A stretch of DNA of 45,580 bases. It comes from an uncultured bacterium. GTDB taxonomy: Bacteria > Armatimonadota > Zipacnadia > Zipacnadales > UBA5352. Each line of letters starts with the position of its first letter. Positions within the stretch are counted from its first letter, which is position 1. The notes under the pieces were generated by a model that worked only from the letters and a program-made list of their open reading frames with translations, made no database searches and was not told where the DNA came from. Positions 1-45,580 of the stretch are shown here, piece after piece. The DNA lies in assembly GCA_965603135.1 (NCBI GenBank), contig CBFDBV010000001.1, positions 1 through 45,580 of the forward strand, in the 5' to 3' direction. The position numbers and the translations under genes were made by a program.

Positions 1-2
1 CG

Positions 3-188
3 TACCTGGAGGGCGGTTCGGACATCTCGACGGACTCCGAGCAGTTGGAGCGGCACTTCAAGATCGGTCAGTTCCTGGCGGGCCAGAAGGGCCTGAAGGA
101 GCGCATCGAGCAAGTGGGGGAGTTCACGAGGACCGACCAGGGCCAGGCCGCCCTGGAAAAGATGGCGGAGCTGGATAGCCGGCTATAG
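3..188 (+). CDS. 3' end of an unidentified protein-coding gene truncated by the window edge
   Basis: Frame 3 is open from the window edge to TAG at 186-188 (YLEGGSDISTDSEQLERHFKIGQFLAGQKGLKERIEQVGEFTRTDQGQAALEKMAELDSRL*). It has the same strong G/C third-position bias as neighbouring genes. Its stop abuts the convergent pheA stop at 183-185. No family recognised. Confidence 0.4.
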   Translation, partial: YLEGGSDISTDSEQLERHFKIGQFLAGQKGLKERIEQVGEFTRTDQGQAALEKMAELDSRL

Positions 189-1295
189 GTCCGCCTGCTG
201 GGACGGGTAGGAGCCGAGGACCTTCAGCAAAGCGCAGTAGTCTCGCAGCTCGGCGAGAGCACGGGCGGGAGACTCGTCGTCGGCGTGTCCCTCGAAGTCT
301 ACGAAGAAGACGTACTCCCAGAGCTTGCCTCGGGCGGGGCGCGACTGAATCAGCGTCAGGTTGATGCCGTGCTGCGCGAAGGCCGCGAGCGCCTGGTGGA
401 GGGCTCCGGCGCGATGCGGCGTGCTGAAGACCACTGAGGTCTTGTCGGAGCCTGTCGGCGGCGGGTCCAGGTCGCCGATGACGAAGAACCGGGTGCGGTT
501 GTTCGGCAGGTCCTCTATGTTCTCGGCCAGGACGCTCAGGCCGTGGGCCTCGGCGGCTTCAAGGGGGGAAATGGCGGCGAGGCCCTCCTGGTTGGCAGCA
601 GCCTGAGCCGCGGCGCTGGTGCTGGAGGTCGGTATCTGCTCCGTGCCCGGCAGGCTCTCGCGCAGCCACCGGCGGCACTGGGCGAGGACCTGTGGGTGCG
701 AGATCACCGCGCGGATCTCGTCAAGGGCATAGCGAGCGACCAAGTAGTGGTGAACGGGAACGTAGATCTCCGCACAGATGCGCAGGCTCGTGTCCAGCAG
801 GCAATCAAGGGTGGCGCCCACGACGCCCTCGGTTGAGTTCTGGATGGGGATGACGCCGAGATCAGCGTGCGCGTGCTCGACTGCGGCGAAGACATCGGGG
901 ACGGAGGGCTGGCTCAGGAACTCGCAGCTCTGGCCGAAGTGCTTCTGAGCGGCGGCGTGAGTGAAGGTGTGCTCAGGGCCCAGGTAGGCGACGGTGAGGG
1001 GGGTCTGTAAGGCGCGGCAGGCGGAGATCATCTCGCGGAAGACGCCGGCGACGGCCTCGGCGTCCAGCGGCGAGAGATCGCGAGAGAGCAGGGCGGCGAG
1101 CAACTCCGCCTCTCGTGCCGGGGCATAGGCGGGTCTCTCCTTGTCCGCCTTGATGCGCCCGATCTCCTGGGCAATCCTGCCCCGCTCGAGCAGGAGATCG
1201 AGGATTTGCTCGTCAGTTCGGTCAATCTTGTCCCGCAGTTCGTCCAGCGACATCGCAAGCTGGCCTCTCTCGGATTCGGGCGACGCGTCCATCAT
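183..1295 (-). CDS. pheA: Bifunctional chorismate mutase / prephenate dehydratase (P-protein)
   Basis: N-terminal chorismate-mutase helix (LDELRDKIDRTDEQILDLLLERGRIAQEIGRIK). Prephenate dehydratase core (VAYLGPEHTFTHAAAQKHFG, NRTRFFVIG). C-terminal ACT domain (KTSVVFSTPHRAGALHQALAAFAQHGINLTLIQSRP). The real start is more likely Met15 (ATG at 1251-1253, preceded by GAGAGAGG) than 1295. Confidence 0.93.
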   Translation of the reverse strand: MMDASPESERGQLAMSLDELRDKIDRTDEQILDLLLERGRIAQEIGRIKADKERPAYAPAREAELLAALLSRDLSPLDAEAVAGVFREMISACRALQTPLTVAYLGPEHTFTHAAAQKHFGQSCEFLSQPSVPDVFAAVEHAHADLGVIPIQNSTEGVVGATLDCLLDTSLRICAEIYVPVHHYLVARYALDEIRAVISHPQVLAQCRRWLRESLPGTEQIPTSSTSAAAQAAANQEGLAAISPLEAAEAHGLSVLAENIEDLPNNRTRFFVIGDLDPPPTGSDKTSVVFSTPHRAGALHQALAAFAQHGINLTLIQSRPARGKLWEYVFFVDFEGHADDESPARALAELRDYCALLKVLGSYPSQQADL

Positions 1296-1408
1296 ATCAT
1301 TAACTGGCGCCTACTGGCAATGAGAGGGGGCCGTGATGGAGGGGCCCCATTCGGCCTTTCCATTCACGGCCCCCCCGTCATCGGCGGTGGAGGTGAGCCG
1401 GAGAGCTG

Positions 1409-2644
1409 ATGCTGCTCGCCACGGGGCTCTACCTGGTTGGCGTCTTCCTCTTCACGCTGTTCACGCGGGCCTTCTTCGGCATCAGCGGGCAGTCCCTGGC
1501 GTACGCGCCGCTGTCAGCGGCCTCGCTCGTGCTCATCTACCTGGGGCTGACCAGGGGCCCGCGGAACTTCATCCAGCGATGGTACGTGAGCAGTCCGACG
1601 ATTGTGCCGGGAGTGCTGTTTCTGACCGGCCTGGCGGTATCGCTGCCCAACGCCAGGGAGGTGGGGCTGGCCGGGAAGGACTTCATCCGCTGGACCTTCG
1701 TCTGGCTGGCCTTCGCGCCGGCTACGCGAGCCATCTGCGCTGACCAGCGGCGCTGCCGGCTGGTGACGCAGGCGACGGTGATCTTCATTCTGCTCTTCGG
1801 CGCGCTGGCGGTGGGCGACTTCTTCGCCGGAGGGAGCCTCACGGCGCGGCTGCTGGGCAGCCCCGCCATCAGCCCGCAGGGCCGCTATCAGTCCATCTAC
1901 GAGAACGCGGGTATCTTCGCGGGGATGCTGAACGTGGCGTTCCCGCTGGCGCTGGTGGCGGCACTGAGCGCGAGGAAGTGGGTTGGCAGAGCCGCGTGGG
2001 CGGTGGGTGTGGCGGTCATCGTGCTGGCGATGCTGCTGTCGGGGACGCGGGCGACGATTGCCGCCGCCCTCGTGGCGAGCGTCATCATCTTCGCCGCGCG
2101 GCGGCAGTGGTGGGTCCTGGGTCTGGTGGTCGTGATAGTCATGGGCATGTTCGCCTTCGCCGAGATGCCAACGTTCGGGCACTCGCCGACGCTCACGCGC
2201 GTGCACGACCTGATGACGGGAAGGGGCAGCGGCTTCAGAAGTGTGCAGCGGCGCCTGCTCATCTGGTCGGTGGCGCTGGAGTTAATCGAGAAGCACCCGT
2301 TCTTCGGCTTTGGCGGCTCGCAGCTTCGCTACCTGCAGCACGCGGGCTTCAATCGGGCGCATAATGCCTGGCTGGATGCCTGGCTTGATGGCGGGCTGCT
2401 GTCGGGCCTGGCGATGGTGATGATCGCGTGCCTGGTGCTGCGGCGGGCCGGGCAGACGGTGTTCGGGCGGATCGGCAGGTACAGGCAGCCGACACACGTG
2501 GCGCTGGTGGCGGCAAGCTGCGCGGTGCTGATAGGATGGCTGGTGCGCGCCGGGATAGGGAGCAGGATTGACTGGCTGCCGATCTTCCTGCTCTTCTCGC
2601 TCTGCTGGGAGCCTCGCGCCGAGGGCAAGATAGAGGTGGCCTAG
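1409..2644 (+). CDS. O-antigen ligase / polymerase family (Wzy_C-type) polytopic membrane protein
   Basis: About 10 hydrophobic segments. Wzy_C-like motifs LSGTRATIAAALVASVIIF and NRAHNAWLDAWLDGGLLSGL. GGAGGTGA lies 12-19 nt upstream of the ATG. Confidence 0.75.
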   Translation: MLLATGLYLVGVFLFTLFTRAFFGISGQSLAYAPLSAASLVLIYLGLTRGPRNFIQRWYVSSPTIVPGVLFLTGLAVSLPNAREVGLAGKDFIRWTFVWLAFAPATRAICADQRRCRLVTQATVIFILLFGALAVGDFFAGGSLTARLLGSPAISPQGRYQSIYENAGIFAGMLNVAFPLALVAALSARKWVGRAAWAVGVAVIVLAMLLSGTRATIAAALVASVIIFAARRQWWVLGLVVVIVMGMFAFAEMPTFGHSPTLTRVHDLMTGRGSGFRSVQRRLLIWSVALELIEKHPFFGFGGSQLRYLQHAGFNRAHNAWLDAWLDGGLLSGLAMVMIACLVLRRAGQTVFGRIGRYRQPTHVALVAASCAVLIGWLVRAGIGSRIDWLPIFLLFSLCWEPRAEGKIEVA

Positions 2645-2652
2645 CGAGGTAT

Positions 2653-4419
2653 GTGGAGGGTGACGGCGAATATGCGCTGCGGAGGTGCAGGTTGAGCCCC
2701 GCATTCGATCGTGGCGACAAACGCAACAGACCTGAGGACGACATCCCCGAGGGTCTGTGGGAGGAGTGCCCCGGCTGCCGGCAGTTGCTCTACGCCAGGG
2801 AGTTGGAGCAAGGCCTGTGGGTGTGCGGGCGCTGCGATCATCACTTCCGGCTCACTGTGTGGCAGCGGCTCCAGGTGACCGCCGACGAGGGCAGCTTCGT
2901 TGAGTGGGACCGCGATCTGCCGCTGTGCGACCCGCTTGAGTTCCCCGAGTATGCGGAGAAGCTGGAGGACGCGCGCCGGAAGACCGGGATGACCGAGGCC
3001 GTGCTCACGGGGGAGGCCAAGATCCAGGGGATGCCAGTGGCCCTGGGGTTGATGGACCTGGCGTTCATCGGGGGGAGCATGGGATGTGCGGTGGGCGAGC
3101 GGATCGCGCGGCTGATGGAAAGGGCGATCGAGCGACGTCTGCCGGTCGTCATCTTCTGCGCCTCCGGCGGGGCGCGGATGCAGGAGAGCCTCATCTCGTT
3201 GGTGCAGATGGCCAAGACCGCCGGAGCCGCCGAGAAGCTCTCGGAGGCGCGGCTGCCGTACGTCAGCGTGCTCACGCACCCCACCTACGGCGGCGTGCTG
3301 GCCAGCTACGCCTTCCTGGGCGACGTGGTGCTGGCGGAGCCGGAGGCGGCGATGGGCTTCGCCGGGCCGCGGGTGATCGAGGTGACGGGGATGCAGATAG
3401 GGGAGGGGGTGCAGACCGCCGAGTATCAGTACGCGCACGGGATGCTGGACGTACTGACGCGGCGCGGGGAACTGCGCGAGACACTGGCGCAGCTTCTCGC
3501 GTGGTGCGGCGAGGGCGGGCCGCCGGGCCTGAGAAGGGGAAGGTCGCCCGCCGAGCCGGAGGGAGCCCAGCAGGATGCGGCCGACCAGGCCGGCGGGCAG
3601 ACGGCCGGAAGCGGACTGTCGGCCTGGGAGCGGGTGGAGCTGGCGCGGCACGAAGACCGGCCGTACACACTCGACTACGTGGGCGAGTTCATCCAGGGCT
3701 TCGCGGAGTTGCACGGAGACCGCAGGTACGGCGACGATGGCGCAATCGTGGCCGGCCTGGGCTGGCTGTACGGCGAGCCGGTGGCGGTCATAGGCCATCA
3801 GAAGGGGCGACAGGCTCGAGAGCGGATGCGTCGGAACTTCGGGATGGCGCGTCCCGAGGGCTACCGGAAGGCAATGCGTGTCATGCGGCTGGCGGAGAAG
3901 ATGGGGCGGCCCATCATGACGCTCATAGATACGCCCGGCGCGGACTGCCTGGACGAGGCTGAGGCGCGCGGCATCTCGGAGGCCATCGCGACCAACCAGC
4001 GGGATATGTTCTCGCTGAAGGTGCCGGTGGTCGCCGTGGTGATCGGCGAAGGGGGAAGCGGGGGAGCCATCGGCATCGGCGTGGGCGACCGGGTGCTGAT
4101 GATGGAGAACTCCTACTACTCGGTGATCTCCCCCGAATCGTGCGCGGCGATACTGTGGAGAGACCGGGCGCTGAAGGAGAAGGCGGCGGAAGCGTTGAAA
4201 CTGACGCCGGAGGATGCGCTGAGGCTGGAAGTGATAGACGAGATCGTGCCGGAGCCGCCCGGGGGCGCGCACACCGATAAGGCGCAGGCGGCGCAACTGC
4301 TGGGGCGAGCCATGAAAGGGGCGCTCGATGACCTGCGCGACCTGAGCCCGGAGGAGCTTGTTGCGCGGCGCTACCGCAAGTTCCGGCGCATCGGAACGCC
4401 GCAGACTGGTCAGGACTGA
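2653..4419 (+). CDS. accDA: Acetyl-CoA carboxylase carboxyltransferase, fused beta (AccD) + alpha (AccA) subunits
   Basis: N-terminal half: AccD zinc ribbon CPGCRQLLYARELEQGLWVCGRCDHHFRLT and GGSMG / GGARMQE motifs. A low-complexity linker follows (GPPGLRRGRSPAEPEGAQQDAADQAGGQTAGSG). C-terminal half: AccA (ARHEDRPYTLDYV, GRPIMTLIDTPGA, GEGGSGGA). A better start may be TTG at 2692, 6 nt after GGAGGTG. Confidence 0.9.
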   Translation: MEGDGEYALRRCRLSPAFDRGDKRNRPEDDIPEGLWEECPGCRQLLYARELEQGLWVCGRCDHHFRLTVWQRLQVTADEGSFVEWDRDLPLCDPLEFPEYAEKLEDARRKTGMTEAVLTGEAKIQGMPVALGLMDLAFIGGSMGCAVGERIARLMERAIERRLPVVIFCASGGARMQESLISLVQMAKTAGAAEKLSEARLPYVSVLTHPTYGGVLASYAFLGDVVLAEPEAAMGFAGPRVIEVTGMQIGEGVQTAEYQYAHGMLDVLTRRGELRETLAQLLAWCGEGGPPGLRRGRSPAEPEGAQQDAADQAGGQTAGSGLSAWERVELARHEDRPYTLDYVGEFIQGFAELHGDRRYGDDGAIVAGLGWLYGEPVAVIGHQKGRQARERMRRNFGMARPEGYRKAMRVMRLAEKMGRPIMTLIDTPGADCLDEAEARGISEAIATNQRDMFSLKVPVVAVVIGEGGSGGAIGIGVGDRVLMMENSYYSVISPESCAAILWRDRALKEKAAEALKLTPEDALRLEVIDEIVPEPPGGAHTDKAQAAQLLGRAMKGALDDLRDLSPEELVARRYRKFRRIGTPQTGQD

Positions 4420-4443
4420 GCAGAGCGTCAGGGGACCGGGGGC

Positions 4444-4532
4444 TGGTGCCGGAGGCCGGATTCGAACCGGCACGGGGTTTGAGCCCCGCCAGATTTTGAG
4501 TCTGGTGTGTCTGCCAATTCCACCACTCCGGC
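4444..4532 (-). tRNA. tRNA-Leu (anticodon CAA), long variable arm, CCA encoded
   Basis: Reverse complement reads GCCGGAGTGGTGGAATTGGCAGACACACCAGACTCAAAATCTGGCGGGGCTCAAACCCCGTGCCGGTTCGAATCCGGCCTCCGGCACCA. It has a 7-bp acceptor stem (GCCGGAG/CTCCGGC), an anticodon stem CCAGA/TCTGG with loop CTCAAAA, a long extra arm, a T-loop GGTTCGAATCC, discriminator A and CCA. Confidence 0.93.
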
Positions 4533-4541
4533 ACTGTGTGA

Positions 4542-4570
4542 AGTCTATCAGGGCCAACAGGCTTTGTCAA
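4542..4570 (-). promoter_or_regulatory. Sigma70-type promoter for tRNA-Leu
   Basis: Minus strand reads TTGACA (4570-4565), a 17-nt spacer, then TAGACT (4547-4542). The mature tRNA 5' end follows about 9 nt downstream. Confidence 0.6.
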
Positions 4571-4606
4571 TGCCGGCTTGGTCGGGGGGAAAGAGGAGGC
4601 ACAGCG

Positions 4607-5671
4607 ATGTCAGATGAGAGAGGTCCCGGAGAGGTAGGGCAGACGTGGCGGGCGCCGCAGCCACCCCCGGCCGCGCCAGGTCAGCAGCCGCCTCTGAGGC
4701 GCCCGGCCAGGCGCGGCCCCAACGCGCTGATAGTCGCGGGCATCATCGTGTTCCTGCTGATGCTCGCCGGCGGGGTCGTGCTCGTCGCAGTCGCGATGGT
4801 GGCGCTCGGGCGTGGTGGCGAGGAGGCCACGTGGGGCGGTTTCGGGGACCGGGTGGGCGTGATCACAATATCTGGTGTAATTAGCTCCGCCGGCCATGAC
4901 TCAATGTGGTTCGCCCCCGTCGGAGGCTCGCGGAGCACAATGTTGCAGCTAAGAGCTGCGGCCAAGGATGACAGCATCAAGGCGGTCGTGCTGCGCATAA
5001 ACAGCCCTGGCGGCAGTGCCGCCGCCTCCCAGGCGATACACATGGAGGTCAAGAGACTCGCCGAGGAAAAGCCGGTCGTGGTCTCGATGGCGGACGTGGC
5101 GGCCTCGGGCGGCTACTGGGTGGCGTCGGCCGCGGACAAGATCGTGGCGAATCCCGGCACCATCACAGGCAGCATCGGCGTCATAATGGAGACGCTGGAG
5201 TACTTCGAGCTGATGGAGAAGATCGGAGTGGCCGGCAACGCGCTGACCACCGGGAAGTACAAGGACACCGGCTCACCCTTCCGGGAGATGCGCGAGGATG
5301 AGCGGAAGCTGCTGCAAGCGATGCTCGACAACGTGTACGATCAGTTCGTGCGCGTGGTTGCAGAGGGTCGCGGTCTGACGGAAGAGCAGGTGCGCAAGCT
5401 GGCGGACGGAAGAGTATTCACGGGCGAGCAGGCTAAGAAGGTCAAGCTGGTGGATGAACTTGGCAACTTCCATGATGCGGTGGAGCTGGCGGCTGAACTC
5501 GGAGAGATAGAGGGCGAGCCGAAGCTTAAGCAGTACGGCGGCAGCAGGGGCTTGCGTGAGTGGCTGGGAAGCTACCTCGGGTTTGAGCGGCGACAAGTGA
5601 TGTGGGACTTGCTGTATGACCATCGCCTGGAGGGCGTCGAGAGCATGCTGGAGCTGAGGGGCAGTCGCTAG
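4607..5671 (+). CDS. sppA: Signal peptide peptidase SppA, 36K type (S49 family)
   Basis: ATG at 4607 is preceded by AAGAGGAGG (4591-4599). The longer ORF from 4358 reads across the tRNA and is rejected. Pro-rich N-terminus, one TM (ALIVAGIIVFLLMLAGGVVLVAVAMVAL), S49 motifs RINSPGGS, MADVAASGGYWVA, GSIGV, GRVFTGEQA. Confidence 0.88.
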   Translation: MSDERGPGEVGQTWRAPQPPPAAPGQQPPLRRPARRGPNALIVAGIIVFLLMLAGGVVLVAVAMVALGRGGEEATWGGFGDRVGVITISGVISSAGHDSMWFAPVGGSRSTMLQLRAAAKDDSIKAVVLRINSPGGSAAASQAIHMEVKRLAEEKPVVVSMADVAASGGYWVASAADKIVANPGTITGSIGVIMETLEYFELMEKIGVAGNALTTGKYKDTGSPFREMREDERKLLQAMLDNVYDQFVRVVAEGRGLTEEQVRKLADGRVFTGEQAKKVKLVDELGNFHDAVELAAELGEIEGEPKLKQYGGSRGLREWLGSYLGFERRQVMWDLLYDHRLEGVESMLELRGSR

Positions 5672-5706
5672 CCCTGAGGCTGGGCGACTCGAATGAGGAG
5701 TACGAC

Positions 5707-8379
5707 GTGTCAGCCAAGGTCCTGTTGATTGACGGGCATAGCCTCTTCCATCGGGCGTTCCACGCCCTGCCCCCGCTTTCCACCAGCGACGGTCGGCCGA
5801 CGAACGCGGTGTACGGGTTCCTGCAGATGGCGCTGCTGCTGCTGGAGCAGGAGCAGCCGGACTACGTGATGGTCGCCTTCGACGGTCCGGGGCCGACCTT
5901 CCGCGATGAGATGTACGACCAGTACAAGGCGCACCGCCCGCCGATGGATGATGCGCTGGTCAGTCAACTGCCGCTGCTGGAGAGGGCGGTCGAGGGCCTG
6001 GGCCTGGCCGCGGTGCAGGTGGAGGGCTACGAGGCCGACGACATCATCGGCACCGTCACGCGCCAGGCGGAGGAAGCTGGCGACGAGGTCGTGATAGTCA
6101 CCGGCGACAAGGACCTGCTCCAGTTGGTGGGGCCGGCCGTCGAGGTGCTGGCGACCGTCAGAGGCATCAGCGAGACGAAGAGATACGACGAGGCGACGGT
6201 GCGCGAGGAGTACGACCTGGCCCCGGAGCAGATCGTTGACCTCAAGGCCCTGGCCGGCGACAGCTCCGACAACATCCCCGGCGTTCCCGGCATCGGGGAC
6301 AAGACGGCGCACACCATCCTGGCGCAGTTCGACAGCGTGGAAGAGGCGCTGGATGGCGTGGAGGCAATCGAGCCGAAGCGCGTGGCGGAGAAGCTGCGAG
6401 AGCACGCCGAGAGCGCGCGGCTGAGCAAGGACCTGGCCACGATCCGAACCGACGCGCCGGTGGAGGCCTCGCTGGAAGAGTTCGGCTGGGAGGGGCTGCG
6501 CGGGGAGCAGTTGCGCGAGCTGGTGACAGACCTGGAGTTCACCAGCCTGCTGGAGCGCCTGCCGAGCGATGAGAGCGGCGCGCAAGAGGTGGACGTTCAG
6601 ATCGTCAGTGACGAGGCCGGAGTTGAGGAGTTGGTCGAAGCGGCGCGGGATGAGGGGCATCTGTGCCTGGCGCCCGTGACCGAGGGAGGCGAGCTGGCCG
6701 GGCTGGCCGTGGCGACAGGTGATAGCGAGGCGAAGGTAGTGCCGATGGGCGTCGGGGACGCCGCAGAGGGGACGCTGTTCGGCGGGGAGAGCGAGGAGAT
6801 GCCGGCGGCGCTGCCGGCGCTTGCCGAAGCGTTGGCGGACGAGAGCATAGGCAAGCGAGGGGCCGATCTGAAGGGCCTGATGAGGGCGCTCAAGCGCATC
6901 GGGGTGGAGCTGGCGGGCTGCGAGTTCGACCCGGAGGTGGCGTCATACCTGCTGGTGCCGCAGCGGCGCGATCACTCGATCGGGACGCTGGCACAAGAGC
7001 ACCTGGGAGCGGGCCTGCCGGACGGGGAAACGGGCGCGGCAGAGGGCATCTCGCCGGCCCAGGCCCGCGCGTGCGCGGAGGCGGTGGCAACGCGGCGGCT
7101 GCGCGAGCCGCTGTGCAGGCACCTGCGCGAGGCGGGCTTGCTGGAGTTGTTCGAGGAGCTGGAGATGCCGCTGGTCAGCGTGCTGGCGGAGATGGAGGCG
7201 GCGGGCATCGCGGTGGACCTCGAGCGCCTGGAGCAAGTCGGCGAGCGGCTCGGCGAGATGATGGAGGAGTTGGCGGGGCGCATCCACGAGCTGGCCGGGT
7301 GCGAGTTCAACATCGCATCACCGCAGCAGCTCGCCGAGGTGCTCTTCGAGAAGCTCGAACTGCCCAAGGGCCGGCGCACCAAGAAGGGATGGTCCACCAG
7401 CGCGGCGGTGCTGGCGGACCTCGCCGAGGAGCACGAGATCGCGCGCGCGGTGCTGGAGTTCCGGGAGTACTCGAAGCTGAAATCCACCTACGTGGACGCG
7501 CTGGCGCGGCTGGTGGACAGTGAGACGAGACGTGTGCACACCACCTTCGAGCAGACCGTGGCGGCGACCGGGCGGCTCTCCAGCCGTAACCCGAATCTCC
7601 AGAACATACCGATCAGGACCGAGTGGGGACGGGAGATACGAAGCTGCTTCGTGTCCGGGGCGGATGACCGGGTGCTCGTAGCGGCGGACTACTCGCAGAT
7701 CGAGCTGCGCATCCTCGCGCACATAAGCGGGGACGAGCAGCTTGTGACCGCCTTTGCGGCCGGCGAGGATATCCACGTGCGGACCGCGTCGGCGGTGTTC
7801 GGGGTGGAGCCGAACGAGGTCACCAGGGAGATGCGCAGCCGCGCCAAGACCATCAACTACGCGGTGATCTACGGGATGGGGGCGACGGCGCTGGGGCAGC
7901 AGCTCGGGATCGCGCGCGCCGAGGCGGCCAGGTTCATCGAGGGCTACTTCGCGCAGCTCCCGGGCGTGCGCAAGTACACCGAGGAGATTGTGCAGGTGGC
8001 GCGCGAGCAGGGCTTCGTGAGCACGCTGATGGGGCGCAAGCGGCCGATCCCGGACATCGGCAGCTCCGACCGGCGCGCCTCGGCGTACGCCGAGCGAGCG
8101 GCGGTGAACACGCCCATCCAGGGCAGCGCGGCCGACATCATCAAGCTCGCTATGCTGCGCCTGGCGCCGCGCCTGGCCGAGGAGAGCGCGGACGCGCAGA
8201 TGCTGCTGCAAGTTCACGATGAGCTGGTGGTAGAGGCGCCGGAGGGGGAGACCGGTAAGGTGGCGGCGCTGGCGAAGGAGGTGATGGAATCCGCGTTCGA
8301 GTTGGATGTGCCGCTGACGGTTGACGTATCCGTGGGACGCAATTGGCGGGATATGCAGAAACGGCAGCGACGACAGTGA
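5707..8379 (+). CDS. polA: DNA polymerase I
   Basis: 5'-3' exonuclease N-terminus (LLIDGHSLFHRAFHA, GDSSDNIPGVPGIGDKTA). Polymerase motif A DYSQIELRILAH, motif B RSRAKTINYAVIYG, motif C LQVHDELVVE. GTG start with GAGGAG 8 nt upstream. The last 6 codons (KRQRRQ) are read from the downstream micro-repeat. Confidence 0.97.
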   Translation: MSAKVLLIDGHSLFHRAFHALPPLSTSDGRPTNAVYGFLQMALLLLEQEQPDYVMVAFDGPGPTFRDEMYDQYKAHRPPMDDALVSQLPLLERAVEGLGLAAVQVEGYEADDIIGTVTRQAEEAGDEVVIVTGDKDLLQLVGPAVEVLATVRGISETKRYDEATVREEYDLAPEQIVDLKALAGDSSDNIPGVPGIGDKTAHTILAQFDSVEEALDGVEAIEPKRVAEKLREHAESARLSKDLATIRTDAPVEASLEEFGWEGLRGEQLRELVTDLEFTSLLERLPSDESGAQEVDVQIVSDEAGVEELVEAARDEGHLCLAPVTEGGELAGLAVATGDSEAKVVPMGVGDAAEGTLFGGESEEMPAALPALAEALADESIGKRGADLKGLMRALKRIGVELAGCEFDPEVASYLLVPQRRDHSIGTLAQEHLGAGLPDGETGAAEGISPAQARACAEAVATRRLREPLCRHLREAGLLELFEELEMPLVSVLAEMEAAGIAVDLERLEQVGERLGEMMEELAGRIHELAGCEFNIASPQQLAEVLFEKLELPKGRRTKKGWSTSAAVLADLAEEHEIARAVLEFREYSKLKSTYVDALARLVDSETRRVHTTFEQTVAATGRLSSRNPNLQNIPIRTEWGREIRSCFVSGADDRVLVAADYSQIELRILAHISGDEQLVTAFAAGEDIHVRTASAVFGVEPNEVTREMRSRAKTINYAVIYGMGATALGQQLGIARAEAARFIEGYFAQLPGVRKYTEEIVQVAREQGFVSTLMGRKRPIPDIGSSDRRASAYAERAAVNTPIQGSAADIIKLAMLRLAPRLAEESADAQMLLQVHDELVVEAPEGETGKVAALAKEVMESAFELDVPLTVDVSVGRNWRDMQKRQRRQ

Positions 8380-8440
8380 CAACAGCGACGACAGCGACGA
8401 CAGTAACGCCAACGGCAAAGGCAACGACAACGGGAACGAC
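8361..8440 (+). repeat. Nonamer-phased purine-rich micro-repeat (GACGACAGY x4, then AACGCCAAC GGCAAAGGC AACGACAAC GGGAACGAC) straddling the polA stop
   Basis: Direct reading of 8361-8440. It belongs to the same AACGRC / GGCAAAGG word family seen at 33877-33972, 36004-36157 and 36864-36990. Confidence 0.8.
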
Positions 8441-8603
8441 CCCTACCACGAAGGAAGGGACGTAGGCTGGTCCCGCTTGGGCGGGATCGCGATGTGCAGA
8501 TCGGCAGTGACCAGGCAGTGAGGACCTCATCATGGCGGCGCGCCCGAGCTTTGAGACCGGCGCCCGCCGCAGTCAGGGTGAACGGGAGAAGGAGGACGCG
8601 CGT

Positions 8604-10583
8604 ATGCCAACCTGGGACTTTGAGTCCAGCCGGGACAAGAAGAGAAGGCCCAAGAGAAAGAACGCGAGAGAGCAGGCCGGGAGGCCCGAGCCTGCCGGAG
8701 AGACGAAGCCGAAGCGCGAGCCACATGTCCACAGAACGAGTCGGATGGACGTGGCGGGGCCGCGACAGTTCGAGCCGGGCCAGATCGTGAAGGGCGTCGT
8801 GGTCGCCGAGAACGAGGACGGGCTCCTGGTGGACGTGGGAGGCAAGTCAGAGGGCCTGATACCGACGTACGAGTTCGTGGACCGCTCGGAAATGCCCGCC
8901 CAAGGTGAGGAGATAGAGGTCGCAGTCGTGCGCATCGCCGAAGATGATGGGACAGCAATACTATCAAAGAAGAGCGCGGACTACGAGCGGATGTGGAGCA
9001 GGATCCTGGAGGCGGCCGAAGGCGGTGAAGTTCTGGATGCCATGGTCACCGAGCGCGTGAAGGGGGGCTTGCGCGTAGACCTGGGCGTGTCGGGCTTTGT
9101 GCCGGCCTCGCACGTGGCAACGCGCGATGTGCGGAATCTGGACCGGTTCGTGGGGCGATCGCTGCGGTTGAAGGTGCTGGAGGCCGACCGGGAGCGCAAG
9201 AAGGTCGTGCTCTCCCACCGGCTGGTGGTGGAGGAGGAGAAGCGGCACCGGCGCGAGGAGACGCTGTCGCGCCTGCGCGAGGGGCTGGTGTGCGAGGGCA
9301 AGGTGCGCAGTCTCGCCGAGTACGGAGCCTTCATTGACCTGGGAGGGGTGGACGGCCTGCTGCACGTCTCGGAGATGGCCTGGGGACGGGTGGGTCATCC
9401 CTCCGAGGTGTGCAAGGTGGGCGACACGCTGCGGGTGGTCGTCCTGGACGTGGACACCGAGCGCAACCGCATCTCCCTGGGCCGGCGGCAGATACTGCCG
9501 GACCCGTGGAAAGATGCCGCTCGCAAGCTCAAGCCCGGCGCGCTGGTGCAGGCGAAGATAACGCGAACCGTGCGCACCGGCGCCTTCGCCGAGCTGGCGG
9601 ACCTGCCGCTCGAGGGGTTCGTTCCGGTGGCAGAGCTGAGCGAGAAGCGATTGCAGCAGGCCTCCGACGCCGTCAAAGAGGGCGATGAGGTTACGCTGGT
9701 CGTCCTCAAGCTCCGCCCCGACGCACGACGTATGACGCTCTCTCTGCGAGCCGCCGAGCAAGAGAAGGAGCGGCTCGAGTACCGGGAGTATATGCAGAGC
9801 CAGGAAACGGCGAAGCCCACGCTGGGCGATCAGTTCGCTGATGTCTTGGGAGTGGTGGCGGAGCGGGCTCAAGCGGCAGAGGACAATCAGGAGGTCGCGG
9901 CGGCCGAGGTGTCGGATCCAGGCCAGGAGCAGGTCGCCGAGGCGCCTGAGACGGAGTCCCCCGAGGAAGCGGCCGCAACTGAGGATGAACCCTTGGCCGA
10001 GGAGCAAGCAGCCGAGCCGGAGGCGGAGCAGGCGGAGGAAGAGGAGATGGCCGAGGCGCCTGAGACGGAGGCCCCCGAGGAAGCGGCCGCAACTGAGGAT
10101 GAACCCTTGGCCGAGGAGGAAGCAGCCGAGGCGGAGGCGAAGCAGGCGGAGGAAGAGGAGATGGCCGAGGCGCCTGAGACGGAGGCCCCCGAGGAAGCGG
10201 CCGCAACTGAGGATGAACCCTTGGCCGAGGAGGAAGCAGCCGAGGCGGAGGCGAAGCAGGCGGAGGAAGAGGAGATGGCCGAGGCGCCCGAGACAGAGGC
10301 CCCCGAGGAAACGGCCGCAACTGAGGATGAGCCCCTGGCCGAGGAGGAGGCGGAGCCGAGCGAGGAGAAGGCTGCTGAGGTAGCGCAGGCCCCGGAGGAT
10401 GAACAGACCGCGGAGGAGCCGGCAGAGGAGCCAGCCGAGGAAGCGGACGGGGAAGCCGTAACTGAGGGGGCTCCCGAAGCGAATGAGGTACCGGGTGAGG
10501 CGGATGCGGCGGGCGGTGAGGATGAGGCCGACGAGGAGGCTGCCGAGCCGGAGGAGGACGAGAGCGAGTCGTCCGATCAGTAG
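8604..10583 (+). CDS. rpsA: 30S ribosomal protein S1 homologue (4 S1 domains) with basic N-terminal and long acidic repeat C-terminal extensions
   Basis: Four S1/OB motifs: GQIVKGVVVAENEDGLLVDVGGKSEGLIP, GEVLDAMVTERVKGGLRVDLGVSGFVPASHV, GLVCEGKVRSLAEYGAFIDLGGVDGLLHVSEM, GALVQAKITRTVRTGAFAEL. ATG 8604 is preceded by GAAGGAGGA. The ORF is open from 8532. Confidence 0.85.
   Translation: MPTWDFESSRDKKRRPKRKNAREQAGRPEPAGETKPKREPHVHRTSRMDVAGPRQFEPGQIVKGVVVAENEDGLLVDVGGKSEGLIPTYEFVDRSEMPAQGEEIEVAVVRIAEDDGTAILSKKSADYERMWSRILEAAEGGEVLDAMVTERVKGGLRVDLGVSGFVPASHVATRDVRNLDRFVGRSLRLKVLEADRERKKVVLSHRLVVEEEKRHRREETLSRLREGLVCEGKVRSLAEYGAFIDLGGVDGLLHVSEMAWGRVGHPSEVCKVGDTLRVVVLDVDTERNRISLGRRQILPDPWKDAARKLKPGALVQAKITRTVRTGAFAELADLPLEGFVPVAELSEKRLQQASDAVKEGDEVTLVVLKLRPDARRMTLSLRAAEQEKERLEYREYMQSQETAKPTLGDQFADVLGVVAERAQAAEDNQEVAAAEVSDPGQEQVAEAPETESPEEAAATEDEPLAEEQAAEPEAEQAEEEEMAEAPETEAPEEAAATEDEPLAEEEAAEAEAKQAEEEEMAEAPETEAPEEAAATEDEPLAEEEAAEAEAKQAEEEEMAEAPETEAPEETAATEDEPLAEEEAEPSEEKAAEVAQAPEDEQTAEEPAEEPAEEADGEAVTEGAPEANEVPGEADAAGGEDEADEEAAEPEEDESESSDQ
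9936..10350 (+). repeat. 114-bp (38-codon) tandem repeat, 3 full copies + 1 partial, inside the rpsA 3' region
   Basis: Units start at 9936, 10050, 10164 and 10278. Units 2 and 3 are identical at the nucleotide level and unit 1 differs at 4 positions. Encoded unit: AEAPETEAPEEAAATEDEPLAEEEAAEAEAKQAEEEEM. Confidence 0.95.
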
Positions 10584-10609
10584 CTGACGCAGTCACCGGA
10601 GGGGCAGGC

Positions 10610-11248
10610 GTGATAGTTGTCGGTCTGCTGGGGCCGATAGCAGGGGGCAAGTCCGTGGTGCTGGAGACACTGGCGAGATGCGGCGCGGCGACGATCCGGG
10701 CCGACGACATCTCGCGCGAGTTGCTCGCGCCCGGCACCGAGCACCTGCACGCGGTCATTGAGGCCTTCGGGGAGGGATTCCTGGAGGCCGACGGGAGCCT
10801 GAAAAGGGCAGAGCTGGCGGCGCTGATCTTCAGGGATGCCGGGGCCCGTGAGAAACTGAACCGGATGCTGCATCCGGCGATGGTGGCGCGGATGGGGCAG
10901 GAGCTCAATGACCTCAGGCGCGACGGGCAGTTTTCCGTAGCCGTGATCGAGGCGGCGAACCTGGTCGAGATGGGCGGGCTGAGGCTGGTGGACCGGGTGC
11001 TGCTGGTGACGGCGCCCCGAGCTGAGCGTGTGCGCCGGCTGATGCAGCGCGACGGGCTGACCAGGTCCGAGGCCGAGGCGCGCCTGCGCGTGCACGAGGA
11101 GATGGGGATCGAAGAGACGGGGGCGGACTACGTCATAGAGACCAGTGGGACCGCGGACGACACACGAGCAAAGGCGGAACGGCTCTGGCGGCGGCTTGTC
11201 CAAGAACCCACGCGTAGGTCGGGCTTCCAGCCCGACAACAAGCGTTGA
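10610..11248 (+). CDS. coaE: Dephospho-CoA kinase
   Basis: P-loop start (V)IVVGLLGPIAGGKSVV and CoaE-like body (IRADDISRELLAPGT, LNRMLHPAM). GTG start. The last ~12 codons (PTRRSGFQPDNKR) are encoded by a REP-like element. Confidence 0.9.
   Translation: MIVVGLLGPIAGGKSVVLETLARCGAATIRADDISRELLAPGTEHLHAVIEAFGEGFLEADGSLKRAELAALIFRDAGAREKLNRMLHPAMVARMGQELNDLRRDGQFSVAVIEAANLVEMGGLRLVDRVLLVTAPRAERVRRLMQRDGLTRSEAEARLRVHEEMGIEETGADYVIETSGTADDTRAKAERLWRRLVQEPTRRSGFQPDNKR
11211..11236 (+). repeat. REP-like element copy a (GTAG + 7-bp hairpin)
   Basis: CGCGTAGGTCGGGCTTCCAGCCCGAC. Stem GTCGGGC/GCCCGAC with loop TTCCA. It is 24/26 identical to copy c and 23/26 identical to copy b. Confidence 0.8.
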
Positions 11249-11304
11249 GGCAAGCGGGGCGCGGGGGCGCCCGCCACGTCACCGTTCGTTAATGTCGGGT
11301 CAGC

Positions 11305-11334
11305 TTGCCTTGTCAGGCGAGGGTGTGCTATAAT
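11305..11334 (+). promoter_or_regulatory. Near-consensus extended -10 promoter upstream of the envelope locus
   Basis: TTGCCT (11305-11310), an 18-nt spacer ending in TGC, then TATAAT (11329-11334). A perfect TATAAT stands out in a ~65% GC context. The first downstream start codon is at 11606. Confidence 0.6.
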
Positions 11335-11347
11335 CCGCTGCAATATC

Positions 11348-11373
11348 CACGTAGGTCGGGCATCCTGCCCGAC
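11348..11373 (+). repeat. REP-like element copy b
   Basis: CACGTAGGTCGGGCATCCTGCCCGAC. Stem GTCGGGC/GCCCGAC. It lies about 15 nt downstream of the TATAAT box, so it would be at the 5' end of the leader RNA. Confidence 0.8.
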
Positions 11374-11605
11374 GCCGTTGGTAGAGGGCACGGACAGGGG
11401 CGACTGCGCTTGCGGCCGGTGGTACGGCAGCCTGTGTACAGAGCGCGCACGGTCACGTAAGGGTGGTGGGGATGTAGCACGCGACGCAAGACGCGCATGA
11501 CCAGACCGCTGAGGCTCTCCCGGCTCACTGCCGGGAGCCCTGGCTGCCGCTTGAGGACGGCGCAGTTGGCGTTAGCAGAAGCGTTCGAAGGAGCAGGCCA
11601 AGGGA

Positions 11606-14600
11606 GTGATCGTGTTGCAGAGGGATCGCCTCCTTCTGACACCTGTTGTAGTGATGGCCGCCGCAATCATCCTGGTTACCTGTGCCGACTCCTTTAGTGC
11701 CCCATCGCCGTTGAAGTACCCCTACGCGGGGGGCATTATGCGTACAGGCCCGCACGGCGAGAGGCTTCTGCCCTCCGTCGGGCCAGGGCCCCGGATAGGG
11801 ACGGTGGGGCGTCGGTACCTAGGAATGGAGCGCCCCGACCTGTTCGCGCACCTACGCGCAAAGCAGGGGCCAGGGCCTATCCCGGACTTCCAGCTCACGC
11901 CTACCGCTACCGCCAGTGAGGAACTGTACTCCTTCTCGGCTCCCTACGGTGAGTTGAACCGGATAGTCATCTCCAGCAACGGCGTGGATGACGACGGCGA
12001 TGGGCAGTTCGACCCGGGCGCGACCACGCAGGATGGCACCTTCAACCTCTGGATGCTGCGGGTGGACGGGTCGCAGGTAGCGCAAATCACCAACATGGCG
12101 GGCGATGAGCTGTACCCAGCCTTCAGCCCCGGTGCCCGACTCATAGCCTTCTCCTCCAACACCGGCGGTGTCTGGCAGATCTACACCGTTGAGGTGCTCA
12201 CCGGGGTCGTCACCCAGATAACCTCGAGCCCGGGCAACAAGTACGAGCCCACCTGGTCACCGGATTCCAACTGGCTCGTGTTCAGCGGCGATGAGGCCGG
12301 GAACCGTGACCTCTACATCATCCCCACCGACGGCTCTCTGCTTCCCCAGCAGATAACCACCAATCCTGCCGACGAGACGCAGCCGACGTGGGTGCCAACG
12401 GGCGCTGCCGGCGGCGTGCCGATACTTCTCACGCGCGAGGGCGCGGGCGGTACCGGCAGCCGCGTCTTCGGCATTAGCTCAAACGGCTCGAATGAAACTC
12501 AACTGAGTGACGGCGGCGGCGACCCCCAGGTCAATGACCGGGACCCGGCGTGGCGGCATAACGGCGCGATGATCGCCTTTTCGTCGGACCGGCTGACCGA
12601 GGCCACCGACCTGGACCGGGATTTCAACATCTGGACCATGAGTTCAGCGGGGGAGACCGGGGCGCTGGCTGCCACTCTGCGCAGTAACCTCGACCCCGAG
12701 GACGTGCAGGACGACCGCTATCCCTGCTTCAACCCGGGGCTGAATCCACGGGAGCCGATCCGGGTATTCTTCACCTCCTGGCGGCAGGACGCAGCAGGCG
12801 CTGAGCCGGACATCTGGCGGCTGGAGGCGGCTGACCCGGTGCCGCCGGACCTGATGGACCTGCCCTCGCTGCAGTGGCCGCGCGAAGACTACGACCGCTA
12901 TCGGGCGCCGGGCTCCGAGATAACGGTGTACGCGCAGGTCTTCGACCGTGACAGCGGCGTGGCGCAGGTGGTCGCGGAGTTCAAGGACCCCGACTCGCCC
13001 GAGGACGATAGCCAGGGAATAGATCACAAGCAATTCATTTACACGTCCACCGGGTACTATCGCTCGATCACTAGCATTCCCGGGACGATCGCGTTCGAGG
13101 TGGACTGCGACACTGTGGGTAACGCGCAACTGTTTGACGACGGGGGGCCGGACAGCGGGGACGCCGTGGCTGGCGACGGGATTTTCACGGGCAAGTGGAC
13201 GACGCCGATGTCCCCGAGCGACTACATCATTGACATCCACGTGGCCGACAACGCTGGCAATCAATTCGAGTACGACGACGTCTATGGCCTCACCACCCAG
13301 ATGTTCGAGCCCAAGACCAACGTGCTCTTCGTGGACGACTACTGTGAGGGTCAAGCCTTCCCATGGATGGCCAGCGGAGCGAACAACGACTGTCCCACAC
13401 AGGCCCCGGTGGAGAGCTACTATACTACAAACTGGGGCGACTGCGACGCGTGCTCCAGTACCGCCTACAATACCTTCCGCAGCGGCATACATGGGAACGG
13501 GTGGTTGGGAGAGCCGTACGATATATGGCGGATCATCTGCCGCGGGCCGGTAACCATTACGGACCTCGTCTACTACCTGCCTACCAAGGAAGTGCAGCTT
13601 ACCGTGCCGGATCTGACCGGCACGCGCGAGGTGCGTATCGCAGACCGCGCCGTGGTGTGGGCAGCCCCGCACACCGGCGACACCTGGGTAGCGTCGGGCA
13701 GTCTGGTGGATGCGACGATGCAGGCGACCTTAGCGAACTTCCTCGACCGCGGCGGCCGGCTCATGACCTCAGGCCAAGACATAGGCTTTGCCCTCACACT
13801 TGACGGTACTGTCCAGAACAACTTCTTCGCCAACTATCTGCACGCCAGCTATATCACCGACTCTGTTATCGCACCTAGTAACGGCGGAAGCTGTCCCTGG
13901 TGTTTTTTCGGTCCGTCTCTTGTTAGTGCATCACATCCCGAAATCCAGGGTGTTGCCGACGACCCAGTGGCTCGGCACCCAGGCTGGAACCCATATCACG
14001 ATCCCCCCCTCCTGTTCGCAAACGGGTGGTGGATACACGAACGTGTCTGTTATCCCCAAGATTCCGCCCTCTGTACGGTGTGGCCGGACGGCATTGACGC
14101 TATAGGCGGAGCCACGGTCACTCACAACTACGTTTCTACGGCAGCCGAGGTGGCTGGACTGCGCTACGCGGACCCCGCCGGCGGGTACCGCGTCGTGTAC
14201 TTCGCGTGGGGCTTTGAGCAAATGCATCGTGTGCACCAAGTAGAGACTAACTGGCCTTACGTATGCCGGAACTATCGCGCCAAGCTCATGCACAATACCC
14301 TCTGCTGGCTGCGCACCGGTGGCTTCCAGGGCCGGGTTCTGTCAATAAGCGACGGGAACCAACCTGTCGACGACCCGACACCGATCGTGCAAGTGCGCCA
14401 GGGCAACACCGTCATCGCGGCGGTGCAGTGCGAGGAGGACGGCCGTTACGTTATGGGTGGGCTGCCGCCTGGGGTCTACAGTATGAGTGCCCACCGGCCC
14501 GGGTTTGAGATTGACCACCGGGACGCCGACCGGACGCATGGCGGGCTCAATTATCCGGTAGTTGACTTCGCCATTGTCCGAGCCGAGCCGGGGGCGATCC

Positions 14601-16810
14601 GGGGCACGGTGACCTCGGCGGCGACCGGAGAGCCGCTGGCAGCGGTGGAGGTGTGCGCCTACCAGGTGCCCGTGCCTGAGCCGGAAGACGGCGATGGCAA
14701 CGGCGGGACCGCTTCCGCATCCGCGCCCGCACAGGATGGCGACGGCGATGGCGAACTGGGCGACTTGATAGACTGCACGACGACTGCGGCGGACGGGACC
14801 TATATGATCGGCAATGTCCCGCCCGGCGATGTGGATGTGGTTGCCGATGGGACCGATATCGGCTACGGGACCGAGACGCAGAGGACGACCGTGACCAGCG
14901 GCAACACCAACACCGTTGACTTCGCCCTGGAGGCGGCGCCGGGCGTCATTGTCGCGACCGTGACCGACGAGGATGGCAATCCGATCCAGGATGCGCTTGT
15001 GGAGGTGCTGTTGGGCGCTATTGTGGCGGCCAGCGGCACTACCGATGAGAACGGCGAGGCGCGCATCGAGGTCGAGCCAGGCAGCTACTCGGTGGAGGCG
15101 GAGGCCGCCGGCTACGAGCGGTCCGCGGGCCAGGGAGTTGCGGTCGCCGCGGGCGAAGAGGTTGACATAGCCATCACTCTTCAGCAGCAAGCGGACGGTG
15201 GGCTGTCGGGGCTGATCACGCGGGCAGTGAGCGGCGAGGCGGTCGGAGGCATCACTGTGGAGCTGCTGAGCATCAGCGGGGACACGATCCTGGCCAGCAC
15301 CCAGACCAGCGCCACCGTGACCGATCCGCCCGGAGCCGCGCTCCCGTACAACTACGAGTTCGTAGATGCGAACGGTCAACCGAATGTGCCCACGGGGCAG
15401 GTCATCGTGAGGCCGGACCCGGTGGGCTTCAGCGCCACCCCGCTGCAGCAGATCGTGCGCGTCGAGACCGACCAGGTGACGGATAGCGTGAACTTTACGC
15501 TGAGCAGCATTCACACGTTCCCGGCCGTGCTTCAGTTGATGTCGCTGCCGTTCGACTATCCGGCCACGGACCCGGCGACGGTGCTGGGCGTGCCGGCCAA
15601 CGACCTGAAGATGGCGGCCTTTGAGCCGATTGACGGGCGCTATCACGTGTATCCATCCGCTCCGGCGGACCGGTTCCGCTTGGGCGTAGGCTACTGGCTC
15701 AAGCTCGATGAGATACGCGAACTCTCGCAGCAGGGAATAGAGGCCGGGGACACCTGCGACATCGCGCTGCGGCTCGGGCAGTCGGGCTGGAACATTGTGG
15801 GGGACTTCTTCAGGGCGACCGTTGACTTCTACGCGCTCAACATCGTGGACGGGAACGGCGTGGAGCGCTCGATGCAAGAGGCGCTGGCGGCCGGCCTGGT
15901 GCGCAGCCCGCTGTTTGCGTATGTGCTCGGGGGCTACCAGACGTCGGCGGTGCTGGAGCCGTACGTGGGCTACTGGCTGAAGGTGGCCGACGACGTCTGG
16001 CTGATCGGTGACCGAACCACGGTCACGCTCGCGGCGGGCGAGGCGCCGGCGCGGGCGGCGGTGCTAGCGCCGGAGGACGGATGGCTGCTGCCGCTGGTGG
16101 TGAGCGCCGGGGGCATGCAGGACGCCGCCACCTTCATCGGCTGCGCGGCCAGCGCCAGCGATGGCTTCGATGTGGGCCTGGATGTGCCCAAGCCACCGCC
16201 GCCGGACATGGGGCCGAATGTGTACGCGGCCATCGAACACGGGGACTGGGGCAGCGAAAGTGGAGCCTACGCGGTTGACGTGCGCTCTGCTGCGACGGAT
16301 AATGCGACGTGGCGCCTCAGGATCTCGTGCGAGGGCGCGCAGACGGTGAGTGTGCGCTGGCCCGATATGTCAGGGGTGCCGACAGAGGCGCGGCCCGTCC
16401 TGAGCGACCCGGCAGCAGGCAGGCTGGTGTATATGCGAACCGCGCAGGGCTACCAGTTCAAGCCGCGCGGGGGCAGCCGCATCCTCGAGATCAGGCTGGG
16501 CGGGGATGCGCAGCCGGGGATGGTCGTTTCGGGGCTGGCGACGAGCGCAGCCGGGAACGGGACCGAGATATCATACACACTCTCCTCGGACGCCGAGGTC
16601 GAGGTTACGGTGCTCAACATCGCGGGGCGGTTGGTGCGGACACTGGTCAGTTCAGCCGCCCAGCCGGCCGGCGCCCAGCGCGTCGTGTGGAACGGCGCGA
16701 ACAACGCCGGGGTCAGGGCGCCGAGCGGGATGTATCTGATCGTGGTGAGGGCAAGAGCAGAAGACGGCCAGGAGGCGCAAGCCATCGGGCCGCTGACGGT
16801 AGGACCCTAG
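11606..16810 (+). CDS. Giant secreted/lipoprotein-like multidomain protein (protein A): TolB/PD40 beta-propeller + Ig-like + Cys-rich domain + CarboxypepD_reg repeats + shared C-terminal module
   Basis: Signal/lipobox-like N-terminus (AAAIILVTC|ADS). PD40 repeats (YPAFSPGARLIAFSS, EPTWSPDSNWLVFSG, DPAWRHNGAMIAFSSDR). Ig-like segment with DDGGPDSGDAVAGDGIFTG. Carboxypeptidase-regulatory-like repeats (DGRYVMGGLPPGVYSMSAHRPGFE, ADGTYMIGNVPPGDVDV, ENGEARIEVEPGSYSVEAEAAGYE). C-terminal FlgD-Ig/T9SS-CTD-like sandwich (EVEVTVLNIAGRLVRTL...GMYLIVVRARAEDGQ). GTG start; alternatives exist at 11612 and 11615. Confidence 0.85.
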   Translation: MIVLQRDRLLLTPVVVMAAAIILVTCADSFSAPSPLKYPYAGGIMRTGPHGERLLPSVGPGPRIGTVGRRYLGMERPDLFAHLRAKQGPGPIPDFQLTPTATASEELYSFSAPYGELNRIVISSNGVDDDGDGQFDPGATTQDGTFNLWMLRVDGSQVAQITNMAGDELYPAFSPGARLIAFSSNTGGVWQIYTVEVLTGVVTQITSSPGNKYEPTWSPDSNWLVFSGDEAGNRDLYIIPTDGSLLPQQITTNPADETQPTWVPTGAAGGVPILLTREGAGGTGSRVFGISSNGSNETQLSDGGGDPQVNDRDPAWRHNGAMIAFSSDRLTEATDLDRDFNIWTMSSAGETGALAATLRSNLDPEDVQDDRYPCFNPGLNPREPIRVFFTSWRQDAAGAEPDIWRLEAADPVPPDLMDLPSLQWPREDYDRYRAPGSEITVYAQVFDRDSGVAQVVAEFKDPDSPEDDSQGIDHKQFIYTSTGYYRSITSIPGTIAFEVDCDTVGNAQLFDDGGPDSGDAVAGDGIFTGKWTTPMSPSDYIIDIHVADNAGNQFEYDDVYGLTTQMFEPKTNVLFVDDYCEGQAFPWMASGANNDCPTQAPVESYYTTNWGDCDACSSTAYNTFRSGIHGNGWLGEPYDIWRIICRGPVTITDLVYYLPTKEVQLTVPDLTGTREVRIADRAVVWAAPHTGDTWVASGSLVDATMQATLANFLDRGGRLMTSGQDIGFALTLDGTVQNNFFANYLHASYITDSVIAPSNGGSCPWCFFGPSLVSASHPEIQGVADDPVARHPGWNPYHDPPLLFANGWWIHERVCYPQDSALCTVWPDGIDAIGGATVTHNYVSTAAEVAGLRYADPAGGYRVVYFAWGFEQMHRVHQVETNWPYVCRNYRAKLMHNTLCWLRTGGFQGRVLSISDGNQPVDDPTPIVQVRQGNTVIAAVQCEEDGRYVMGGLPPGVYSMSAHRPGFEIDHRDADRTHGGLNYPVVDFAIVRAEPGAIRGTVTSAATGEPLAAVEVCAYQVPVPEPEDGDGNGGTASASAPAQDGDGDGELGDLIDCTTTAADGTYMIGNVPPGDVDVVADGTDIGYGTETQRTTVTSGNTNTVDFALEAAPGVIVATVTDEDGNPIQDALVEVLLGAIVAASGTTDENGEARIEVEPGSYSVEAEAAGYERSAGQGVAVAAGEEVDIAITLQQQADGGLSGLITRAVSGEAVGGITVELLSISGDTILASTQTSATVTDPPGAALPYNYEFVDANGQPNVPTGQVIVRPDPVGFSATPLQQIVRVETDQVTDSVNFTLSSIHTFPAVLQLMSLPFDYPATDPATVLGVPANDLKMAAFEPIDGRYHVYPSAPADRFRLGVGYWLKLDEIRELSQQGIEAGDTCDIALRLGQSGWNIVGDFFRATVDFYALNIVDGNGVERSMQEALAAGLVRSPLFAYVLGGYQTSAVLEPYVGYWLKVADDVWLIGDRTTVTLAAGEAPARAAVLAPEDGWLLPLVVSAGGMQDAATFIGCAASASDGFDVGLDVPKPPPPDMGPNVYAAIEHGDWGSESGAYAVDVRSAATDNATWRLRISCEGAQTVSVRWPDMSGVPTEARPVLSDPAAGRLVYMRTAQGYQFKPRGGSRILEIRLGGDAQPGMVVSGLATSAAGNGTEISYTLSSDAEVEVTVLNIAGRLVRTLVSSAAQPAGAQRVVWNGANNAGVRAPSGMYLIVVRARAEDGQEAQAIGPLTVGP

Positions 16811-16818
16811 CAGAGGAT

Positions 16819-16858
16819 GGGGATGGGGACAGTCACCTAAGGTGACTGTCCCCCCCTC
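16819..16858 (+). repeat. Palindromic element family 2, copy 1 (13-bp perfect stem); possible terminator after protein A
   Basis: GGGGAT-GGGGACAGTCACC-TAA-GGTGACTGTCCCC-CCTCC. Stem arms at 16825-16837 and 16841-16853. No T-tract follows. Confidence 0.75.
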
Positions 16859-16895
16859 CGCAACCAGGCGTGTGTCGGGAGGGAGAACTGCGAGC

Positions 16896-18815
16896 ATGCA
16901 CAGTCTACGTGGTAGTCTGATATGGCGATATGTCGCGATCTACGTCGCAGCTTCGATGGCGGTACCGTACGCAGTAGTCGGCTTCCCGGCAAATGCAGGG
17001 GCACAGCCGCAGCCGGTGGTCAGGACGGTGACCTGCATTGTGCTGCCTTTGCTGGACCCGACGGGCTTGGATACCGAGGTGCTCAGCGAGAAGGCCACCG
17101 ACGCCATGGCTCTGGCCCTCGAGGACTCGCGCGAGTTCGTCGTCACCTCCAAGCGCGACCTGGAGCGGGAGCTGGGGAACCTGGGCATGACGACGCCGCT
17201 CTCCGTCGAGGAGCAGGTGCGGCTCGCCAAGCGTCTCGACGTGGAGAAGGTCCTGACCGGACGGGTGACGGCGCTGGCGGTAGACGGGCGCACCGGGGAG
17301 TGTGCCGTCAAACTGCAAGTGAGAGTGCTGGATACTGCCACGGTGGAGTACCTCCAGGGGACGGAGGTGGCGATCAGGACGAAGGTAGTACCGGGATGGA
17401 CCGGGGACGAGGGCCAGGTCATCAACGAGGCACTGCGGCAGGCCGCTGAGACGGTCACCATGCAGATGCTGGGAGGCCGGATAACGACGGGCTACGTCAC
17501 CTCGGTGAACGATGTCGGGGTCGCGATCATCAATGTGGGCGCGGGGGACGGCGTGCTAGCGGGGACAGAGATGGTGCTGATGCGGCCCACCTATCAGAAG
17601 GACCTGGACGTGATGACAACGGTGAAGGTGGGTACGGTGGCCGTCGGCAAAGTGGCGTCGGATATGTGCTACGCCAGGCCCGTCGCCGGCGGCAGGGCAA
17701 AGGTGGGCGACAGGGCGTACGCCCTCTACAAGCCGCCGGTGCGGTTGGCGCTTGCGCGGCGGTCCAAAGGTATCAGCAAGGCCGCGACGTTGGTGGCGGC
17801 TCTGGGACTGGTGTTCGCGCTGGTGGAGGTGGGGTCAGGCGAGCATGTCGGCGGTGCGCCCGAAGGGGTCTGCGCGAATCTCTATCAGCAGTCGCCCGGC
17901 GATGAGGCGGTCATCAGGATACACGTGCCAAATCAGTGGGTGCCGCTGACTGAGCAGATACATGGGTGGCTGTTCTTCCGTAAAGAAGGGACGCCGAGCC
18001 TGGCACTGTCGCCCGAGAACCTGGTCGGGGTGGTGGACGAGTCGCGGCTGCCGGGGAACGTGTGGGACGACTATCCTGAGTCGGTGGCTGACCTTCAGAT
18101 AGCCTACGGGTTCATCTACTACAACGAGGAGGGGGAGCAGGAGGACGGGGATGTTGACATCGTCTACAATCATCCCCCGCTGGAGGAAGGGTCAACCTAC
18201 TACTACCGAGTGCGCCGGATCACGGAGCCGCAGTACCCGGCAGGCAGCGGCGCGCCGATCACCGCACAACAAGTGGGCACCCAGCAGCAGGTGTTCGTGG
18301 AGCCCTCCATAGACGTGGACCCGTACGACGCTCTGAGCGAAGGCAGCGCCCCCACCAACCCGGTGACGTACTTCAACCCGACGATACTGCAGTCACCTGA
18401 CGACGGAGCCCAGAACCAGTCTACGACCTCCATCACCTTCACCTGGGACGGGGCTCGGGGGGCGAACGAGTACCTCCTGCAAGTGTTCCCGGACGACGAC
18501 CCGGACTGCCTGCGCAACGCGGTCCATCAGAGTCCGGTGATGCGGCAGGGCACGGCTGGGACGATGCACTGGACCATAGACGCGAACTTCACGGCGAACA
18601 GCAGGTTCTACTGGAGAGTGGGCGCGCGGCGCTCGGGCGAGGCGGAGCCGGTGAACGGGTTCGGCAACCAGACGGGGTGGCTCTTCAGCTCGACCCGGAG
18701 CTTCAGGACGGCCGTTGCGCCACCGCCGCCGCCCGGCACGAGTTCAGCGAGCGGGCAGGCGGGCGTCACCGTGCGGCACGGCTTCTTCACACTGCCGCGT
18801 TACGAACATGAGTGA
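16896..18815 (+). CDS. Bitopic envelope protein B1: signal/anchor + LpoB/CsgG/TolB_N-like alpha/beta domain + beta-barrel-like domain + TM helix + two FN3/Ig-like domains
   Basis: ATG 16896 sits after GGGAGGGA; the ORF is open from 16842, inside the palindrome. N-terminal hydrophobic stretch IWRYVAIYVAASMAVPYAVVGFPANAGAQ. LpoB/TolB_N-like pattern (CIVLPLLDPTG...ATDAMALALEDSREFVVTSKRDLEREL...VEKVLTGRV). Internal TM RRSKGISKAATLVAALGLVFALVEVG. FN3-like signatures YYYRVRRI and FTWDGARGANEYLLQV...FYWRVGA. Confidence 0.7.
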   Translation: MHSLRGSLIWRYVAIYVAASMAVPYAVVGFPANAGAQPQPVVRTVTCIVLPLLDPTGLDTEVLSEKATDAMALALEDSREFVVTSKRDLERELGNLGMTTPLSVEEQVRLAKRLDVEKVLTGRVTALAVDGRTGECAVKLQVRVLDTATVEYLQGTEVAIRTKVVPGWTGDEGQVINEALRQAAETVTMQMLGGRITTGYVTSVNDVGVAIINVGAGDGVLAGTEMVLMRPTYQKDLDVMTTVKVGTVAVGKVASDMCYARPVAGGRAKVGDRAYALYKPPVRLALARRSKGISKAATLVAALGLVFALVEVGSGEHVGGAPEGVCANLYQQSPGDEAVIRIHVPNQWVPLTEQIHGWLFFRKEGTPSLALSPENLVGVVDESRLPGNVWDDYPESVADLQIAYGFIYYNEEGEQEDGDVDIVYNHPPLEEGSTYYYRVRRITEPQYPAGSGAPITAQQVGTQQQVFVEPSIDVDPYDALSEGSAPTNPVTYFNPTILQSPDDGAQNQSTTSITFTWDGARGANEYLLQVFPDDDPDCLRNAVHQSPVMRQGTAGTMHWTIDANFTANSRFYWRVGARRSGEAEPVNGFGNQTGWLFSSTRSFRTAVAPPPPPGTSSASGQAGVTVRHGFFTLPRYEHE

Positions 18816-18880
18816 GACGCCGAGCCCGCCGACGGGGATGTTGCGGAGGTGCGGCAACCGGGCGCGAGAGCAGGGCTTAT

Positions 18881-20209
18881 ATGGCGAGGGGAGTGGTGAG
18901 AGCAGCAGGTGCGGGGGGCCGGGCAGTGCTGGCTGCCGCGGTGCTGATGCTCACGCTGGGGCCGGAGGCGACGGGCAGCACTCATGAGTGGACGGTGGCC
19001 GCCTATCTGAGCGGCGATGGGGACCTGCGGGCGGCGGCCCACCGCTATCTGGACATGGTGGCGAGGGGGACAGACCGGCCCGGGTGGGCGGCGGCTGTGC
19101 AGCTCGATGAGACGGACGCCGAAGGGCACTGCTTGGCCAGCCGGCACCTGTGGCTGTGGGAGGACGGACAGAGGAAGCACGTAAGCGAGAGCGTTCCCGG
19201 CGACGAGGCGGGAGTGAACATGGGGGCGCGGGAGACGCTTGGCGAGTTCCTGGGATGGGTCAGAGAGCAGGCGCCGGCGCAACGATATGCTCTGATCATC
19301 ATGGGGCACGGGACCGGCCTGGCGGCGCCGGGAGGCGGTCTGGAGGGGGGCCTGGCGAACTCGGGCGTGGCGCTGGACACCAGTGCGGGAGGCGATTGTC
19401 TCAGCGCCGTGGAGCTGGCGGGCGGCATTGAGGATGGCTTTGGGGAGGGGGAGGCGCCCGGCCTGGATGCGTTGTTTCTGGACTGCTGTTACGGCGGCTG
19501 CCTGGAGGTAGCGTACGAGTTGCGGGATGCTGCGGGGTACCTCACAGGCGCGCCGGGCGAGATGCCTAACCCGGGCCTGCCCTGGGATACGATCTTGAGC
19601 AGCGTGAGCGGCGACGGCGAGGTGGAGGGCAGAGAACTGGTGGAGACCTGCCTGCGGGTGGCCCAGGAGCAGGACGGCGAGCAGACCGAGCGGGTGAGCC
19701 TGACGGCGATAGACCTGAGCGGGATGTCGAGCGCGCGGCAGAGCCTCCAGGAGTTCGCCACAGCCGCCGCCGGGCGGATGGCGGAGATAGCGCCGGCGGT
19801 GACCCTTGCGCATAGCCGTTCGGCGACCTGGGGCAGTCAGCGCGAGTTGTGCGACGCAGGCGTCCTGCTGGAGTCGCTGGCCGAACGCCTGGCGGATGAC
19901 GGTCTCGCCAGGGCCGCGCGGGCCGCAGCAGAGACAGTGAAGGCGAGCGTTGTCGGCAGAGCCGGCGAGCAGGGCGAGCAAGGCGTCGGGATAGGGATCT
20001 TCTTTCCGGGCGCGCTGAGCGGTGTGCCGGAGAGCTATGAGCCGCAGCGATGCAGCTTTGCGAGGGACAGCGGCTGGGGGGCGTTCTTGAGGGCCTATCT
20101 GCATAGATTGCGGGACTTGATGGAGCGGAAGGCAGAACGCGAAGATACGGACGGCAGCGGGGCGACAGTGCAGCCCCCGGTGGTGAAGGCGGTAGTGCAG
20201 GAAACCTAG
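18881..20209 (+). CDS. Clostripain-like cysteine peptidase (MEROPS C11, clan CD), secreted
   Basis: C11 hallmarks: WTVAAYLSGDGDLRAAAHRYLDMV, catalytic His context YALIIMGHGTG, catalytic Cys context LDALFLDCCYGGCLEVAYEL. Signal-like MARGVVRAAGAGGRAVLAAAVLMLTLGPEA. The ORF is open from GTG 18812, which overlaps the B1 stop, so the start is uncertain. Confidence 0.75.
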   Translation: MARGVVRAAGAGGRAVLAAAVLMLTLGPEATGSTHEWTVAAYLSGDGDLRAAAHRYLDMVARGTDRPGWAAAVQLDETDAEGHCLASRHLWLWEDGQRKHVSESVPGDEAGVNMGARETLGEFLGWVREQAPAQRYALIIMGHGTGLAAPGGGLEGGLANSGVALDTSAGGDCLSAVELAGGIEDGFGEGEAPGLDALFLDCCYGGCLEVAYELRDAAGYLTGAPGEMPNPGLPWDTILSSVSGDGEVEGRELVETCLRVAQEQDGEQTERVSLTAIDLSGMSSARQSLQEFATAAAGRMAEIAPAVTLAHSRSATWGSQRELCDAGVLLESLAERLADDGLARAARAAAETVKASVVGRAGEQGEQGVGIGIFFPGALSGVPESYEPQRCSFARDSGWGAFLRAYLHRLRDLMERKAEREDTDGSGATVQPPVVKAVVQET

Positions 20210-20232
20210 TTGCAGCAGGCGCTCCAAGGCTC

Positions 20233-20272
20233 GGGGGCGGGACAGTGACCCAAGGTGACTGTCCCCATCCCC
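20233..20272 (-). repeat. Palindromic element family 2, copy 2 (inverted relative to copy 1)
   Basis: Minus strand reads GGGGAT-GGGGACAGTCACC-TTG-GGTCACTGTCCC-GCCCCC. The 19-nt 5' part GGGGATGGGGACAGTCACC is identical to copy 1. The stem has one mismatch. Confidence 0.75.
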
Positions 20273-20289
20273 GAGAAGGAGGAGTCAAA

Positions 20290-23200
20290 GTGAGTCGGCT
20301 TCGTCACCGATATGTCTCCCCTTATCTCGTTGCACTGGCACTGATCCTGTCGGCGACGTCAGGGGTGGGAACGGGGTGGGCGGCCCAGGGCACCGCGCTG
20401 GAGGACCTGGCCGGGCCGTTGCGGACGCTGGCGGTGGCAGCAGCACGCGGGGAGGTGCTGCCCTTCGCGTTCCCGCTGCCTGCCAAGGGGCCCGAGGACA
20501 TGGTGCTGGTGGTGGTGGAGTTCCGCAGCGAGGCAGCCGCGGCCAACACCTCGCTGGCGCCCTACGGGGGACAGGTGCAGATACGGCGTGACCGGCGCGT
20601 GCAGGCTTTGCTGCCGGCGAGCAGCCTGTCGGCAGTGGCGGGCCTGCCGCAAGTATCGCAGGTGCGGCCGCCCCGGTATATGTACCCGCTCCAGGGCTAC
20701 GGGGCGAACTACAGCGAAGGAGTGCAGTTGTGCGGAGCGACCGCATACCACGCGGCAGGGATGTTCGGCGCCGGTGCGGACGTGGCAATACTTGACATGG
20801 GCTTTGCCGATTACGCCAACGCAGAGATACCGCCGGGCGTGAGTACCATCTCGTTCGCCTCCGGCGGGACAATGGGCACGGACTACCACGGCACTGCGTG
20901 CGCCGAGATCGTCGCGGACATGGCGCCGATGTGCAATATGACGCTCATCGCGGTTGACACGGATATGTCCGTGGAGATGGCTACGGAGTACGTGGTCAAC
21001 CAGGGCTTCGATGTCAGCTTGATGTCGCTGGGCAGCTTTGGGGGGCCCTACGACGGCACGCACCCGGAGTCGCAGGAGGTCAACCGCGCGCGCGCGGCTG
21101 GGCTGTTCTGGGTGAACTCGGCCGGGAACCACGCCGAGCGCCACTACCAGGGGCAGTTCACTGATGCAGATGGCGACGGCCTGAACGAGTTCGGCGGCGG
21201 CGACGAGACGATTGATGTCTACCTGTTCCCCGGCGTCTTCCAGGCGTTCCTTAGCTGGTATCAGACCACTCCGACCGGACTGACCAACCACGACTTCGAC
21301 CTGGTGCTGGTTGACGGGTCCGATGCGGAGATCGCGCGCTCGGGCTACAGCCAGAACGGGGACGATCCACCGGCGGACGCGCTGCTGGCCACGATAGCTG
21401 TGGAGGGCCAGTACGGTCTGAAAATCGAGTACTATGCAGGACCCGCCAACCCGGGGGACTTCTTCCAGCTCTTCCTGCCGGACTATGACGTGGAGACCCA
21501 GCATCAGGTCCCCGAGTCGAGCTTGCTCATCCCGGCCGAAGCGACGGGCGCCTACGCGGTAGGCGCCACGCGCGGGGCGGTAGACCCTAACGCGACCGTG
21601 ATGGTGCCCATAGACGGGTTGGAGCCTTTCAGCTCCCAGGGGCCGGTGGCGGGCCATCCGGAGATCATCAAGCCCAACATAACCGCGCCGGATGCGGTGA
21701 CAACGAGCCTAGCAGCGCAGGACCCGGGCCTCTCTCCGTTCTACGGTACGTCAGCAGCGGCACCGCACGTGGCGGGTGCGGCCGCGCTGGTGTTCTCTGA
21801 GGACGCGCTGAGAACCGCCGATGAGGTCGAGAAGATACTCAATGACCTGGCGTTGGACCTGCCCGGGGAGCCGGAGCCCGATCCCAACAATCAGTACGGT
21901 GAGGGTCGTCTGCGGCTGCGGGCGGGCGTGGACAGCCGGGCGCCGACGATAACGATCGCGTTCCCGCGCCACGGCGAGACCATCACAACCGCGACGCCGA
22001 CGCTCACCGCCTTCATCCAGGACGATGGCAGCGGCGTTGACCCGACCACGATCAGGATAGAGCTGAATCAGATAGAGGTCTACAATGGCAGCAGCCCCGG
22101 CCAGCAGCCCGACCCCTACGATGCGGCCACGGGCAGGCTGTCATGGCCGGACCCCGATGGTGACTGGTGGAACGCGAACGGCCCACTGGCCCACACGAAC
22201 CACATGATCATCATAGACTGCTCGGACTACTCGGCGAACGAGGCGACGAGCGCAGTCACGAACTTCCGCGTGGCCTCGGCGACCATCCCCGGAGGCGTGC
22301 ATATCGTATCGTTCCCGTACCGCGATCTGGCGGTAACCGACCCGAGCGTGGTTCTGGGCACGCCGCTGGCGGACCTGGCGATGGTGCGCTGGTGGCCGGA
22401 GGACGAGGGTAAGCTCAAGTATCACTTCTATCCCGACACGCGGGCGAGCCTGGTGCCGCCGGATTGCACGCAGGCGAATATGGACGATCGCACGGTGCCG
22501 TATCCGCCGGCAGGGCTGGCGTATTTCTTGAGCCTGCCGCAGACGGCGGTGCTGGCGATAGAGGGGATGACCCTGGACGATATCCCCAGCACGCACATCA
22601 GGCTCTATTACGGGCAACATCGGCCTCGCGGCTGGAATCTCATCGGCAATCCCTATGAGCAGCCTGTGAACTGGGGCACCGTGCAGTTCGTGACCGATGG
22701 CGTGCGCCAGGACCTGCGCGAGGCGATTGATGCGGGGGTGACGGAGGGGGTGCTGTTCGACTACGTGGGCCCGAGCGGCGGACAGGGCGGCTACTACAGC
22801 TTCACGACGGACCCGACGGCCGGGGCGCTGGAGCCGATGAAGGGCTACTGGCTGCACGTGAACCAGGACACGCGGGTTCTCGTCTACGGCGGCGGCATGG
22901 GCACTGCGGCACAGCCGACGAGTGCGCAGCCCCAGGCCGCAGCCGATGGCTGGCTGGTTAGACTGTGCGTGCGCGCGGGCGGGTATCAAGACCCGAGCAA
23001 CTACGTCGGCGTCAGCTCGGCCGCCAGCGCGGGATATGACCCGGCCCACGATGTGCCGGAGCCGCCGGCGTTGGTGGGGACGCTCCAGATGTATATGCCG
23101 CGACCGGGCTGGGGGAGGCACGCGGGGCGCTACGCCAAGGACGTAAGAGGAACAACGGACAGCGGTCAGTGGGATGTCGAGGTGCTCTGCGAACTGGCTG

Positions 23201-23685
23201 ACAGCGAGGTCGAGATCACCTGGCCGCAGTTGAACGCCCAGGTGCCCGGCGAGGTGAAGCTGGTTCTGGAGGACCTGGACGGCGGCAGGCAGGTGTATAT
23301 GCGGACTGCCTCGGCATATCGCTTCCGCAGCGGGCCTGAGGGGTGTGTGCGCCACCTGAGAATCCGGGCCGAGACGGGGAGCGACCGGATGCTGACGCTG
23401 AGCGGCGTGGCGGCGGCGAGGGCGGCCGGAGGCGGGGCGGTGTTCACCTACGCGGTCTCGAGGACGGCGGAGGTGACGGTCGAGGTGAGGAACATCGCGG
23501 GCCGGCTGGTGAAGATGTTCACGCCGCGACGGGTTGAGGGTGGCGGGCAGCAGAGCCTGGTCTGGAACGGGATGAGCCAGTTCGGCAGCCCGGTTCCGGC
23601 GGGCCGCTACCTGGTGCGGCTCACGGCGCGAGCGGAAGATGGGCAGACCGTGCAGGGGATCCGGCCGTTCGAGATTATGCGATAA
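20290..23685 (+). CDS. Secreted subtilisin-family serine protease (S8) carrying the shared C-terminal module
   Basis: GTG 20290 sits 7 nt after AAGGAGGAG. Signal peptide YLVALALILSATSGVGTGWAAQG. Catalytic triad contexts GADVAILDMGF (Asp), DYHGTACAEIVADMAP (His), FYGTSAAAPHVAGAAALV (Ser), with oxyanion VNSAGNHA. Ig-like insert APTITIAFPRHGETITTATPTLTAFIQDDGSGVDPTTIRIEL. C-terminal module 22285-23682. Confidence 0.9.
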   Translation: MSRLRHRYVSPYLVALALILSATSGVGTGWAAQGTALEDLAGPLRTLAVAAARGEVLPFAFPLPAKGPEDMVLVVVEFRSEAAAANTSLAPYGGQVQIRRDRRVQALLPASSLSAVAGLPQVSQVRPPRYMYPLQGYGANYSEGVQLCGATAYHAAGMFGAGADVAILDMGFADYANAEIPPGVSTISFASGGTMGTDYHGTACAEIVADMAPMCNMTLIAVDTDMSVEMATEYVVNQGFDVSLMSLGSFGGPYDGTHPESQEVNRARAAGLFWVNSAGNHAERHYQGQFTDADGDGLNEFGGGDETIDVYLFPGVFQAFLSWYQTTPTGLTNHDFDLVLVDGSDAEIARSGYSQNGDDPPADALLATIAVEGQYGLKIEYYAGPANPGDFFQLFLPDYDVETQHQVPESSLLIPAEATGAYAVGATRGAVDPNATVMVPIDGLEPFSSQGPVAGHPEIIKPNITAPDAVTTSLAAQDPGLSPFYGTSAAAPHVAGAAALVFSEDALRTADEVEKILNDLALDLPGEPEPDPNNQYGEGRLRLRAGVDSRAPTITIAFPRHGETITTATPTLTAFIQDDGSGVDPTTIRIELNQIEVYNGSSPGQQPDPYDAATGRLSWPDPDGDWWNANGPLAHTNHMIIIDCSDYSANEATSAVTNFRVASATIPGGVHIVSFPYRDLAVTDPSVVLGTPLADLAMVRWWPEDEGKLKYHFYPDTRASLVPPDCTQANMDDRTVPYPPAGLAYFLSLPQTAVLAIEGMTLDDIPSTHIRLYYGQHRPRGWNLIGNPYEQPVNWGTVQFVTDGVRQDLREAIDAGVTEGVLFDYVGPSGGQGGYYSFTTDPTAGALEPMKGYWLHVNQDTRVLVYGGGMGTAAQPTSAQPQAAADGWLVRLCVRAGGYQDPSNYVGVSSAASAGYDPAHDVPEPPALVGTLQMYMPRPGWGRHAGRYAKDVRGTTDSGQWDVEVLCELADSEVEITWPQLNAQVPGEVKLVLEDLDGGRQVYMRTASAYRFRSGPEGCVRHLRIRAETGSDRMLTLSGVAAARAAGGGAVFTYAVSRTAEVTVEVRNIAGRLVKMFTPRRVEGGGQQSLVWNGMSQFGSPVPAGRYLVRLTARAEDGQTVQGIRPFEIMR

Positions 23686-23716
23686 TCGCCTGGGTACGAG
23701 AGGAGCTGACTGCCCG

Positions 23717-26578
23717 GTGGCATGGCAAGGCAATCACTGGAGCAGAATTGCAGCAAAGCAGTTGGCGCTGTCGGGATGGGTGTTCTGCGCACTGCTGCTT
23801 GCGTCGCACGTCGCCCAGGCGCAGACCTATGCAATCGAGGTTATGCATCCAGCGGGCCTCACGCGGCTGCTCGTGGCCGACCCCAGGCTGATCCAGGTCG
23901 GCACCACCGGCACCCCTCCCCGGCCGACCTATGTCTATCGGCCGGCGGGGCGCTTCCAACTGTGGACCGGCTCCACCGTAGCGGCCGGTGGTAGCCCTCT
24001 GGTAGCGGGCGACGAGAACCTGCCGATCGCCAGCGCGGCGTACCTAGGCGGCACCACCTGGAACTTGCTGGACTTCACCTCCAAGCTGACGATCTCGGTG
24101 GACTACCAGCAAGGAACCGGCACCGGTGGCCTCTTCGACATCCACGACCTGATGTACGGGCAGTCGGCGACGACGGACCCCGCGGCCCTGCCCGTGTGGT
24201 GGCAACAGGCGCCGGTGGCCGGCGCGCGCGACGTATCGGGAATCGCCTACCTTGACCCGACCGGGGCGGACCCGGTGGCGGGAGCGCCGATGCTGCGCGT
24301 CCGGCACACCTTCGCCCTGGTGCACGATGCGGTGATGCTGGAGTACATCGTCTATAACGACACCGCGGCCTCACACGCCGTCGGACTGCGAGTGATGATT
24401 GACGCCCGGTTCGGCGGAGCCTCCGATCGGGACGGCACCTACATCGTGCTGGATGATGGCTCGGTGATCTCGGCCGAAGCGAAGATGCCTGACCCGAACT
24501 ACCCGGGTCAGGTTATGCCCAAGACCTGGGTGAGCTACGACGACGTGGACAACCCGCTGGTGGCCGTGAGGGGGACGGTGGATGCGGCGGAAGTGCACAA
24601 CGCGAGCATAGCGACCGAGAGTGCCGGCCTGCCCGACGAGATTGGCTTCGGGCAGTACCGGAACATCGGGATGACGAATCAGTTCGATTTCGTGCCTAAC
24701 CCTGGCGCCGCCCTGACCGGCGAGGACTGGGCCTACGCGGTGAAGTGGGAGGAGCGCCAGCTCGGGCCCGGTCAGAGCCGCCGCTATGTCACGTACTATG
24801 GTCTGGGCGCGGCCGCGGTTGACTACGATCCGCCGTACGCGCTGGCGGCGTATGCGCCGGCGAAGCTGAATGTGGTGGCCGCGGATGACCCCTCGACGCC
24901 GCAGGTGGAGCAGTACTACCTGACGGATCAGAGTGGGCAGTCGCCCTTCCCGCTGACGGCGCTACTGGACAACTTCGGGGCGGGGCCGATCATCAATGCG
25001 GGCGTGCGCATCAGTCTCCCCTCCGGGCTCGAGCTTTCGCCGGACACGCAACCGCGCACCATCAACCTGGGCGTGATAAACCGAAATCAGGCGCCGCTGC
25101 CGCAGGCGCAGTGGATGGTGCGGGCCACGGCCCTGCGTCCGGGGTGGGCCGAGGTGAAGTTCACCGGCCCCATGGGCAAGGTCGTGAGCAGGACGATCAG
25201 CATCCCGGCGATCCCGGTCATATCGCCGCTGCCCTCGCTGGTGGGCCTGGAGATGCTCTCGGTGCCGTATGAGTTTGTCAACTCGGATGCGTCAAACGTC
25301 TTTGGCAGCCTGACGGACTCGGTATTCCCGGGCGGGCCGGTGGCGCTGTGGCGGTGGAACCCGACCAGTCAGGATTACAGGGCGTATCCGGATCCGTGGA
25401 CCGGGAACATCGCGCCGGGCAGGGGCTACTGGCTGCTGAACCAGAACCGGGAGAGCGTGGTGCTGCCGCCGACGGCGCAGCCGGTCCCGGCCAACCAGAC
25501 CTACGGGGTGCCGCTGGAGGCCGGCTGGAACCAGATCGGCAATCCCTTCGTGGTGCCGCTGGGCTTCTACAAGATACGGGTGATCGGGCCGCAGGGCGTT
25601 GAGTGGTCCATGGCCGATGCGATCACGCGAGGCCTGCTGCTGCCCGTGCTGTACGCGTATGACGCGGAAGCGAACGAGTACACCTGGGCGACGTCAATGC
25701 AGCAGACGGAGGTTGTGCCCTACCACGGGTACTGGCTGCTGAGCTACGCGGACATAACGCTGCTGTTCCCGCCGCCGACGTTGTTTGGGCCGGCGTCAGT
25801 GGCTGAAGCGACCGTGCCCGGGGATGAGGACGACGGGTGGCGGGTGGGCCTGGAGGTGGCGGCAGCGGGTCAGAGCCGAACGGGACGCAGCTTCGGCGTC
25901 TCTGCGAGCGCGGAGAACGGCGTGGACCTTGCCGATGTCCCAAGCCCACCGTCCGTGTTCAGGCCAGGCCCGACGCTGGACGCGTTCTTCACGATGGGCG
26001 CAGACTTCAGCGGCGCTCCCTACCTGGTGGATGTCAAGGCAGATGGCGGAGGCGAGCGGACCTGGGCCTTCACGGTCGTGGCCGAGGCCGCGGGCGCGCC
26101 GGTGACAATCAGGTGGCCCTCCCTGTCCGCGGAGCTGCCCAGGGATCTGGTGGCGACGCTGGAGGATGTGAGCGCGGGACGCAGGACGTACATGCGCACG
26201 AGCGGCGCGTACACGTACAACCCCGGCGTGGGCGGCGCGCGGCAGTTCAGGGTCCTGGTGCGGCCCCGAGCGGGGGCAACCCTTGGGCTGACGGGCGTGA
26301 CCTGCGCGCAGGTGGACGTGGGTGGGGTCGCGGTCGCTTACACGCTGAACGCCGAGGCGAAGGTTGACGTGGAGGTGCGCAACATCGCGGGCCGAATCGT
26401 GCGCCGGGTGGCCGTGGACAAGGCCTGCGCAGCCGGACAGAACACAGTGGTGTGGTCCGGCGTGGACGAGCGCGGGATGAGGGTGCCCGCGGGGCTGTAT
26501 GTGGTGCAGGTGACGGCGCGGTCGCCTGATACGGGCGAGAGTATGAGCGTGATTCGCACCGCGCAAGTGTGGCGATAG
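23717..26578 (+). CDS. Secreted protein of unknown function (protein D) carrying the shared C-terminal module
   Basis: GTG 23717 sits about 10 nt after GAGAGGAG. The ORF is open from 23639 but that would overlap the S8 gene. Signal peptide LALSGWVFCALLLASHVAQA|Q. In the ~500-aa N-terminal region I recognise no family. C-terminal module 25232-26575 (GYWLL, GWNQIGNPF, HGYWLL, IRWPSL, YMRTSGAYTY, VEVRNIAGRIVRR). Confidence 0.75.
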   Translation: MAWQGNHWSRIAAKQLALSGWVFCALLLASHVAQAQTYAIEVMHPAGLTRLLVADPRLIQVGTTGTPPRPTYVYRPAGRFQLWTGSTVAAGGSPLVAGDENLPIASAAYLGGTTWNLLDFTSKLTISVDYQQGTGTGGLFDIHDLMYGQSATTDPAALPVWWQQAPVAGARDVSGIAYLDPTGADPVAGAPMLRVRHTFALVHDAVMLEYIVYNDTAASHAVGLRVMIDARFGGASDRDGTYIVLDDGSVISAEAKMPDPNYPGQVMPKTWVSYDDVDNPLVAVRGTVDAAEVHNASIATESAGLPDEIGFGQYRNIGMTNQFDFVPNPGAALTGEDWAYAVKWEERQLGPGQSRRYVTYYGLGAAAVDYDPPYALAAYAPAKLNVVAADDPSTPQVEQYYLTDQSGQSPFPLTALLDNFGAGPIINAGVRISLPSGLELSPDTQPRTINLGVINRNQAPLPQAQWMVRATALRPGWAEVKFTGPMGKVVSRTISIPAIPVISPLPSLVGLEMLSVPYEFVNSDASNVFGSLTDSVFPGGPVALWRWNPTSQDYRAYPDPWTGNIAPGRGYWLLNQNRESVVLPPTAQPVPANQTYGVPLEAGWNQIGNPFVVPLGFYKIRVIGPQGVEWSMADAITRGLLLPVLYAYDAEANEYTWATSMQQTEVVPYHGYWLLSYADITLLFPPPTLFGPASVAEATVPGDEDDGWRVGLEVAAAGQSRTGRSFGVSASAENGVDLADVPSPPSVFRPGPTLDAFFTMGADFSGAPYLVDVKADGGGERTWAFTVVAEAAGAPVTIRWPSLSAELPRDLVATLEDVSAGRRTYMRTSGAYTYNPGVGGARQFRVLVRPRAGATLGLTGVTCAQVDVGGVAVAYTLNAEAKVDVEVRNIAGRIVRRVAVDKACAAGQNTVVWSGVDERGMRVPAGLYVVQVTARSPDTGESMSVIRTAQVWR

Positions 26579-26651
26579 GCGGTCCTGGACTTTGGGCGGG
26601 CCGGCAGGAGATGGGGTCACACCAGAGCCGAGCAAATAGGGGAAATGCACG

Positions 26652-27719
26652 ATGACAGCGATCAGATCGAGCAAGCTGGCGCGCCCGGTGAGCATCCTGT
26701 TGATGGCCGCGATGATGGCCCTGTCACTGCCGGTCGGGTTTGTGACGCCGGCAGAGGCACAAGCGGTGGCAGGGATGCTCCTGCTTTTCCCGGTGTTGGA
26801 CAGAAGTGATGGCGGCCATCCGGACGCTGCGGACCGGATGACCTCGGCGCTGCAAATGGCGATCGCGGAGGCCACGGGCCTGCGCTGCGCGGAGTTCTCG
26901 GCCAGCTCCCCGATGGTCAGGCGCGCGGTGAAGGAGGGGCAGATCCGCTCGGTGGACGTCGAGGCTGAGGTGGCCGATCCCGTCAAGGCCATCCAGATCG
27001 GCTACGCGCTTGGAGTGGACGAGGTGTGCCTGGCGATGATAACCTCCATCACGGTTCAGGAGGAGCCTCGGCGTTTCGAGGTGGTGCTGGCCGGGCAGAC
27101 CTACGACGTAGCCTCGAATGTTGACCTGGAGAGCAGGCAGGTGGTGGAGAAGCCGGTGGTGAGCAGCAGCTTCGGGGTTTCGGGCCAGAGTCTGGAGAGA
27201 GCGGGCTACACGGGCAGCGACAGCCCGCTGCTGCACGAGGCGATCAAGAAGGCGGCCTGGAAGGCCGCCCAGGTGCTCGCCGGCAAGCCGGCGGCAGAGA
27301 TGGCGGGGGTCGCGCGCAAGCGATCCTCCAACACCTGGAAGTGGATCATCGCGGGCTTGATCGTGGCAGGCCTGGCAATGGCGGCGCATGACTCCACCAG
27401 CCACCCGGCCACCGGCTACTCGCCGGACGCGGTGGCCCCGGTGCCGCTGTCAATGGACATTGAGCCCACGAGCATCCGACTGCACTGGCAGGCCCCGCCG
27501 GGAACATCGCTGGTGGTGCTGCGCTACCAGATACAGCGCGCGGTGAATGGCACCGCGTGGAACTTCATTGACAACGGCAACGTTGACGCGAACGACACCA
27601 GCTTCGCGGACTTCAACGTCACCGGTAGCAACACCTACGCCTACCGCATCCGGGCCCAGTACACCACGTCCGGGCCCTCGGCGTGGGCGAACTTCGATCA
27701 GGTGACCTTCCCGGATTGA
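26652..27719 (+). CDS. Bitopic envelope protein B2 (shorter paralogue-like counterpart of B1): signal + LpoB/TolB_N-like domain + TM + one FN3 domain
   Basis: Signal VSILLMAAMMALSLPVGFVTPAEA|QA. Alpha/beta domain (LLLFPVLDRSDG...MTSALQMAIAEATGLRCAEF...VDEVCLAMITSI). TM ARKRSSNTWKWIIAGLIVAGLAMAA. FN3 (IRLHWQAPPGTSLVVLRYQIQRAVNGTAW...YAYRIRAQYTTSGPSAW). Confidence 0.7.
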   Translation: MTAIRSSKLARPVSILLMAAMMALSLPVGFVTPAEAQAVAGMLLLFPVLDRSDGGHPDAADRMTSALQMAIAEATGLRCAEFSASSPMVRRAVKEGQIRSVDVEAEVADPVKAIQIGYALGVDEVCLAMITSITVQEEPRRFEVVLAGQTYDVASNVDLESRQVVEKPVVSSSFGVSGQSLERAGYTGSDSPLLHEAIKKAAWKAAQVLAGKPAAEMAGVARKRSSNTWKWIIAGLIVAGLAMAAHDSTSHPATGYSPDAVAPVPLSMDIEPTSIRLHWQAPPGTSLVVLRYQIQRAVNGTAWNFIDNGNVDANDTSFADFNVTGSNTYAYRIRAQYTTSGPSAWANFDQVTFPD

Positions 27720-27738
27720 GGTGTTGGACCGAGGCAGA

Positions 27739-29808
27739 ATGTTGCGAGACAGGTTCGGAGACAGCCGCCACCCGCGGGATGGACGCGTTCCGCGGGTGGC
27801 ATCATTTCGCGTCCTGCTCGGCCGCGTCCCCGGCGTGATCTGCATCTCGGTGGTCGTGGTGCTGGCTGGCTGTTGCGAAAGCGCGCGGGCGCAAGTGCCC
27901 GCTCTAGGGCAGGCCAGGATCGAACTATCCGTGACCCCCCGACGAGTCCCCGCCGACGGGAAGTCCATGGCGCAGATTCGGGCCGAGGTGCGCGACCCTC
28001 AAGGGCGACCGGCTGCCGATGGCACGGAGATGCTCTTTCACATAGAGGGCGGTCATTTGAGTCGAGGCGGGGGAGAGCGGCGAACAGACCTCCGAGTGCC
28101 GACGGCGAACGGCTTCGCGGTGGTCTTTGCCAGCAGCACCCAGGTTGGGCGGGCCAGGATTCGGGTCGAGGCGCTGGGGACTGGAAGCTCGAATGAGGTC
28201 TACGTCTACTTCGTGGAGGAGGGCGCCGCAGCGGAAGCGGAAGCGCAAGCGATTCACGTGCGGGGATCGTGGGTCGGCTACGCGATGGACCTGGGGCTCA
28301 TCGAGGCGCGGGACAACGCTGTCATCACATTCGGGGGGCTGCGCATAGAGGCGGACGATGCGGCGCAGGTTGACCCGGTCAGGCTGACAATCAAGGCGAC
28401 CGGAGCAAGAGCCGGGGTGAAGGTCACATCCGGGGAGGCGTCACTGCACGGGCTGGACCTGTACTATGACATCGGGTCCGGCTGGGGAGCGATCAGGTGG
28501 TTCGGCGAGACACAGGAGGAGAGGACATTCTTCGATGGTTACACCCTCGAAGAGATCGAGCCGCCGGCGGAGCTGCCGGAGGAGGCGTTCCAGCTAGATA
28601 CGGCTGATGCTCAGATGTGGGCAATAGCGCGCAGCATCTCGGTGTTCCCCTATGAGAAGCTCGTGCTGCGGCACGCTTCGGTGTACGCGGACGGACAGCG
28701 CGTGATGAAGCTGCTGAAGTACTGGGTGGTCGCGATGCCCGGCTACACGGGGACCACGCACTCGCAGGTGTTCGGGGTCAACTCCGACGGCGACATTGCG
28801 GTTGACTTCCCGTTCTTCTACCGGGTGAGCGAGGAGAGCACCGGGTCAATCAAGCTGCAACACGCGGCGGTGGGCGGCAGTGTGGTGGCGCGCAGCAAGT
28901 GGTCGCTGGCGCTGGAGGAGGCTTACGACAAAGGCGATGCCGAGGGCACGGTGACGGTCAGCGGCCTGCCGCGCGAGGACTGGGGGATGGAGTGGCGGGA
29001 CTCGCGCAGGCTGTGGGGAGGCCGGGAGGGGCACTTCAACGTCTACCTGCCGGAGCATCACAGCGTGTTTGCCGACGCGAGCGTGTATCAGTGGGACGAG
29101 GCCTACCGGCTGAACCTGCGCGCTCACTTTGAGAGGCCCCGGTGGTACGATGAGTCGTACGGCGCAAGCGCGGACTGGCTCACGCACAGCCAGCCGCTTG
29201 GACGATGGAAGGCGAGCTATCGCCTGGGCACCGCGGTCGGGCTGCGGCACTACGCGGGCTTCGACCACGGGCTGGTGGGTGAGCACGAGATCTATGCGGC
29301 ACTGGACTTCCCGCGCAAGCACCTGGACGAGCGGACGACACTGACCCCCACGATCAGCAACCTCTTCGCCTGGGATACGGGCGGCTATCGCCGCGAGAGC
29401 ATACGCGGGCAGCTTCGCCTGCGCCGGGTCATCAGCAGCAGCGCGTCTATGCGGCTCTCCTATACGCCGCAGTTCACCAGCGGGGACCACTCGCGCGGCC
29501 TGGAGCACCTCTTCGGCCTACACGTGCGATGGTATCATGGGGCCCGCTGGCACAGCTACCTGTCAGGCACCTACGAGCTGCCGGACGACGATGCCTACCT
29601 CTACTGGCTGCTCGACTACCACCCCCGCCGGAAGTGGCGCATCGGGCTGGCGGCCTCGTACTACCGGTTCAGCGAGGGGAGCTACGATGACTTCCAGATC
29701 ACGGTCGCGCGGGAGCTGGCCGGCCGCGAGATCGGTCTGCGCTGGTCGGAGGAGCGCGATACCATCTCCCTGGAGCTGGGCGGCTACGGGGGCTTGACCA
29801 CGTTCTGA
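27739..29808 (+). CDS. Lipobox-bearing protein E: Big_1 (invasin/intimin-type Ig) domain + OstA/LptD-like stretch + predicted outer-membrane beta-barrel
   Basis: Lipobox VVVLAGC|CES. Big_1-like ARIELSVTPRRVPADGKSMAQIRAEVRDPQGRPAADGTEMLFHIEGG...GRARIRVEA. The C-terminal ~450 aa is full of alternating amphipathic strands (IRGQLRLRRVISSSASMRLSYTPQF, LFGLHVRWYHGARWHSYLSGTYEL, KWRIGLAASYYRF, ISLELGGYGGLTTF) and ends in Phe, like OMP beta-signals. ATG 27739 sits after GAGG; the ORF is open from GTG 27721. Confidence 0.6.
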   Translation: MLRDRFGDSRHPRDGRVPRVASFRVLLGRVPGVICISVVVVLAGCCESARAQVPALGQARIELSVTPRRVPADGKSMAQIRAEVRDPQGRPAADGTEMLFHIEGGHLSRGGGERRTDLRVPTANGFAVVFASSTQVGRARIRVEALGTGSSNEVYVYFVEEGAAAEAEAQAIHVRGSWVGYAMDLGLIEARDNAVITFGGLRIEADDAAQVDPVRLTIKATGARAGVKVTSGEASLHGLDLYYDIGSGWGAIRWFGETQEERTFFDGYTLEEIEPPAELPEEAFQLDTADAQMWAIARSISVFPYEKLVLRHASVYADGQRVMKLLKYWVVAMPGYTGTTHSQVFGVNSDGDIAVDFPFFYRVSEESTGSIKLQHAAVGGSVVARSKWSLALEEAYDKGDAEGTVTVSGLPREDWGMEWRDSRRLWGGREGHFNVYLPEHHSVFADASVYQWDEAYRLNLRAHFERPRWYDESYGASADWLTHSQPLGRWKASYRLGTAVGLRHYAGFDHGLVGEHEIYAALDFPRKHLDERTTLTPTISNLFAWDTGGYRRESIRGQLRLRRVISSSASMRLSYTPQFTSGDHSRGLEHLFGLHVRWYHGARWHSYLSGTYELPDDDAYLYWLLDYHPRRKWRIGLAASYYRFSEGSYDDFQITVARELAGREIGLRWSEERDTISLELGGYGGLTTF

Positions 29809-29837
29809 GCGGCTTGGGCGCTTCCCCAGAGAAGCCG

Positions 29838-29873
29838 TGTGCGATACACAACTCCCCGGCCTTGTGGTATCAT
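29838..29873 (+). promoter_or_regulatory. Putative uvrB promoter (extended -10) overlapped by a TGTG-N5-CACA palindrome
   Basis: TACACA (29845-29850), a 17-nt spacer ending in TGG, then TATCAT (29868-29873). The palindrome TGTGCGATACACA at 29838-29850 covers the -35 position. Confidence 0.35.
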
Positions 29874-29967
29874 AGGCCCAGGAAGGTCCTCTGGTGTGAT
29901 TCCGGCCCCCGTGCGGCGGCCGGAGCTTTCGGGCGTGCGTCAAGCAGGGAGGCTCGGGGCAGGAAGT

Positions 29968-31953
29968 ATGCCACGCTTTGAGGTCGTAGCGGATTTCGAG
30001 CCCACCGGCGATCAGCCGAAGGCAATCGAGCGCCTGGCCGCCGGCATCGAGGAGGGCTACCGCCACCAGGTGATGCTGGGTATCACCGGATCGGGGAAGA
30101 CGTACACGGTGGCGAAGATCATCGAGGCCGTGCAGCGGCCCACGCTGGTCATCGCGCACAACAAGACGCTGGCGGCGCAGCTCTGCGCCGAGTTCCGCGA
30201 GTTCTTCCCCAGCAACGCGGTCGAGTACTTCGTGAGCTACTACGACTACTACCAGCCCGAGGCCTACCTGCCGGCGACCGACACCTACATCGAGAAGGAC
30301 TCGCAGGTGAACGATGAGATTGACCGGCTGCGGCACTCGGCGACACAGGCGGTGATGGAGCGACGAGATGTCGTGGTGGTCGCCTCGGTGTCGTGCATCT
30401 TCGGGCTGGGCTCCCCCCAGCAGTACGAGGAAGGGACCCTGACGCTGCGCAGGGGCCAGCGGATAGACCGCGACGAGATGCTGCGGCGGCTGGTGGATAT
30501 GCGGTTCAACCGCAGCGACATGGTTTCCGGGCGCGGGACCTTTCGCGTGCGCGGCGACGTGGTGGAGATAACGCCGATGGACGAGGACCTGGTGACGCGG
30601 GTGGAGATGTTCGGCGAGGAGATCGAGCGCATAATGACGCTCGACCATCTGACCGGGGAGATCGTGGAGGAGAAGGAGCGGGCGATGATATTCCCGGCGA
30701 CACACTTCGTCACCTCGCGCGACCGGCTTGAGCGTGCCATCGGGGAGATAATGAAGGAACTGGCCGAGCGGCTGGAGTACTTCCACCGCGAGGGGATGCT
30801 GCTGGAGGCCCAGCGCCTGGAGCAGCGCACACTCTACGACCTGGAGATGATGCGGGAGGTCGGCTACTGCCAGGGGATCGAGAACTACTCGCGCCACCTG
30901 GACGGACGCCGGCCGGGACAGCCGCCATCGCCGCTGATGGACTACTTCCCGGAGGACAAGCTCGTCGTGGTGGACGAGTCGCACCAGACCATACCGCAGA
31001 TACAGGCGATGTACCACGGGGACCTCTCGCGCAAGCTGAATCTGGTGCGGCACGGGTTCCGGCTGCCCTCGGCGCTGGACAATCGGCCACTGACCTTCAC
31101 GGAGTGGGAGAGGCGGGCCGCGCACGTGTTGTACACCTCCGCGACGCCCGGGCCGTACGAGATGGAGCGGGCCTCACAGGTCGCTGAACTGGTCATCAGG
31201 CCGACGGGACTGGTGGACCCCGATGTCGAGGTCCGACCCACCCGGGGCCAGGTTGATGACCTCATCGGCGAGATACGCGCGCGGGTGGAGAGCGGGCAGC
31301 GGGTCCTGGTGACCACGCTGACCAAGCGGATGGCCGAGGACTTGAGCGACTACCTGGCGGAGTTGGACATTCGGGTGCACTACCTGCACTCGGACATCCA
31401 GACCATCGAGCGGTCCGAGTTGCTGCGCGACCTGCGGCTGGGGACCTTCGATGTGCTGGTGGGCATCAACCTGCTGCGGGAGGGGCTGGACCTGCCCGAG
31501 GTGTCGCTGGTGGCGATTCTGGACGCGGACCGCGAGGGCTTCCTGCGCTCGGAGACCTCGCTGATTCAGACCATGGGCCGGGCGGCCCGCAACGTCGAGG
31601 GCAAGGTCATTATGTACGCCGACGAGATGACCGACTCCATGCGCAGGGCCATCGAGGAGACCGAGCGGCGCAGGCGCAAGCAGATCGCCTACAACGAGGC
31701 GCACGGCATCGAGCCGCAGACGATCCGGAAGGCGGTGCGCGACACGATCCGGTCTCATGAGCAGGCCGCCGATCAGGCGGCAAGGATGGTGCCCGCTGAG
31801 GCGGTCGGGGAGCTTGCGGCCGCGGACCTGGATGCCCTCATCGCGGCGCTGGAGGACGAGATGCGGACAGCCTCCGAGGAGCTGGAGTTCGAGCGTGCGG
31901 CGGAGCTTCGCGACGAGATCGAGGAGCTTCGACAGCGCGCGGGAACGAGCTAG
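29968..31953 (+). CDS. uvrB: Excinuclease ABC subunit B
   Basis: [23 protein letters not shown], Walker A GITGSGKT, beta-hairpin region [14 protein letters not shown] box VVDESHQT, helicase motifs, and the C-terminal UVR domain [18 protein letters not shown]. The ORF is open from 29839 but homology begins at the ATG at 29968. Confidence 0.97.
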
Positions 31954-31977
31954 CGGCAGGAGGTTCGGTGGGAGCCG

Positions 31978-33942
31978 ATGTTGGCGGCAATCAAAGAGAA
32001 GCTGGAGCGGGCGCCCGATGAGCCGGGCGCGTACATTATGCTTGACGCCGTCGGCGAGGTCATCTACGTGGGGAAGGCCTCGTCGCTGCGCAAGCGGCTC
32101 CAGCAGTGGTTCCGGCCCAGCGAGCAACTCTCGCCGTGGGCGCGCACCATGCTGGACCGGGTCAGGGACTTCGATGTCATCGTCACCGGCTCGGAGCTGG
32201 AGGCCCTCGCGCTGGAGTACAACCTCATTAAGGAGCGCGAGCCGCGCTACAACATCAAGCTGGCCGACGACAAGAGCTACCCGTATCTGCTGCTGACGGA
32301 CGAGCTGTACCCGCGGCTGACGGTGGTGCGGGACCTGCCCAGGGACGCGCAAGTGCCGATGCCGGGACGCTTCAAGCAGACGAGGGGCTTGCACGACCCC
32401 AAGCGCCACGAGGTGCTGAGCCTGCGGGGAGCGCGGCTCTTCGGCCCGTATCCGAGCGCGCGGGCGATGCGGCGCACGATGCGGGTGGTGAGCCAACTCT
32501 TCGGGCTGCGAAGCTGCGGGCGAAAACTCACCGGCGAGCCGTGCGGGCGGCCGTGCCTGAACTACCACATCAACCGCTGCGTGGGCCCGTGCACGGGAGA
32601 GACCACGCCGGAGGCCTACGCGGAGATCGTTGAGCAAGTCTCGCTGTTCCTTCAGGGCAGGTGCGGGGACGTGCTGGCTAACCTGCGCGCTCAGATGCAA
32701 GATGCGGCGGGGAAGCTGCACTTCGAGCGCGCGGCACAGTTGCGGGACCGCTTGCAGGCGGTGGAGAAGGCGACCGAAGCGCAGGTGGTCGTTGCCACCC
32801 AGGAGCGCGAGCAGGATGCCGTGGCGGTGGTGATGGATGGATGCCGGGCGGCGGTGGCGCTGCTCTCGGTGCGGCGCGGGAGGCTCCTGGAGAAGCAGCA
32901 GTTCGACCTTCAGGCGGTCGGCGAGCGATCCGGAGCGGAGGTTCTCGAGGAGTTCCTCAGTCAGCACTACCGGCAGGCGCACGTGCCTCGTGAGGTTCTG
33001 CTCAGTCACGCCCTCGAGGATGCGGAAGCCTGGGAGAGAATGCTCAGCGAGCTGCGCGGACAGAAGGTGCGGGTGAGTTGCCCTCAGCGTGGTCAGAAGC
33101 GGCGACTGGTGGAGCTGGCGCTGCACAATGCGGAGCTGGCGGCAAAGCGGGCGGACGACGCGGGCGCGGCGATGCAGCAGGCGGCACGGGCGGCGCTCGA
33201 CGAGCTTGCGCGGGCGCTGGGGCTGGAGGAGCGGCCCGCGCGCATCGAATGCTACGACATCTCTACCACCGGCGGCCGCGAGGCCACCGGCTCGATGGTC
33301 GTGTTCGCCGATGGCGTGCCTGAGCCCAGTTCCTACCGGCGCTTCCGCGTCCGCAGCGCCACGGACAAGCCCGACGACTACGCGATGATGGAGCAGGTCG
33401 TGCAGCGCAGGCTGCGACGGGCCGCGGAGGGAGACGAGAAGTTCCTGCCCCTGCCCGACCTCATCGTCGTGGACGGCGGGAAGGGGCAGTTGAACGTGGT
33501 GCGTGATGCGCTGGAGTCCTGGGAGCTGCGTGAGATCTTCGTGGCGTCGCTGGCCAAGCGCCAGGAGGAGGTCTTCATCCCCGGCTCCTCGGAGCCGGTG
33601 GACATGACCCAGTACCAGCAGGCGCAAATGCTGCTTCAGCGGGTGCGGGACGCGGCGCACCGCTTCGCCATCGAGCACCACCGGGGCCTGCGCGACCGCA
33701 GGGTCACCGAATCGGCGCTGGAACAGGCGCCGCAGATCGGCGCGGCTCGGCGCAGGGCACTGCTTACCACCTTCGGGTCCGTGGACGCGATCAAGCGGGC
33801 GTCGGTGGCGGAGCTGGTGGCGGTGCCGGGGATGACCACGCCGGCGGCGACCGCTCTCAGGGAGTTCCTCAAGAGGGAGAACGACAAGGCTAACCGCAGA
33901 GACGCAGAGAACGACAATCAAGGGACGGCAAACGGCAGCTAA
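31978..33942 (+). CDS. uvrC: Excinuclease ABC subunit C
   Basis: GIY-YIG N-terminus (PGAYIMLDAVGEVIYVGKASSLRKRL...YN), UVR domain (LHFERAAQLRDRLQAVE), UvrC endonuclease core, and C-terminal HhH (GIGAARRRALLTTFGSVDAIKRASVAELVAVPGM). The last ~20 codons (ENDKANRRDAENDNQGTANGS) are read from the AACGRC micro-repeat. Confidence 0.97.
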   Translation: MLAAIKEKLERAPDEPGAYIMLDAVGEVIYVGKASSLRKRLQQWFRPSEQLSPWARTMLDRVRDFDVIVTGSELEALALEYNLIKEREPRYNIKLADDKSYPYLLLTDELYPRLTVVRDLPRDAQVPMPGRFKQTRGLHDPKRHEVLSLRGARLFGPYPSARAMRRTMRVVSQLFGLRSCGRKLTGEPCGRPCLNYHINRCVGPCTGETTPEAYAEIVEQVSLFLQGRCGDVLANLRAQMQDAAGKLHFERAAQLRDRLQAVEKATEAQVVVATQEREQDAVAVVMDGCRAAVALLSVRRGRLLEKQQFDLQAVGERSGAEVLEEFLSQHYRQAHVPREVLLSHALEDAEAWERMLSELRGQKVRVSCPQRGQKRRLVELALHNAELAAKRADDAGAAMQQAARAALDELARALGLEERPARIECYDISTTGGREATGSMVVFADGVPEPSSYRRFRVRSATDKPDDYAMMEQVVQRRLRRAAEGDEKFLPLPDLIVVDGGKGQLNVVRDALESWELREIFVASLAKRQEEVFIPGSSEPVDMTQYQQAQMLLQRVRDAAHRFAIEHHRGLRDRRVTESALEQAPQIGAARRRALLTTFGSVDAIKRASVAELVAVPGMTTPAATALREFLKRENDKANRRDAENDNQGTANGS

Positions 33943-33972
33943 CGACGGCGAACGACAGCAAACGGCAACGGC
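33877..33972 (+). repeat. AACGRC-type purine-rich micro-repeat straddling the uvrC stop
   Basis: GAGAACGACAAGGCTAACCGCAGAGACGCAGAGAACGACAATCAAGGGACGGCAAACGGCAGCTAACGACGGCGAACGACAGCAAACGGCAACGG. It carries repeated AACGAC / AACGGC / GGCAAAC words. Confidence 0.75.
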
Positions 33973-33988
33973 CGCGTCGTTGGCCGTG
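33969..33988. terminator. Short GC hairpin between convergent uvrC and aconitase genes
   Basis: ACGGCC-GCGTCGTT-GGCCGT: a 6-bp stem and 8-nt loop, with no U-tract on either strand. Confidence 0.25.
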
Positions 33989-34002
33989 GTTCGCTGTCGC
34001 GC

Positions 34003-35928
34003 CTATTGCTGGCGGGCCCTTATGTAGTTGAGCCGCCCGCCGGCGAGGATGACGTTGCGCTCGCGCTCGGACAGCTCGGCGGTGAGAGCGATCGTCTCAT
34101 CGCTGCCCACGCGCTCGGCGAGGATGGCCTCCCTCGCGCTCAGCTTCGCGCGCAAGTCCGACATATGCAGCCGGTCGCCCGGTTGCAGGGCGGCGTAGTC
34201 CGCCGGCGCGATCACCAGGGGCAGGATGCCGAAGTTGATGAGGTTGGCCCTGTGAATGCGCGCGAAGGAGCAGGCGAGCACGGCCGCTACGCCCAAGTGC
34301 ATCGGCGCGAGGGCAGCATGCTCGCGGCTTGAGCCCTGGCCGTAGTTCTCGCCGCCGAGTATGAGGCCGGGCTGCTCGCTGCGGGCGCGAGACGGGAAGT
34401 CGGGGTCCACGGCCTCGAAGACGTGCTCGCTGATCGCCGGGATGTTGCTGCGCAGCGGCAGGATACTGGCGCCGGCGGGCAGGATATCGTCGGTAGTCAC
34501 GTTGTCGCCGAGCTTGAGCAGCACGGTCGCGGTCAGCTCGTCGGGGAGCGGGTCCTTGAGCGGGACCGGCTTGATGTTGGGGCCCCGGATGACTTGCACG
34601 TGGCTGCCGTCATCGGGGGGCGCGATAATCATGCTGTCGTCAACCGTGAAGCTCTCGGGCAGCTCGATGGATAGCGGCGGGCCGAAGTCGGCGGGCTCGG
34701 TGAACTCGCCTGCGATCGCGGCGATGGCGGCCACCTGAGGGCTGGTCAGGTAGATGCCGGCGTCGGCGGTGCCGCTGCGACCCCGGAAGTTCCGGTTGTA
34801 GGTGCGCAGGCTGGTGCCGCCGCTGGGAGGCGCCTGGCCCTGGCCCAGGCACGGCCCGCACGCCGGCTCCAGCACGCGGGCTCCGGCTCTGAGCAGATCA
34901 GCCAGCGCGCCGTTGCGGGCGATCATCTCCTCGACCTGCCGCGAGCCCGGGGAGATGACCAGGCTGACGCGGGGATGAACGGTCCTGCCCCTCAGCATCG
35001 CGGCTGCCGTCATCAAGTCGCGCAGCGACGAGTTCGTACAACTGCCGATGCAGACCTGGTCCACCGGCTGCCCTGCCAGCTCCCTGACCAGCACGACGTT
35101 GTCCGGGCTGTGCGGACACGCGACCAGCGGCTCGAGCTCGGCCAGGTTGATCTCGATCACTTCGTCGTACGCCGCGTCAGAGTCAGCAGCCAGTGCGGTC
35201 CAGGCCTCAGCGCGCTGCTGGGCGGTCAGGAACTCTCGCGTCCGCTCATCGCTGGGGAAAATGGAGGTCGTGGCTCCCAGCTCAGCGCCCATGTTGGCGA
35301 TGGTCGCGCGCTCGGGCACGCTCAGGGTCGCAACGCCCGGGCCGAGGTACTCCAGCAGCTTGCCCGCCCCGCCCTTGACACTCAGGCGCCGCAGGAGCTC
35401 CAGGATGACGTCCTTCGCCGTCGCCCAGCCGGCCAGCTCGCCGAGCAGCCGGACGCCGACGATGCTCGGCATGGTCAGATAGAACGGCTCACCCGCCATC
35501 GCCGCGGCGACGTCCAGGCCCCCGGAGCCGATGGCGAGCAGCGCCAGGCCGCCGGCGGTGGGCGTGTGGCTGTCGGAGCCCAGGAGGGTCTTGCCGGGGA
35601 TGCCGAAGCGCTCCAGGTGGACCTGATGGCAGATGCCGTTGCCGGGCCTGGAGAAGTGTACGCCGTAGCGCGCGGCGACGGACTGCAAGTAGCGGTGATC
35701 GTCGGCGTTCTCAAAGCCGGTCTGGAGTGTGTTGTGGTCCACGTAGCTGACGGAGAGTTCGGTGCGCACGCGCTCTATGCCGATGGCCTCAAACTGAAGG
35801 CAGGCGAGCGTCCCGGTTGCGTCCTGGGTCAGCGTCTGGTCCATGCGCAGCGCTATCTCCTCGCCGGGCGTCATCTCGCCCTCGAGCAGATGCTGGTGGA
35901 TGATCTTCTCGGCAAGTCTTTGACCCAT
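34003..35928 (-). CDS. Aconitase-family hydratase, single-chain ~640 aa form (most likely aconitate hydratase)
   Basis: ATG 35926-35928 is preceded by AGGAGG. The ORF is open to 36015 but that extension runs into the repeat tract. Fe-S ligand/active-site motifs GSDSHTPTAGGLA, CIGSCTNSSLRDL and ACGPCLGQG, plus swivel-domain GGENYGQGSSREHAA. Homoaconitase or IPM-isomerase specificity cannot be excluded from sequence alone. Confidence 0.85.
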   Translation of the reverse strand: MGQRLAEKIIHQHLLEGEMTPGEEIALRMDQTLTQDATGTLACLQFEAIGIERVRTELSVSYVDHNTLQTGFENADDHRYLQSVAARYGVHFSRPGNGICHQVHLERFGIPGKTLLGSDSHTPTAGGLALLAIGSGGLDVAAAMAGEPFYLTMPSIVGVRLLGELAGWATAKDVILELLRRLSVKGGAGKLLEYLGPGVATLSVPERATIANMGAELGATTSIFPSDERTREFLTAQQRAEAWTALAADSDAAYDEVIEINLAELEPLVACPHSPDNVVLVRELAGQPVDQVCIGSCTNSSLRDLMTAAAMLRGRTVHPRVSLVISPGSRQVEEMIARNGALADLLRAGARVLEPACGPCLGQGQAPPSGGTSLRTYNRNFRGRSGTADAGIYLTSPQVAAIAAIAGEFTEPADFGPPLSIELPESFTVDDSMIIAPPDDGSHVQVIRGPNIKPVPLKDPLPDELTATVLLKLGDNVTTDDILPAGASILPLRSNIPAISEHVFEAVDPDFPSRARSEQPGLILGGENYGQGSSREHAALAPMHLGVAAVLACSFARIHRANLINFGILPLVIAPADYAALQPGDRLHMSDLRAKLSAREAILAERVGSDETIALTAELSERERNVILAGGRLNYIRARQQ

Positions 35929-36003
35929 CGCGGTCCTCCTGGGCATCGGTGCCGCGCGGCACAGGGAGCTTTCGCGGTGGCGGGCATTCATTCCTGCGCC
36001 TGG

Positions 36004-36157
36004 AACGACGGGCAAAGGGCAAGGGGCAAAGGGGAAACGGCTAACGACGGGGAAAGGGCAAAGAGGACAAAGCGGAGCGCGAACTGACCAACGGCCCGCG
36101 CGAGCCGTTGTCGTTATCTGCCCTTTGCCTATTCCCCTTTCCCCTTTGCCCGCCGTT
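36004..36157. repeat. Compound inverted micro-repeat in the aconitase / small-gene divergent intergenic region
   Basis: Purine-rich left arm 36004-36073 (GGGCAAAGGGCAAGGGGCAAAGGGGAAACGGCTAACGACGGGGAAAGGGCAAAGAGGACAAAGCGG). Central hairpin CAACGGC-CCGCGCGA-GCCGTTG at 36089-36110. Pyrimidine-rich right arm 36106-36157 (CCGTTGTCGTTATCTGCCCTTTGCCTATTCCCCTTTCCCCTTTGCCCGCCGTTG). A perfect 14-bp inverted repeat, GGGCAAAGGGGAAA (36024-36037) against TTTCCCCTTTGCCC (36138-36151). Confidence 0.85.
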
Positions 36158-36183
36158 GAGCACGGGCAGGTGAGCGCGTCAAA

Positions 36184-36441
36184 ATGAGCGAGCCGTGGAA
36201 GCTCGTGATAGGATTCATCGGAGTAGTTGGCGGCTTTGTCGGGGGGCTGTTCGGCCTCTCCGCGATAATGTCGGGCCCAGGCGCCGCGCTTCTGGACGAC
36301 CGCCCCACGGTCACCTTCCTGGTGAGCGTTGGCCTGTGCGGAGGTGGGGCGGCACTGGTCGGGTGGGTGTTTCTGAGCATCATAGGCTATGTCGAGAAGC
36401 GCAGCAAGCGCGCAAAGCGGCGGAAGAAGAAACGCAAGTAG
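36184..36441 (+). CDS. Small two-TM membrane protein with a poly-basic C-terminal tail
   Basis: MSEPWKLVIGFIGVVGGFVGGLFGLSAI...VSVGLCGGGAALVGWVFLSIIGYV followed by EKRSKRAKRRKKKRK. AGGTGA lies 11 nt upstream. Codon bias is coding-like. No family recognised. Confidence 0.55.
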   Translation: MSEPWKLVIGFIGVVGGFVGGLFGLSAIMSGPGAALLDDRPTVTFLVSVGLCGGGAALVGWVFLSIIGYVEKRSKRAKRRKKKRK

Positions 36442-36453
36442 GGCTGGCCGCCG

Positions 36454-36491
36454 GAAAAGGGTTCTGTCCCCTTCTTCACGTCACCCTTTTC
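36454..36491. terminator. A/T-rich 9-bp hairpin between convergent small genes
   Basis: GAAAAGGGT (36454-36462), a 20-nt loop, then ACCCTTTTC (36483-36491). The U/A runs lie inside the stem rather than after it, so this is weak as a classical terminator. Confidence 0.3.
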
Positions 36492-36506
36492 AGCAAGTGC
36501 CCTACC

Positions 36507-36890
36507 TCAGAGGGGCGGCTCGGGCAGAGGGTTGATACGCCACTCCCCCTCCACCTGTTCCACGTAGTAGCGCCTGACGGTGCCGTCGGCTTCCTGGACG
36601 CTGATGGCGGCGCGCCCGTCCTGGGCGTCGTAGGTTACCTCGGTGGTGGCGGCGCCCTCCTGCGAGGAGACGCCCGGTATGCGCTGGACGTGGATGGGAC
36701 CGTACGGGTCAGGCGGGGAGGCCAGCCTCACGCCGAAGACGGCCGCGGTGATGATCAGAGCGGCAGCGAGCAGGTACACCAGCGCTCTGCGCACCCGGGC
36801 GCTGGCGACCCGTCGCGACCAGGAGATACTGTATCGGCCTCGGCGTAACATAGGCTCACGCTCATGGCGGGCAAAGAGCAAAGGGGCCAC
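36507..36890 (-). CDS. Small N-terminally anchored protein of unknown function
   Basis: TM ALVYLLAAALIITAAVFGV followed by a ~75-aa soluble domain (IHVQRIPGVSSQEGAATTEVTYDAQDGRAAISVQEADGTVRRYYVEQVEGEWRINP). The first 13 codons are read from repeat-like DNA, so the start is more likely the ATG at 36849-36851. Confidence 0.45.
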   Translation of the reverse strand: MAPLLFARHEREPMLRRGRYSISWSRRVASARVRRALVYLLAAALIITAAVFGVRLASPPDPYGPIHVQRIPGVSSQEGAATTEVTYDAQDGRAAISVQEADGTVRRYYVEQVEGEWRINPLPEPPL

Positions 36891-36990
36891 AGCACCGCCA
36901 ACTACCCACCGCCGCTCGCCGGCCGTTGCCTTTGCCGTTGCCCTACGTCGTTCCCCTTTGTCCTTTGCCCTTTGCCCTTTGCCCTTTGCT
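36864..36990. repeat. Inverted micro-repeat arms around the rng stop, including (CCCTTTG)4
   Basis: Right arm 36922-36990: GCCGTTGCCTTTGCCGTTGCCCTACGTCGTTCCCCTTTGTCCTTTGCCCTTTGCCCTTTGCCCTTTGCTCAC. Left arm: GGGCAAAGAGCAAAGGGG at 36866-36883. This pairs 16/18 with CCCCTTTGTCCTTTGCCC at 36953-36970. Confidence 0.85.
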
Positions 36991-38667
36991 CACAGGTGTG
37001 GCCCGCGCGTACGAGTTGGTCACCTTCGTCAGGCGCACCTTCACTGGGTCGCTGGTGTTGGGCGCAAGCTCAGGGACGAACACGATGAGGTCGTCAACCA
37101 CCGCGACCAGGCTCTCCTCACCCGCCGGGATGACGTGCTCAGGCAGGATCTGCACCCGGTGGCCGGCCTTGCCCTGCGTCAGTCGTCGCGCGTGCCGCTT
37201 GTTCTCCAGGGGGGTTATCTCGAACTCATCCGGGCGGACGGCCTCGGCAGTGCGGGCGTAGACCTCGCAGTCCAACTCGCTCTCGATCTCGTCAATGAGG
37301 TCTCCCTGGGGGCCGATGAGGGCCAGGATCACGTCCCGGTTCGCGACCACGTGCAGGAGGGATGCCCGGTCCTCACGGACGATCCTGCGGATCTCCCGCT
37401 CGAGGTTCGCGGCAACCGTGTCGGGGGAGAGCACGCGACCGCGCCCGTCGCAGTAGGGGCAGGTCACCTGGAGCTGCTGGACGATGCTCTCGCTGGTGCG
37501 CTTGCGCGTCATCTCGATCAGGCCGAGGCGGGTGATGTGCATAATGCGCGTCTTCATGCGGTCTTTCTCGAAGGCCTTGCGCAGCGCGGTGGTCACCTGC
37601 TCGCGGTGCTTGGGCTTGTCCATGTCAATGAAGTCAATGACGATGATGCCGCCGATGTCGCGTAGGCGCAACTGCCAGGCGACCTCCTCGGCAGCCTCCA
37701 GGTTCGTGCGCAGCACGGTCTCCTCCAGGCTCTTGCCGGTGAACTTGCCGGTGTTGACATCAATCGTGGTGAGCGCCTCGGTCTGCTCGATGCTTATCCA
37801 GCCGCCGTTGGGCAGCCAGACCTTCGGCTGAAGGGAGCGTACGATCTGCGGCTCGACGTCGTAGTGGGTGAAGATGGGCTTGGCCCCGCGGTACAGGTGC
37901 ACCCGGTCGCGTAACACCGGGGCAACGTTGTTGAGGAGATTGAGCACCTTGTCGTAGGTGACCTTGTCGTCAATGAGGAACTCGTCCACGTCGGCCGAGA
38001 ACACGTCCCGGAGCACCTCCAGCACCAGGCTCAGGTCCTCGTGTATGAGGGCCGGCGCCTTGGCCTGCTGGGCGCGCGACTGAATTGAGCGCCAGAGCCG
38101 CGTGAGGAACTTGACGTCATCCTGGAGTTCCTTCCTGGTGACCCCCTGAGCGCGAGTGCGCACGATGATGCCGAAGTCCTCCGGGCGGACCTCACGGGCC
38201 AGCTCTCGCAGGCGCTTGCGCTCGTCATCGTCCTCGATCTTCTTGGAGACGCCCACCTTCTCGCTGGTGTCGGTCATAAACACCAGGTAGCGACCGGGCA
38301 GGGATATGCGACGGGTGCCGCGAGCGCCCTTGTCCTCCAGGGGCCCCTTGACTATCTGCACCAGGAACTCGTCGCCCTTTCTCACGACCTCCCCGATGGG
38401 CGGGAAGGAGTTCATCTTGCGCCGCATCTTGTGACGCGGCGGCTCCTCGGTGAGCGCGTCGGCGACGTGCAGGAAGACGTTCTTGTCCAGCCCGCACTCC
38501 ACGAAGGCAGCATCAAGGCCGCGCACGGTGTTCTCGACGCGGCCTTTATAGATGTTGCCAACGACGTGCTCTCCTCTTTCCACCATCAGTTCCGAGACTC
38601 GACCGTTCTCCAGGATTGCTACTCGTGTCTGTCGGCGCGTGACATTTGCCAGTATTTTCCGTGCCAT
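36943..38667 (-). CDS. rng: Ribonuclease E/G family endoribonuclease (short, RNase G-like)
   Basis: S1 domain at the N-terminus (VGNIYKGRVENTVRGLDAAFVECGLDKNVFLHV). RNase E/G catalytic core (ALTTIDVNTGKF, GGIIVIDFIDM). Zn-link-like CPYCDGRGRV. The C-terminal SKGQRAKGKGQRGTT is read from the heptamer repeat. Confidence 0.92.
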   Translation of the reverse strand: MARKILANVTRRQTRVAILENGRVSELMVERGEHVVGNIYKGRVENTVRGLDAAFVECGLDKNVFLHVADALTEEPPRHKMRRKMNSFPPIGEVVRKGDEFLVQIVKGPLEDKGARGTRRISLPGRYLVFMTDTSEKVGVSKKIEDDDERKRLRELAREVRPEDFGIIVRTRAQGVTRKELQDDVKFLTRLWRSIQSRAQQAKAPALIHEDLSLVLEVLRDVFSADVDEFLIDDKVTYDKVLNLLNNVAPVLRDRVHLYRGAKPIFTHYDVEPQIVRSLQPKVWLPNGGWISIEQTEALTTIDVNTGKFTGKSLEETVLRTNLEAAEEVAWQLRLRDIGGIIVIDFIDMDKPKHREQVTTALRKAFEKDRMKTRIMHITRLGLIEMTRKRTSESIVQQLQVTCPYCDGRGRVLSPDTVAANLEREIRRIVREDRASLLHVVANRDVILALIGPQGDLIDEIESELDCEVYARTAEAVRPDEFEITPLENKRHARRLTQGKAGHRVQILPEHVIPAGEESLVAVVDDLIVFVPELAPNTSDPVKVRLTKVTNSYARATPVSKGQRAKGKGQRGTT

Positions 38668-38750
38668 TATCTATTCGCTTCTCCAAAAGCTCTATTTGGG
38701 CGGTGCCGCCTCGATGCCCGGCCATCTTGCCACGCATCGCGGGGCCGCCA

Positions 38751-39455
38751 CTAATACAGCCCCAGGCGCGTTGTGAGCCTGGGCTGCAATGCGATCTGCT
38801 TTCCGGTCAGTTCGGTCAACTGCTGCGCGATGCAGCTCAGCACCTCCGGCGGCTTGACCAGCCGCTCCTGGCCGTAGCCGAGGGACATCTGGAGACGGAC
38901 GCCAGGATGATCGGCATCGGGCTCGGTGAGATGCAGCGCGTGCAGGTGCGGCTTGATGTCAATCTCGCGGACTCGCCTCTTAGTTTCGCGGGTGACGGGC
39001 AAAGCTCCTGCCTGGCGGACGCGGCGAACTGCCTCTTTGAAGGTCTCGACGGAGACGCCCGGGACCGGCCAGAGTTCGATCTCGTACTCGGCGTGACTGA
39101 GCCGCGAGAAGGGCTTGCCTTGCCCGTGGGGCAAAACGCGCGCGCCAACTATCTCGAGCTGCTCAGGCATCTGCTCCGCCAGCATCTCCGCGAGAGCTTC
39201 CGAGGCCATCGGCCGCTCCAGGCGTATCAGGCACAGCTCGTTCTCGCCGCCTACGCCCAGTGCCAGGGCGTCGGCGAAGCTGATGGCGGCGCTCGGACTG
39301 AAACCCTCGGAGTACACCACTGGCAGCCGCGCCCGGCGGACCGCCCGGTCGAAGGTCCGAGCTATGTCCAGGTGGCCGAGCCAGCGCAAGGCGCCCGCCT
39401 TGCGCCAGGTCACTAGAGCGTACACCCGTTGCTCGCCGGCCACTGTCATCCTCAT
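38751..39455 (-). CDS. DUF2344 / TIGR03936-like radical-SAM-linked protein
   Basis: VYALVTWRKAGALRWLGHLDIARTFDRAVRRARLPVVYSEGFSPSAAISFADALALGV is the family-typical N-terminus. It lies immediately downstream of the TIGR03960-like radical SAM gene, and the two are fused in many genomes. Confidence 0.85.
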   Translation of the reverse strand: MRMTVAGEQRVYALVTWRKAGALRWLGHLDIARTFDRAVRRARLPVVYSEGFSPSAAISFADALALGVGGENELCLIRLERPMASEALAEMLAEQMPEQLEIVGARVLPHGQGKPFSRLSHAEYEIELWPVPGVSVETFKEAVRRVRQAGALPVTRETKRRVREIDIKPHLHALHLTEPDADHPGVRLQMSLGYGQERLVKPPEVLSCIAQQLTELTGKQIALQPRLTTRLGLY

Positions 39456-39504
39456 CTGTTAGCTGTTAGCTGATAGCTCTTAGCTGATAGCTGATAGCTG
39501 ATCG
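39456..39504 (-). repeat. Heptanucleotide tandem array, 7 units (plus-strand CTGTTAG CTGTTAG CTGATAG CTCTTAG CTGATAG CTGATAG CTGATCG)
   Basis: Read directly. It covers the last ~8 codons and the TAA stop (39480-39482) of the radical SAM gene, and fills the whole 24-nt spacer up to the DUF2344 ATG (39453-39455). Confidence 0.95.
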
Positions 39505-41357
39505 GCCATTGGGCACTCGCCAACGACCCTTGTGATTCCGCATTCGTGACATCCCACTTGGCGGCAGTCGGGGGTCGTGGTGCGGGCGACAGCGCGGTCA
39601 AGCTCGTCGGACAGAAAGCCCTTGTCCACGCCGGCGTCTATCACGTCCCAGGGCAGCGGAGCCCGCGTCGGAAGCTCCCGCTGAGCCAGCTCGTCAAGGT
39701 CGAGGCCATGCTCGGCGAAGGCCTGGAGCCAGGCGTCGAAGTTGAAGTGCTCGCTCCAGGCGTCGAGGATGGCTCCGGCCCGGTAGGCGGACAGGATGAC
39801 CGCGCCCAGCCTGCGGTCGCCGCGGGCGAGGGCCGTCTCCAGCGCGCTCTGCCGGACATCGTGGAAGGAGAGAGATACGCGGCGGTTGCGGGTGGCCTCG
39901 CGGATGACCTTCTGCCTGGCGAGCAGTTGCTCGCGCGGCTGCTGGCCCAGCCACTGGAAGGGCGTGTGCGGCTTGGGCACGAGCGAGGCGACGCTGACGT
40001 TGATCTTCAGACGTCCGTAGCCGGGCCTGGTCATCTCTTCGCGGGCGATGGCCAGGACGCGCTCGATGGTGGCGGAGATGGCCAGGATGTCATCCTCAGT
40101 CTCCTGGGGCAGGCCGATCATGAAATAGAGCTTGACGCGCTGCCAGCCGCTCCCGAAGGCCGCGGTGACCGCCTGCGCCAGGTCCTCCTCGGAGACATCC
40201 TTGTTGATGACATCCCGCAGGTGCTGGGTTCCGGCCTCGGGCGCAAGGGTCAGCCCGCTCTTCTTGACGCGCTGGACCCGCCGGGCGAGGCCGACGCTGA
40301 AGGTGTCCACCCGCAGGGAGGGCAGGCTCACCGCCACGCGCCGGTCCGCGAGGCGCGCGTGGAGTCCGTCAACGAGCTGCTCGATGCGCGAGTAGTCCGG
40401 GCAGTTGAGCGAGAGCAGCGAGACCTCGTCATAGCCGGTGTTGGCGATGATCTGCTCGGCCTGATCCAGGAGCGTCTCCAGGCTGCGCTCGCGCACGGGC
40501 CGGTAGATCATTCCCGCCTGGCAGAAGCGGCAGCCGTGCGTGCAGCCGCGCGCCGGCTCGATCTCCGCCCGATCGTGGACGACCTCGCAGTAGGGCACCA
40601 CCGGCGCGAGAGGATAGGGCGCGGAGTCCAGGTCCATCACGGTCCGCTTGACCACGCGAGGCGGGAAGCGACCATCACGGGGCACGGGGACCACGTGTCC
40701 GGCATCGGTCGGCTCAAGCTCGTAGCCGGAGGGGACATAGACGCCCTCCAGCTCAGCGAGGCGCGCGACCAGCTCCTGCCGATCCTCGGCGGCGCGGTGG
40801 TCGCGGTCGCGCAGCTCGGCGGGCTGCGCGAGGAAGAAGTCAAGCAGCTCATCGAGCGCCTCTTCGCCGTCGCCGATCACGAAGGCGTCGAAGAAGTCCG
40901 CGACCGGCTCGGGATTGAAGGCGCAGGGCCCGCCGCCGATCACCAGCGGCTCGGCCGGGCGGCGCTCGGCAGCGAGCGCCGACATCCCGCCCAGCTCGAG
41001 CAACGAGGGCACGTTGGCGTAGGTCAGCTCGTGCTGGAGCGTGATGCCCACCAGGTCGAACTCGCTCAGGGGGGTGTCGCTCTCCAAGCCGGAGAGGGGT
41101 ATGCTCTCCCGCCGCATCAGCTCGGCGGCGTCGGGCCAGGGATGGAAGACGCGCTCGCATGCCGCATCCGGCCGGCGATTGACCACCTCGTAGAGAATGC
41201 GTAGCCCCTGGTAGGACATCCCTATGTCGTAGACATCAGGGTAGCAGAGCGCGACCCGCACGCGCAACCGTGAGGGAGGCTTGGCGACGGAATTCCACTC
41301 GCGGCCGAGATTGGGGGCGGGGTTGGTGACATTTTGATGTATGTGCTCGGTAAGCAT
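39480..41357 (-). CDS. B12-binding-domain radical SAM protein, TIGR03960-like (uncharacterised family)
   Basis: N-terminal VTNPAPNLGREWNSV motif and a B12-binding-like region (VALCYPDVYDIGMSYQGLRILY). Radical SAM cluster motif CTHGCRFCQAGM. The ORF is open to TTG 41423, but a promoter at 41432-41460 and a terminator-like hairpin at 41374-41396 argue for the ATG at 41355-41357. Confidence 0.88.
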   Translation of the reverse strand: MLTEHIHQNVTNPAPNLGREWNSVAKPPSRLRVRVALCYPDVYDIGMSYQGLRILYEVVNRRPDAACERVFHPWPDAAELMRRESIPLSGLESDTPLSEFDLVGITLQHELTYANVPSLLELGGMSALAAERRPAEPLVIGGGPCAFNPEPVADFFDAFVIGDGEEALDELLDFFLAQPAELRDRDHRAAEDRQELVARLAELEGVYVPSGYELEPTDAGHVVPVPRDGRFPPRVVKRTVMDLDSAPYPLAPVVPYCEVVHDRAEIEPARGCTHGCRFCQAGMIYRPVRERSLETLLDQAEQIIANTGYDEVSLLSLNCPDYSRIEQLVDGLHARLADRRVAVSLPSLRVDTFSVGLARRVQRVKKSGLTLAPEAGTQHLRDVINKDVSEEDLAQAVTAAFGSGWQRVKLYFMIGLPQETEDDILAISATIERVLAIAREEMTRPGYGRLKINVSVASLVPKPHTPFQWLGQQPREQLLARQKVIREATRNRRVSLSFHDVRQSALETALARGDRRLGAVILSAYRAGAILDAWSEHFNFDAWLQAFAEHGLDLDELAQRELPTRAPLPWDVIDAGVDKGFLSDELDRAVARTTTPDCRQVGCHECGITRVVGECPMADQLSAIS

Positions 41358-41365
41358 ACGCCTAA

Positions 41366-41396
41366 TCAAAAACGGCTCCAGCCGGTAGCTGGAGCC
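41366..41396 (-). terminator. Intrinsic-terminator-like hairpin + U-tract inside the leader of the radical-SAM operon
   Basis: Minus strand reads GGCUCCAGC-UACCG-GCUGGAGCC-GUUUUUGAUU: a 9-bp GC-rich stem and 5-nt loop followed by U5. It ends 8 nt before the ATG at 41357. Confidence 0.6.
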
Positions 41397-41431
41397 TTCA
41401 TTCAAACCCCATTCCTCCGTCAACGGTCTCC

Positions 41432-41460
41432 ATCATACGCCATCGCCGGAGTATTGTCAA
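41432..41460 (-). promoter_or_regulatory. Near-consensus sigma70-type promoter of the radical SAM -> DUF2344 -> rng operon
   Basis: Minus strand reads TTGACA (41460-41455), a 17-nt spacer, then TATGAT (41437-41432). The predicted TSS is near 41425. Confidence 0.6.
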
Positions 41461-41670
41461 GTGCCTGACGGCGGGCAAGGGGCATCCCCCTTCGCCAAGG
41501 CTACGGGGGATGAAAGGGGGAACGGCACGCGCTGCACAGCCGTGGGATCGGGTGATGCGGAGGCCGCCCAGTATCCCACGGGCGGCGCGGATGGGGCCCG
41601 ACCGCGAGAGTGAGACGTGGAGGTGTGCCAAGGAGTTGCTGCGAATACTGGCGCGCCGGGGAGAGAGGCG

Positions 41671-44600
41671 ATGGATATGAGATCGTACGCAAGACGGCTG
41701 AGTTGGGCCGCAATCGCCGCCGCGATGTGCGCGGCGAGGTTGACATTCGCCGCGGAACGCCTGCCCATTGAGACAGAGCCGCAAAGCGTGGCGATACACC
41801 CAATAGCCCCCGAGGATGGCGCAGAAGCTGTGAGCAACCCGCCTGCGATGGTCTTCTGGTGGACAGGCGAGGTGGCAACATACACCGTGGAGATGGCGCA
41901 AGATGTGGACTTCGGGGATGCGATCGTCGTGGCCGACATCGAGCTGCCGTTCTACAATCACTCGGAAACCCTCAAGCCCGGGACGTGGTACTGGCGGTAC
42001 TACTTCGAGACGGAAGACAAGAAGCGGAGTGAGTACAGCCCGGTCAGGAGCTTCGTGGTGACGGGAAGCTCGATCCCGTTTCCAATGCCGCCGGTGGGGG
42101 AAGTCCTGATGAAGATGCCCGGCCATCCGCGCATCTACACGACGAGGGACGGGCTGGCGGAGTTCCGCGCGCGGAAGGGCAATGAGGCCAGGGGAGCATA
42201 CGAGGCGCTGATGCGGAGGTGCGAGAGTTGGCTGGAGAGCGAGCCGGAACCGCCGAAGCTTGGCGAGCAGGTCCCCAAGAACCCCAAGCAGCGGGGCATC
42301 GCGTTCTGGCTGAAGGACGGGGAGGGCTACCAGTCCCTGAACGTCTCTCCCGGGACGCTGGAGAACCTGTCGCTGCGGACGCAGGACCTGGCGATGGCAT
42401 ACCTCATCACCGGCGAGCGGCAGTACGCGGATGCGGCCAGGAGATGGCTGCTGTGGCAGGCGAACTTTCGGGTTGACTACCACCAGGAGGACAGGGCCCA
42501 CCACGACACCGTGCACTGCTACGAGTACGGCCTGCAAAGGATGGCCTCGGCCTACGACAGCATCTATGACGTGCTCACTGAAGACGAGCGGCAGCGGGTG
42601 CTGGACGCGGTCGAGTACCACGGGCAGGGGTGCTATGACAAGCTGCGCTACAAGAGGCGGATGCACCTGAAGTATCAGACCTCGCACGCCCAGCAGGATA
42701 TGCACGAGCTGCTGACGACCGCGCTGGCGGTGGCGAAGGACCTGCCGGCCGCGAAGGCGTGGCTGGAGTATCTGATCCCGCAGTACGTCAACCGCCTCGC
42801 GTGGGGCGAGAACGATGGCGGTTACAGCGAGGGGCACTACTACAACTACAAGTGGCATGGGATGGTGCGGTGCGCGCAGGCGCTGAGGACGGCGACGGGG
42901 ATTGACCTGCTCAGGAAGCCGCGCTTTGTCAACGCGGGCAGGTTCTGGCTGTACTGCATGTCGCTAAACTACTGGTGGCCGCACTTCGGGGACAACTTCG
43001 GGCTTATCACTCCGTTCTCGGGAAGCAGCAACGACCGCGATGGCGCGAACTTCCTGGCGTCGGTCTATCAGGATCGGTACATGAAGTGGTGGGCGAACCA
43101 GATTGACGCGGGGCTTCAGATGCCGCTGTGGTATCTGAGCGATGAGGGGCTGAAGGACAAGCCGCCGGTGGATATCCCGCAGGCGGCGGCATTCGGGGAC
43201 GTCGGGTGGGTCTCGATGTACGATCGCTTCTACGACAACCGGAGCACGCGGCTGTTCTTCAAGTGCAGTCCGTGGGGCTCGCACAGCCACTGCCACAAGG
43301 ACCAGAACGGCTTTGTGATCCATGCGTTCGGCGAGATACTGGCGATTGATAAGGGCTACTACGGCTACTACGGGGACGACTATCATAAGCTGGTCTGCCA
43401 GGCCACGAAATCGCACAACACGATCCTGGTGAACGGCGAGGGCCAGGGGCGAGGCATCCAGTACAACGGGCACATCAGCGACTTCTTCGACTCGGAGGAC
43501 TACTGCTTCGTGATCGGCGATGCGAGCGCGGCGTACGGCGAGCGGCTCAGCAAGTTCCTGCGCGCGGTGCTGTTCATCCGGCCCAACTGCTTCATCATCT
43601 ACGACCAGCTCGAAGCGCCGGAGGCCAGTCGCTTCAGTTGGCAGCTCAACGCGTTCCTGGAGATGGAGCTGGATGAGGGGAATCAGACTGTGACGATCGA
43701 GCAGCGTGAGACAAGGCTGAGAGCCACGCACGTGCTGCCTGGGGACTTGGCGTATCGGCAATCGAACGAGCGGGAATATGAGTTGAAAGCGCGCTACACG
43801 GAGGCGTTCCCCGAACACTGGACCTGCTGGTGCGAGAGGGCGGCCGAGGCCAAGGAGATGCGTTTCCTGACGGTGCTGGAGGCGTACAAGGTGGGCGACG
43901 GGCCCGCGATCAGCAACCTGGAGACGATAGAGACGGAACACCTCATGGGGGTAGTGTTCGAGCTGGACGGCGAGAGGCATACGACGCTGTTTCAGAGGGA
44001 CCTCGTGGCGCCGGTCAGGGCGGAGGTGGGGGGGATCGAGACGGATGCGAAGTGTGTGAGCGTGGTCAGGAATGTGGGGATGGTGCGCTGCTGCCAGGTG
44101 GGCGGGCGATACCTGAGGGTTGATGGGCAAACGCGGCTCGAATCGGAGACGCCAGGGGCGGCGGAGTGGCCGGCTGTGAGCGCAGTTGAGTTGGCGAAGG
44201 TGCCGCCGGTGTCCCTGGCAATATCCGACTCGGATGGGACGCACGAGGTGCCGCTGGAGGTCGCGGCGGATGCATACGGGCACGTGTTCTACTTCGCGCG
44301 GCTGGATCCGCGGGAGCAGGGGCGGTATGAGTTCGACCCGGAGGGACAGGATGCGGAGATCCTGGTCGAGGACAGGTGGGACCCGGAGCATAGCAGCAGG
44401 GGGACGGAGGCGGAGTTGCGCGCGGGTTCGATGGTGATTATCAGGGCGGATGGAGCGCTGCCGGCCCGGAAGGTGGCCGTGAGGCTGAAGCAGTCGTACC
44501 GCGGCCAGGTGGTGAGCCTGCTGCGCAACGGAGGCTTCGAGGTCGGCATCCCGGAGCATCCGCCGATAGGCTGGTGGGTGAGGCACTTCAGGACCATGGA

Positions 44601-44958
44601 TCCGAGCTTCCCCCACTGGAGCGATGAAGACCCGGCCGAGGGGGCGCACTGCCTGAAGCTGGTGCGGGCCACGAATAAGATCCGCACTTACAGCCAGGGC
44701 ATCGAGCTGCGAAAGGCGGGCAGATACATCCTGCGCTGCAAGGCGAAGGCGACGTGCGCGGGCGGGGCGGTGAACACCTGGGGCTCAGCAGGCTCGATGA
44801 GCGTCAGCATCGAACCGAGCGAGGAGTGGAAGCAATACGAGGTGGAGGGCGAGCTTGGTGCGGGGACAGCGTGCATCCATTGCATATTCGACAAGGCCGA
44901 GGGGCCGAATCAAGTCCTGTGGGTTGACGACATCCAGTTCGGCCGCATCGCGGACTAG
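41671..44958 (+). CDS. Secreted DUF4962 + heparinase II/III-like polysaccharide lyase-family protein with C-terminal CBM-like beta-sandwich
   Basis: Signal MDMRSYARRLSWAAIAAAMCAARLTFA. DUF4962-like N-terminal domain (MVFWWTGEVATYTVEMAQDVDF...GTWYWRYYF). Heparinase II/III signatures (WGSHSHCHKDQNGFVIHAFGEILAIDKGYY, KSHNTILVNGEGQ). C-terminal CBM_4_9-like part (NGGFEVG...HCLKLV...VLWVDDIQFGRI). The ORF is open from 41617. Confidence 0.8.
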   Translation: MDMRSYARRLSWAAIAAAMCAARLTFAAERLPIETEPQSVAIHPIAPEDGAEAVSNPPAMVFWWTGEVATYTVEMAQDVDFGDAIVVADIELPFYNHSETLKPGTWYWRYYFETEDKKRSEYSPVRSFVVTGSSIPFPMPPVGEVLMKMPGHPRIYTTRDGLAEFRARKGNEARGAYEALMRRCESWLESEPEPPKLGEQVPKNPKQRGIAFWLKDGEGYQSLNVSPGTLENLSLRTQDLAMAYLITGERQYADAARRWLLWQANFRVDYHQEDRAHHDTVHCYEYGLQRMASAYDSIYDVLTEDERQRVLDAVEYHGQGCYDKLRYKRRMHLKYQTSHAQQDMHELLTTALAVAKDLPAAKAWLEYLIPQYVNRLAWGENDGGYSEGHYYNYKWHGMVRCAQALRTATGIDLLRKPRFVNAGRFWLYCMSLNYWWPHFGDNFGLITPFSGSSNDRDGANFLASVYQDRYMKWWANQIDAGLQMPLWYLSDEGLKDKPPVDIPQAAAFGDVGWVSMYDRFYDNRSTRLFFKCSPWGSHSHCHKDQNGFVIHAFGEILAIDKGYYGYYGDDYHKLVCQATKSHNTILVNGEGQGRGIQYNGHISDFFDSEDYCFVIGDASAAYGERLSKFLRAVLFIRPNCFIIYDQLEAPEASRFSWQLNAFLEMELDEGNQTVTIEQRETRLRATHVLPGDLAYRQSNEREYELKARYTEAFPEHWTCWCERAAEAKEMRFLTVLEAYKVGDGPAISNLETIETEHLMGVVFELDGERHTTLFQRDLVAPVRAEVGGIETDAKCVSVVRNVGMVRCCQVGGRYLRVDGQTRLESETPGAAEWPAVSAVELAKVPPVSLAISDSDGTHEVPLEVAADAYGHVFYFARLDPREQGRYEFDPEGQDAEILVEDRWDPEHSSRGTEAELRAGSMVIIRADGALPARKVAVRLKQSYRGQVVSLLRNGGFEVGIPEHPPIGWWVRHFRTMDPSFPHWSDEDPAEGAHCLKLVRATNKIRTYSQGIELRKAGRYILRCKAKATCAGGAVNTWGSAGSMSVSIEPSEEWKQYEVEGELGAGTACIHCIFDKAEGPNQVLWVDDIQFGRIAD

Positions 44959-44988
44959 AAGCGGTCTCATAACCCCTGAGAACGGGCT

Positions 44989-45014
44989 GTCGGGCTGGCA
45001 GCCTGACCTACGCG
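44989..45014 (-). repeat. REP-like element copy c
   Basis: Minus strand reads CGCGTAGGTCAGGCTGCCAGCCCGAC, 24/26 identical to copy a. It lies 31 nt after the heparinase-like gene stop. Confidence 0.8.
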
Positions 45015-45356
45015 AGGCTGTGAAACCGGTTCCGCTGGGTCAGTGGCTCGGGCCTGGAGGCGGCACAGGACGTGACTCGTGCGGGCACCCAGACGGAGGC
45101 GGAGGACTTCACCGGCGTCGGCACCGAGGGCCTGAGCGGGTGCATTGACCTGACGGGCATGGCTCACCTGCACCTGAGTCGGGCACCGGGCGCAGTCACT
45201 GCTCCCGGATGGCCTTGAAGGCGTCCACGGCCGCCGCTCTGCCGCAGGAAGGTGAACGGGGCGCGGTCTTTGAAGGTAGGAGCCGCTCGGGACGAGGCGA
45301 ATTCGGTGTTGCGGTCAGGAACCTGCAAGGGCAACCTCAAGCGAGGAGGCACACAG

Positions 45357-45580
45357 ATGAGCGATGACCCCATCAACATCAGCGGCGTGCTGCCCAGCCT
45401 GCACGTGAAGGCGGACCTGGTGCCGAGGCGCTCGGAGGCCGGCATCGGAGCGCTGATGCCGTGGGCGGACCGGCTCTGGATGATCACCTACCCATCGAAC
45501 CGGAACAGCGGCTCAGGGACCGGGCTCTACGAGATAGATGAGAGCCTGACGATGCGCAAGCGGCCGGAGAGCGTGGTCGG
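45357..45580 (+). CDS. 5' part of an unidentified protein-coding gene (runs off the window)
   Basis: ATG 45357 sits 7 nt after GAGGAGG. Translation: MSDDPINISGVLPSLHVKADLVPRRSEAGIGALMPWADRLWMITYPSNRNSGSGTGLYEIDESLTMRKRPESVV. G/C third-position bias is coding-like. No family recognised. Confidence 0.55.
   Translation, partial: MSDDPINISGVLPSLHVKADLVPRRSEAGIGALMPWADRLWMITYPSNRNSGSGTGLYEIDESLTMRKRPESVV

Follow-up and report, generated by a model that had tools for sequence, protein, structure and literature searches.

An Armatimonadota envelope operon coding for exported proteins with a shared C-terminal module, a CsgG/LpoB-like protein and a predicted LptD-like protein

The locus at 11606-29808 of the window (the whole 45,580-nt stretch of uncultured bacterial DNA that was analysed) is best explained as a local, expanded version of an envelope operon of Armatimonadota. 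Judged by sequence comparison, that operon is conserved across the phylum and codes for proteins sharing a C-terminal module, an LptD-like protein (E) and a CsgG/LpoB-like protein (B). The initial annotation proposed a candidate system for sorting or anchoring surface proteins, and the conserved linkage of module, B and E is in keeping with this, but three of its elements have to be changed, as the C11 peptidase is not part of the core, E is not a generic barrel and the module is not unique. All seven co-directional ORFs that it described, with exported or membrane products, are present (Table 1).

Table 1. Features of the window locus (positions in nt of the window)
Feature	Position	Strand	Description	Basis
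Promoter match	11305-11334	+	Sigma-70-like, TTGCCT-18-(TG)TATAAT, with TG extension	10/12 positions; consensus match only
A	11606-16810	+	Signal peptide, PD40/TolB-like propellers, central region of no assigned family, three CarboxypepD_reg domains, module	Pfam
Module of A	15470-16807	+	Two beta-sandwich domains and a CTD-like FlgD_ig domain	
B1	16896-18815	+	Signal peptide, CsgG/LpoB-like domain, FlgT_C/TsaP-like domain, hydrophobic helix (17781-17837), two fn3-like domains, poly-Pro tail	
C11	18881-20209	+	Stand-alone secreted clostripain-family cysteine peptidase, His/Cys dyad intact; clade-specific accessory	Pfam PF03415
S8	20290-23685	+	Subtilase, Ig-like domain, module	Pfam PF00082
Module of S8	22237-23682	+	The modelled copy	AF2: pLDDT 69.5, all-beta, three domains
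D	23717-26578	+	Payload of about 510 aa, fold not recognised (NEW3-like sandwich only), and module	
Module of D	25238-26575	+		BLASTP similarity
B2	26652-27719	+	Short B paralogue: signal peptide, CsgG/LpoB-like region, hydrophobic helix, one fn3	
E	27739-29808	+	Predicted outer-membrane protein, divergent member of the LptD family; domains Big_1 (27919-28212), beta-jellyroll (28252-28734) and a barrel with about 22 strands (28771-29781); last residue Phe	

Independent gene calls are available for the identical sequence from the public MAG GCA_964450415.1 (contig CAYVEY010000001.1), and give the same starts for B1, C11, S8, D and B2. With the agreed starts the gaps are 19-86 nt, within the 90 nt first given. 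The start of A is uncertain by at most about 16 codons (GTG 11606 or 11612, TTG 11615 or ATG 11654). For E the public call (613 aa, start 27967) removes the signal peptide, and the lengths of the orthologues (645-685 aa) support the start at 27739. All seven products have an N-terminal hydrophobic segment, as expected from the signal or membrane sequences first ascribed to them. The near-consensus promoter said to precede the block does match at most positions, but it is a consensus match only and lies about 270 nt upstream of A. Two REP-like hairpins bracket this site. The genes flanking the locus are housekeeping genes (polA-rpsA-coaE ... uvrBC).

The evidence for a conserved operon comes from 66 module-gene loci of Armatimonadota, each taken with 10 kb on either side. 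In this sample, which was found by a pattern from the S8-type module and is biased towards the core operon, 59 loci are informative for B, and 54 of these link a B-type gene to the module gene; for E-type genes such linkage is seen in 32 of the 44 informative loci. The complete triad of B, module protein and E is present in 35 loci, spread over Armatimonadia, Fimbriimonadia and Chthonomonadales. The co-occurrence of module genes with C11, B and E genes that the initial annotation looked for in relatives is thus found for B and E, but for C11 in one clade only. Distant classes have an S8 gene with the module at the equivalent position, and in Fimbriimonadaceae the operon is reduced to B-module-E, where 21-36 nt separate the genes in complete genomes (L059), the module protein kept in such minimal operons being of the D type. 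There are also departures from the pattern: E is missing nearby in 12 of the 44 informative loci, one lineage (L016-L019, L022, L044) has an ORF of more than 2000 aa in its place, and solitary module genes lie far from B and E at L039, L046, L047, L053, L071, L077 and L085.

A, S8 and D have unrelated N-terminal payloads on a common C-terminal module, as was first described. By BLASTP the module covers 440-480 aa (residues 1289-1732 of A, 665-1144 of S8 and 536-979 of D) at 31-36% identity, with E-values of 1e-44 to 1e-63. It consists of two beta-sandwiches and a CTD homologue, and the resemblance of its end to FlgD-Ig and T9SS CTD domains is borne out by FlgD_ig (PF13860) scores of 45.0 bits for A, 31.3 for S8 and 40.9 for D, all above the Pfam cutoff of 27. 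The fold of the modelled S8 copy matches FlgD and PorU. The module is widespread, being found at the extreme C-terminus of proteins in 1979 representative clusters (E<1e-30), and it can be called portable because it occurs joined to no fewer than eight unrelated types of payload (PD40/CRD, S8, D-type, C11, C39-like, FG-GAP/ASPIC, LVIVD/DUF7619 and Big_1). It was put initially at about five times the length of a CTD, and is indeed longer, having two extra beta-sandwich domains besides the CTD homologue. However it is not unique to the window locus, as end-to-end alignment with hhalign finds an equivalent unit (E 6e-54 over 421 columns) at the C-termini of large proteins of mostly FCB-group phyla, and TIGR04183, the T9SS type A sorting domain, is present in 9/9 of these relatives.

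The assignments for A rest on Pfam matches to PD40 (4e-21), CarboxypepD_reg (5e-30) and FlgD_ig (1e-11), and 40 of the 159 proteins listed in the module search are A-type orthologues. S8 is a member of the subtilase family (64.2 bits, cutoff 21.8), with the motifs of the Asp/His/Ser triad readable in the translation (DVAILDMG, HGTACA and GTSAAAPH). The signal peptides of the module proteins are of the SPase I type, and no lipobox is conserved among them.

B1 and B2 were described as paralogues, and they are weak ones: BLASTP relates them at E 1e-4, and an HMM of the B family matches B2 orthologues at 1e-8 to 8e-16. B2 stands ahead of E in the window's clade, and there is a weaker match to the B HMM in that position in thermophilic Fimbriimonadales and Chthonomonadales. 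CsgG is matched by 7 of 13 B orthologues (best 3.8e-7) and LpoB by one at 1.6e-5; B1 of the window reaches 15.6 bits on the CsgG HMM, for which the cutoff is 20.8. The signal peptides of B are of the AxA-Q type and are not lipoboxes.

E was first taken as a predicted beta-barrel ending in Phe, and the AF2 model shows such a barrel (pLDDT 80.8), the C-terminus being ...GGLTTF. On predicted fold and sequence together it is more specifically a divergent LptD-family protein. When the model was compared with the PDB by Foldseek the 14 best matches were all to full-length LptD, and residues 172-332 of the model form a beta-jellyroll as in LptD. A profile search of the PDB matched LptD 7omm_A at 5.9e-4, and after trimming of Big_1 this was the sole PDB sequence match, at 4.5e-3. 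The aligned stretch comprises the junction of jellyroll and barrel and the first strands, including a conserved Pro-containing segment of E (SLPLY...PYY). Pfam LptD_N was matched in 2 of 22 E orthologues, and the LptD barrel family PF04453 in none of the 22.

We suggest, with slightly less than even confidence, that the module serves to dock Sec-exported proteins on an outer-membrane machinery formed by the LptD-like E and B. The core would comprise at least one Sec-exported protein with a terminal module of about 450 aa (two beta-sandwiches and a homologue of the T9SS type A CTD); B, as an exported CsgG/LpoB-like and FlgT_C/TsaP-like protein with one hydrophobic helix, fn3 and a poly-proline tail; and E, with its Big_1, beta-jellyroll and barrel. 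After Sec export the module would serve as a portable docking unit bringing the payload, here the TolB-like propeller protein, the subtilase or the domain of D, to E and B at the outer membrane. There the protein might be retained or handed on to the surface, in a process tied to LPS insertion of the LptD type. Organisms with a T9SS offer a parallel, as type A CTD cargo is likewise anchored through LPS (PMC8545088, PMC12860637). Several points count against docking: some module genes have no E nearby and others are solitary, folded propellers could not pass a barrel of about 22 strands, E may be the sole LptD of the cell and act on LPS only, and in B the K/R cluster flanks the hydrophobic helix on the side opposite to that expected, which leaves the topology of B in doubt.

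It is also possible, though we think it unlikely, that the neighbourhood is conserved with no physical coupling, E being a housekeeping LptD, and A, S8, D and C11 ordinary hydrolases, secreted by Sec and T2SS or periplasmic, that share stable housekeeping surroundings. The family membership of E, the housekeeping flanks and the loci with no E beside the module genes would all fit, as would the lipid A production and the large T2SS/T4P repertoire of Armatimonadetes (PMC4072686). However the order B-module-E, with gaps of tens of nt, is kept across classes, including Chthonomonas calidirosea (L042), the genome of which is described as non-operonic with the usual operons dispersed (PMC4959169). 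Moreover the flanks differ between clades, the gene after E being uvrB in the window's clade alone and gene F in Fimbriimonadaceae, while the triad stays intact.

A further alternative, which we consider distinctly unlikely, is that the triad is the LPS translocon itself, with the D-type protein, B or both as the Armatimonadota counterpart of LptE, the plug or assembly factor of LptD, and A and S8 piggybacking on the same interaction. In its favour, profile and sequence searches found no LptE-like gene in the locus, the D-type protein, B and E are the invariant minimum, and the locus is stably placed among essential genes. Against this, neither B nor D is a lipoprotein as LptE is, there is no sequence or profile match to LptE, and the module is carried by many payloads and occurs, with a T9SS sorting domain at its end, in phyla where no E or B is nearby.

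The model of the initial annotation, in which the C11 peptidase removes the C-terminal domain as a PorU-like sortase and B and E are its outer-membrane partners, seems to us improbable. C11 is indeed a clan-CD cysteine peptidase (81.2 bits on PF03415, cutoff 25.8), with the catalytic His (GHG) and Cys conserved in 8 of 8 orthologues; it is secreted, its gene lies between B1 and the S8 cargo gene, and the last domain of the module is a CTD homologue matching the PorU/FlgD fold. However among the 66 loci the stand-alone gene is confined to the window's Armatimonadia-like clade (L007-L014 and L023), the operon being without it in every other lineage, and elsewhere the module has a C11 domain as its own fused payload (P0088, P0068 and P0101, the P0088 locus having neither B nor E). 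The PorU-like role thus lacks comparative support, and we found no dedicated CTD peptidase or sortase conserved with the cargo. In addition the C11 orthologues are only 27-30% identical as against 50-60% for the neighbouring genes, and C11 is not of the C25-type PorU family. C11 is most likely another secreted hydrolase or a maturation protease, added in the window's clade, and not the enzyme responsible for sorting.

That A, S8 and D are ordinary cargo of a canonical T9SS elsewhere in the genome is highly improbable despite the end-to-end homology of the module to C-termini with TIGR04183, as the window CTDs fall below the TIGR04183 cutoff of 23 bits (A 17.7, D 14.2, S8 no match) and are without the NYPNPFNP motif that the copies with a T9SS domain have. 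Reports of T9SS are confined to Bacteroidetes/the FCB superphylum (PMC5445135, PMC12398890), and for F. ginsengisoli the genome paper gives only T2SS, T4SS parts, Tat and Sec (PMC4072686). The 45 kb window contains no T9SS core gene (gldK/L/M/N, sprA, porV, porU or porZ), as was first noted for the locus.

With regard to known systems, the locus resembles the T9SS, with its type A CTD cargo and PorU/PorV/PorZ attachment to A-LPS, in having unrelated payloads, mostly hydrolases, with a common C-terminal beta-sandwich, and in the full-length homology of the module discussed above. It differs in its host, which is in Armatimonadota and outside the FCB group, in its linked barrel, which is LptD-like and not SprA or PorV, in its peptidase, which is C11 and not C25 and is not conserved, and in its sub-cutoff CTDs and want of a core gene. 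A joins a TolB-like PD40 propeller to CarboxypepD_reg and so recalls PorE (PG1058), with the architecture TPR-WD40-CRD-OmpA_C (PMC12773672, PMC12204202), but the likeness is in domain composition only, as A, a protein of about 1700 aa with the module at its end, has neither TPR nor OmpA_C. C11 has the score and dyad of a clostripain-family peptidase but is divergent, secreted and stand-alone, whereas related lineages fuse the domain to the module. The N-terminal half of B has a motif of the VAVLDFxNxSG type, as in the CsgG/LpoB/TolB_N fold, and its next beta domain matches the periplasmic ring proteins FlgT (FlgT_C) and TsaP (PDB 3jc8, 4.7e-4); B differs from both groups in not being a lipoprotein and in adding the central hydrophobic helix, two fn3-like domains and the poly-Pro tail.

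E has the arrangement seen in LptD (PDB 8h1s, 5iv9 and 7omm, the last being the N. gonorrhoeae protein matched after trimming), with a periplasmic beta-jellyroll and, C-terminal to it, a large barrel. It differs in its extra N-terminal Big_1, in a barrel of about 22 DSSP strands as against 26, in having no cysteines in the mature protein and no LptE gene close by, and in always being encoded with B and a module protein. While the substrates in Borrelia are lipoproteins and the module proteins of the window are not of that type, and while Armatimonadetes do make lipid A, the Borrelia burgdorferi LptD homologue BB0838, which is linked to the flipping of surface lipoproteins, provides a precedent for a divergent LptD-family protein that can handle surface proteins, either in place of LPS or in addition to it (bioRxiv 10.1101/2022.12.21.521298).

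The initial annotation described seven ORFs in this locus (A, B1, C11, S8, D, B2 and E), all on the + strand, and this is confirmed by the ORFs themselves, BLASTP, Pfam and the N-terminal segments, a hydrophobic one being present in every product. Its starts for B1, C11, S8, D and B2 are also those of the public gene calls of MAG GCA_964450415.1, which, like several metagenome contigs, carries the identical sequence. The A, S8 and D proteins are alike only over their last 440-480 residues (31-36% identity, E 1e-44 to 1e-63 by BLASTP), which we call the module, the remainder of each being the payload. By Pfam, A has PD40 propellers, three CarboxypepD_reg domains and FlgD_ig, S8 has Peptidase_S8 and FlgD_ig, and D has FlgD_ig as its sole domain; the D payload and the central region of A are without relatives in Pfam or PDB. 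An AF2 model of the S8 module copy (pLDDT 69.5) is all-beta, with three predicted sandwich domains (residues ~14-220, 238-380 and 388-480), of which the last is FlgD_ig.

In an exhaustive profile search 1979 representative clusters carry a module match at E<1e-30, and in nearly all of the best 150 of these the complete module is at the extreme C-terminus. The payloads among 159 module-search proteins include 40 of A type, 26 of D type and 25 of S8 type, the remainder being fragments or proteins with other payloads, such as Peptidase_C11 (P0088, P0068, P0101), a C39-like peptidase, FG-GAP/ASPIC, Big_1 and LVIVD/DUF7619. As it is fused to many different payloads, the module is portable. The C11 domain of the fusion protein P0088 may have lost activity or rely on another nucleophile, to judge from an alignment in which the catalytic Cys position has Ser (YDASEM, versus LDCCYG in C11 of the window).

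In PDB the fold of the module matches generic Ig/fn3 stacks as well as FlgD and the C-terminal domain of PorU. The names Armatimonas and Fimbriimonas refer to fimbriae. A fimbria or S-layer reading of the module is however without support, the Ig/fn3 matches being generic with TM < 0.2, and in F. ginsengisoli the fimbriae have been ascribed to its many type IV pilus genes (PMC4072686).

With regard to gene neighbourhood, one genome per GTDB species was sampled, giving 78 loci, whose ORFs were searched with HMMs of the module, B, E and C11. In distant classes tblastn with the window proteins overlooked the S8 payload, as well as many orthologues of B and E, which Pfam and HMM searches recovered; the S8 payload is thus not clade-specific. 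Layout (i), A-B-C11-S8-D-B2-E, is that of the Armatimonadia-like clade of the window (L007-L015, L023). Layout (ii), A-B-S8-D-(short B2-like)-E with the S8 payload confirmed by Pfam, is found in thermophilic Fimbriimonadales and Chthonomonadales, and L042, whose MAG is assigned to the cultured Chthonomonas calidirosea, belongs here with B-S8-D-E. Layout (iii), in Fimbriimonadaceae including the complete genomes L059 and L063, has B-module-E only and a conserved gene after E, with genes overlapping or separated by gaps of 21-36 nt; L073, whose MAG is assigned to the cultured Fimbriimonas ginsengisoli, has this minimal B-module-E operon. The ~600-aa product of the gene overlapping or directly after E begins with a hydrophobic segment and matches nothing in Pfam, and the gene is absent from the window's clade. 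One Armatimonadota lineage (L016-L019, L022, L044) has an ORF of >2000 aa in the place of E after the D-type gene.

The scan pattern was that of the S8-type module subset, so the sample is biased towards the core operon, and within it B is present in 54 of 59 informative loci and E in 32 of 44, while B, module and E occur together in 35 of the 66 module-bearing Armatimonadota loci. Module genes are found alone, with neither B nor E, at L039, L046, L047, L053, L071, L077 and L085 (the P0088 locus). Module proteins are genetically tied to B and the LptD-like E across the phylum Armatimonadota, and the earlier suggestion of cargo with dedicated outer-membrane partners passes this test. It is unlikely that the neighbourhood is conserved without physical coupling of the products: the C. 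calidirosea genome has been described as non-operonic (PMC4959169), and because the gene order is kept in it we argue for functional coupling.

In the case of E, which public records name only "Ig-like domain-containing protein", Pfam finds a Big_1 domain, and the AF2 model (pLDDT 80.8) places Big_1 at residues 60-160, the beta-jellyroll at 172-332 and, at 345-681, a barrel of ~22 strands. In the PDB fold search LptD takes all of the first 14 places, aligned over the full length (E 8e-14 to 5e-10), with FimD ushers and TonB-dependent transporters ranking after them. A profile of 22 E orthologues matches N. gonorrhoeae LptD at E 5.9e-4, and after trimming of Big_1 LptD is its sole PDB match (E 4.5e-3); the aligned stretch is the jellyroll end and first barrel strands, including the conserved prolines of SLPLY...PYY. 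In contrast Pfam LptD_N is found in just 2 of the 22 orthologues and the LptD barrel family PF04453 in none, and searching again for homologues with a broad E profile reached no further. On the fold, profile and Pfam results combined, E is a divergent member of the LptD family, or a close structural relative. The conservative reading is that E is the likely LptD of Armatimonadota, which are known to make lipid A (PMC4072686). For E the public gene call is 613 aa long, begins inside Big_1 and loses the signal peptide, and the longer form is backed by orthologues of 645-685 aa. A lipobox-like LAGC in the window E is not kept in its orthologues.

B1 and B2 give weak CsgG and fn3 signals in Pfam. 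The 13 B orthologues share one architecture, with a cleavable signal peptide followed by a CsgG/LpoB/TolB_N-like and a FlgT_C/TsaP-like (beta) domain, then one hydrophobic helix, two fn3-like domains and a PPPPP tail, this poly-proline C-terminus being invariant in the alignment of the 13 (A4). In all 13 a K/R cluster lies N-terminal to the central helix, on its exported side, opposite to a usual stop-transfer anchor.

Going beyond homology and synteny, we infer, with confidence a little short of even, that the module docks Sec-exported payloads onto E/B machinery, which would anchor them at the outer membrane, or expose them there, in connection with LPS insertion. There is a precedent in Borrelia, where an LptD homologue flips surface lipoproteins (bioRxiv 10.1101/2022.12.21.521298). 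Lipoprotein flipping of that style was rejected for the module proteins, as they have no lipoboxes. Another reading, in which the triad would itself be the LPS translocon, with a D-type protein or B as the LptE analogue, we consider distinctly unlikely.

The initial annotation proposed C11 as a PorU-like CTD sortase of a T9SS-like system. The gene does match Pfam Peptidase_C11, with the His/Cys dyad kept in orthologues, whose identity is only 27-30%, versus 50-60% for neighbouring genes. However, among the scanned loci C11 is confined to layout (i), and the sortase model is not borne out and now seems very improbable.

The module is also present in large proteins of Calditrichota, Bacteroidota, Fidelibacterota, Marinimicrobia, Ignavibacteria and related MAGs, and WOR-3 proteins have a copy without the last domain. 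The other-phyla C-termini align with the module over 421 columns (hhalign, probability 100%, E 6e-54), and they end in a genuine type A sorting domain of T9SS, with TIGR04183 matching 9 of 9 (best 47 bits, cutoff 23). The window copies in contrast fall under that cutoff (A 17.7 bits, D 14.2, S8 no match) and have no NYPNPFNP motif. HMMs run over locus ORFs found no B or E near the module genes of other phyla. We know of no T9SS in Armatimonadota, and that its module proteins are ordinary T9SS cargo is hardly credible.

The window has a GC content of 67%, and the locus is flanked by polA-rpsA-coaE on one side and uvrB-uvrC on the other. The A payload region has a GC of 0.62, versus 0.66-0.69, and a GC skew near zero versus the rest of the window. 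A 23-nt REP-like hairpin, GTAGGTCGGGCWTCCWGCCCGAC, occurs in three intergenic copies, with none expected by chance, and two of these flank a promoter-like site 5' of A. Rfam has no riboswitch or leader RNA match in the ~270-nt 5' region of A, its sole match in the window being a tRNA, and terminators are no more frequent than chance predicts. As this tRNA is inside the longest ORF of an SppA-like S49 peptidase gene, the true start of that gene must be further downstream. Type A CTD cargo is anchored via LPS (PMC8545088, PMC12860637), and a Wzy_C/O-antigen-ligase-family gene ~9 kb 5' of the locus may be relevant, because WaaL is needed for LPS anchoring of such cargo in Cytophaga hutchinsonii (PMC12860637).

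Coordinates of features in the window and in scanned loci (prefixed L)
Feature	Position	Strand	Remark
Wzy_C/O-antigen-ligase-family membrane protein	1409-2641	+	
Acetyl-CoA carboxylase carboxyltransferase	2653-4416	+	beta (AccD-like) and alpha (AccA) in a single fused ORF
SppA-like S49 peptidase, longest ORF	4358-5671	+	
tRNA	4447-4532	-	
Ribosomal protein S1-like gene	8532-10583	+	three near-identical C-terminal acidic repeats, ~40 aa each (EEMAEAPETEAPEEAAATEDEPLAEEEAAEAEAKQAEE...)
REP-like hairpin	11214-11236	+	
Promoter-like site	11305-11334	+	consensus match
REP-like hairpin	11351-11373	+	
Gene A payload	~12000-15000		
B central hydrophobic helix	17781-17837		
E, window ORF	27721-29808		public start 27967
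REP-like hairpin	44989-45011	-	
ORF in place of E	L016:14119-21396, L018:10177-16059		weak Cna_B/cadherin-like matches
Gene after E	L059:13179-14948, L073:13100-14950, L045:13528-15363		16 further loci
P0088	L085/L086 10001-13018		C11 and module fusion

It is possible, although on the doubtful side, that Armatimonadota route or anchor proteins with a T9SS-CTD-like module via dedicated machinery built on the LptD-like barrel E and its CsgG/LpoB-like partner B, a previously unrecognised sorting pathway for outer-membrane proteins that would link LPS insertion with the evolutionary origin of type A CTD cargo. We found no description of the locus in the literature on Armatimonadota with FlgD, T9SS or LptD, and the conserved combination of parts was not found in the literature searched. 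Even conservatively, three uncharacterised protein families are defined (module, B and D payload), and the proposal is testable as B-module-E and B-S8-D-E occur in MAGs assigned to cultured species. The parts are of known kinds, namely the LptD family, T9SS-type CTD cargo, CsgG/LpoB-like proteins and C11 and S8 peptidases. A genuine coupling would be the second protein use of an LptD-type machine, after Borrelia, would give CTD-like "T9SS sorting domains" a role in a phylum for which we know of no T9SS, and would suggest an older, LptD-based counterpart to the CTD-LPS connection of T9SS cargo.

Follow-up and report, generated by a model that had tools for sequence, protein, structure and literature searches.

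We found that three otherwise unrelated exported proteins (ORFs A, S8 and D, all on the + strand) encoded in a 45.6-kb window, the whole stretch of DNA that was analysed, share a collinear C-terminal module of ~430 residues (BLASTP), and that two of its building blocks, a P1 unit of ~90 aa and the domain P2, define two large domain families for which the searched copies of Pfam-A and NCBIfam have no entry.

The shared module and its four domains

Over their full length (BLASTP), the modules of A and S8 were 35.7% identical (E 3.8e-72), those of A and D 32.5% (E 5.6e-57) and those of S8 and D 31.2% (E 1.6e-53), close to the ~30% that the original prediction had estimated by eye (computed, 31-36%). 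The motif strings quoted in that prediction, including D[VL]PxPP and V[ET]VxNIAGR[LI]V, were all found in collinear order in the three copies, and an HMM of the three module sequences matched the six-frame translation of the window at these three places only. The similarity extends beyond the last ~85 aa, as Part 1 (P1; E 3e-11 to 6e-22 between copies), Part 2 (P2; E 8e-21 to 7e-33) and Part 3 (P3; E 3e-21 to 5e-24) were each significant by themselves. The N-terminal regions of the carriers gave no BLASTP match with one another better than E 0.7, and in each carrier one hydrophobic segment, at the N-terminus, fits with export. With a G+C content of 63-69% in the window, the similarity might be suspected to arise by chance or from the base composition of a high-GC genome, or else to reflect a recent local duplication without wider meaning; both are virtually certain to be wrong and are in fact already refuted by the full-length E-values (4e-72 to 2e-53), the independent significance of every part, the absence of a DNA-level repeat (as predicted, just weak matches of 26-101 nt at conserved motifs), the numerous homologues in other genomes and phyla, and the closer similarity of each copy to its orthologues than to the other copies in the window.

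Part 1 was found to consist of two homologous ~90-aa units, P1a and P1b (hhalign probability 96%, E 4e-9), and this internal tandem duplication makes the module a row of four beta-rich domains (P1a, P1b, P2 and P3; see the table); P1, P2 and P3 showed no relation to one another detectable with hhalign. The AF2 model of the module, made with a 94-sequence alignment (pLDDT 95.4, pTM 0.88; an earlier model from 9 sequences with a poor Part 1, pLDDT 64, was discarded), placed the domain limits in copy A at module residues 1-182 (P1), 188-335 (P2, a beta domain of ~148 aa) and 338-433 (P3), with confidence dropping only at the domain linkers (residues 171-180 and 331-340).

Features of the three carriers and of the neighbouring cluster genes (positions in the window)
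Feature	Position	Strand	Description
ORF A, 1734 aa	11606..16810	+	signal-like N-terminus, TolB/Tricorn-like PD40 propeller, CarboxypepD_reg repeats, then module
A module P1a	15509..15778	+	SLPF ... GVGYWL
A module P1b	15779..16054	+	GWNIVGDFF ... VGYWL; homologous to P1a
A module P2	16070..16513	+	DGW ... DVPKPP ... VRWP ... YMRT
A module P3	16520..16807	+	FlgD_ig resembling T9SS CTD
orf657	16842..18815	+	N-terminal hydrophobic segment, another at aa ~314, C-terminal fn3-like region
C11 cysteine peptidase	18812..20209	+	clostripain family, clan CD
ORF S8, 1146 aa	20245..23685	+	signal-like N-terminus, subtilase domain (DMGF, HGT, GTSAAAP motifs), then module
S8 module P1a and P1b	22285..22923	+	P1a 22285-22614, P1b 22615-22923
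S8 module P2	22939..23385	+	
S8 module P3	23392..23682	+	FlgD_ig
ORF D, 979 aa as listed	23639..26578	+	N-terminal ~530 aa without known-family match, then module
D module P1a and P1b	25232..25810	+	P1a 25232-25507, P1b 25508-25810
D module P2	25826..26275	+	
D module P3	26282..26575	+	FlgD_ig
fn3_355	26652..27719	+	C-terminal fn3 domain; weak paralogue of the N-terminal ~200 aa of orf657
Big1_695	27721..29808	+	invasin-type Big_1 domain near N-terminus; remaining ~500 aa without domain assignment, ending in conserved Phe

The true start of ORF D probably lies some tens of codons downstream of the listed one, directly before the signal peptide; the N-terminal region of D gave no match to PDB sequences.

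Parts 1 and 2 had not been recognised as a named domain, and they were not identified as already-described domains by HMM or structure searches. No significant Pfam-A, NCBIfam or PDB sequence match was obtained for the window copies (best against profiles, Golvesin_C, E 0.024) or for 75 homologues from other genomes, and the set of 78 module members, from several phyla, gave scattered noise only against Pfam and, as the best match in NCBIfam, choice_anch_R (E 6e-4, 3 members). Profiles built from 3 and from 78 sequences found nothing better than E 0.2 in the PDB (hmmsearch). Foldseek of the whole module against the PDB yielded no specific fold assignment: the top match was a four-Ig tandem adhesin repeat (6xi3, 437 aligned columns), with a query-normalised TM of at most 0.20 for the whole model. 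The one real match in BFVD (E 1e-14, TMq 0.52) is annotated as a 'putative hemin binding protein' of an 'uncultured marine phage' and probably represents this cassette encoded on a bacterial contig. In the databases the module proteins are named 'hypothetical protein', and no description of the module or the gene cluster was found in the literature searched.

Part 3, described in the original prediction as a FlgD-Ig, T9SS-CTD-like sandwich, indeed passes PF13860 in all three copies (A 45.0, S8 31.3 and D 40.9 bits; gathering threshold 27), and its model (residues 340-433, pLDDT ~95) superposes on the FlgD chains 7eha_C, 7bhq_B and 3osv (Foldseek probability 1.0, target-normalised TM 0.30-0.54). 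The scores against TIGR04183 (A 17.7, S8 11.5 and D 14.2 bits) were below the cutoff of 23, and PF18962 (Por_Secre_tail) gave no match at E<=0.1 in the window copies. The module ends at the stop codon in all three carriers. Strong fold matches included Vpr of Bacillus (Foldseek), an organism without a T9SS, and PF13860 is a general Ig-like family, so that P3 need not be a secretion signal. To our knowledge no T9SS has been reported in the Armatimonadota, and none of the T9SS machinery genes (SprA/Sov, PorV, PorU, GldK-N) occurs within the window. The secretion systems named in the Fimbriimonas genome paper are T2SS, T4SS, Tat and Sec only (PMC4072686). In Bacteroidota cargo the CTD is cleaved in the flexible linker that precedes it (PMC11969387), a position that corresponds here to the low-confidence linker between P2 and P3 in the AF2 model.

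Distribution and evolution of the module

The module family is large. It is found mainly in Armatimonadota, with further members across Bacteroidota and related FCB phyla; many MAGs, including those assigned to Armatimonadota, Bacteroidota, Ignavibacteria, Calditrichota, Marinimicrobia, Latescibacterota and other groups, encode it on large hypothetical proteins. A word-indexed protein search had returned 6-8 relatives, and the impression of rarity was overturned by a genome scan and an exhaustive HMMER search of 1.84 billion representatives with a profile of 573 positions that included Part 3. The totals of the latter (17,623 at E<=1e-3 and 1,720 at E<=1e-30) are inflated by FlgD_ig repeats and do not give the family size; among the best 150 matches, which were inspected, the module was flush with the C-terminus in ~140. 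The order P1-P2-P3 was found in 91 of 124 module-bearing ORFs (79 loci), and in most of the 75 ORFs with complete P1 and P2 the tail after P2 measures ~90-110 aa. The Armatimonadota modules follow three payloads: a propeller/CarboxypepD_reg protein, a subtilase (or M6 peptidase) and the D domain of no known family. The copies from FCB phyla are single and lack the cluster partners, carry other payloads (BNR/sortilin propellers, Big_5, fn3) and terminate in Por_Secre_tail or FlgD_ig, such as a Cytophagales copy (L039) that scores 29.8 bits against PF18962 (cutoff 27).

The best match of a module belonged to the same carrier class in 55 of 55 cases, and the same class in another genome outscored the paralogue from the same genome in 43 of 43. 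This grouping by carrier class and not by genome indicates that the three copies stem from an ancient triplication. The parts of the module are also separable in evolution, some lineages having retained Part 1 only: the A, S8 and D orthologues terminate in P1 alone at three loci (L023, L075 and L076) and in P1-P2 at another (L026). As lineages without P3 exist, the A/S8/D triad can work without it.

These patterns bear on whether P1 and P2 are mere Ig-like spacers that lift the payload off the membrane and are conserved through folding constraints alone. The structural matches, generic tandem Ig/fn3 arrays of adhesin stalks and of the C5a peptidase, would agree with such a passive role. Spacer domains are usually variable in number and order, however, whereas the order P1a-P1b-P2-P3 is fixed across phyla, nearly invariant motifs are retained at 20-25% overall identity and P1 has been kept as the terminal domain after loss of P2 and P3, and we therefore regard a purely passive stalk as quite improbable.

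To the same degree we doubt that the module binds a substrate or glycan in the manner of a CBM or lectin and targets enzymes to a polymer. In many Bacteroidota enzymes a carbohydrate-binding module stands before the CTD, and the module likewise sits between payload and CTD, is paired with many payloads and has conserved Trp, Tyr and Gly positions (GYW, GWN, DGW). Nevertheless, the payloads observed are peptidases, propellers and Ig repeats instead of carbohydrate-active enzymes, none of the 78 members matched a Pfam carbohydrate-binding or lectin family even weakly, no cohesin turned up among the Pfam hits, no lectin, cohesin or CBM-like module was present among the top 50 Foldseek matches in the PDB with the whole module as query, and the cluster lies amid housekeeping genes and adjoins membrane proteins.

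The gene cluster in Armatimonadota and a possible docking role

The gene order rpsA-coaE-A-orf657-(C11)-protease-D-fn3-Big1-uvrB, a cluster flanked by housekeeping genes, recurs in Zipacnadia, Armatimonadia, Chthonomonadales and Fimbriimonadales; orf657 is syntenic across Armatimonadota and the C11 peptidase is limited to clusters of the Armatimonadia/Zipacnadia type. An N-terminal hydrophobic segment was present in all seven cluster proteins, and there are no flagellar genes near the module carriers in the window. Neither orf657 nor the region of Big1_695 beyond Big_1 matched PDB sequences; because the latter region ends in a conserved Phe, Big1_695 is suspected to be an outer-membrane barrel. 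Besides this suspected outer-membrane protein, the cluster partners of the carriers include two bitopic membrane proteins.

We tentatively propose, at somewhat short of an even chance, that the module functions as a C-terminal envelope docking or sorting cassette with P1 as the docking element. The carriers would be exported by Sec, P3 would serve as a sorting or attachment signal wherever such machinery exists, and P1-P2 would build a compact pedestal close to the membrane, by which payloads of very different kinds are docked onto a common envelope partner. The assignment of docking to P1 follows from its survival where P2 and P3 have been lost. Since the three carriers occur in one phylum-wide, operon-like cluster with membrane-protein partners, A, S8 and D may all belong to one surface or envelope assembly, either as its subunits or as its clients. 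The single FCB copies without partners imply that the partner of P1-P2 would be either widespread (an envelope glycan or a common outer-membrane protein) or phylum-specific.

Part of the same evidence could be read differently, with the three cassettes binding one another, mainly via P1, in a fixed 1:1:1 complex of A, the protease and D to which envelope anchoring is secondary. The ancient and strictly kept triplication with its class-specific clades, the constant co-location of the three genes, the persistence of the triad with P1 alone (L075, L076) and the high pTM, suggestive of a rigid body with conserved surfaces, are in line with such hetero-oligomerisation. It is nonetheless unlikely, as in other phyla than Armatimonadota the cassette is borne by single proteins or by pairs, with different payloads, and some loci have more than three module-bearing ORFs (e.g. 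four in L004). An extension of the docking proposal, which we rate as less probable than any of these functional alternatives, is that the seven-gene cluster (A, orf657, C11, protease, D, fn3_355 and Big1_695) constitutes a self-contained, Armatimonadota-specific surface-display system. The T9SS-like CTD and the P1-P2 pedestal would then be handled by the dedicated outer-membrane protein and the two bitopic membrane proteins, with the clan-CD C11 peptidase taking a PorU-like processing role in some classes.

Relation to known systems and significance

There is a close likeness to the type A T9SS CTD (TIGR04183/PF18962; e.g. gingipain RgpB, with an Ig-like domain before the CTD). Like that CTD, P3 is a ~90-aa C-terminal beta-sandwich on Sec-exported multidomain proteins, follows an Ig-like domain and a flexible linker and has a G-x-Y motif, and Por_Secre_tail is the terminal domain of related cassettes in Cytophagales, Ignavibacteria, Latescibacterota and others. 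Unlike it, the window copies have neither the customary PNP motif nor a Lys-rich end and stay below the cutoffs of the T9SS models, and for the conserved P1a-P1b-P2 block of ~335 aa before the CTD no counterpart is known to have been described. The 'long CTD' of Prevotella cargo was considered as such a counterpart and rejected, being an ordinary 7-strand CTD. FlgD itself (PF13860) is the flagellar hook cap protein, whereas here the Ig domain is attached to the C-terminus of peptidases and propeller proteins. Ig stalks (C5a peptidase ScpA, Bacillus Vpr, adhesin 6xi3) likewise contain strings of beta-sandwiches, after an S8 catalytic domain or within adhesins, but their TM-scores against the module are just 0.17-0.20, there is no sequence relationship, and they lack the fixed four-domain order and the reuse on unrelated payloads. 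The 'choice-of-anchor' domains of NCBIfam (e.g. NF041539, choice_anch_R) embody the same concept, a conserved domain directly upstream of alternative C-terminal sorting signals; membership of the module was rejected, the weak matches in 3 of 78 members and the S8 copy being far below threshold (12.5 bits versus a cutoff of 30).

CTD-bearing surface proteins are a known kind; new here are the P1 and P2 domains, the duplication within Part 1, the wide distribution of the family, the cluster, the ancient triplication and the lineages with Part 1 only. The two new domain families would allow better annotation of large hypothetical proteins in many MAGs. The findings also raise the question of what role a T9SS-type C-terminal cassette plays in a phylum that is not known to have a T9SS. 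They also show that the part that is never lost is the element upstream of the CTD and not the CTD. If the surface-display proposal were true, the cluster would be a minimal counterpart of the T9SS attachment complex, analogous or related to it, in a phylum that lies beyond the FCB group on the Terrabacteria side. The cluster offers a concrete and testable way into the cell envelope of the Armatimonadota, which has hardly been studied, with Chthonomonas and Fimbriimonas as cultured hosts.

A conserved C-terminal module on three exported proteins

The C-terminal modules of A (a PD40 propeller/CarboxypepD_reg protein), S8 (a subtilase) and D (whose N-terminal region matches no known family) align collinearly over the residues listed in the table, and full-length pairwise comparison with BLASTP gave E-values of 3.8e-72, 5.6e-57 and 1.6e-53 at 31-36% identity, in agreement with the original estimate by eye of about 30%. 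All motifs that had been quoted for the module were found at matching positions in the three copies, and a module HMM matched the six-frame translation of the window only at A, S8 and D. The similarity extends beyond the last 85 residues, since Part 1 (E 3e-11 to 6e-22), Part 2 (E 8e-21 to 7e-33) and Part 3 (E about 1e-21 to 1e-24) are each significant separately between the copies. At the DNA level only short, weak matches were found, located at the motifs, in line with the earlier claim that there is no DNA repeat. Chance similarity and recent duplication are both excluded. The carriers had been described as secreted and otherwise unrelated, and indeed their N-terminal regions show no similarity when compared with one another (best E 0.7), while each has a single N-terminal hydrophobic segment, which fits exported proteins.

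Module carriers and cluster partners in the window
Feature	Position	Strand	Description
A	11606-16810	+	1734 aa; module, C-terminal 433 residues
orf657	16842-18815	+	N-terminal and mid-protein hydrophobic stretches (the second one scored); C-terminal fn3-like domain
C11	18812-20209	+	clostripain-family clan CD peptidase; GHG and DCC motifs; N-terminal hydrophobic segment
S8	20245-23685	+	1146 aa; module, C-terminal 466 residues
D	23639-26578	+	979 aa as listed; module, C-terminal 448 residues
fn3_355	26652-27719	+	355 aa; N-terminal hydrophobic segment; mid-protein stretch seen by eye; C-terminal fn3-like domain
Big1_695	27721-29808	+	695 aa; invasin-type Big_1 domain at aa ~67-165 (PDB 1cwv, E 2e-19)

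The listed ATG of D creates a 47-nt overlap with the 3' end of S8 (23639-23685). The signal peptide of D does not begin until about codon 36, and in the orthologue P0006 the start codon lies immediately ahead of the signal peptide, so that the true start of D probably lies downstream, without a genuine overlap. None of the three proteins is present in a collection of 5.8 billion sequences; their closest relatives are just 62-68% identical and the source genome thus has no close representative there.

Domain composition and fold

Part 3 passed the Pfam FlgD_ig threshold in all three copies and resembles the T9SS type A sorting domain at scores (17.7, 11.5 and 14.2 bits) below the model cutoff of 23, in line with its original description as FlgD-Ig/T9SS-CTD-like. 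Parts 1 and 2, which had not been recognized as a named domain, gave no match to Pfam-A or NCBIfam in the window copies, nor in 78 module segments (75 from other genomes), and searches of PDB sequences with 3- and 78-sequence module profiles found nothing. They belong to no family in Pfam-A or NCBIfam and to no family of solved structures detectable in these searches. Relatives are called 'hypothetical protein' in those sources that name them, and no description of the module was found in the literature searched.

The two halves of Part 1 are homologous (hhalign probability 96%, E 4e-9; 'G-l-x-m-i-S-x-P-Y ... G-x-G-Y-W-L' aligned to 'G-W-N-x-I-G-N-P-F ... G-Y-W-L'). Part 1 is therefore a tandem duplication and the module a cassette of four domains, P1a, P1b, P2 and P3; no relatedness among P1, P2 and P3 was detectable with hhalign. 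An AF2 model from a 94-sequence alignment (a 9-sequence alignment being insufficient for Part 1) is all-beta with short helices (pLDDT 95.4, pTM 0.88), and its confidence dips only in the linkers (residues 171-180 and 331-340). Foldseek searches of the PDB with this model returned only generic tandem Ig/fn3 matches (TM <=0.20), with a four-repeat adhesin fragment on top (437 columns aligned) and FlgD chains matching P3. The only BFVD entry to match all four domains of the model (E 1e-14, TMq 0.52) is A0A8D9C8P8, labelled 'putative hemin binding protein [uncultured marine phage]'. It is probably a copy of this cassette from a marine bacterium whose contig was misfiled as viral.

Distribution, descent and gene context

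When one genome per species was scanned, the module turned up at 78 loci, 44 of them from Armatimonadota by database labels (Zipacnadia, Armatimonadia, Chthonomonadales, Fimbriimonadales, Capsulimonadaceae and Fervidibacter) and about 24 from Bacteroidota or allied FCB lineages (Cytophagales, Ignavibacteria, Calditrichota, Marinimicrobia, Latescibacterota, Fidelibacterota, Krumholzibacteriota, Eisenbacteria, WOR-3 and Balneolales), the remainder being unclassified or oddly binned. The nearest was a Candidatus Zipacnadia MAG (62% identity), which assigns the window to an Armatimonadota genome. In an exhaustive HMMER search, whose total counts are inflated because the profile included Part 3, the best 150 representatives listed all had E <1e-77, and in about 140 of these the complete module extends to the very end of the protein. 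The rarity suggested by a word-indexed search, which found a handful of relatives, is contradicted by both results and was an artefact of sensitivity.

The fetched loci contained the architectures P1-P2-P3 (91), P1-P2 (13, the Bacteroidota cases carrying a tail of ~100 aa not recognized by the P3 HMM used), P1 only (16) and P1-P2-P1 (2). Most of the 75 ORFs with complete P1 and P2 continue for ~90-110 aa after P2, and in FCB copies, which lack the Armatimonadota cluster partners, this tail matches Por_Secre_tail, FlgD_ig or CHU_C, behind payloads with BNR/sortilin-type propellers, Big_5, fn3 or no recognized family. The P1-P2-P1 proteins, from two unclassified MAGs (loci L049, 8528-11398, and L069, 1-1395), lack a CTD and each lies near a ~1050-aa protein that resembles the C-terminal end of Big1_695 over its own final ~100 residues (E ~1e-27).

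Among P1+P2 copies from 55 classified carriers, clustering followed carrier class and not genome: the best match was within the same class in 55/55 cases, a copy of that class from another genome outscored the same-genome paralogue in 43/43, and the A-type copies (18/18) formed one pure neighbour-joining clade. The triplication is thus older than the divergence of the Armatimonadota classes, and the three copies have not undergone concerted evolution. In six loci (L023, L075, L076, L019, L045 and L050) the orthologues of A, S8 and D have nothing but a short Pro/Gly-rich tail behind P1b and lack P2 and P3, in some cases on contigs of 0.7-4 Mb, and in another (L026) they end after P2. The parts are therefore separable, P1 being the only one never lost from the triad, and the triad can work without P3.

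The window is ordinary bacterial chromosome (accA/D, polA, rpsA, coaE, uvrB, uvrC, aconitase and RNase G), and it also encodes, at 41617-44958, a protein of 1113 aa that combines DUF4962 with a C-terminal heparinase II/III domain, likely a polysaccharide lyase and unrelated to the cassette. Between coaE and uvrB lie the seven co-directional genes of the table, in an order also seen in loci of Zipacnadia, Armatimonadia, Chthonomonadales and Fimbriimonadales, often with the rpsA-coaE and uvrB flanks. The arrangement coaE-A-orf657-(C11)-protease-D-fn3-Big1-uvrB was found in the window (10610-31953) and in loci L001, L002, L005, L006, L011, L016, L043 and L079; such stability of order and housekeeping flanks across classes is unusual for surface-protein genes. 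We infer that the carriers are encoded in an envelope cluster found throughout the phylum. Distant classes, too, have a subtilase as the middle carrier. In one lineage (Armatimonadetes MAG CG06_land, L004, 5310-8534) an M6 immune-inhibitor-A-type metallopeptidase domain takes its place and bears the same cassette, and the slot seems to need a protease rather than S8 specifically. C11 was found between the module carriers only in clusters of the Armatimonadia/Zipacnadia type; PorU, the T9SS sortase, is of clan CD as well. The first ~200 aa of orf657 and fn3_355 mark the two as weak paralogues (BLASTP E 0.002, and each is also reached from the other by iterated HMM). Both match no family or PDB entry and appear to have a topology that is odd for fn3. 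Big1_695 has no family match in the ~500 aa beyond its Big_1 domain. It ends in ...GGLTTF, and the terminal Phe, kept in 11 orthologues, suggests that it may be an outer-membrane beta-barrel.

A possible role in the cell envelope

The invariable C-terminal position, the fixed domain order and the reuse on unrelated exported payloads, together with the bona fide T9SS tails of FCB relatives and the co-location of Armatimonadota carriers with membrane proteins, suggest an envelope sorting-and-docking element. P3 would then serve for sorting or attachment wherever the machinery exists, and P1-P2 would form a compact pedestal through which the payloads dock to an envelope partner that they share; within it, P1 would be the part essential for docking. 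Alternatively, the cassette could hold A, the protease and D together as a hetero-oligomerization module, it could bind glycans or substrates, or it could be a passive stalk.

The nearest functional likeness to this sorting-and-docking element lies at the C-terminus of T9SS type A cargo (an Ig-like domain followed by a CTD). Against P3 as a T9SS signal are the scores of the window copies below the model cutoffs, the lineages in which the triad does without P3, and the generality of PF13860 (FlgD_ig), an Ig family found on Bacillus Vpr too. The secretion systems given in the Fimbriimonas genome paper are T2SS, T4SS, Tat and Sec only (PMC4072686). Since these scores stay below the thresholds and T9SS machinery in Armatimonadota is hypothetical, the cassette does not qualify as a T9SS sorting domain. 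In Prevotella, the 'long CTDs' of cargo proteins are ordinary seven-strand CTDs and differ from this cassette. Surface proteins bearing a CTD are known; what had not been described is the conserved three-domain block ahead of it.

The original observation and its interpretation are thus both supported and extended. The finding does not demonstrate a new mechanism; it gives new domain families and a testable way into the envelope biology of the Armatimonadota.

Follow-up and report, generated by a model that had tools for sequence, protein, structure and literature searches.

A predicted secreted clostripain-family (C11) peptidase encoded in a conserved envelope gene cluster of Armatimonadota

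The closest described relatives of the peptidase considered here are the C11 enzymes of Bacteroidales, namely PmC11 of Parabacteroides merdae, thetapain and iotapain of B. thetaiotaomicron and the C11 zymogen of P. distasonis (PDB 3uws, 6n9j, 6nag and 6mzo), proteins of ~400 aa that carry an N-terminal export signal (PMC4850288). They combine a caspase-like alpha/beta/alpha core with a C11 C-terminal domain, and their His/Cys dyad is accompanied by an S1 Asp placed two residues before the Cys. The residues of the C11 dyad end strands beta5 and beta6 (His133/Cys179 in PmC11, with Asp177 in S1), and PmC11 is cleaved at Lys147, 14 residues past His133 (PMC4850288). Clostripain from Hathewaya histolytica (PDB 9cip), the founder of the family, becomes a two-chain enzyme when a nonapeptide is cut out between two Arg (Arg181/Arg190; PMC4850288). 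C11 enzymes are further presented, for instance in PMC8406203, as trans-activating convertases, with fragipain and its substrate BFT and related toxins as the example; fragipain, a B. fragilis C11 (PDB 5dyn) that activates secreted pro-toxins, thereby serves as the functional model for C11-dependent maturation of other secreted proteins in trans, and it is apparently not encoded in an operon with its substrates. PorU, the sortase of the type IX secretion system (T9SS; PDB 6za2), is likewise a clan CD cysteine peptidase, of C25-like type, and is associated with proteins ending in an Ig-like C-terminal domain.

The window (the whole stretch of 45,580 nucleotides analysed here) comes from a metagenome-assembled genome (MAG) of Ca. 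Zipacnadia (Armatimonadota) that is 84% complete and in which a profile scan returned a single C11 gene, the one studied here. This gene, located at 18881..20209 on the plus strand, encodes 442 aa plus stop and corresponds to the open reading frame listed for the window at 18812/18881-20209 (+). The original prediction stated that the frame can overlap the stop codon of the upstream gene, B1. Such an overlap does exist between an in-frame GTG (18812..18814, +) and the B1 stop TGA (18813-18815), but comparison with the orthologues favors ATG 18881, since they start at this position or close to it; P0001 (96% identical), for one, starts with MARGVV. Initiation at the GTG, which is probably not the start, would add 23 residues (MRRRARRRGCCGG...) that have no counterpart in the orthologues; initiation at the ATG leaves a 65-nt gap between B1 and the C11 gene. 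The N-terminus so defined follows a Sec-like pattern, with a basic stretch MARGVVRAAGAGGR, a hydrophobic stretch AVLAAAVLMLTL and then A-T-G followed by S, yielding a predicted signal peptide of 32 residues (18881..18976, +) cleaved after A-T-G. AlphaFold2 (AF2) modeled residues 11-25 as an isolated helix, and every orthologue aligned has an equivalent hydrophobic N-terminus, in keeping with the signal peptide claimed earlier. The predicted signal peptide is devoid of a lipobox Cys, and the enzyme would be exported through the Sec route as a soluble protein.

Assignment to the family is confirmed. The product matches Pfam Peptidase_C11 (PF03415) with E=1.2e-22 and 81.4 bits against a 25.8-bit cut-off, and a phmmer search of the PDB returned the P. 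distasonis enzyme 6mzo at 4.5e-13, pairing GHGTG with SHGTG and LDCCY with FDACY. The motifs IIMGHGTG and FLDCCYGG, described at the outset as intact His and Cys contexts, are found at residues 139-146 and 199-206, and proper alignment to 6mzo confirms both members of the dyad, His143 (19307..19309, +) and Cys203 (codon 19487-19489), the latter two residues C-terminal of the S1-pocket Asp201 (19481..19489, +, for the segment from Asp201 to Cys203). All three residues are invariant in an alignment of 16 close orthologues. In the AF2 model (pLDDT 79, pTM 0.79), His143 and Cys203 come shortly after the C-terminal ends of strands 133-141 and 195-201, respectively, and the core is followed by a C11-type helical C-terminal domain delineated from AF2 secondary structure and Foldseek alignments (residues ~250-424; 19628..20152, +) and by a disordered tail (residues 425-442). 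All ten Foldseek matches of this model at E<=0.001 were C11 structures, with TMt values of 0.70-0.74 over alignments of 393-471 columns for full-length single-chain entries; the Bacteroidales enzymes matched with E values of 1e-15 to 1e-17 despite identities of 16-17% only, clostripain at 2.4e-15 (phmmer 2.4e-06) and fragipain at 1.8e-08 (phmmer 1.3e-09 for its Cys-containing chain). No C25 (PorU/gingipain) or C13 (legumain) structure was found among the Foldseek matches, nor was there a Pfam match to C13, and the score against the clostripain equivalog TIGR02806 (27.1 bits, for a cut-off of 550 bits) indicates that the protein is not clostripain proper. The gene product is thus a genuine clostripain-family (C11, clan CD) cysteine endopeptidase. 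It is probably secreted and active, and the presence of Asp201 in S1 implies an Arg/Lys specificity in the window genome, the P1 preference predicted from the Asp it shares with clostripain. As an additional member of a known and very large family (18,016 representatives at E<=0.001, often multidomain), the gene alone changes little; its value lies rather in the handle that it provides on the phylum-wide Armatimonadota envelope cluster surrounding it.

In contrast to the Bacteroidales enzymes, the window C11 is encoded within such a cluster, which sits between coaE and uvrB, a setting conserved across Armatimonadota. The cluster opens with BigA (gene A; 11606..16810, +), a protein with PD40/Tricorn-like propellers and CarboxypepD_reg repeats identified by Pfam, orthologues of which were found in all loci of the order compared. 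B1 follows (16842..18815, +, alternative start 16896); this envelope protein, for which Pfam and PDB sequence searches returned no relative above threshold, is located next to BigA throughout the phylum and directly upstream of the C11 gene. Downstream of the latter, and thus flanking it in the window as first described, is the gene for an S8 subtilase (20290..23685, +; Pfam S8 and FlgD_ig) that harbors an I9-like prodomain and an intact D/H/S catalytic triad, and the start of which is most likely GTG 20290, preceded by a GAAGGAGGAG ribosome-binding site. Then come D (23639..26578, +), B2 (26652..27719, +; assigned from Pfam and synteny) and a Big_1 protein (27721/27739-29808, +), these last two ending the cluster ahead of uvrB. 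The Big_1 protein, to which a PDB sequence search found no relative, is a candidate outer-membrane barrel (OMP) on account of the C-terminal Phe of its ...GGLTTF terminus. All seven genes are co-directional and separated by short gaps, one promoter-like site was found, upstream of BigA, and terminator-like matches within the cluster were no commoner than in shuffled sequence. Palindromes flank B1 and the C11 gene, one in the BigA-B1 spacer (16825..16853, no strand assigned; REP-like, with a 14-bp stem) and a second copy in the C11-S8 spacer (20239..20265, likewise), which we do not regard as a locus-specific signal: they belong to a dispersed REP-like family represented by 33 full hairpins across the MAG.

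Three proteins of the cluster share a C-terminal module of ~450 aa (31-36% identity by blastp), encoded at 15470-16807 in BigA, 22237-23682 in the S8 gene and 25244-26575 in D, that is, at the ends of the reading frames terminating at 16810, 23685 and 26578. The module consists of three beta-sandwich domains and ends in a terminal Arg. Its last domain matches FlgD_ig and, weakly, the C-terminal domain (CTD) end of PorU, PorZ and Por_Secre_tail models, and Foldseek returned generic Ig/FN3-like matches only, with low TM-scores, PorU 6za2 being among them. Neither the disordered D1-D2 linker, which has zero Lys/Arg in the window S8 and D copies, nor the domain boundaries present a conserved Lys/Arg cleavage site; the pattern of basic residues in the linker and boundaries is not usable as evidence either way. 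A literature search for C-terminal sorting domains in Armatimonadota returned nothing relevant.

Within the order, the C11 gene is a stable element of the cluster. The arrangement BigA/B1/C11/S8/D/B2/OMP was found in 26 loci from seven families, the C11 position being retained in 26/27 contiguous loci, and 52/61 relatives have a C11 orthologue, as do 30 of the 34 high-quality genomes. Of the nine relatives seemingly lacking the gene, five were checked: two (G004 and G014) reflect contig breaks inside the cluster, the gene is cut by a contig end in G037, G041 has a divergent copy, and G051 is the sole true loss among the five, with the cluster kept. The C11s of the order form one clan (support 100/99) in which the catalytic Cys is conserved in 26/26 and the catalytic His in 25/26 orthologues, the exception being a change to Tyr in L034/G028, where the cluster is still present. 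At the S1 position, three further families of the order have a residue other than Asp, namely E (f6), Q (f5 g12) or A (f2). No other gene of the cluster diverges as much as C11, whose identity to the window protein is 26-39% in other genera and families, as opposed to 33-65% for its neighbors in the same loci. Since its position is conserved in 26 loci and seven families, a functional tie between C11 and the cluster may reasonably be proposed.

Our tentative reading of these data, held at somewhat below even confidence, is that C11 is an order-specific accessory endopeptidase performing limited proteolysis in trans on co-encoded surface proteins. The gene would be co-transcribed with the cluster, and the enzyme would trim, activate or release, for instance, the surface proteins encoded with it, in a manner resembling fragipain-type C11 convertases; in so doing, it could supply the protease activity that elsewhere resides in a module-fused head of S8, C11 or M6 type. 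Synteny of the orthologues, the single C11 of the MAG, the co-directional and closely spaced genes, the swappable heads of the slot gene in other classes and the retention of the C11 dyad in lineages with a degenerate S8 triad speak for this proposal. Loss of the gene in G051, the divergence of its sequence and the variable S1 residue speak against it, as does our failure to find a candidate substrate or cleavage site in the module linker or at the S8 prodomain junction; lacking the module, the enzyme may moreover never arrive at the surface. Family membership, dyad, fold, synteny and distribution are shown by the analysis; we infer export route, activity and substrates.

Outside the order, the picture differs. 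The module (parts 1+2) was detected in 272/301 Armatimonadota genomes and any C11 in 199/301; ~79 genomes, several of them 97-99% complete, have the module and no C11 match, and the converse, a C11 and no module, holds for at least 6. A crude 2x2 table of module by C11 (~193 / 79 / 6 / 23) yields an odds ratio near 9, which we discount as support for a partnership in that a few families (f31, f13) and generic C11 matches account for it. The cluster itself, in the form CoaE/BigA/B1/protease-module/D/OMP, also occurs in other classes, with no standalone C11 in any of the 12 loci examined outside the order, so that the co-occurrence of C11 with module-bearing genes holds inside the order (26 loci) but not beyond it. 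What occupies the slot there is a gene whose head is S8, C11, M6 or unassigned, and two other families carry a C11-module fusion in this slot. Some of the C11 heads fused upstream of the module are themselves altered, one being dead (G087) and one having its Cys changed to Ser (G149). The protease head at one cluster slot thus alternates between S8, C11 and M6 types or is inactivated. Given the C11-module fusions and the S8 and M6 alternatives, C11 in Armatimonadota is as a rule cargo, not machinery. The standalone gene is an order-specific add-on, best viewed as a trans-acting or payload protease and not as core machinery, and the basis of module sorting or anchoring has to be looked for among the genes present across the phylum (B1, OMP and perhaps further ones elsewhere).

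This distribution also bears on a rather unlikely but serious alternative, namely that C11 is payload only, a secreted degradative protease for protein foraging that was inserted into a very stable operon, travels with it and has no specific action on its neighbors. In the phylum, C11 domains recur as cargo heads joined to the module or, elsewhere, as standalone proteins, and the family is huge and often multidomain. Within the order, the loss in G051 and the His-to-Tyr change in G028 left the cluster in place, and the fast divergence and changing S1 residue (D/E/Q/A) would suit a protease of degradative function no less than one dedicated to processing. Zipacnadia have moreover been described as having extracellular peptidases for polypeptide degradation (PMC10290634); that paper makes mention of S8 peptidases and none of C11 peptidases. 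Three points argue the other way. The position of the gene is retained across seven families; the protein, unlike the other exported enzymes of the cluster, has no module and thus no evident route across the outer membrane; and a broadly active Arg/Lys protease held in the periplasm would be a hazard to the cell.

A narrower form of trans action, removal by C11 of the I9-like prodomain of the neighboring S8-module protein, appears improbable. The C11 gene lies directly upstream of the S8 gene in all loci of the order, the N-terminal region of the S8 protein is prodomain-like with an Arg or Lys just before the predicted mature N-terminus in many orthologues, and fragipain offers a precedent. 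Subtilases normally autoprocess, however, and the basic residue at the prodomain junction is found in ~15/21 orthologues only, which is not decisive. The S8-module genes of other classes do without C11, and within the order, in the 24 loci examined, at least three lineages (L002; L028 and L009; L014, L015 and L029) have a degenerate S8 triad but keep the C11 dyad.

The original prediction had suggested for C11, as inference only, a dedicated role in C-terminal cleavage or transpeptidation of the module, by analogy with PorU and legumains. Stated in full, C11 would remove or exchange the module, or its last FlgD_ig/CTD-like domain, as the PorU analogue of a non-T9SS sorting system comprising B1, B2 and OMP. 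The encoding of a clan CD enzyme beside three module proteins, the order-wide synteny and the matches of the module to FlgD_ig, to PorU, PorZ and Por_Secre_tail ends and to 6za2 lend this idea some appeal. The analogy nevertheless falters on the enzyme itself, the fold of which matches C11 structures and not C25 or C13, which itself lacks a CTD or Ig domain, and which gave no match to the PorU model NF033707; in the genome, this model matched module proteins only, over positions ~1021-1094 (the CTD) and with 18-23 bits against a cut-off of 420 bits. A search for SprA/Sov (TIGR04189) found no match in the 84%-complete MAG and likewise none in a control set, making it a weak test. The obligate pairing of peptidase and CTD partner expected of a PorU-type sortase does not extend to this enzyme either: module and cluster are phylum-wide, with no standalone C11 in the 12 cluster loci examined outside the order, none of 13 standalone C11s of other classes has a module gene within ~10 kb, and the terminal-Arg signature of the module is as frequent with C11 as without it. 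C11 heads, the dead and the Cys-to-Ser ones included, are moreover themselves joined to the module, and gene loss, loss of the catalytic His and an S1 Asp that is not conserved are difficult to reconcile with a dedicated module peptidase. Together, these observations argue against a general role of C11 in sorting the module or in removing its CTD, and we consider it very doubtful that it has such a role in the window. An order-specific version, in which a C11 lacking the module came to act as processing peptidase in an Armatimonadota-specific, non-T9SS sorting pathway (B1, B2, OMP), an independently evolved PorU analogue cutting cargo with the Arg-ended three-domain module during or after export, strikes us as equally improbable.

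Finally, the window enzyme departs from its described relatives in the loop that follows the catalytic His. Autoactivating cleavage after a Lys or Arg past this residue is typical of the C11 family, not obligatory. The disordered loop formed by residues 148-169 (19322..19387, +; pLDDT <50) is the counterpart of L5, the loop of autoprocessing in PmC11 and clostripain, and it is devoid of any Lys or Arg, in contrast to the activating Lys147 loop of the former and the two-Arg excision sites of the latter. The absence extends over the whole 61-aa stretch from His143 to Cys203, in the window enzyme as well as in P0002 and P0006, such that, judging from its sequence, the window enzyme is predicted to be unable to self-activate by cutting after a Lys or Arg of this stretch. 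An Arg is present at His+11 to +17 in 11/16 aligned orthologues. The window enzyme, missing the usual basic site, provides a small test case for the control of C11 zymogens.

The peptidase gene occupies positions 18881-20209 of the plus strand (442 aa) in the window (G+C ~67%), which is contig C1 of a 4.9-Mb, 84% complete MAG of 648 contigs, and is the only C11 gene of that MAG. Its product matches Peptidase_C11 of Pfam (E=1.2e-22; score 81 bits, cut-off 25.8 bits), and C11 enzymes were its sole matches when the PDB was searched with phmmer; in the alignment with 6mzo, a C11 enzyme of P. distasonis, IIMGHGTG and FLDCCY fall on the His and Cys motifs. The catalytic dyad consists of His143 and Cys203, with Asp201 as the S1 residue. 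An AF2 model based on an alignment of 16 orthologues (pLDDT 79, pTM 0.79) retrieved C11 structures as ten of ten Foldseek matches in the PDB at E<=0.001, comprising thetapain/iotapain, 6mzo, clostripain, fragipain and PmC11, with TMt of 0.70-0.74 over 393-471 columns against full-length single-chain C11 entries; no C25 or C13 structure was among these matches. The protein failed the tests for a PorU-like or legumain-like enzyme and, at 27 bits, did not reach the 550-bit cut-off of the clostripain equivalog. The N-terminus resembles a Sec signal devoid of a lipobox. By Pfam, PDB alignment, dyad, model and Sec-like N-terminus, the original prediction of a C11 peptidase with intact His and Cys contexts and a putative signal peptide is therefore confirmed. 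The overlap that it proposed between the ORF and the stop codon of the upstream gene B1 does exist, through an in-frame GTG at 18812, but this codon is an unlikely start because orthologue N-termini begin at the position of ATG 18881. The C11 family is very common: scanning 1.84 billion representatives with the profile gave 18,016 relatives, frequently multidomain, of which 1,417 reached E<=1e-30. The gene thus belongs to a known family, and what is unusual about it is its genomic context.

The protein passes every structural test of C11 membership except for the basic autoprocessing site typical of the family. In PmC11 and clostripain, activation comes about through a cut behind Lys or Arg (Lys147 and Arg181/Arg190, respectively) in a loop past the catalytic His (PMC4850288). 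In contrast to both, the window enzyme has no Lys or Arg in the 61-residue stretch His143-Cys203, whose equivalent loop (residues 148-169) is predicted to be disordered in the AF2 model. Canonical self-activation would then be impossible here, if Asp201 gives the enzyme a basic P1 specificity. An Arg is found 11-17 residues past the His in 11 of 16 aligned orthologues and is missing from P0002 and P0006, the closest relatives of the window enzyme.

Those related loci that lie in named genomes belong to 'Candidatus Zipacnadia bacterium' (class Zipacnadia, phylum Armatimonadota), among them contig JALGSU010000001.1 of G007, a genome of the window's own family. The orthologue profile detected the C11 gene in 52 of 61 relatives (30/34 high-quality genomes); 46 of these 52 gave just one match. 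Five of the nine apparent absences were inspected. Contigs of G004 and G014 break within the cluster, a contig end truncates the gene in G037, and G041 carries a divergent copy overlooked by the first search. G051 (93% complete), on the other hand, has lost the gene: a ~560-bp AT-rich non-coding spacer separates B1 from S8 (L078, G051:C124, 2613-3175), and no C11 was found anywhere in that genome. In G004 and G014, both of the window's own family (L057-L060), contigs end inside B1 and inside the S8 module, the gap taking in C11 together with the larger part of the S8 gene; the B1-to-S8 stretch seems hard to assemble, perhaps because strains vary in the fast-evolving C11/S8 heads.

The originally noted placement of C11 between B1 and the S8 cargo gene was borne out across seven families of the order, 26 distinct loci sharing the identical order CoaE, BigA (PD40/Tricorn-like propellers, CarboxypepD_reg and module), B1, C11, S8-module, D-module, B2, a Big_1 protein ending in Phe, and UvrB. 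C11 is the fastest-evolving gene of the cluster within the order, with 26-39% identity to the window protein in loci of other genera and families versus 33-65% for the other cluster genes. Its S1 Asp is replaced by Glu (family f6), Gln (genus g12 of f5) or Ala (f2), and Tyr replaces the catalytic His in G028.

The cluster is co-directional, with short spacers, just one promoter-like site (ahead of BigA) and no more terminator-like matches than shuffled sequence has; the conserved place of C11 within it argues that the enzyme works with the cluster. The order includes at least three lineages with a destroyed S8 triad (L002; L028 and L009; L014, L015 and L029), in all of which the C11 dyad is intact. 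The degenerate heads (L002:1503-5063; L028:7392-10799; L009:11097-14612; L014:5622-9086; L015:11205-14414; L029:9294-12584) lack Asp/His and sometimes Ser and keep the module, the window S8 being intact; judged by their residues, they are probably pseudo-proteases retained as surface proteins. This pattern suggests that C11 supplies protease activity of its own. Fragipain offers a precedent for a C11 enzyme maturing other secreted proteins in trans (PMC8406203). On the strength of cluster placement, dyad retention and this precedent we tentatively favor an accessory secreted endopeptidase that would act by limited proteolysis on co-encoded surface proteins. No conserved basic residue was found in the module linker or at the S8 prodomain junction, and neither pinned down a substrate site. 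A close rival, in which C11 would be plain degradative payload, is possible, if somewhat doubtful. That C11 serves to activate S8 is improbable, since retention of the dyad where the triad is lost speaks against a role limited to that step.

The module itself comprises ~450 C-terminal residues, 31-36% identical among BigA (11606-16810), the S8 protein (20290-23685) and D (23639-26578), with at least six further copies elsewhere in the MAG. Its AF2 model (pLDDT 88) predicts three beta-sandwich domains, D1 (~15-217), followed by a disordered linker, D2 (~238-380) and D3, a FlgD_ig domain (~388-480); Foldseek returned generic Ig/FN3-like matches only, including the PorU Ig/CTD region and FlgD. 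Arg is the last residue of 58/70 copies from the order and of 37/42 from elsewhere; the module ends at 16805-16807 (BigA), 23680-23682 (S8) and 26573-26575 (D), window BigA (...TVGP) being an exception. By analogy with the terminal Phe of outer-membrane barrels, the terminal Arg looks like a C-terminal recognition signature.

Conservation of the cluster reaches beyond the window's order to Armatimonadota as a whole. In all 12 loci examined outside that order, module-bearing genes come after BigA and/or B1, many of these loci also having coaE and a Big_1 protein. In none of them does a standalone C11 lie between B1 and the gene that follows, so that the co-occurrence seen in the 26 loci of the order did not extend to them. 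The phylum-wide order (window 11606-29808; L046-L056, L061) reads coaE, BigA, B1, protease-module, D-module, (B2), Big_1/putative OMP, uvrB. Outside the order the head of the gene after B1 is S8 (four lineages), M6 (G322) or C11 (G149 and G087), and in G061 could be assigned to none of these. In G149 (1048 aa) and G087 (1013 aa) the C11 head is joined to the module directly. Other C11 paralogues are fusions with the module (L042, L073) or with MAM+Big_5+FlgD_ig (L043); C11 domains are therefore typically module-carried cargo in the phylum. Some appear inactive from their residues, with Ser for Cys in G149 and neither His nor Cys in G087 (L051; L056). A maximum-likelihood tree of sampled Armatimonadota C11s grouped the order's cluster enzymes in one clan (support 100/99) apart from all others. 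Among 13 standalone C11s from other classes, not one has a module gene within ~10 kb; eight of them (L066-L070, L074-L076) carry Ser for the catalytic Cys (FDASLMQ) and group together within their clade.

With counts that vary with profile thresholds and MAG completeness, the module (D1+D2 profile) occurs in 272 of 301 Armatimonadota genomes versus 199 for any C11; ~79 genomes, several 97-99% complete, have the module without C11, and at least six, mostly of family f31, the reverse. Matches to the PorU model NF033707 are restricted to the last ~70 residues of module proteins, and SprA was not found in the MAG, a weak test. Given this distribution, the interchangeable heads and the rapid divergence of C11 within the order, the original proposal of a dedicated, PorU-like peptidase or transpeptidase for module C-termini is weak and the least probable reading.

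A hairpin, GGGGACAGTCACC-N-GGTGACTGTCCCC, brackets B1 and C11 (16825-16853 and 20239-20265). As a locus-specific signal it was ruled out, since this REP-like element is dispersed over the MAG, with 33 complete hairpins and 219 arms on 106 contigs. B1 (16842-18815) and B2 (26652-27719) are weakly similar in their N-terminal regions (22% identity, pairwise E=0.002) and FN3-like in their C-terminal parts; no Pfam family scored above threshold for either, and B1 has no PDB relative by sequence. A distant C11 (P0015, 28% identity; L011 10001-11317) with a lipobox-like N-terminus is encoded on an unrelated metagenome contig, where its gene closes a type II secretion operon (secretin, T2SSE, T2SSF, pseudopilin).

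What the first reader, a model, noticed from the sequence alone, without database searches (positions are those of the whole stretch)
36004..36157. 150-bp compound palindrome with a canonical G-quadruplex motif in the aconitase / small-membrane-protein divergent promoter region
The whole spacer between the divergent starts (35928 and 36184) is built from the micro-repeat words, arranged as a purine-rich arm, a central 7-bp hairpin (36089-36110) and a pyrimidine-rich arm. A perfect 14-bp inverted repeat is present, 36024-36037 against 36138-36151. On the + strand, 36010-36034 reads GGG-CAAA-GGG-CAA-GGGG-CAAA-GGGG, a textbook G3+N1-7 x4 quadruplex motif. The mirror arm gives GGGCAAAGGGGAAAGGGG on the - strand. 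Each divergent gene therefore has a G4-prone tract on its template strand upstream, and the two arms can alternatively pair as a cruciform or long RNA hairpin. This is a plausible structure-based switch at a central-metabolism (aconitase-family) promoter.
Basis: partly seen in the sequence, partly recalled or inferred. Interest (0 to 1): 0.6.

Follow-up and report, generated by a model that had tools for sequence, protein, structure and literature searches.

The report
Dispersed G-rich heptamer repeat, palindromic copy
The 150-bp palindrome in front of the aconitase gene is real, but it is one strain-variable copy of a 7-base repeat family found at about 120 gene borders in this sediment bacterium, a repeat class already described in Xanthomonas and Nostoc, so it is not a dedicated switch for aconitase.

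Summary
Window 36004-36157 holds a G-rich arm, a 7-bp central hairpin and a C-rich arm. It also holds a canonical G4 motif (36010-34, G4Hunter 1.88) and a perfect 14-bp inverted repeat, and its fold z-scores are -4.7 and -6.1.

The arms are not specific to this locus. The genome (a 4.9-Mb MAG, probably Armatimonadota, from marine sediment) carries 121 (GGGCAAA)n arrays with an AACGRC head. Period 7 is by far the commonest tandem period in its intergenic DNA.

The arrays are polar:
- 53 of 116 start 0-15 nt after a same-strand stop codon (null 3.4%).
- 27 have their G-strand 5' end towards an opposite-strand gene start.
- Adjacent pairs always read G-arm then C-arm (14 against 0).
- The number of G-tracts peaks at four.
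- Divergent spacers are under-used (4 against 12 expected).

These are the properties Rehm et al. 2015 reported for GGGAATC and GGGGAYT repeats.

At this locus the element is recent and variable. Three relatives keep the divergent aconitase and small-membrane-protein pair but have no arrays. One strain has an extra unit. Another strain lacks the G-arm, with the break at its boundary. Paired arms are no more complementary within a locus than between loci.

Verdict: a new member of a known and still unexplained repeat class. The proposed aconitase switch is unsupported.

The parts
36004..36080 (+). G-rich arm. It has the head AACGAC (36004-09), four heptamer units GGGCAAA/GGGCAAG/GGGCAAA/GGGGAAA (36010-37) and the tail ACGGCTAACGAC. 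A second degenerate array GGGGAAAGGGCAAAGAGGACAAAG follows (36049-72). This is a 'type A' arm of the genome-wide family.
   Evidence: In metagenome contigs the arm has 30-100 times the depth of its flanks, so it is multi-copy.
36010..36034 (+). Canonical G-quadruplex motif (G3+N3-4)x4, with a G4Hunter score of 1.88.
36089..36110 (.). Central 7-bp hairpin CAACGGC-N8-GCCGTTG, made of two inverted copies of the family's head word AACGGC.
36112..36157 (-). C-rich arm on the plus strand. On the minus strand it reads AACGGC-GGGCAAA-GGGGAAA-GGGGAAT-AGGCAAA-GGGCAG-ATAACGAC, a second type A arm facing the first.
35929..36003 (-). Unique 75-nt stretch between the G-arm and the aconitase ATG. It holds the Shine-Dalgarno sequence AGGAGG and a perfect 14-bp palindrome GTGCCGCGCGGCAC (35949-35962). 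It is conserved in all strains laid on the window.
36158..36183 (+). Unique 26 nt between the C-arm and the ATG of the small membrane protein. This is too short to hold a promoter plus a leader, so that mRNA should start inside or beyond the element (inference).
34003..35928 (-). Aconitate hydratase gene (641 aa).
   Evidence: Pfam Aconitase and Aconitase_C. NCBIfam NF005558 at 964 bits.
36184..36441 (+). 85-aa protein with two predicted membrane helices and a basic tail. It is a real gene, conserved and divergently placed next to aconitase in relatives G004, G008 and G011.
   Evidence: No Pfam or NCBIfam match.
36866..36991 (-). Second composite of the same family, in the typical position between tandem genes. 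On the minus strand it has a G-arm (36950-36991), then an AACGGC-type tail, then a type B C-arm GGCGGTGCTGTGGCCCCTTTGCTCTTTGCCCGCC (36899-36866) just before the next ORF.

Best explanation
Window 36004-36157 is one composite copy of a genome-wide family of polar, G-rich heptanucleotide arrays. It consists of two inverted 'type A' arms around a short core built from the same words. Each arm has the head AACGRC, then (GGGCAAA)3-6, then an AACGRC-type tail. The family belongs to the class of G4-prone heptamer simple-sequence repeats described in Xanthomonas and Nostoc.

Shown here:
- The family is dispersed.
- It is tightly and directionally tied to gene borders. The G-strand starts a few bases after stop codons or points away from an opposite-strand start codon.
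- This copy is absent from relatives that have the same gene order.
- This copy varies between strains, both in unit number and in presence of a whole arm, with the break at the arm boundary.

Inferred:
- Arrays are resized by slipped-strand mispairing.
- Arms are gained, lost or replaced as blocks.
- This copy is a recent arrival in a divergent spacer, a site the family usually avoids.
- Any effect on the two genes is the generic one of the family. If transcription starts in the core, each mRNA gets a C-rich, G-poor leader. If RNA polymerase reads through both arms, a long G-arm/C-arm hairpin forms.

It is not a dedicated G4 or cruciform switch for aconitase.
For: Family and abundance:
- The 161-nt query gives 99 matches in the window's own genome.
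- GGGCAAAGGG occurs 188 times against about 21 expected from composition.
- There are 121 arrays, covering 249 positions, against 4 positions in the reversed-sequence control.
- Exact arrays of 3 or more copies: 79 at period 7, against 6 at period 6 and 0 at period 8.
- TRF finds 748 period-7 arrays, 442 of them outside called genes. The next most frequent period in intergenic DNA has 110.

Polarity:
- 53 of 116 arrays start 0-15 nt after a same-strand stop codon (mode 4-6 nt), against a null of 3.35% (p = 3e-46).
- 27 arrays have an opposite-strand gene start within 150 nt of their G-strand 5' end.
- The median distance to the neighbouring gene is 14 nt on the 5' side and 117 nt on the 3' side.
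- Adjacent pairs read G-arm then C-arm 14 times and the reverse 0 times (p = 1e-4).
- Type A tails go with stop codons and type B tails with start codons (Fisher p = 3e-4).
- The number of G-tracts per array peaks at four.
- Divergent spacers are under-used.

All of these match Rehm et al. 2015 (PMC4692102).

This locus:
- The specific heptamer is absent from 40 relatives, apart from 3 hits in G007. Sister genus G016 has (GGGAAAC)n arrays with the same AACGGC head and the same placement.
- Spacers with the same gene order in G004, G008 and G011 have no arrays.
- Strain X13 has one extra unit, AGGGCAG, after 36015.
- Strain X16 diverges exactly at 36002/36003 and rejoins at 36119, so it lacks the G-arm.
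- The two arms at a locus are no more complementary to each other than arms from different loci.
Against: - No transcript data exist for this organism. The two metatranscriptomes from a sample that holds it gave nothing, so a regulatory effect of this copy is untested.
- The extreme closeness of arrays to stop codons, and the AACGGC head shared across genera that use different heptamers, are hard to explain by neutral slippage alone. They suggest either a function or a directed insertion mechanism for the family.
- The palindrome is kept, without indels, in strains from several studies between 2016 and 2024, so it is not rapidly lost.
- The evidence for the X16 allele rests on two low-depth (about 4x) metagenome contigs that were not joined to each other.
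- Gene calls came from a home-made codon-usage caller whose start positions are approximate.
Confidence: 0.8

Rival explanations
1. The family has an RNA-level 'punctuation' function. G-rich trailers after stop codons and C-rich leaders before start codons, which pair into hairpins in polycistronic or read-through RNA, would act as 3'-end stabilisers, terminators, processing sites or insulators. The C-rich strand could also serve as a Rho-loading site. Under this reading, the copy here would insulate the two divergent units or provide their leaders.
For: - Arrays are tightly coupled to stop codons (mode 4-6 nt, p = 3e-46).
- The order G-arm then C-arm is strict (14:0).
- Type B arms end directly at Shine-Dalgarno sequences or start codons.
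- The AACGGC head and the placement are conserved in a sister genus that uses a different heptamer.
- In Xanthomonas, transcripts start or stop at G4-capable repeats more often than at control repeats (PMC4692102).
Against: - The two arms of a pair do not co-vary (within-locus 0.737 against between-locus 0.750, p = 0.80).
- About two thirds of arrays are solo arms that cannot form the hairpin.
- Spacers with the same gene order in relatives do without arrays.
- Arms come and go between strains.
- A divergent spacer has no upstream gene to terminate.
- There are no RNA data.
Confidence: 0.25
2. One reading: a DNA-level G-quadruplex and cruciform switch that controls the divergent aconitase and small-protein promoters.
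For: - The G4 motif is canonical, with a G4Hunter score of 1.88.
- Similar heptamer oligonucleotides fold as G4 in K+ in vitro (PMC4692102).
- The G-rich strand is the template strand for both genes.
- The mode of four G-tracts per array hints that G4 capacity matters to the family.
Against: - The element is not locus-specific.
- It is absent from relatives with the same gene order.
- The G-arm is dispensable in the X16 strain.
- The genome as a whole shows no G4 excess (559 motifs against about 544 expected).
- The family avoids divergent spacers.
- The complementary arm lies only about 80 nt away, which favours duplex or hairpin over G4.
- No sigma-70-like promoter could be placed.
Confidence: 0.07
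3. A MITE-like or REP-like mobile element moved by a transposase (for example a RAYT), with the two AACGRC-(GGGCAAA)n arms acting as terminal inverted repeats.
For: - The outer ends are inverted (AACGAC...GCCGTT) and the boundaries are sharp. The X16 allele breaks at 36002/36003.
- The pair orientation is always 5' ends outward.
- The element is dispersed in many copies.
Against: - Most copies are solo arms, and the arms vary in unit number.
- No target-site duplication is visible at this copy.
- In X16 only one arm is missing, not the whole element, and other sequence takes its place.
- The only Y1-transposase-like ORF in the genome (C268, 24.6 bits) is flanked by a different hairpin repeat, GGCGGGGCTNNAGCCCCGCC, and not by heptamer arrays.
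- No IVS-type four-helix protein (PF05635) is present.
- The arms of a pair are independent samples of the family.
Confidence: 0.1

Closest known systems
G-rich heptameric repeats GGGAATC (Xanthomonas) and GGGGA(C/T)T (Nostoc PCC 7120), Rehm et al. 2015, PLoS One 10:e0144275 (PMC4692102)
   Same: - A 7-nt unit carrying a G3-4 tract.
- About 100-200 dispersed arrays, mostly intergenic.
- A preference for about four units.
- Arrays lie close to the gene on their 5' side whatever its orientation: on the coding strand right after, or overlapping, the stop codon, and on the non-coding strand upstream of starts.
- Tandemly inverted pairs that can form stem-loops in competition with G4.
- Under-representation between divergent ORFs.
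- Length variation between close relatives.
- No link to the functional class of the neighbouring genes.

All of these were reproduced here.
   Different: - The unit is GGGCAAA.
- The host is an uncultured, probably Armatimonadota, sediment bacterium.
- The arrays carry a fixed AACGRC head and two tail types (A after stop codons, B before start codons).
- They are embedded in spacers filled with several other heptamer families.
- G4 folding of this unit has not been measured.
Cyanobacterial STRR (short tandemly repeated repetitive) heptanucleotide sequences, and the general excess of heptameric long SSRs in prokaryotes (from my own knowledge and as cited in PMC4692102)
   Same: Several heptamer families live side by side in one genome. 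They are intergenic and lineage-specific, and their function is unknown. The excess is specific to period 7.
   Different: The phylum, the base composition (67% GC) and the units are different. The strict polarity and pairing rules documented here are not part of the classical STRR description.
TAACTGA heptamer direct repeats of marine Beggiatoaceae, Cyanobacteria and Bacteroidetes (MacGregor 2015, PMC4679880)
   Same: These are intergenic heptamer direct repeats of 2-6 copies at about 170 sites. They lie within a few nucleotides of start codons and have been proposed as post-transcriptional sites.
   Different: The TAACTGA unit is AT-rich and cannot form G4. It lies mainly upstream of start codons and is not reported as inverted pairs or as stop-codon trailers.
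REP/BIME elements with RAYT transposases (enterobacteria, pseudomonads)
   Same: They are dispersed intergenic repeats, often just downstream of stop codons. They occur singly or as inverted pairs that fold into hairpins in mRNA.
   Different: A REP unit is itself an imperfect palindrome, not a tandem heptamer array. In this genome the RAYT-like gene is flanked by a different repeat.
Promoter or UTR G-quadruplex regulators in bacteria (for example the engineered E. coli G4 series cited in PMC4692102, or the pilE G4 of Neisseria)
   Same: A canonical G4 motif close to promoters, with effects that depend on which strand carries it.
   Different: Those are single, locus-specific motifs. This one is a copy of a repeat family and is dispensable in relatives and in a sister strain.

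Membership tests
G-rich heptamer SSR class (Rehm et al. 2015) | Tandem 7-nt units, each with a G3-4 tract, dispersed and over-represented in non-coding DNA | tested here: met
   121 arrays, covering 249 positions against 4 in the reversed control. Period 7 dominates intergenic tandem repeats. 73 of the 152 canonical G4 motifs that lie mostly outside called genes fall in these arrays.
G-rich heptamer SSR class (Rehm et al. 2015) | Preference for about four units, that is four G-tracts | tested here: met
   Distribution of consecutive G3+ tracts per array: 2 tracts in 19 arrays, 3 in 28, 4 in 40, 5 in 26, 6 in 3. The mode is four, though the peak is broad.
G-rich heptamer SSR class (Rehm et al. 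2015) | [quoted passage not shown] | tested here: met
   53 of 116 arrays lie within 15 nt after a stop codon (null 3.35%). 27 lie near opposite-strand starts. The median distance to the neighbouring gene is 14 nt on the 5' side and 117 nt on the 3' side.
G-rich heptamer SSR class (Rehm et al. 2015) | Under-representation between divergent ORFs | tested here: met
   4 of the 74 array-bearing spacers are divergent, against 12.2 expected (p = 0.007).
G-rich heptamer SSR class (Rehm et al. 2015) | Oligonucleotides fold as K+-dependent G-quadruplexes in vitro | not testable with these tools
   Only in-silico evidence is available: a canonical motif and a G4Hunter score of 1.88.
REP/BIME-RAYT system | The repeat units flank a single-copy Y1 (RAYT) transposase gene in inverted orientation | tested here: not met
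   The only PF01797 hit (C268:2980-3498, 24.6 bits) is flanked by GGCGGGGCTNNAGCCCCGCC hairpins, not by heptamer arrays. Caveat: the genome is 84% complete.
MITE | Terminal inverted repeats plus a target-site duplication, with whole-element presence/absence alleles | tested here: inconclusive
   Inverted outer ends are present, but no duplication is visible at 36003/36158. The X16 allele lacks one arm and carries replacement sequence, so it is not a clean empty site.
IVS-like four-helix-bundle cassettes with heptamer stems (a lead from earlier scan notes) | The arms bracket a PF05635 (23S rRNA IVS protein) gene somewhere in the genome | tested here: not met
   There is no PF05635 match in the window's own genome.
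Known structured RNA families (Rfam) | A match to a curated covariance model | tested here: not met
   Only chance-level hits: mir-641 at 22.6 bits against a gathering score of 100, E = 0.36.
Locus-specific promoter G4 switch | The motif is conserved at the orthologous promoter and is specific to it | tested here: not met
   It is absent from the orthologous divergent spacers of G004, G008 and G011. The arm is missing in strain X16. The motif is repeated about 120 times elsewhere in the genome.

The most novel reading that the evidence does not exclude
In this family of (probably) Armatimonadota, heptamer arrays with a conserved AACGGC head may form a lineage-wide system that marks gene borders. 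There would be a G-rich trailer starting within about 5 nt of the stop codon and a C-rich leader ending at the ribosome-binding site. The heptamer itself would be free to change between genera (GGGCAAA here, GGGAAAC in G016). A dedicated factor would read or install the arrays, for example an RNA-binding protein, RNase E/G, Rho, or a nuclease or polymerase that places them. The aconitase palindrome would then be a working pair of leaders rather than junk.
Probability: 0.15. Interest if true: 0.7.

Novelty: new member of a known kind. Interest (0 to 1): 0.3.

Why it matters
For this locus the result removes a tempting but unsupported story, that of a G-quadruplex switch on a central-metabolism gene. 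The structure comes from a repeat family and varies between strains.

For the repeat class, the genome is an unusually clean case. About 120 arrays obey strict rules: they start 4-6 nt after stop codons, pairs always read G-arm then C-arm, and the two tail types go with stop codons and start codons respectively. The head word is shared with a sister genus that uses a different heptamer. Natural alleles in public metagenomes show both unit slippage and the gain or loss of whole arms.

Heptamer repeats have gone unexplained since they were found in cyanobacteria. A lineage in which they fill a large share of the spacers could make it possible to test whether they are read or written by a cell factor.

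Tried and rejected
- **Rfam scan of 35000-37500.** It gave only chance hits.
- **Sigma-70 promoter scan of 35800-36300.** It found no site, so the promoters could not be placed.
- **RNA evidence.** Only two metatranscriptomes share a sample or study with a DNA run that holds the stretch. Neither contains this organism's transcripts.
- **RAYT link.** One weak Y1_Tnp ORF exists, but it is flanked by a different REP-like hairpin. Rejected.
- **Link to an IVS-type four-helix protein, suggested by earlier scan notes.** PF05635 is absent from this genome. Rejected here.
- **Selection for the hairpin.** I tested whether the arms of a pair co-vary. They do not.
- **Genome-wide G4 enrichment.** There is none (559 motifs against about 544 expected). 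Only the intergenic share is shaped by the arrays.
- **A clean empty-site allele.** I looked for a precise excision in eight metagenome runs. The one joint reported (36002 to 36159 in X16) turned out to be a replacement allele that keeps the C-arm.
- **The apparent +23 nt in strain X15.** It lies at a contig end inside the array and could not be confirmed at higher stringency, so I treat it as tentative.
- **Organism name.** The genome-collection search leaves out the window's own genome. The best aconitase relatives are WS1, Armatimonadota, Chloroflexia and Bacillota MAGs. 'Armatimonadota' therefore rests mainly on earlier scan notes.

Full report
**What is there.** Window 36004-36157 reads as follows.
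- AACGAC, then GGGCAAA GGGCAAG GGGCAAA GGGGAAA, then ACGGCTAACGAC.
- A degenerate second array, GGGGAAAGGGCAAAGAGGACAAAG.
- A core containing the 7-bp hairpin CAACGGC-N8-GCCGTTG (36089-36110).
- The mirror arm GTCGTTATCT-GCCCTTTGCCTATTCCCCTTTCCCCTTTGCCC-GCCGTT.

The feature is not a chance product. The word GGGVAARGGG occurs 10 times in the window against 0.98 expected. Either strand folds far better than its shuffles, at -85.1 kcal/mol (z -4.7) and -89.3 kcal/mol (z -6.1). G4Hunter gives 1.88 for the 25-mer.

The flanking genes are a bona fide aconitate hydratase (34003-35928, minus strand; NF005558 at 964 bits) and an 85-aa two-helix protein (36184-36441, plus strand) that is conserved in relatives. 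The repeat words fill 36004-36157. The 75 nt next to the aconitase start and the 26 nt next to the small gene's start are unique sequence.

**It is one copy of a genome-wide family.**
- The window belongs to a 4.9-Mb assembly in 648 contigs, 84% complete and 66.7% GC. The same stretch is found in marine-sediment and cold-seep metagenomes.
- A BLAST-type search of that genome with the 161-nt element gave 99 matches.
- GGGCAAAGGG occurs 188 times against about 21 expected.
- A scan for three (GGGCAAA) units with up to 3 mismatches gave 121 arrays, covering 249 positions against 4 in the reversed-sequence control.
- The consensus arm is [A/G/C]ACG[G/A]C, then (GGGCAA[A/G/T])3-6, then one of two tails. 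Tail A is GGGGAACGGC(AAACGGC)n. Tail B is GGGGCCACAGCACCGCC.
- The genome has a period-7 excess in general. Exact arrays of three or more copies number 79 at period 7, against 6, 0, 9 and 1 at periods 6, 8, 5 and 9.
- TRF finds 748 period-7 arrays, 442 of them outside called genes. The next most frequent period in intergenic DNA has 110.
- Other heptamer families share the spacers, among them GGGCAAT, GGGGAAT, GGAGGCT and CCGATGT.
- In metagenome contigs the two arms have 30-100 times the depth of their flanks, and assemblies break inside them.

**The family is polar.** I made a rough codon-usage gene call (3345 genes, 87% coding).
- Of 116 evaluable arrays, 53 begin 0-15 nt after the stop codon of a same-strand coding ORF (mode 4-6 nt). 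A random intergenic position and strand does so 3.35% of the time (p = 3e-46).
- Many of the 36 unclassified arrays also sit on a stop codon by eye. In a few the reading frame runs on into the array.
- 27 arrays have an opposite-strand gene start within 150 nt of their G-strand 5' end, often 9-40 nt away. In these cases the C-rich strand forms the leader right up to the ribosome-binding site.
- The median distance to the neighbouring gene is 14 nt on the array's 5' side and 117 nt on its 3' side.
- When two arrays are adjacent on opposite strands, the order is always G-arm then C-arm: 14 against 0, p = 1e-4.
- Tail A goes with stop codons (34 A, 4 B) and tail B with start codons (8 A, 11 B). 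Fisher p = 3e-4.
- The number of consecutive G-tracts per array peaks at four.
- Array-bearing spacers are 62 tandem, 8 convergent and 4 divergent, against 12.2 divergent expected (p = 0.007).

The aconitase copy is therefore atypical in two ways. It lies in a divergent spacer, and it is an A/A pair, whereas most pairs are A/B.

**Comparison with the literature.** Rehm et al. 2015 (PMC4692102) described GGGAATC repeats in Xanthomonas and GGGGA(C/T)T repeats in Nostoc. Their features were:
- dispersed and intergenic;
- a preference for four units;
[quoted passage not shown] - inverted pairs in which stem-loop and G4 may compete;
- under-representation between divergent ORFs;
- length variation between close relatives;
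- G4 folding shown by CD;
- no function found.

Every feature that could be tested in silico is reproduced here. MacGregor 2015 (PMC4679880) describes another intergenic heptamer family, TAACTGA, close to start codons. So the present family is a new member of a known but unexplained class, in a phylum where the papers I could search do not report it.

**The copy at the aconitase gene is recent and variable.**
- The heptamer pattern is absent from 40 relatives of the same family and order, apart from 3 hits in G007.
- The backwards-read control pattern revealed long (GGGAAAC)n arrays in sister genus G016. These carry the same AACGGC head after stop codons and the same orientation towards opposite-strand starts. 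The architecture is therefore shared across the family while the heptamer differs.
- I compared 18 aconitase loci from the 17 other genomes of the family. In 13 of them a co-directional gene ends 20-50 nt upstream of aconitase.
- Three relatives (G004, G008, G011) keep the divergent small-membrane-protein gene, with 150-290-nt spacers that contain no arrays.
- In public metagenomes the palindrome is present without indels in strains from several studies (X1, X5, X9).
- Strain X13 has one extra unit, AGGGCAG, after 36015. The contig showing this is anchored in the unique left flank.
- Strain X15 may have about three extra units, but this is tentative.
- Strain X16 is about 97% identical in the flanks. 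It leaves the window sequence exactly at 36002/36003, the outer edge of the G-arm, and continues with unrelated letters (CACTGGCGCGACCGG...). Its right-hand contig enters from different sequence at 36119 and then carries the C-arm. The aconitase-proximal arm is therefore dispensable in nature, although this rests on two unjoined contigs of about 4x depth.

**Is the hairpin itself selected?** Across 15 G-arm/C-arm pairs, the in-register complementarity of the two arms of a locus averages 0.737. For arms taken from different loci it averages 0.750 (permutation p = 0.80). The value for the window pair is 0.79. The pairing is thus a by-product of both arms being family members. There is no sign of compensatory maintenance or of an origin by palindromic duplication.

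**Mobile-element tests.**
- The only Y1-transposase-like ORF (C268:2980-3498, 24.6 bits) is flanked by a different hairpin repeat, GGCGGGGCTNNAGCCCCGCC (about 40 copies). This is a separate REP/RAYT-like system.
- PF05635, a lead from earlier scan notes, is absent.
- No target-site duplication is visible at 36003/36158.
- Rfam gives nothing.

**How it most likely works.**
- Shown: the family identity of the element, its polarity rules, its absence from relatives with the same gene order, and the strain-level changes in unit number and arm content.
- Inferred: arrays change length by slipped-strand mispairing, and arms are gained, lost or replaced as blocks at the AACGRC edge.
- Only 26 nt separate the C-arm from the small gene's ATG. 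That mRNA must therefore begin inside or beyond the element. If both promoters lie in the 36081-36118 core, each mRNA carries a C-rich, G-poor leader, like the 27 start-type copies. If RNA polymerase reads across both arms, a hairpin of about -85 kcal/mol forms.
- A DNA G4 on the template strand is possible in principle. Nothing singles out this copy, and the complementary arm about 80 nt away favours duplex or hairpin.
- My estimates: about 0.8 that this is a family copy with no dedicated role. As a separate, overlapping question, about 0.25 that the family as a whole has an RNA-level border function.

**What could not be done.** No transcript data exist for this organism. No sigma-70-like promoter was found. 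G4 folding is untested. Gene starts are approximate. The organism's name (Armatimonadota) rests mainly on earlier scan notes, with only loose support from the aconitase relatives.

Noticed in passing
window 36866-36991 (minus strand): A second composite of the same family lies between the RNase E/G gene (36943-38667) and the next ORF. The RNase E/G reading frame runs through the G-arm, so its last 15 or so residues (VSKGQRAKGKGQRGTT*) are encoded by heptamer units. The type B C-arm ends 15 nt before the in-frame ATG at 36851. No clear Shine-Dalgarno sequence lies between them.
   Followed up: partly
G000:C268:2600-3900 (own genome, another contig): A Y1_Tnp/RAYT-like ORF (172 aa, HLH motif, 24.6 bits) is flanked by inverted copies of a hairpin repeat, GGCGGGGCTNNAGCCCCGCC (about 40 copies in the genome). 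A 14-nt tandem array (GTGTCGTATGGACGT-type, about 8 copies) precedes it. This looks like a classical REP/RAYT system, separate from the heptamer arrays.
   Followed up: partly
own genome, many contigs: At least three more dispersed intergenic repeat families are present: the GTAGGTCGGGC...GCCCGAC hairpins (57 copies), CCGCCGTAGCCTTGGC (52) and GCAGGGCAAGCCCTGCGC followed by GGGGAAAGGGG (40). The spacers are mosaics of these families and several heptamer families.
   Followed up: no
L150-L156 (relative G016): A sister genus carries a few very long arrays, (GGGAAAC)15-20 followed by (GGAAAC)n and (GGCGAAC)n. They have the same AACGGC head after stop codons. The architecture is conserved while the unit differs, and the copy-number dynamics are different: few long arrays instead of many short ones.
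   Followed up: partly
window 35949-35962: A perfect 14-bp palindrome, GTGCCGCGCGGCAC, lies in the unique 75 nt between the G-arm and the aconitase start. It could be an operator or a small leader hairpin. Position 35952 is C>G in one X9 strain.
   Followed up: no
window 36441-36506: Between the convergent small-protein gene and the next minus-strand ORF lies an inverted repeat, GAAAAGGGT...ACCCTTTTC. It is a candidate bidirectional terminator and is not built from heptamer words.
   Followed up: no
own genome: C17:21740, C31:11861, C50:4171, C384:950, C539:1378: At several loci no stop codon precedes the array, and the upstream reading frame appears to continue into the heptamer units, giving array-encoded C-terminal tails as in RNase E/G.
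   Followed up: no
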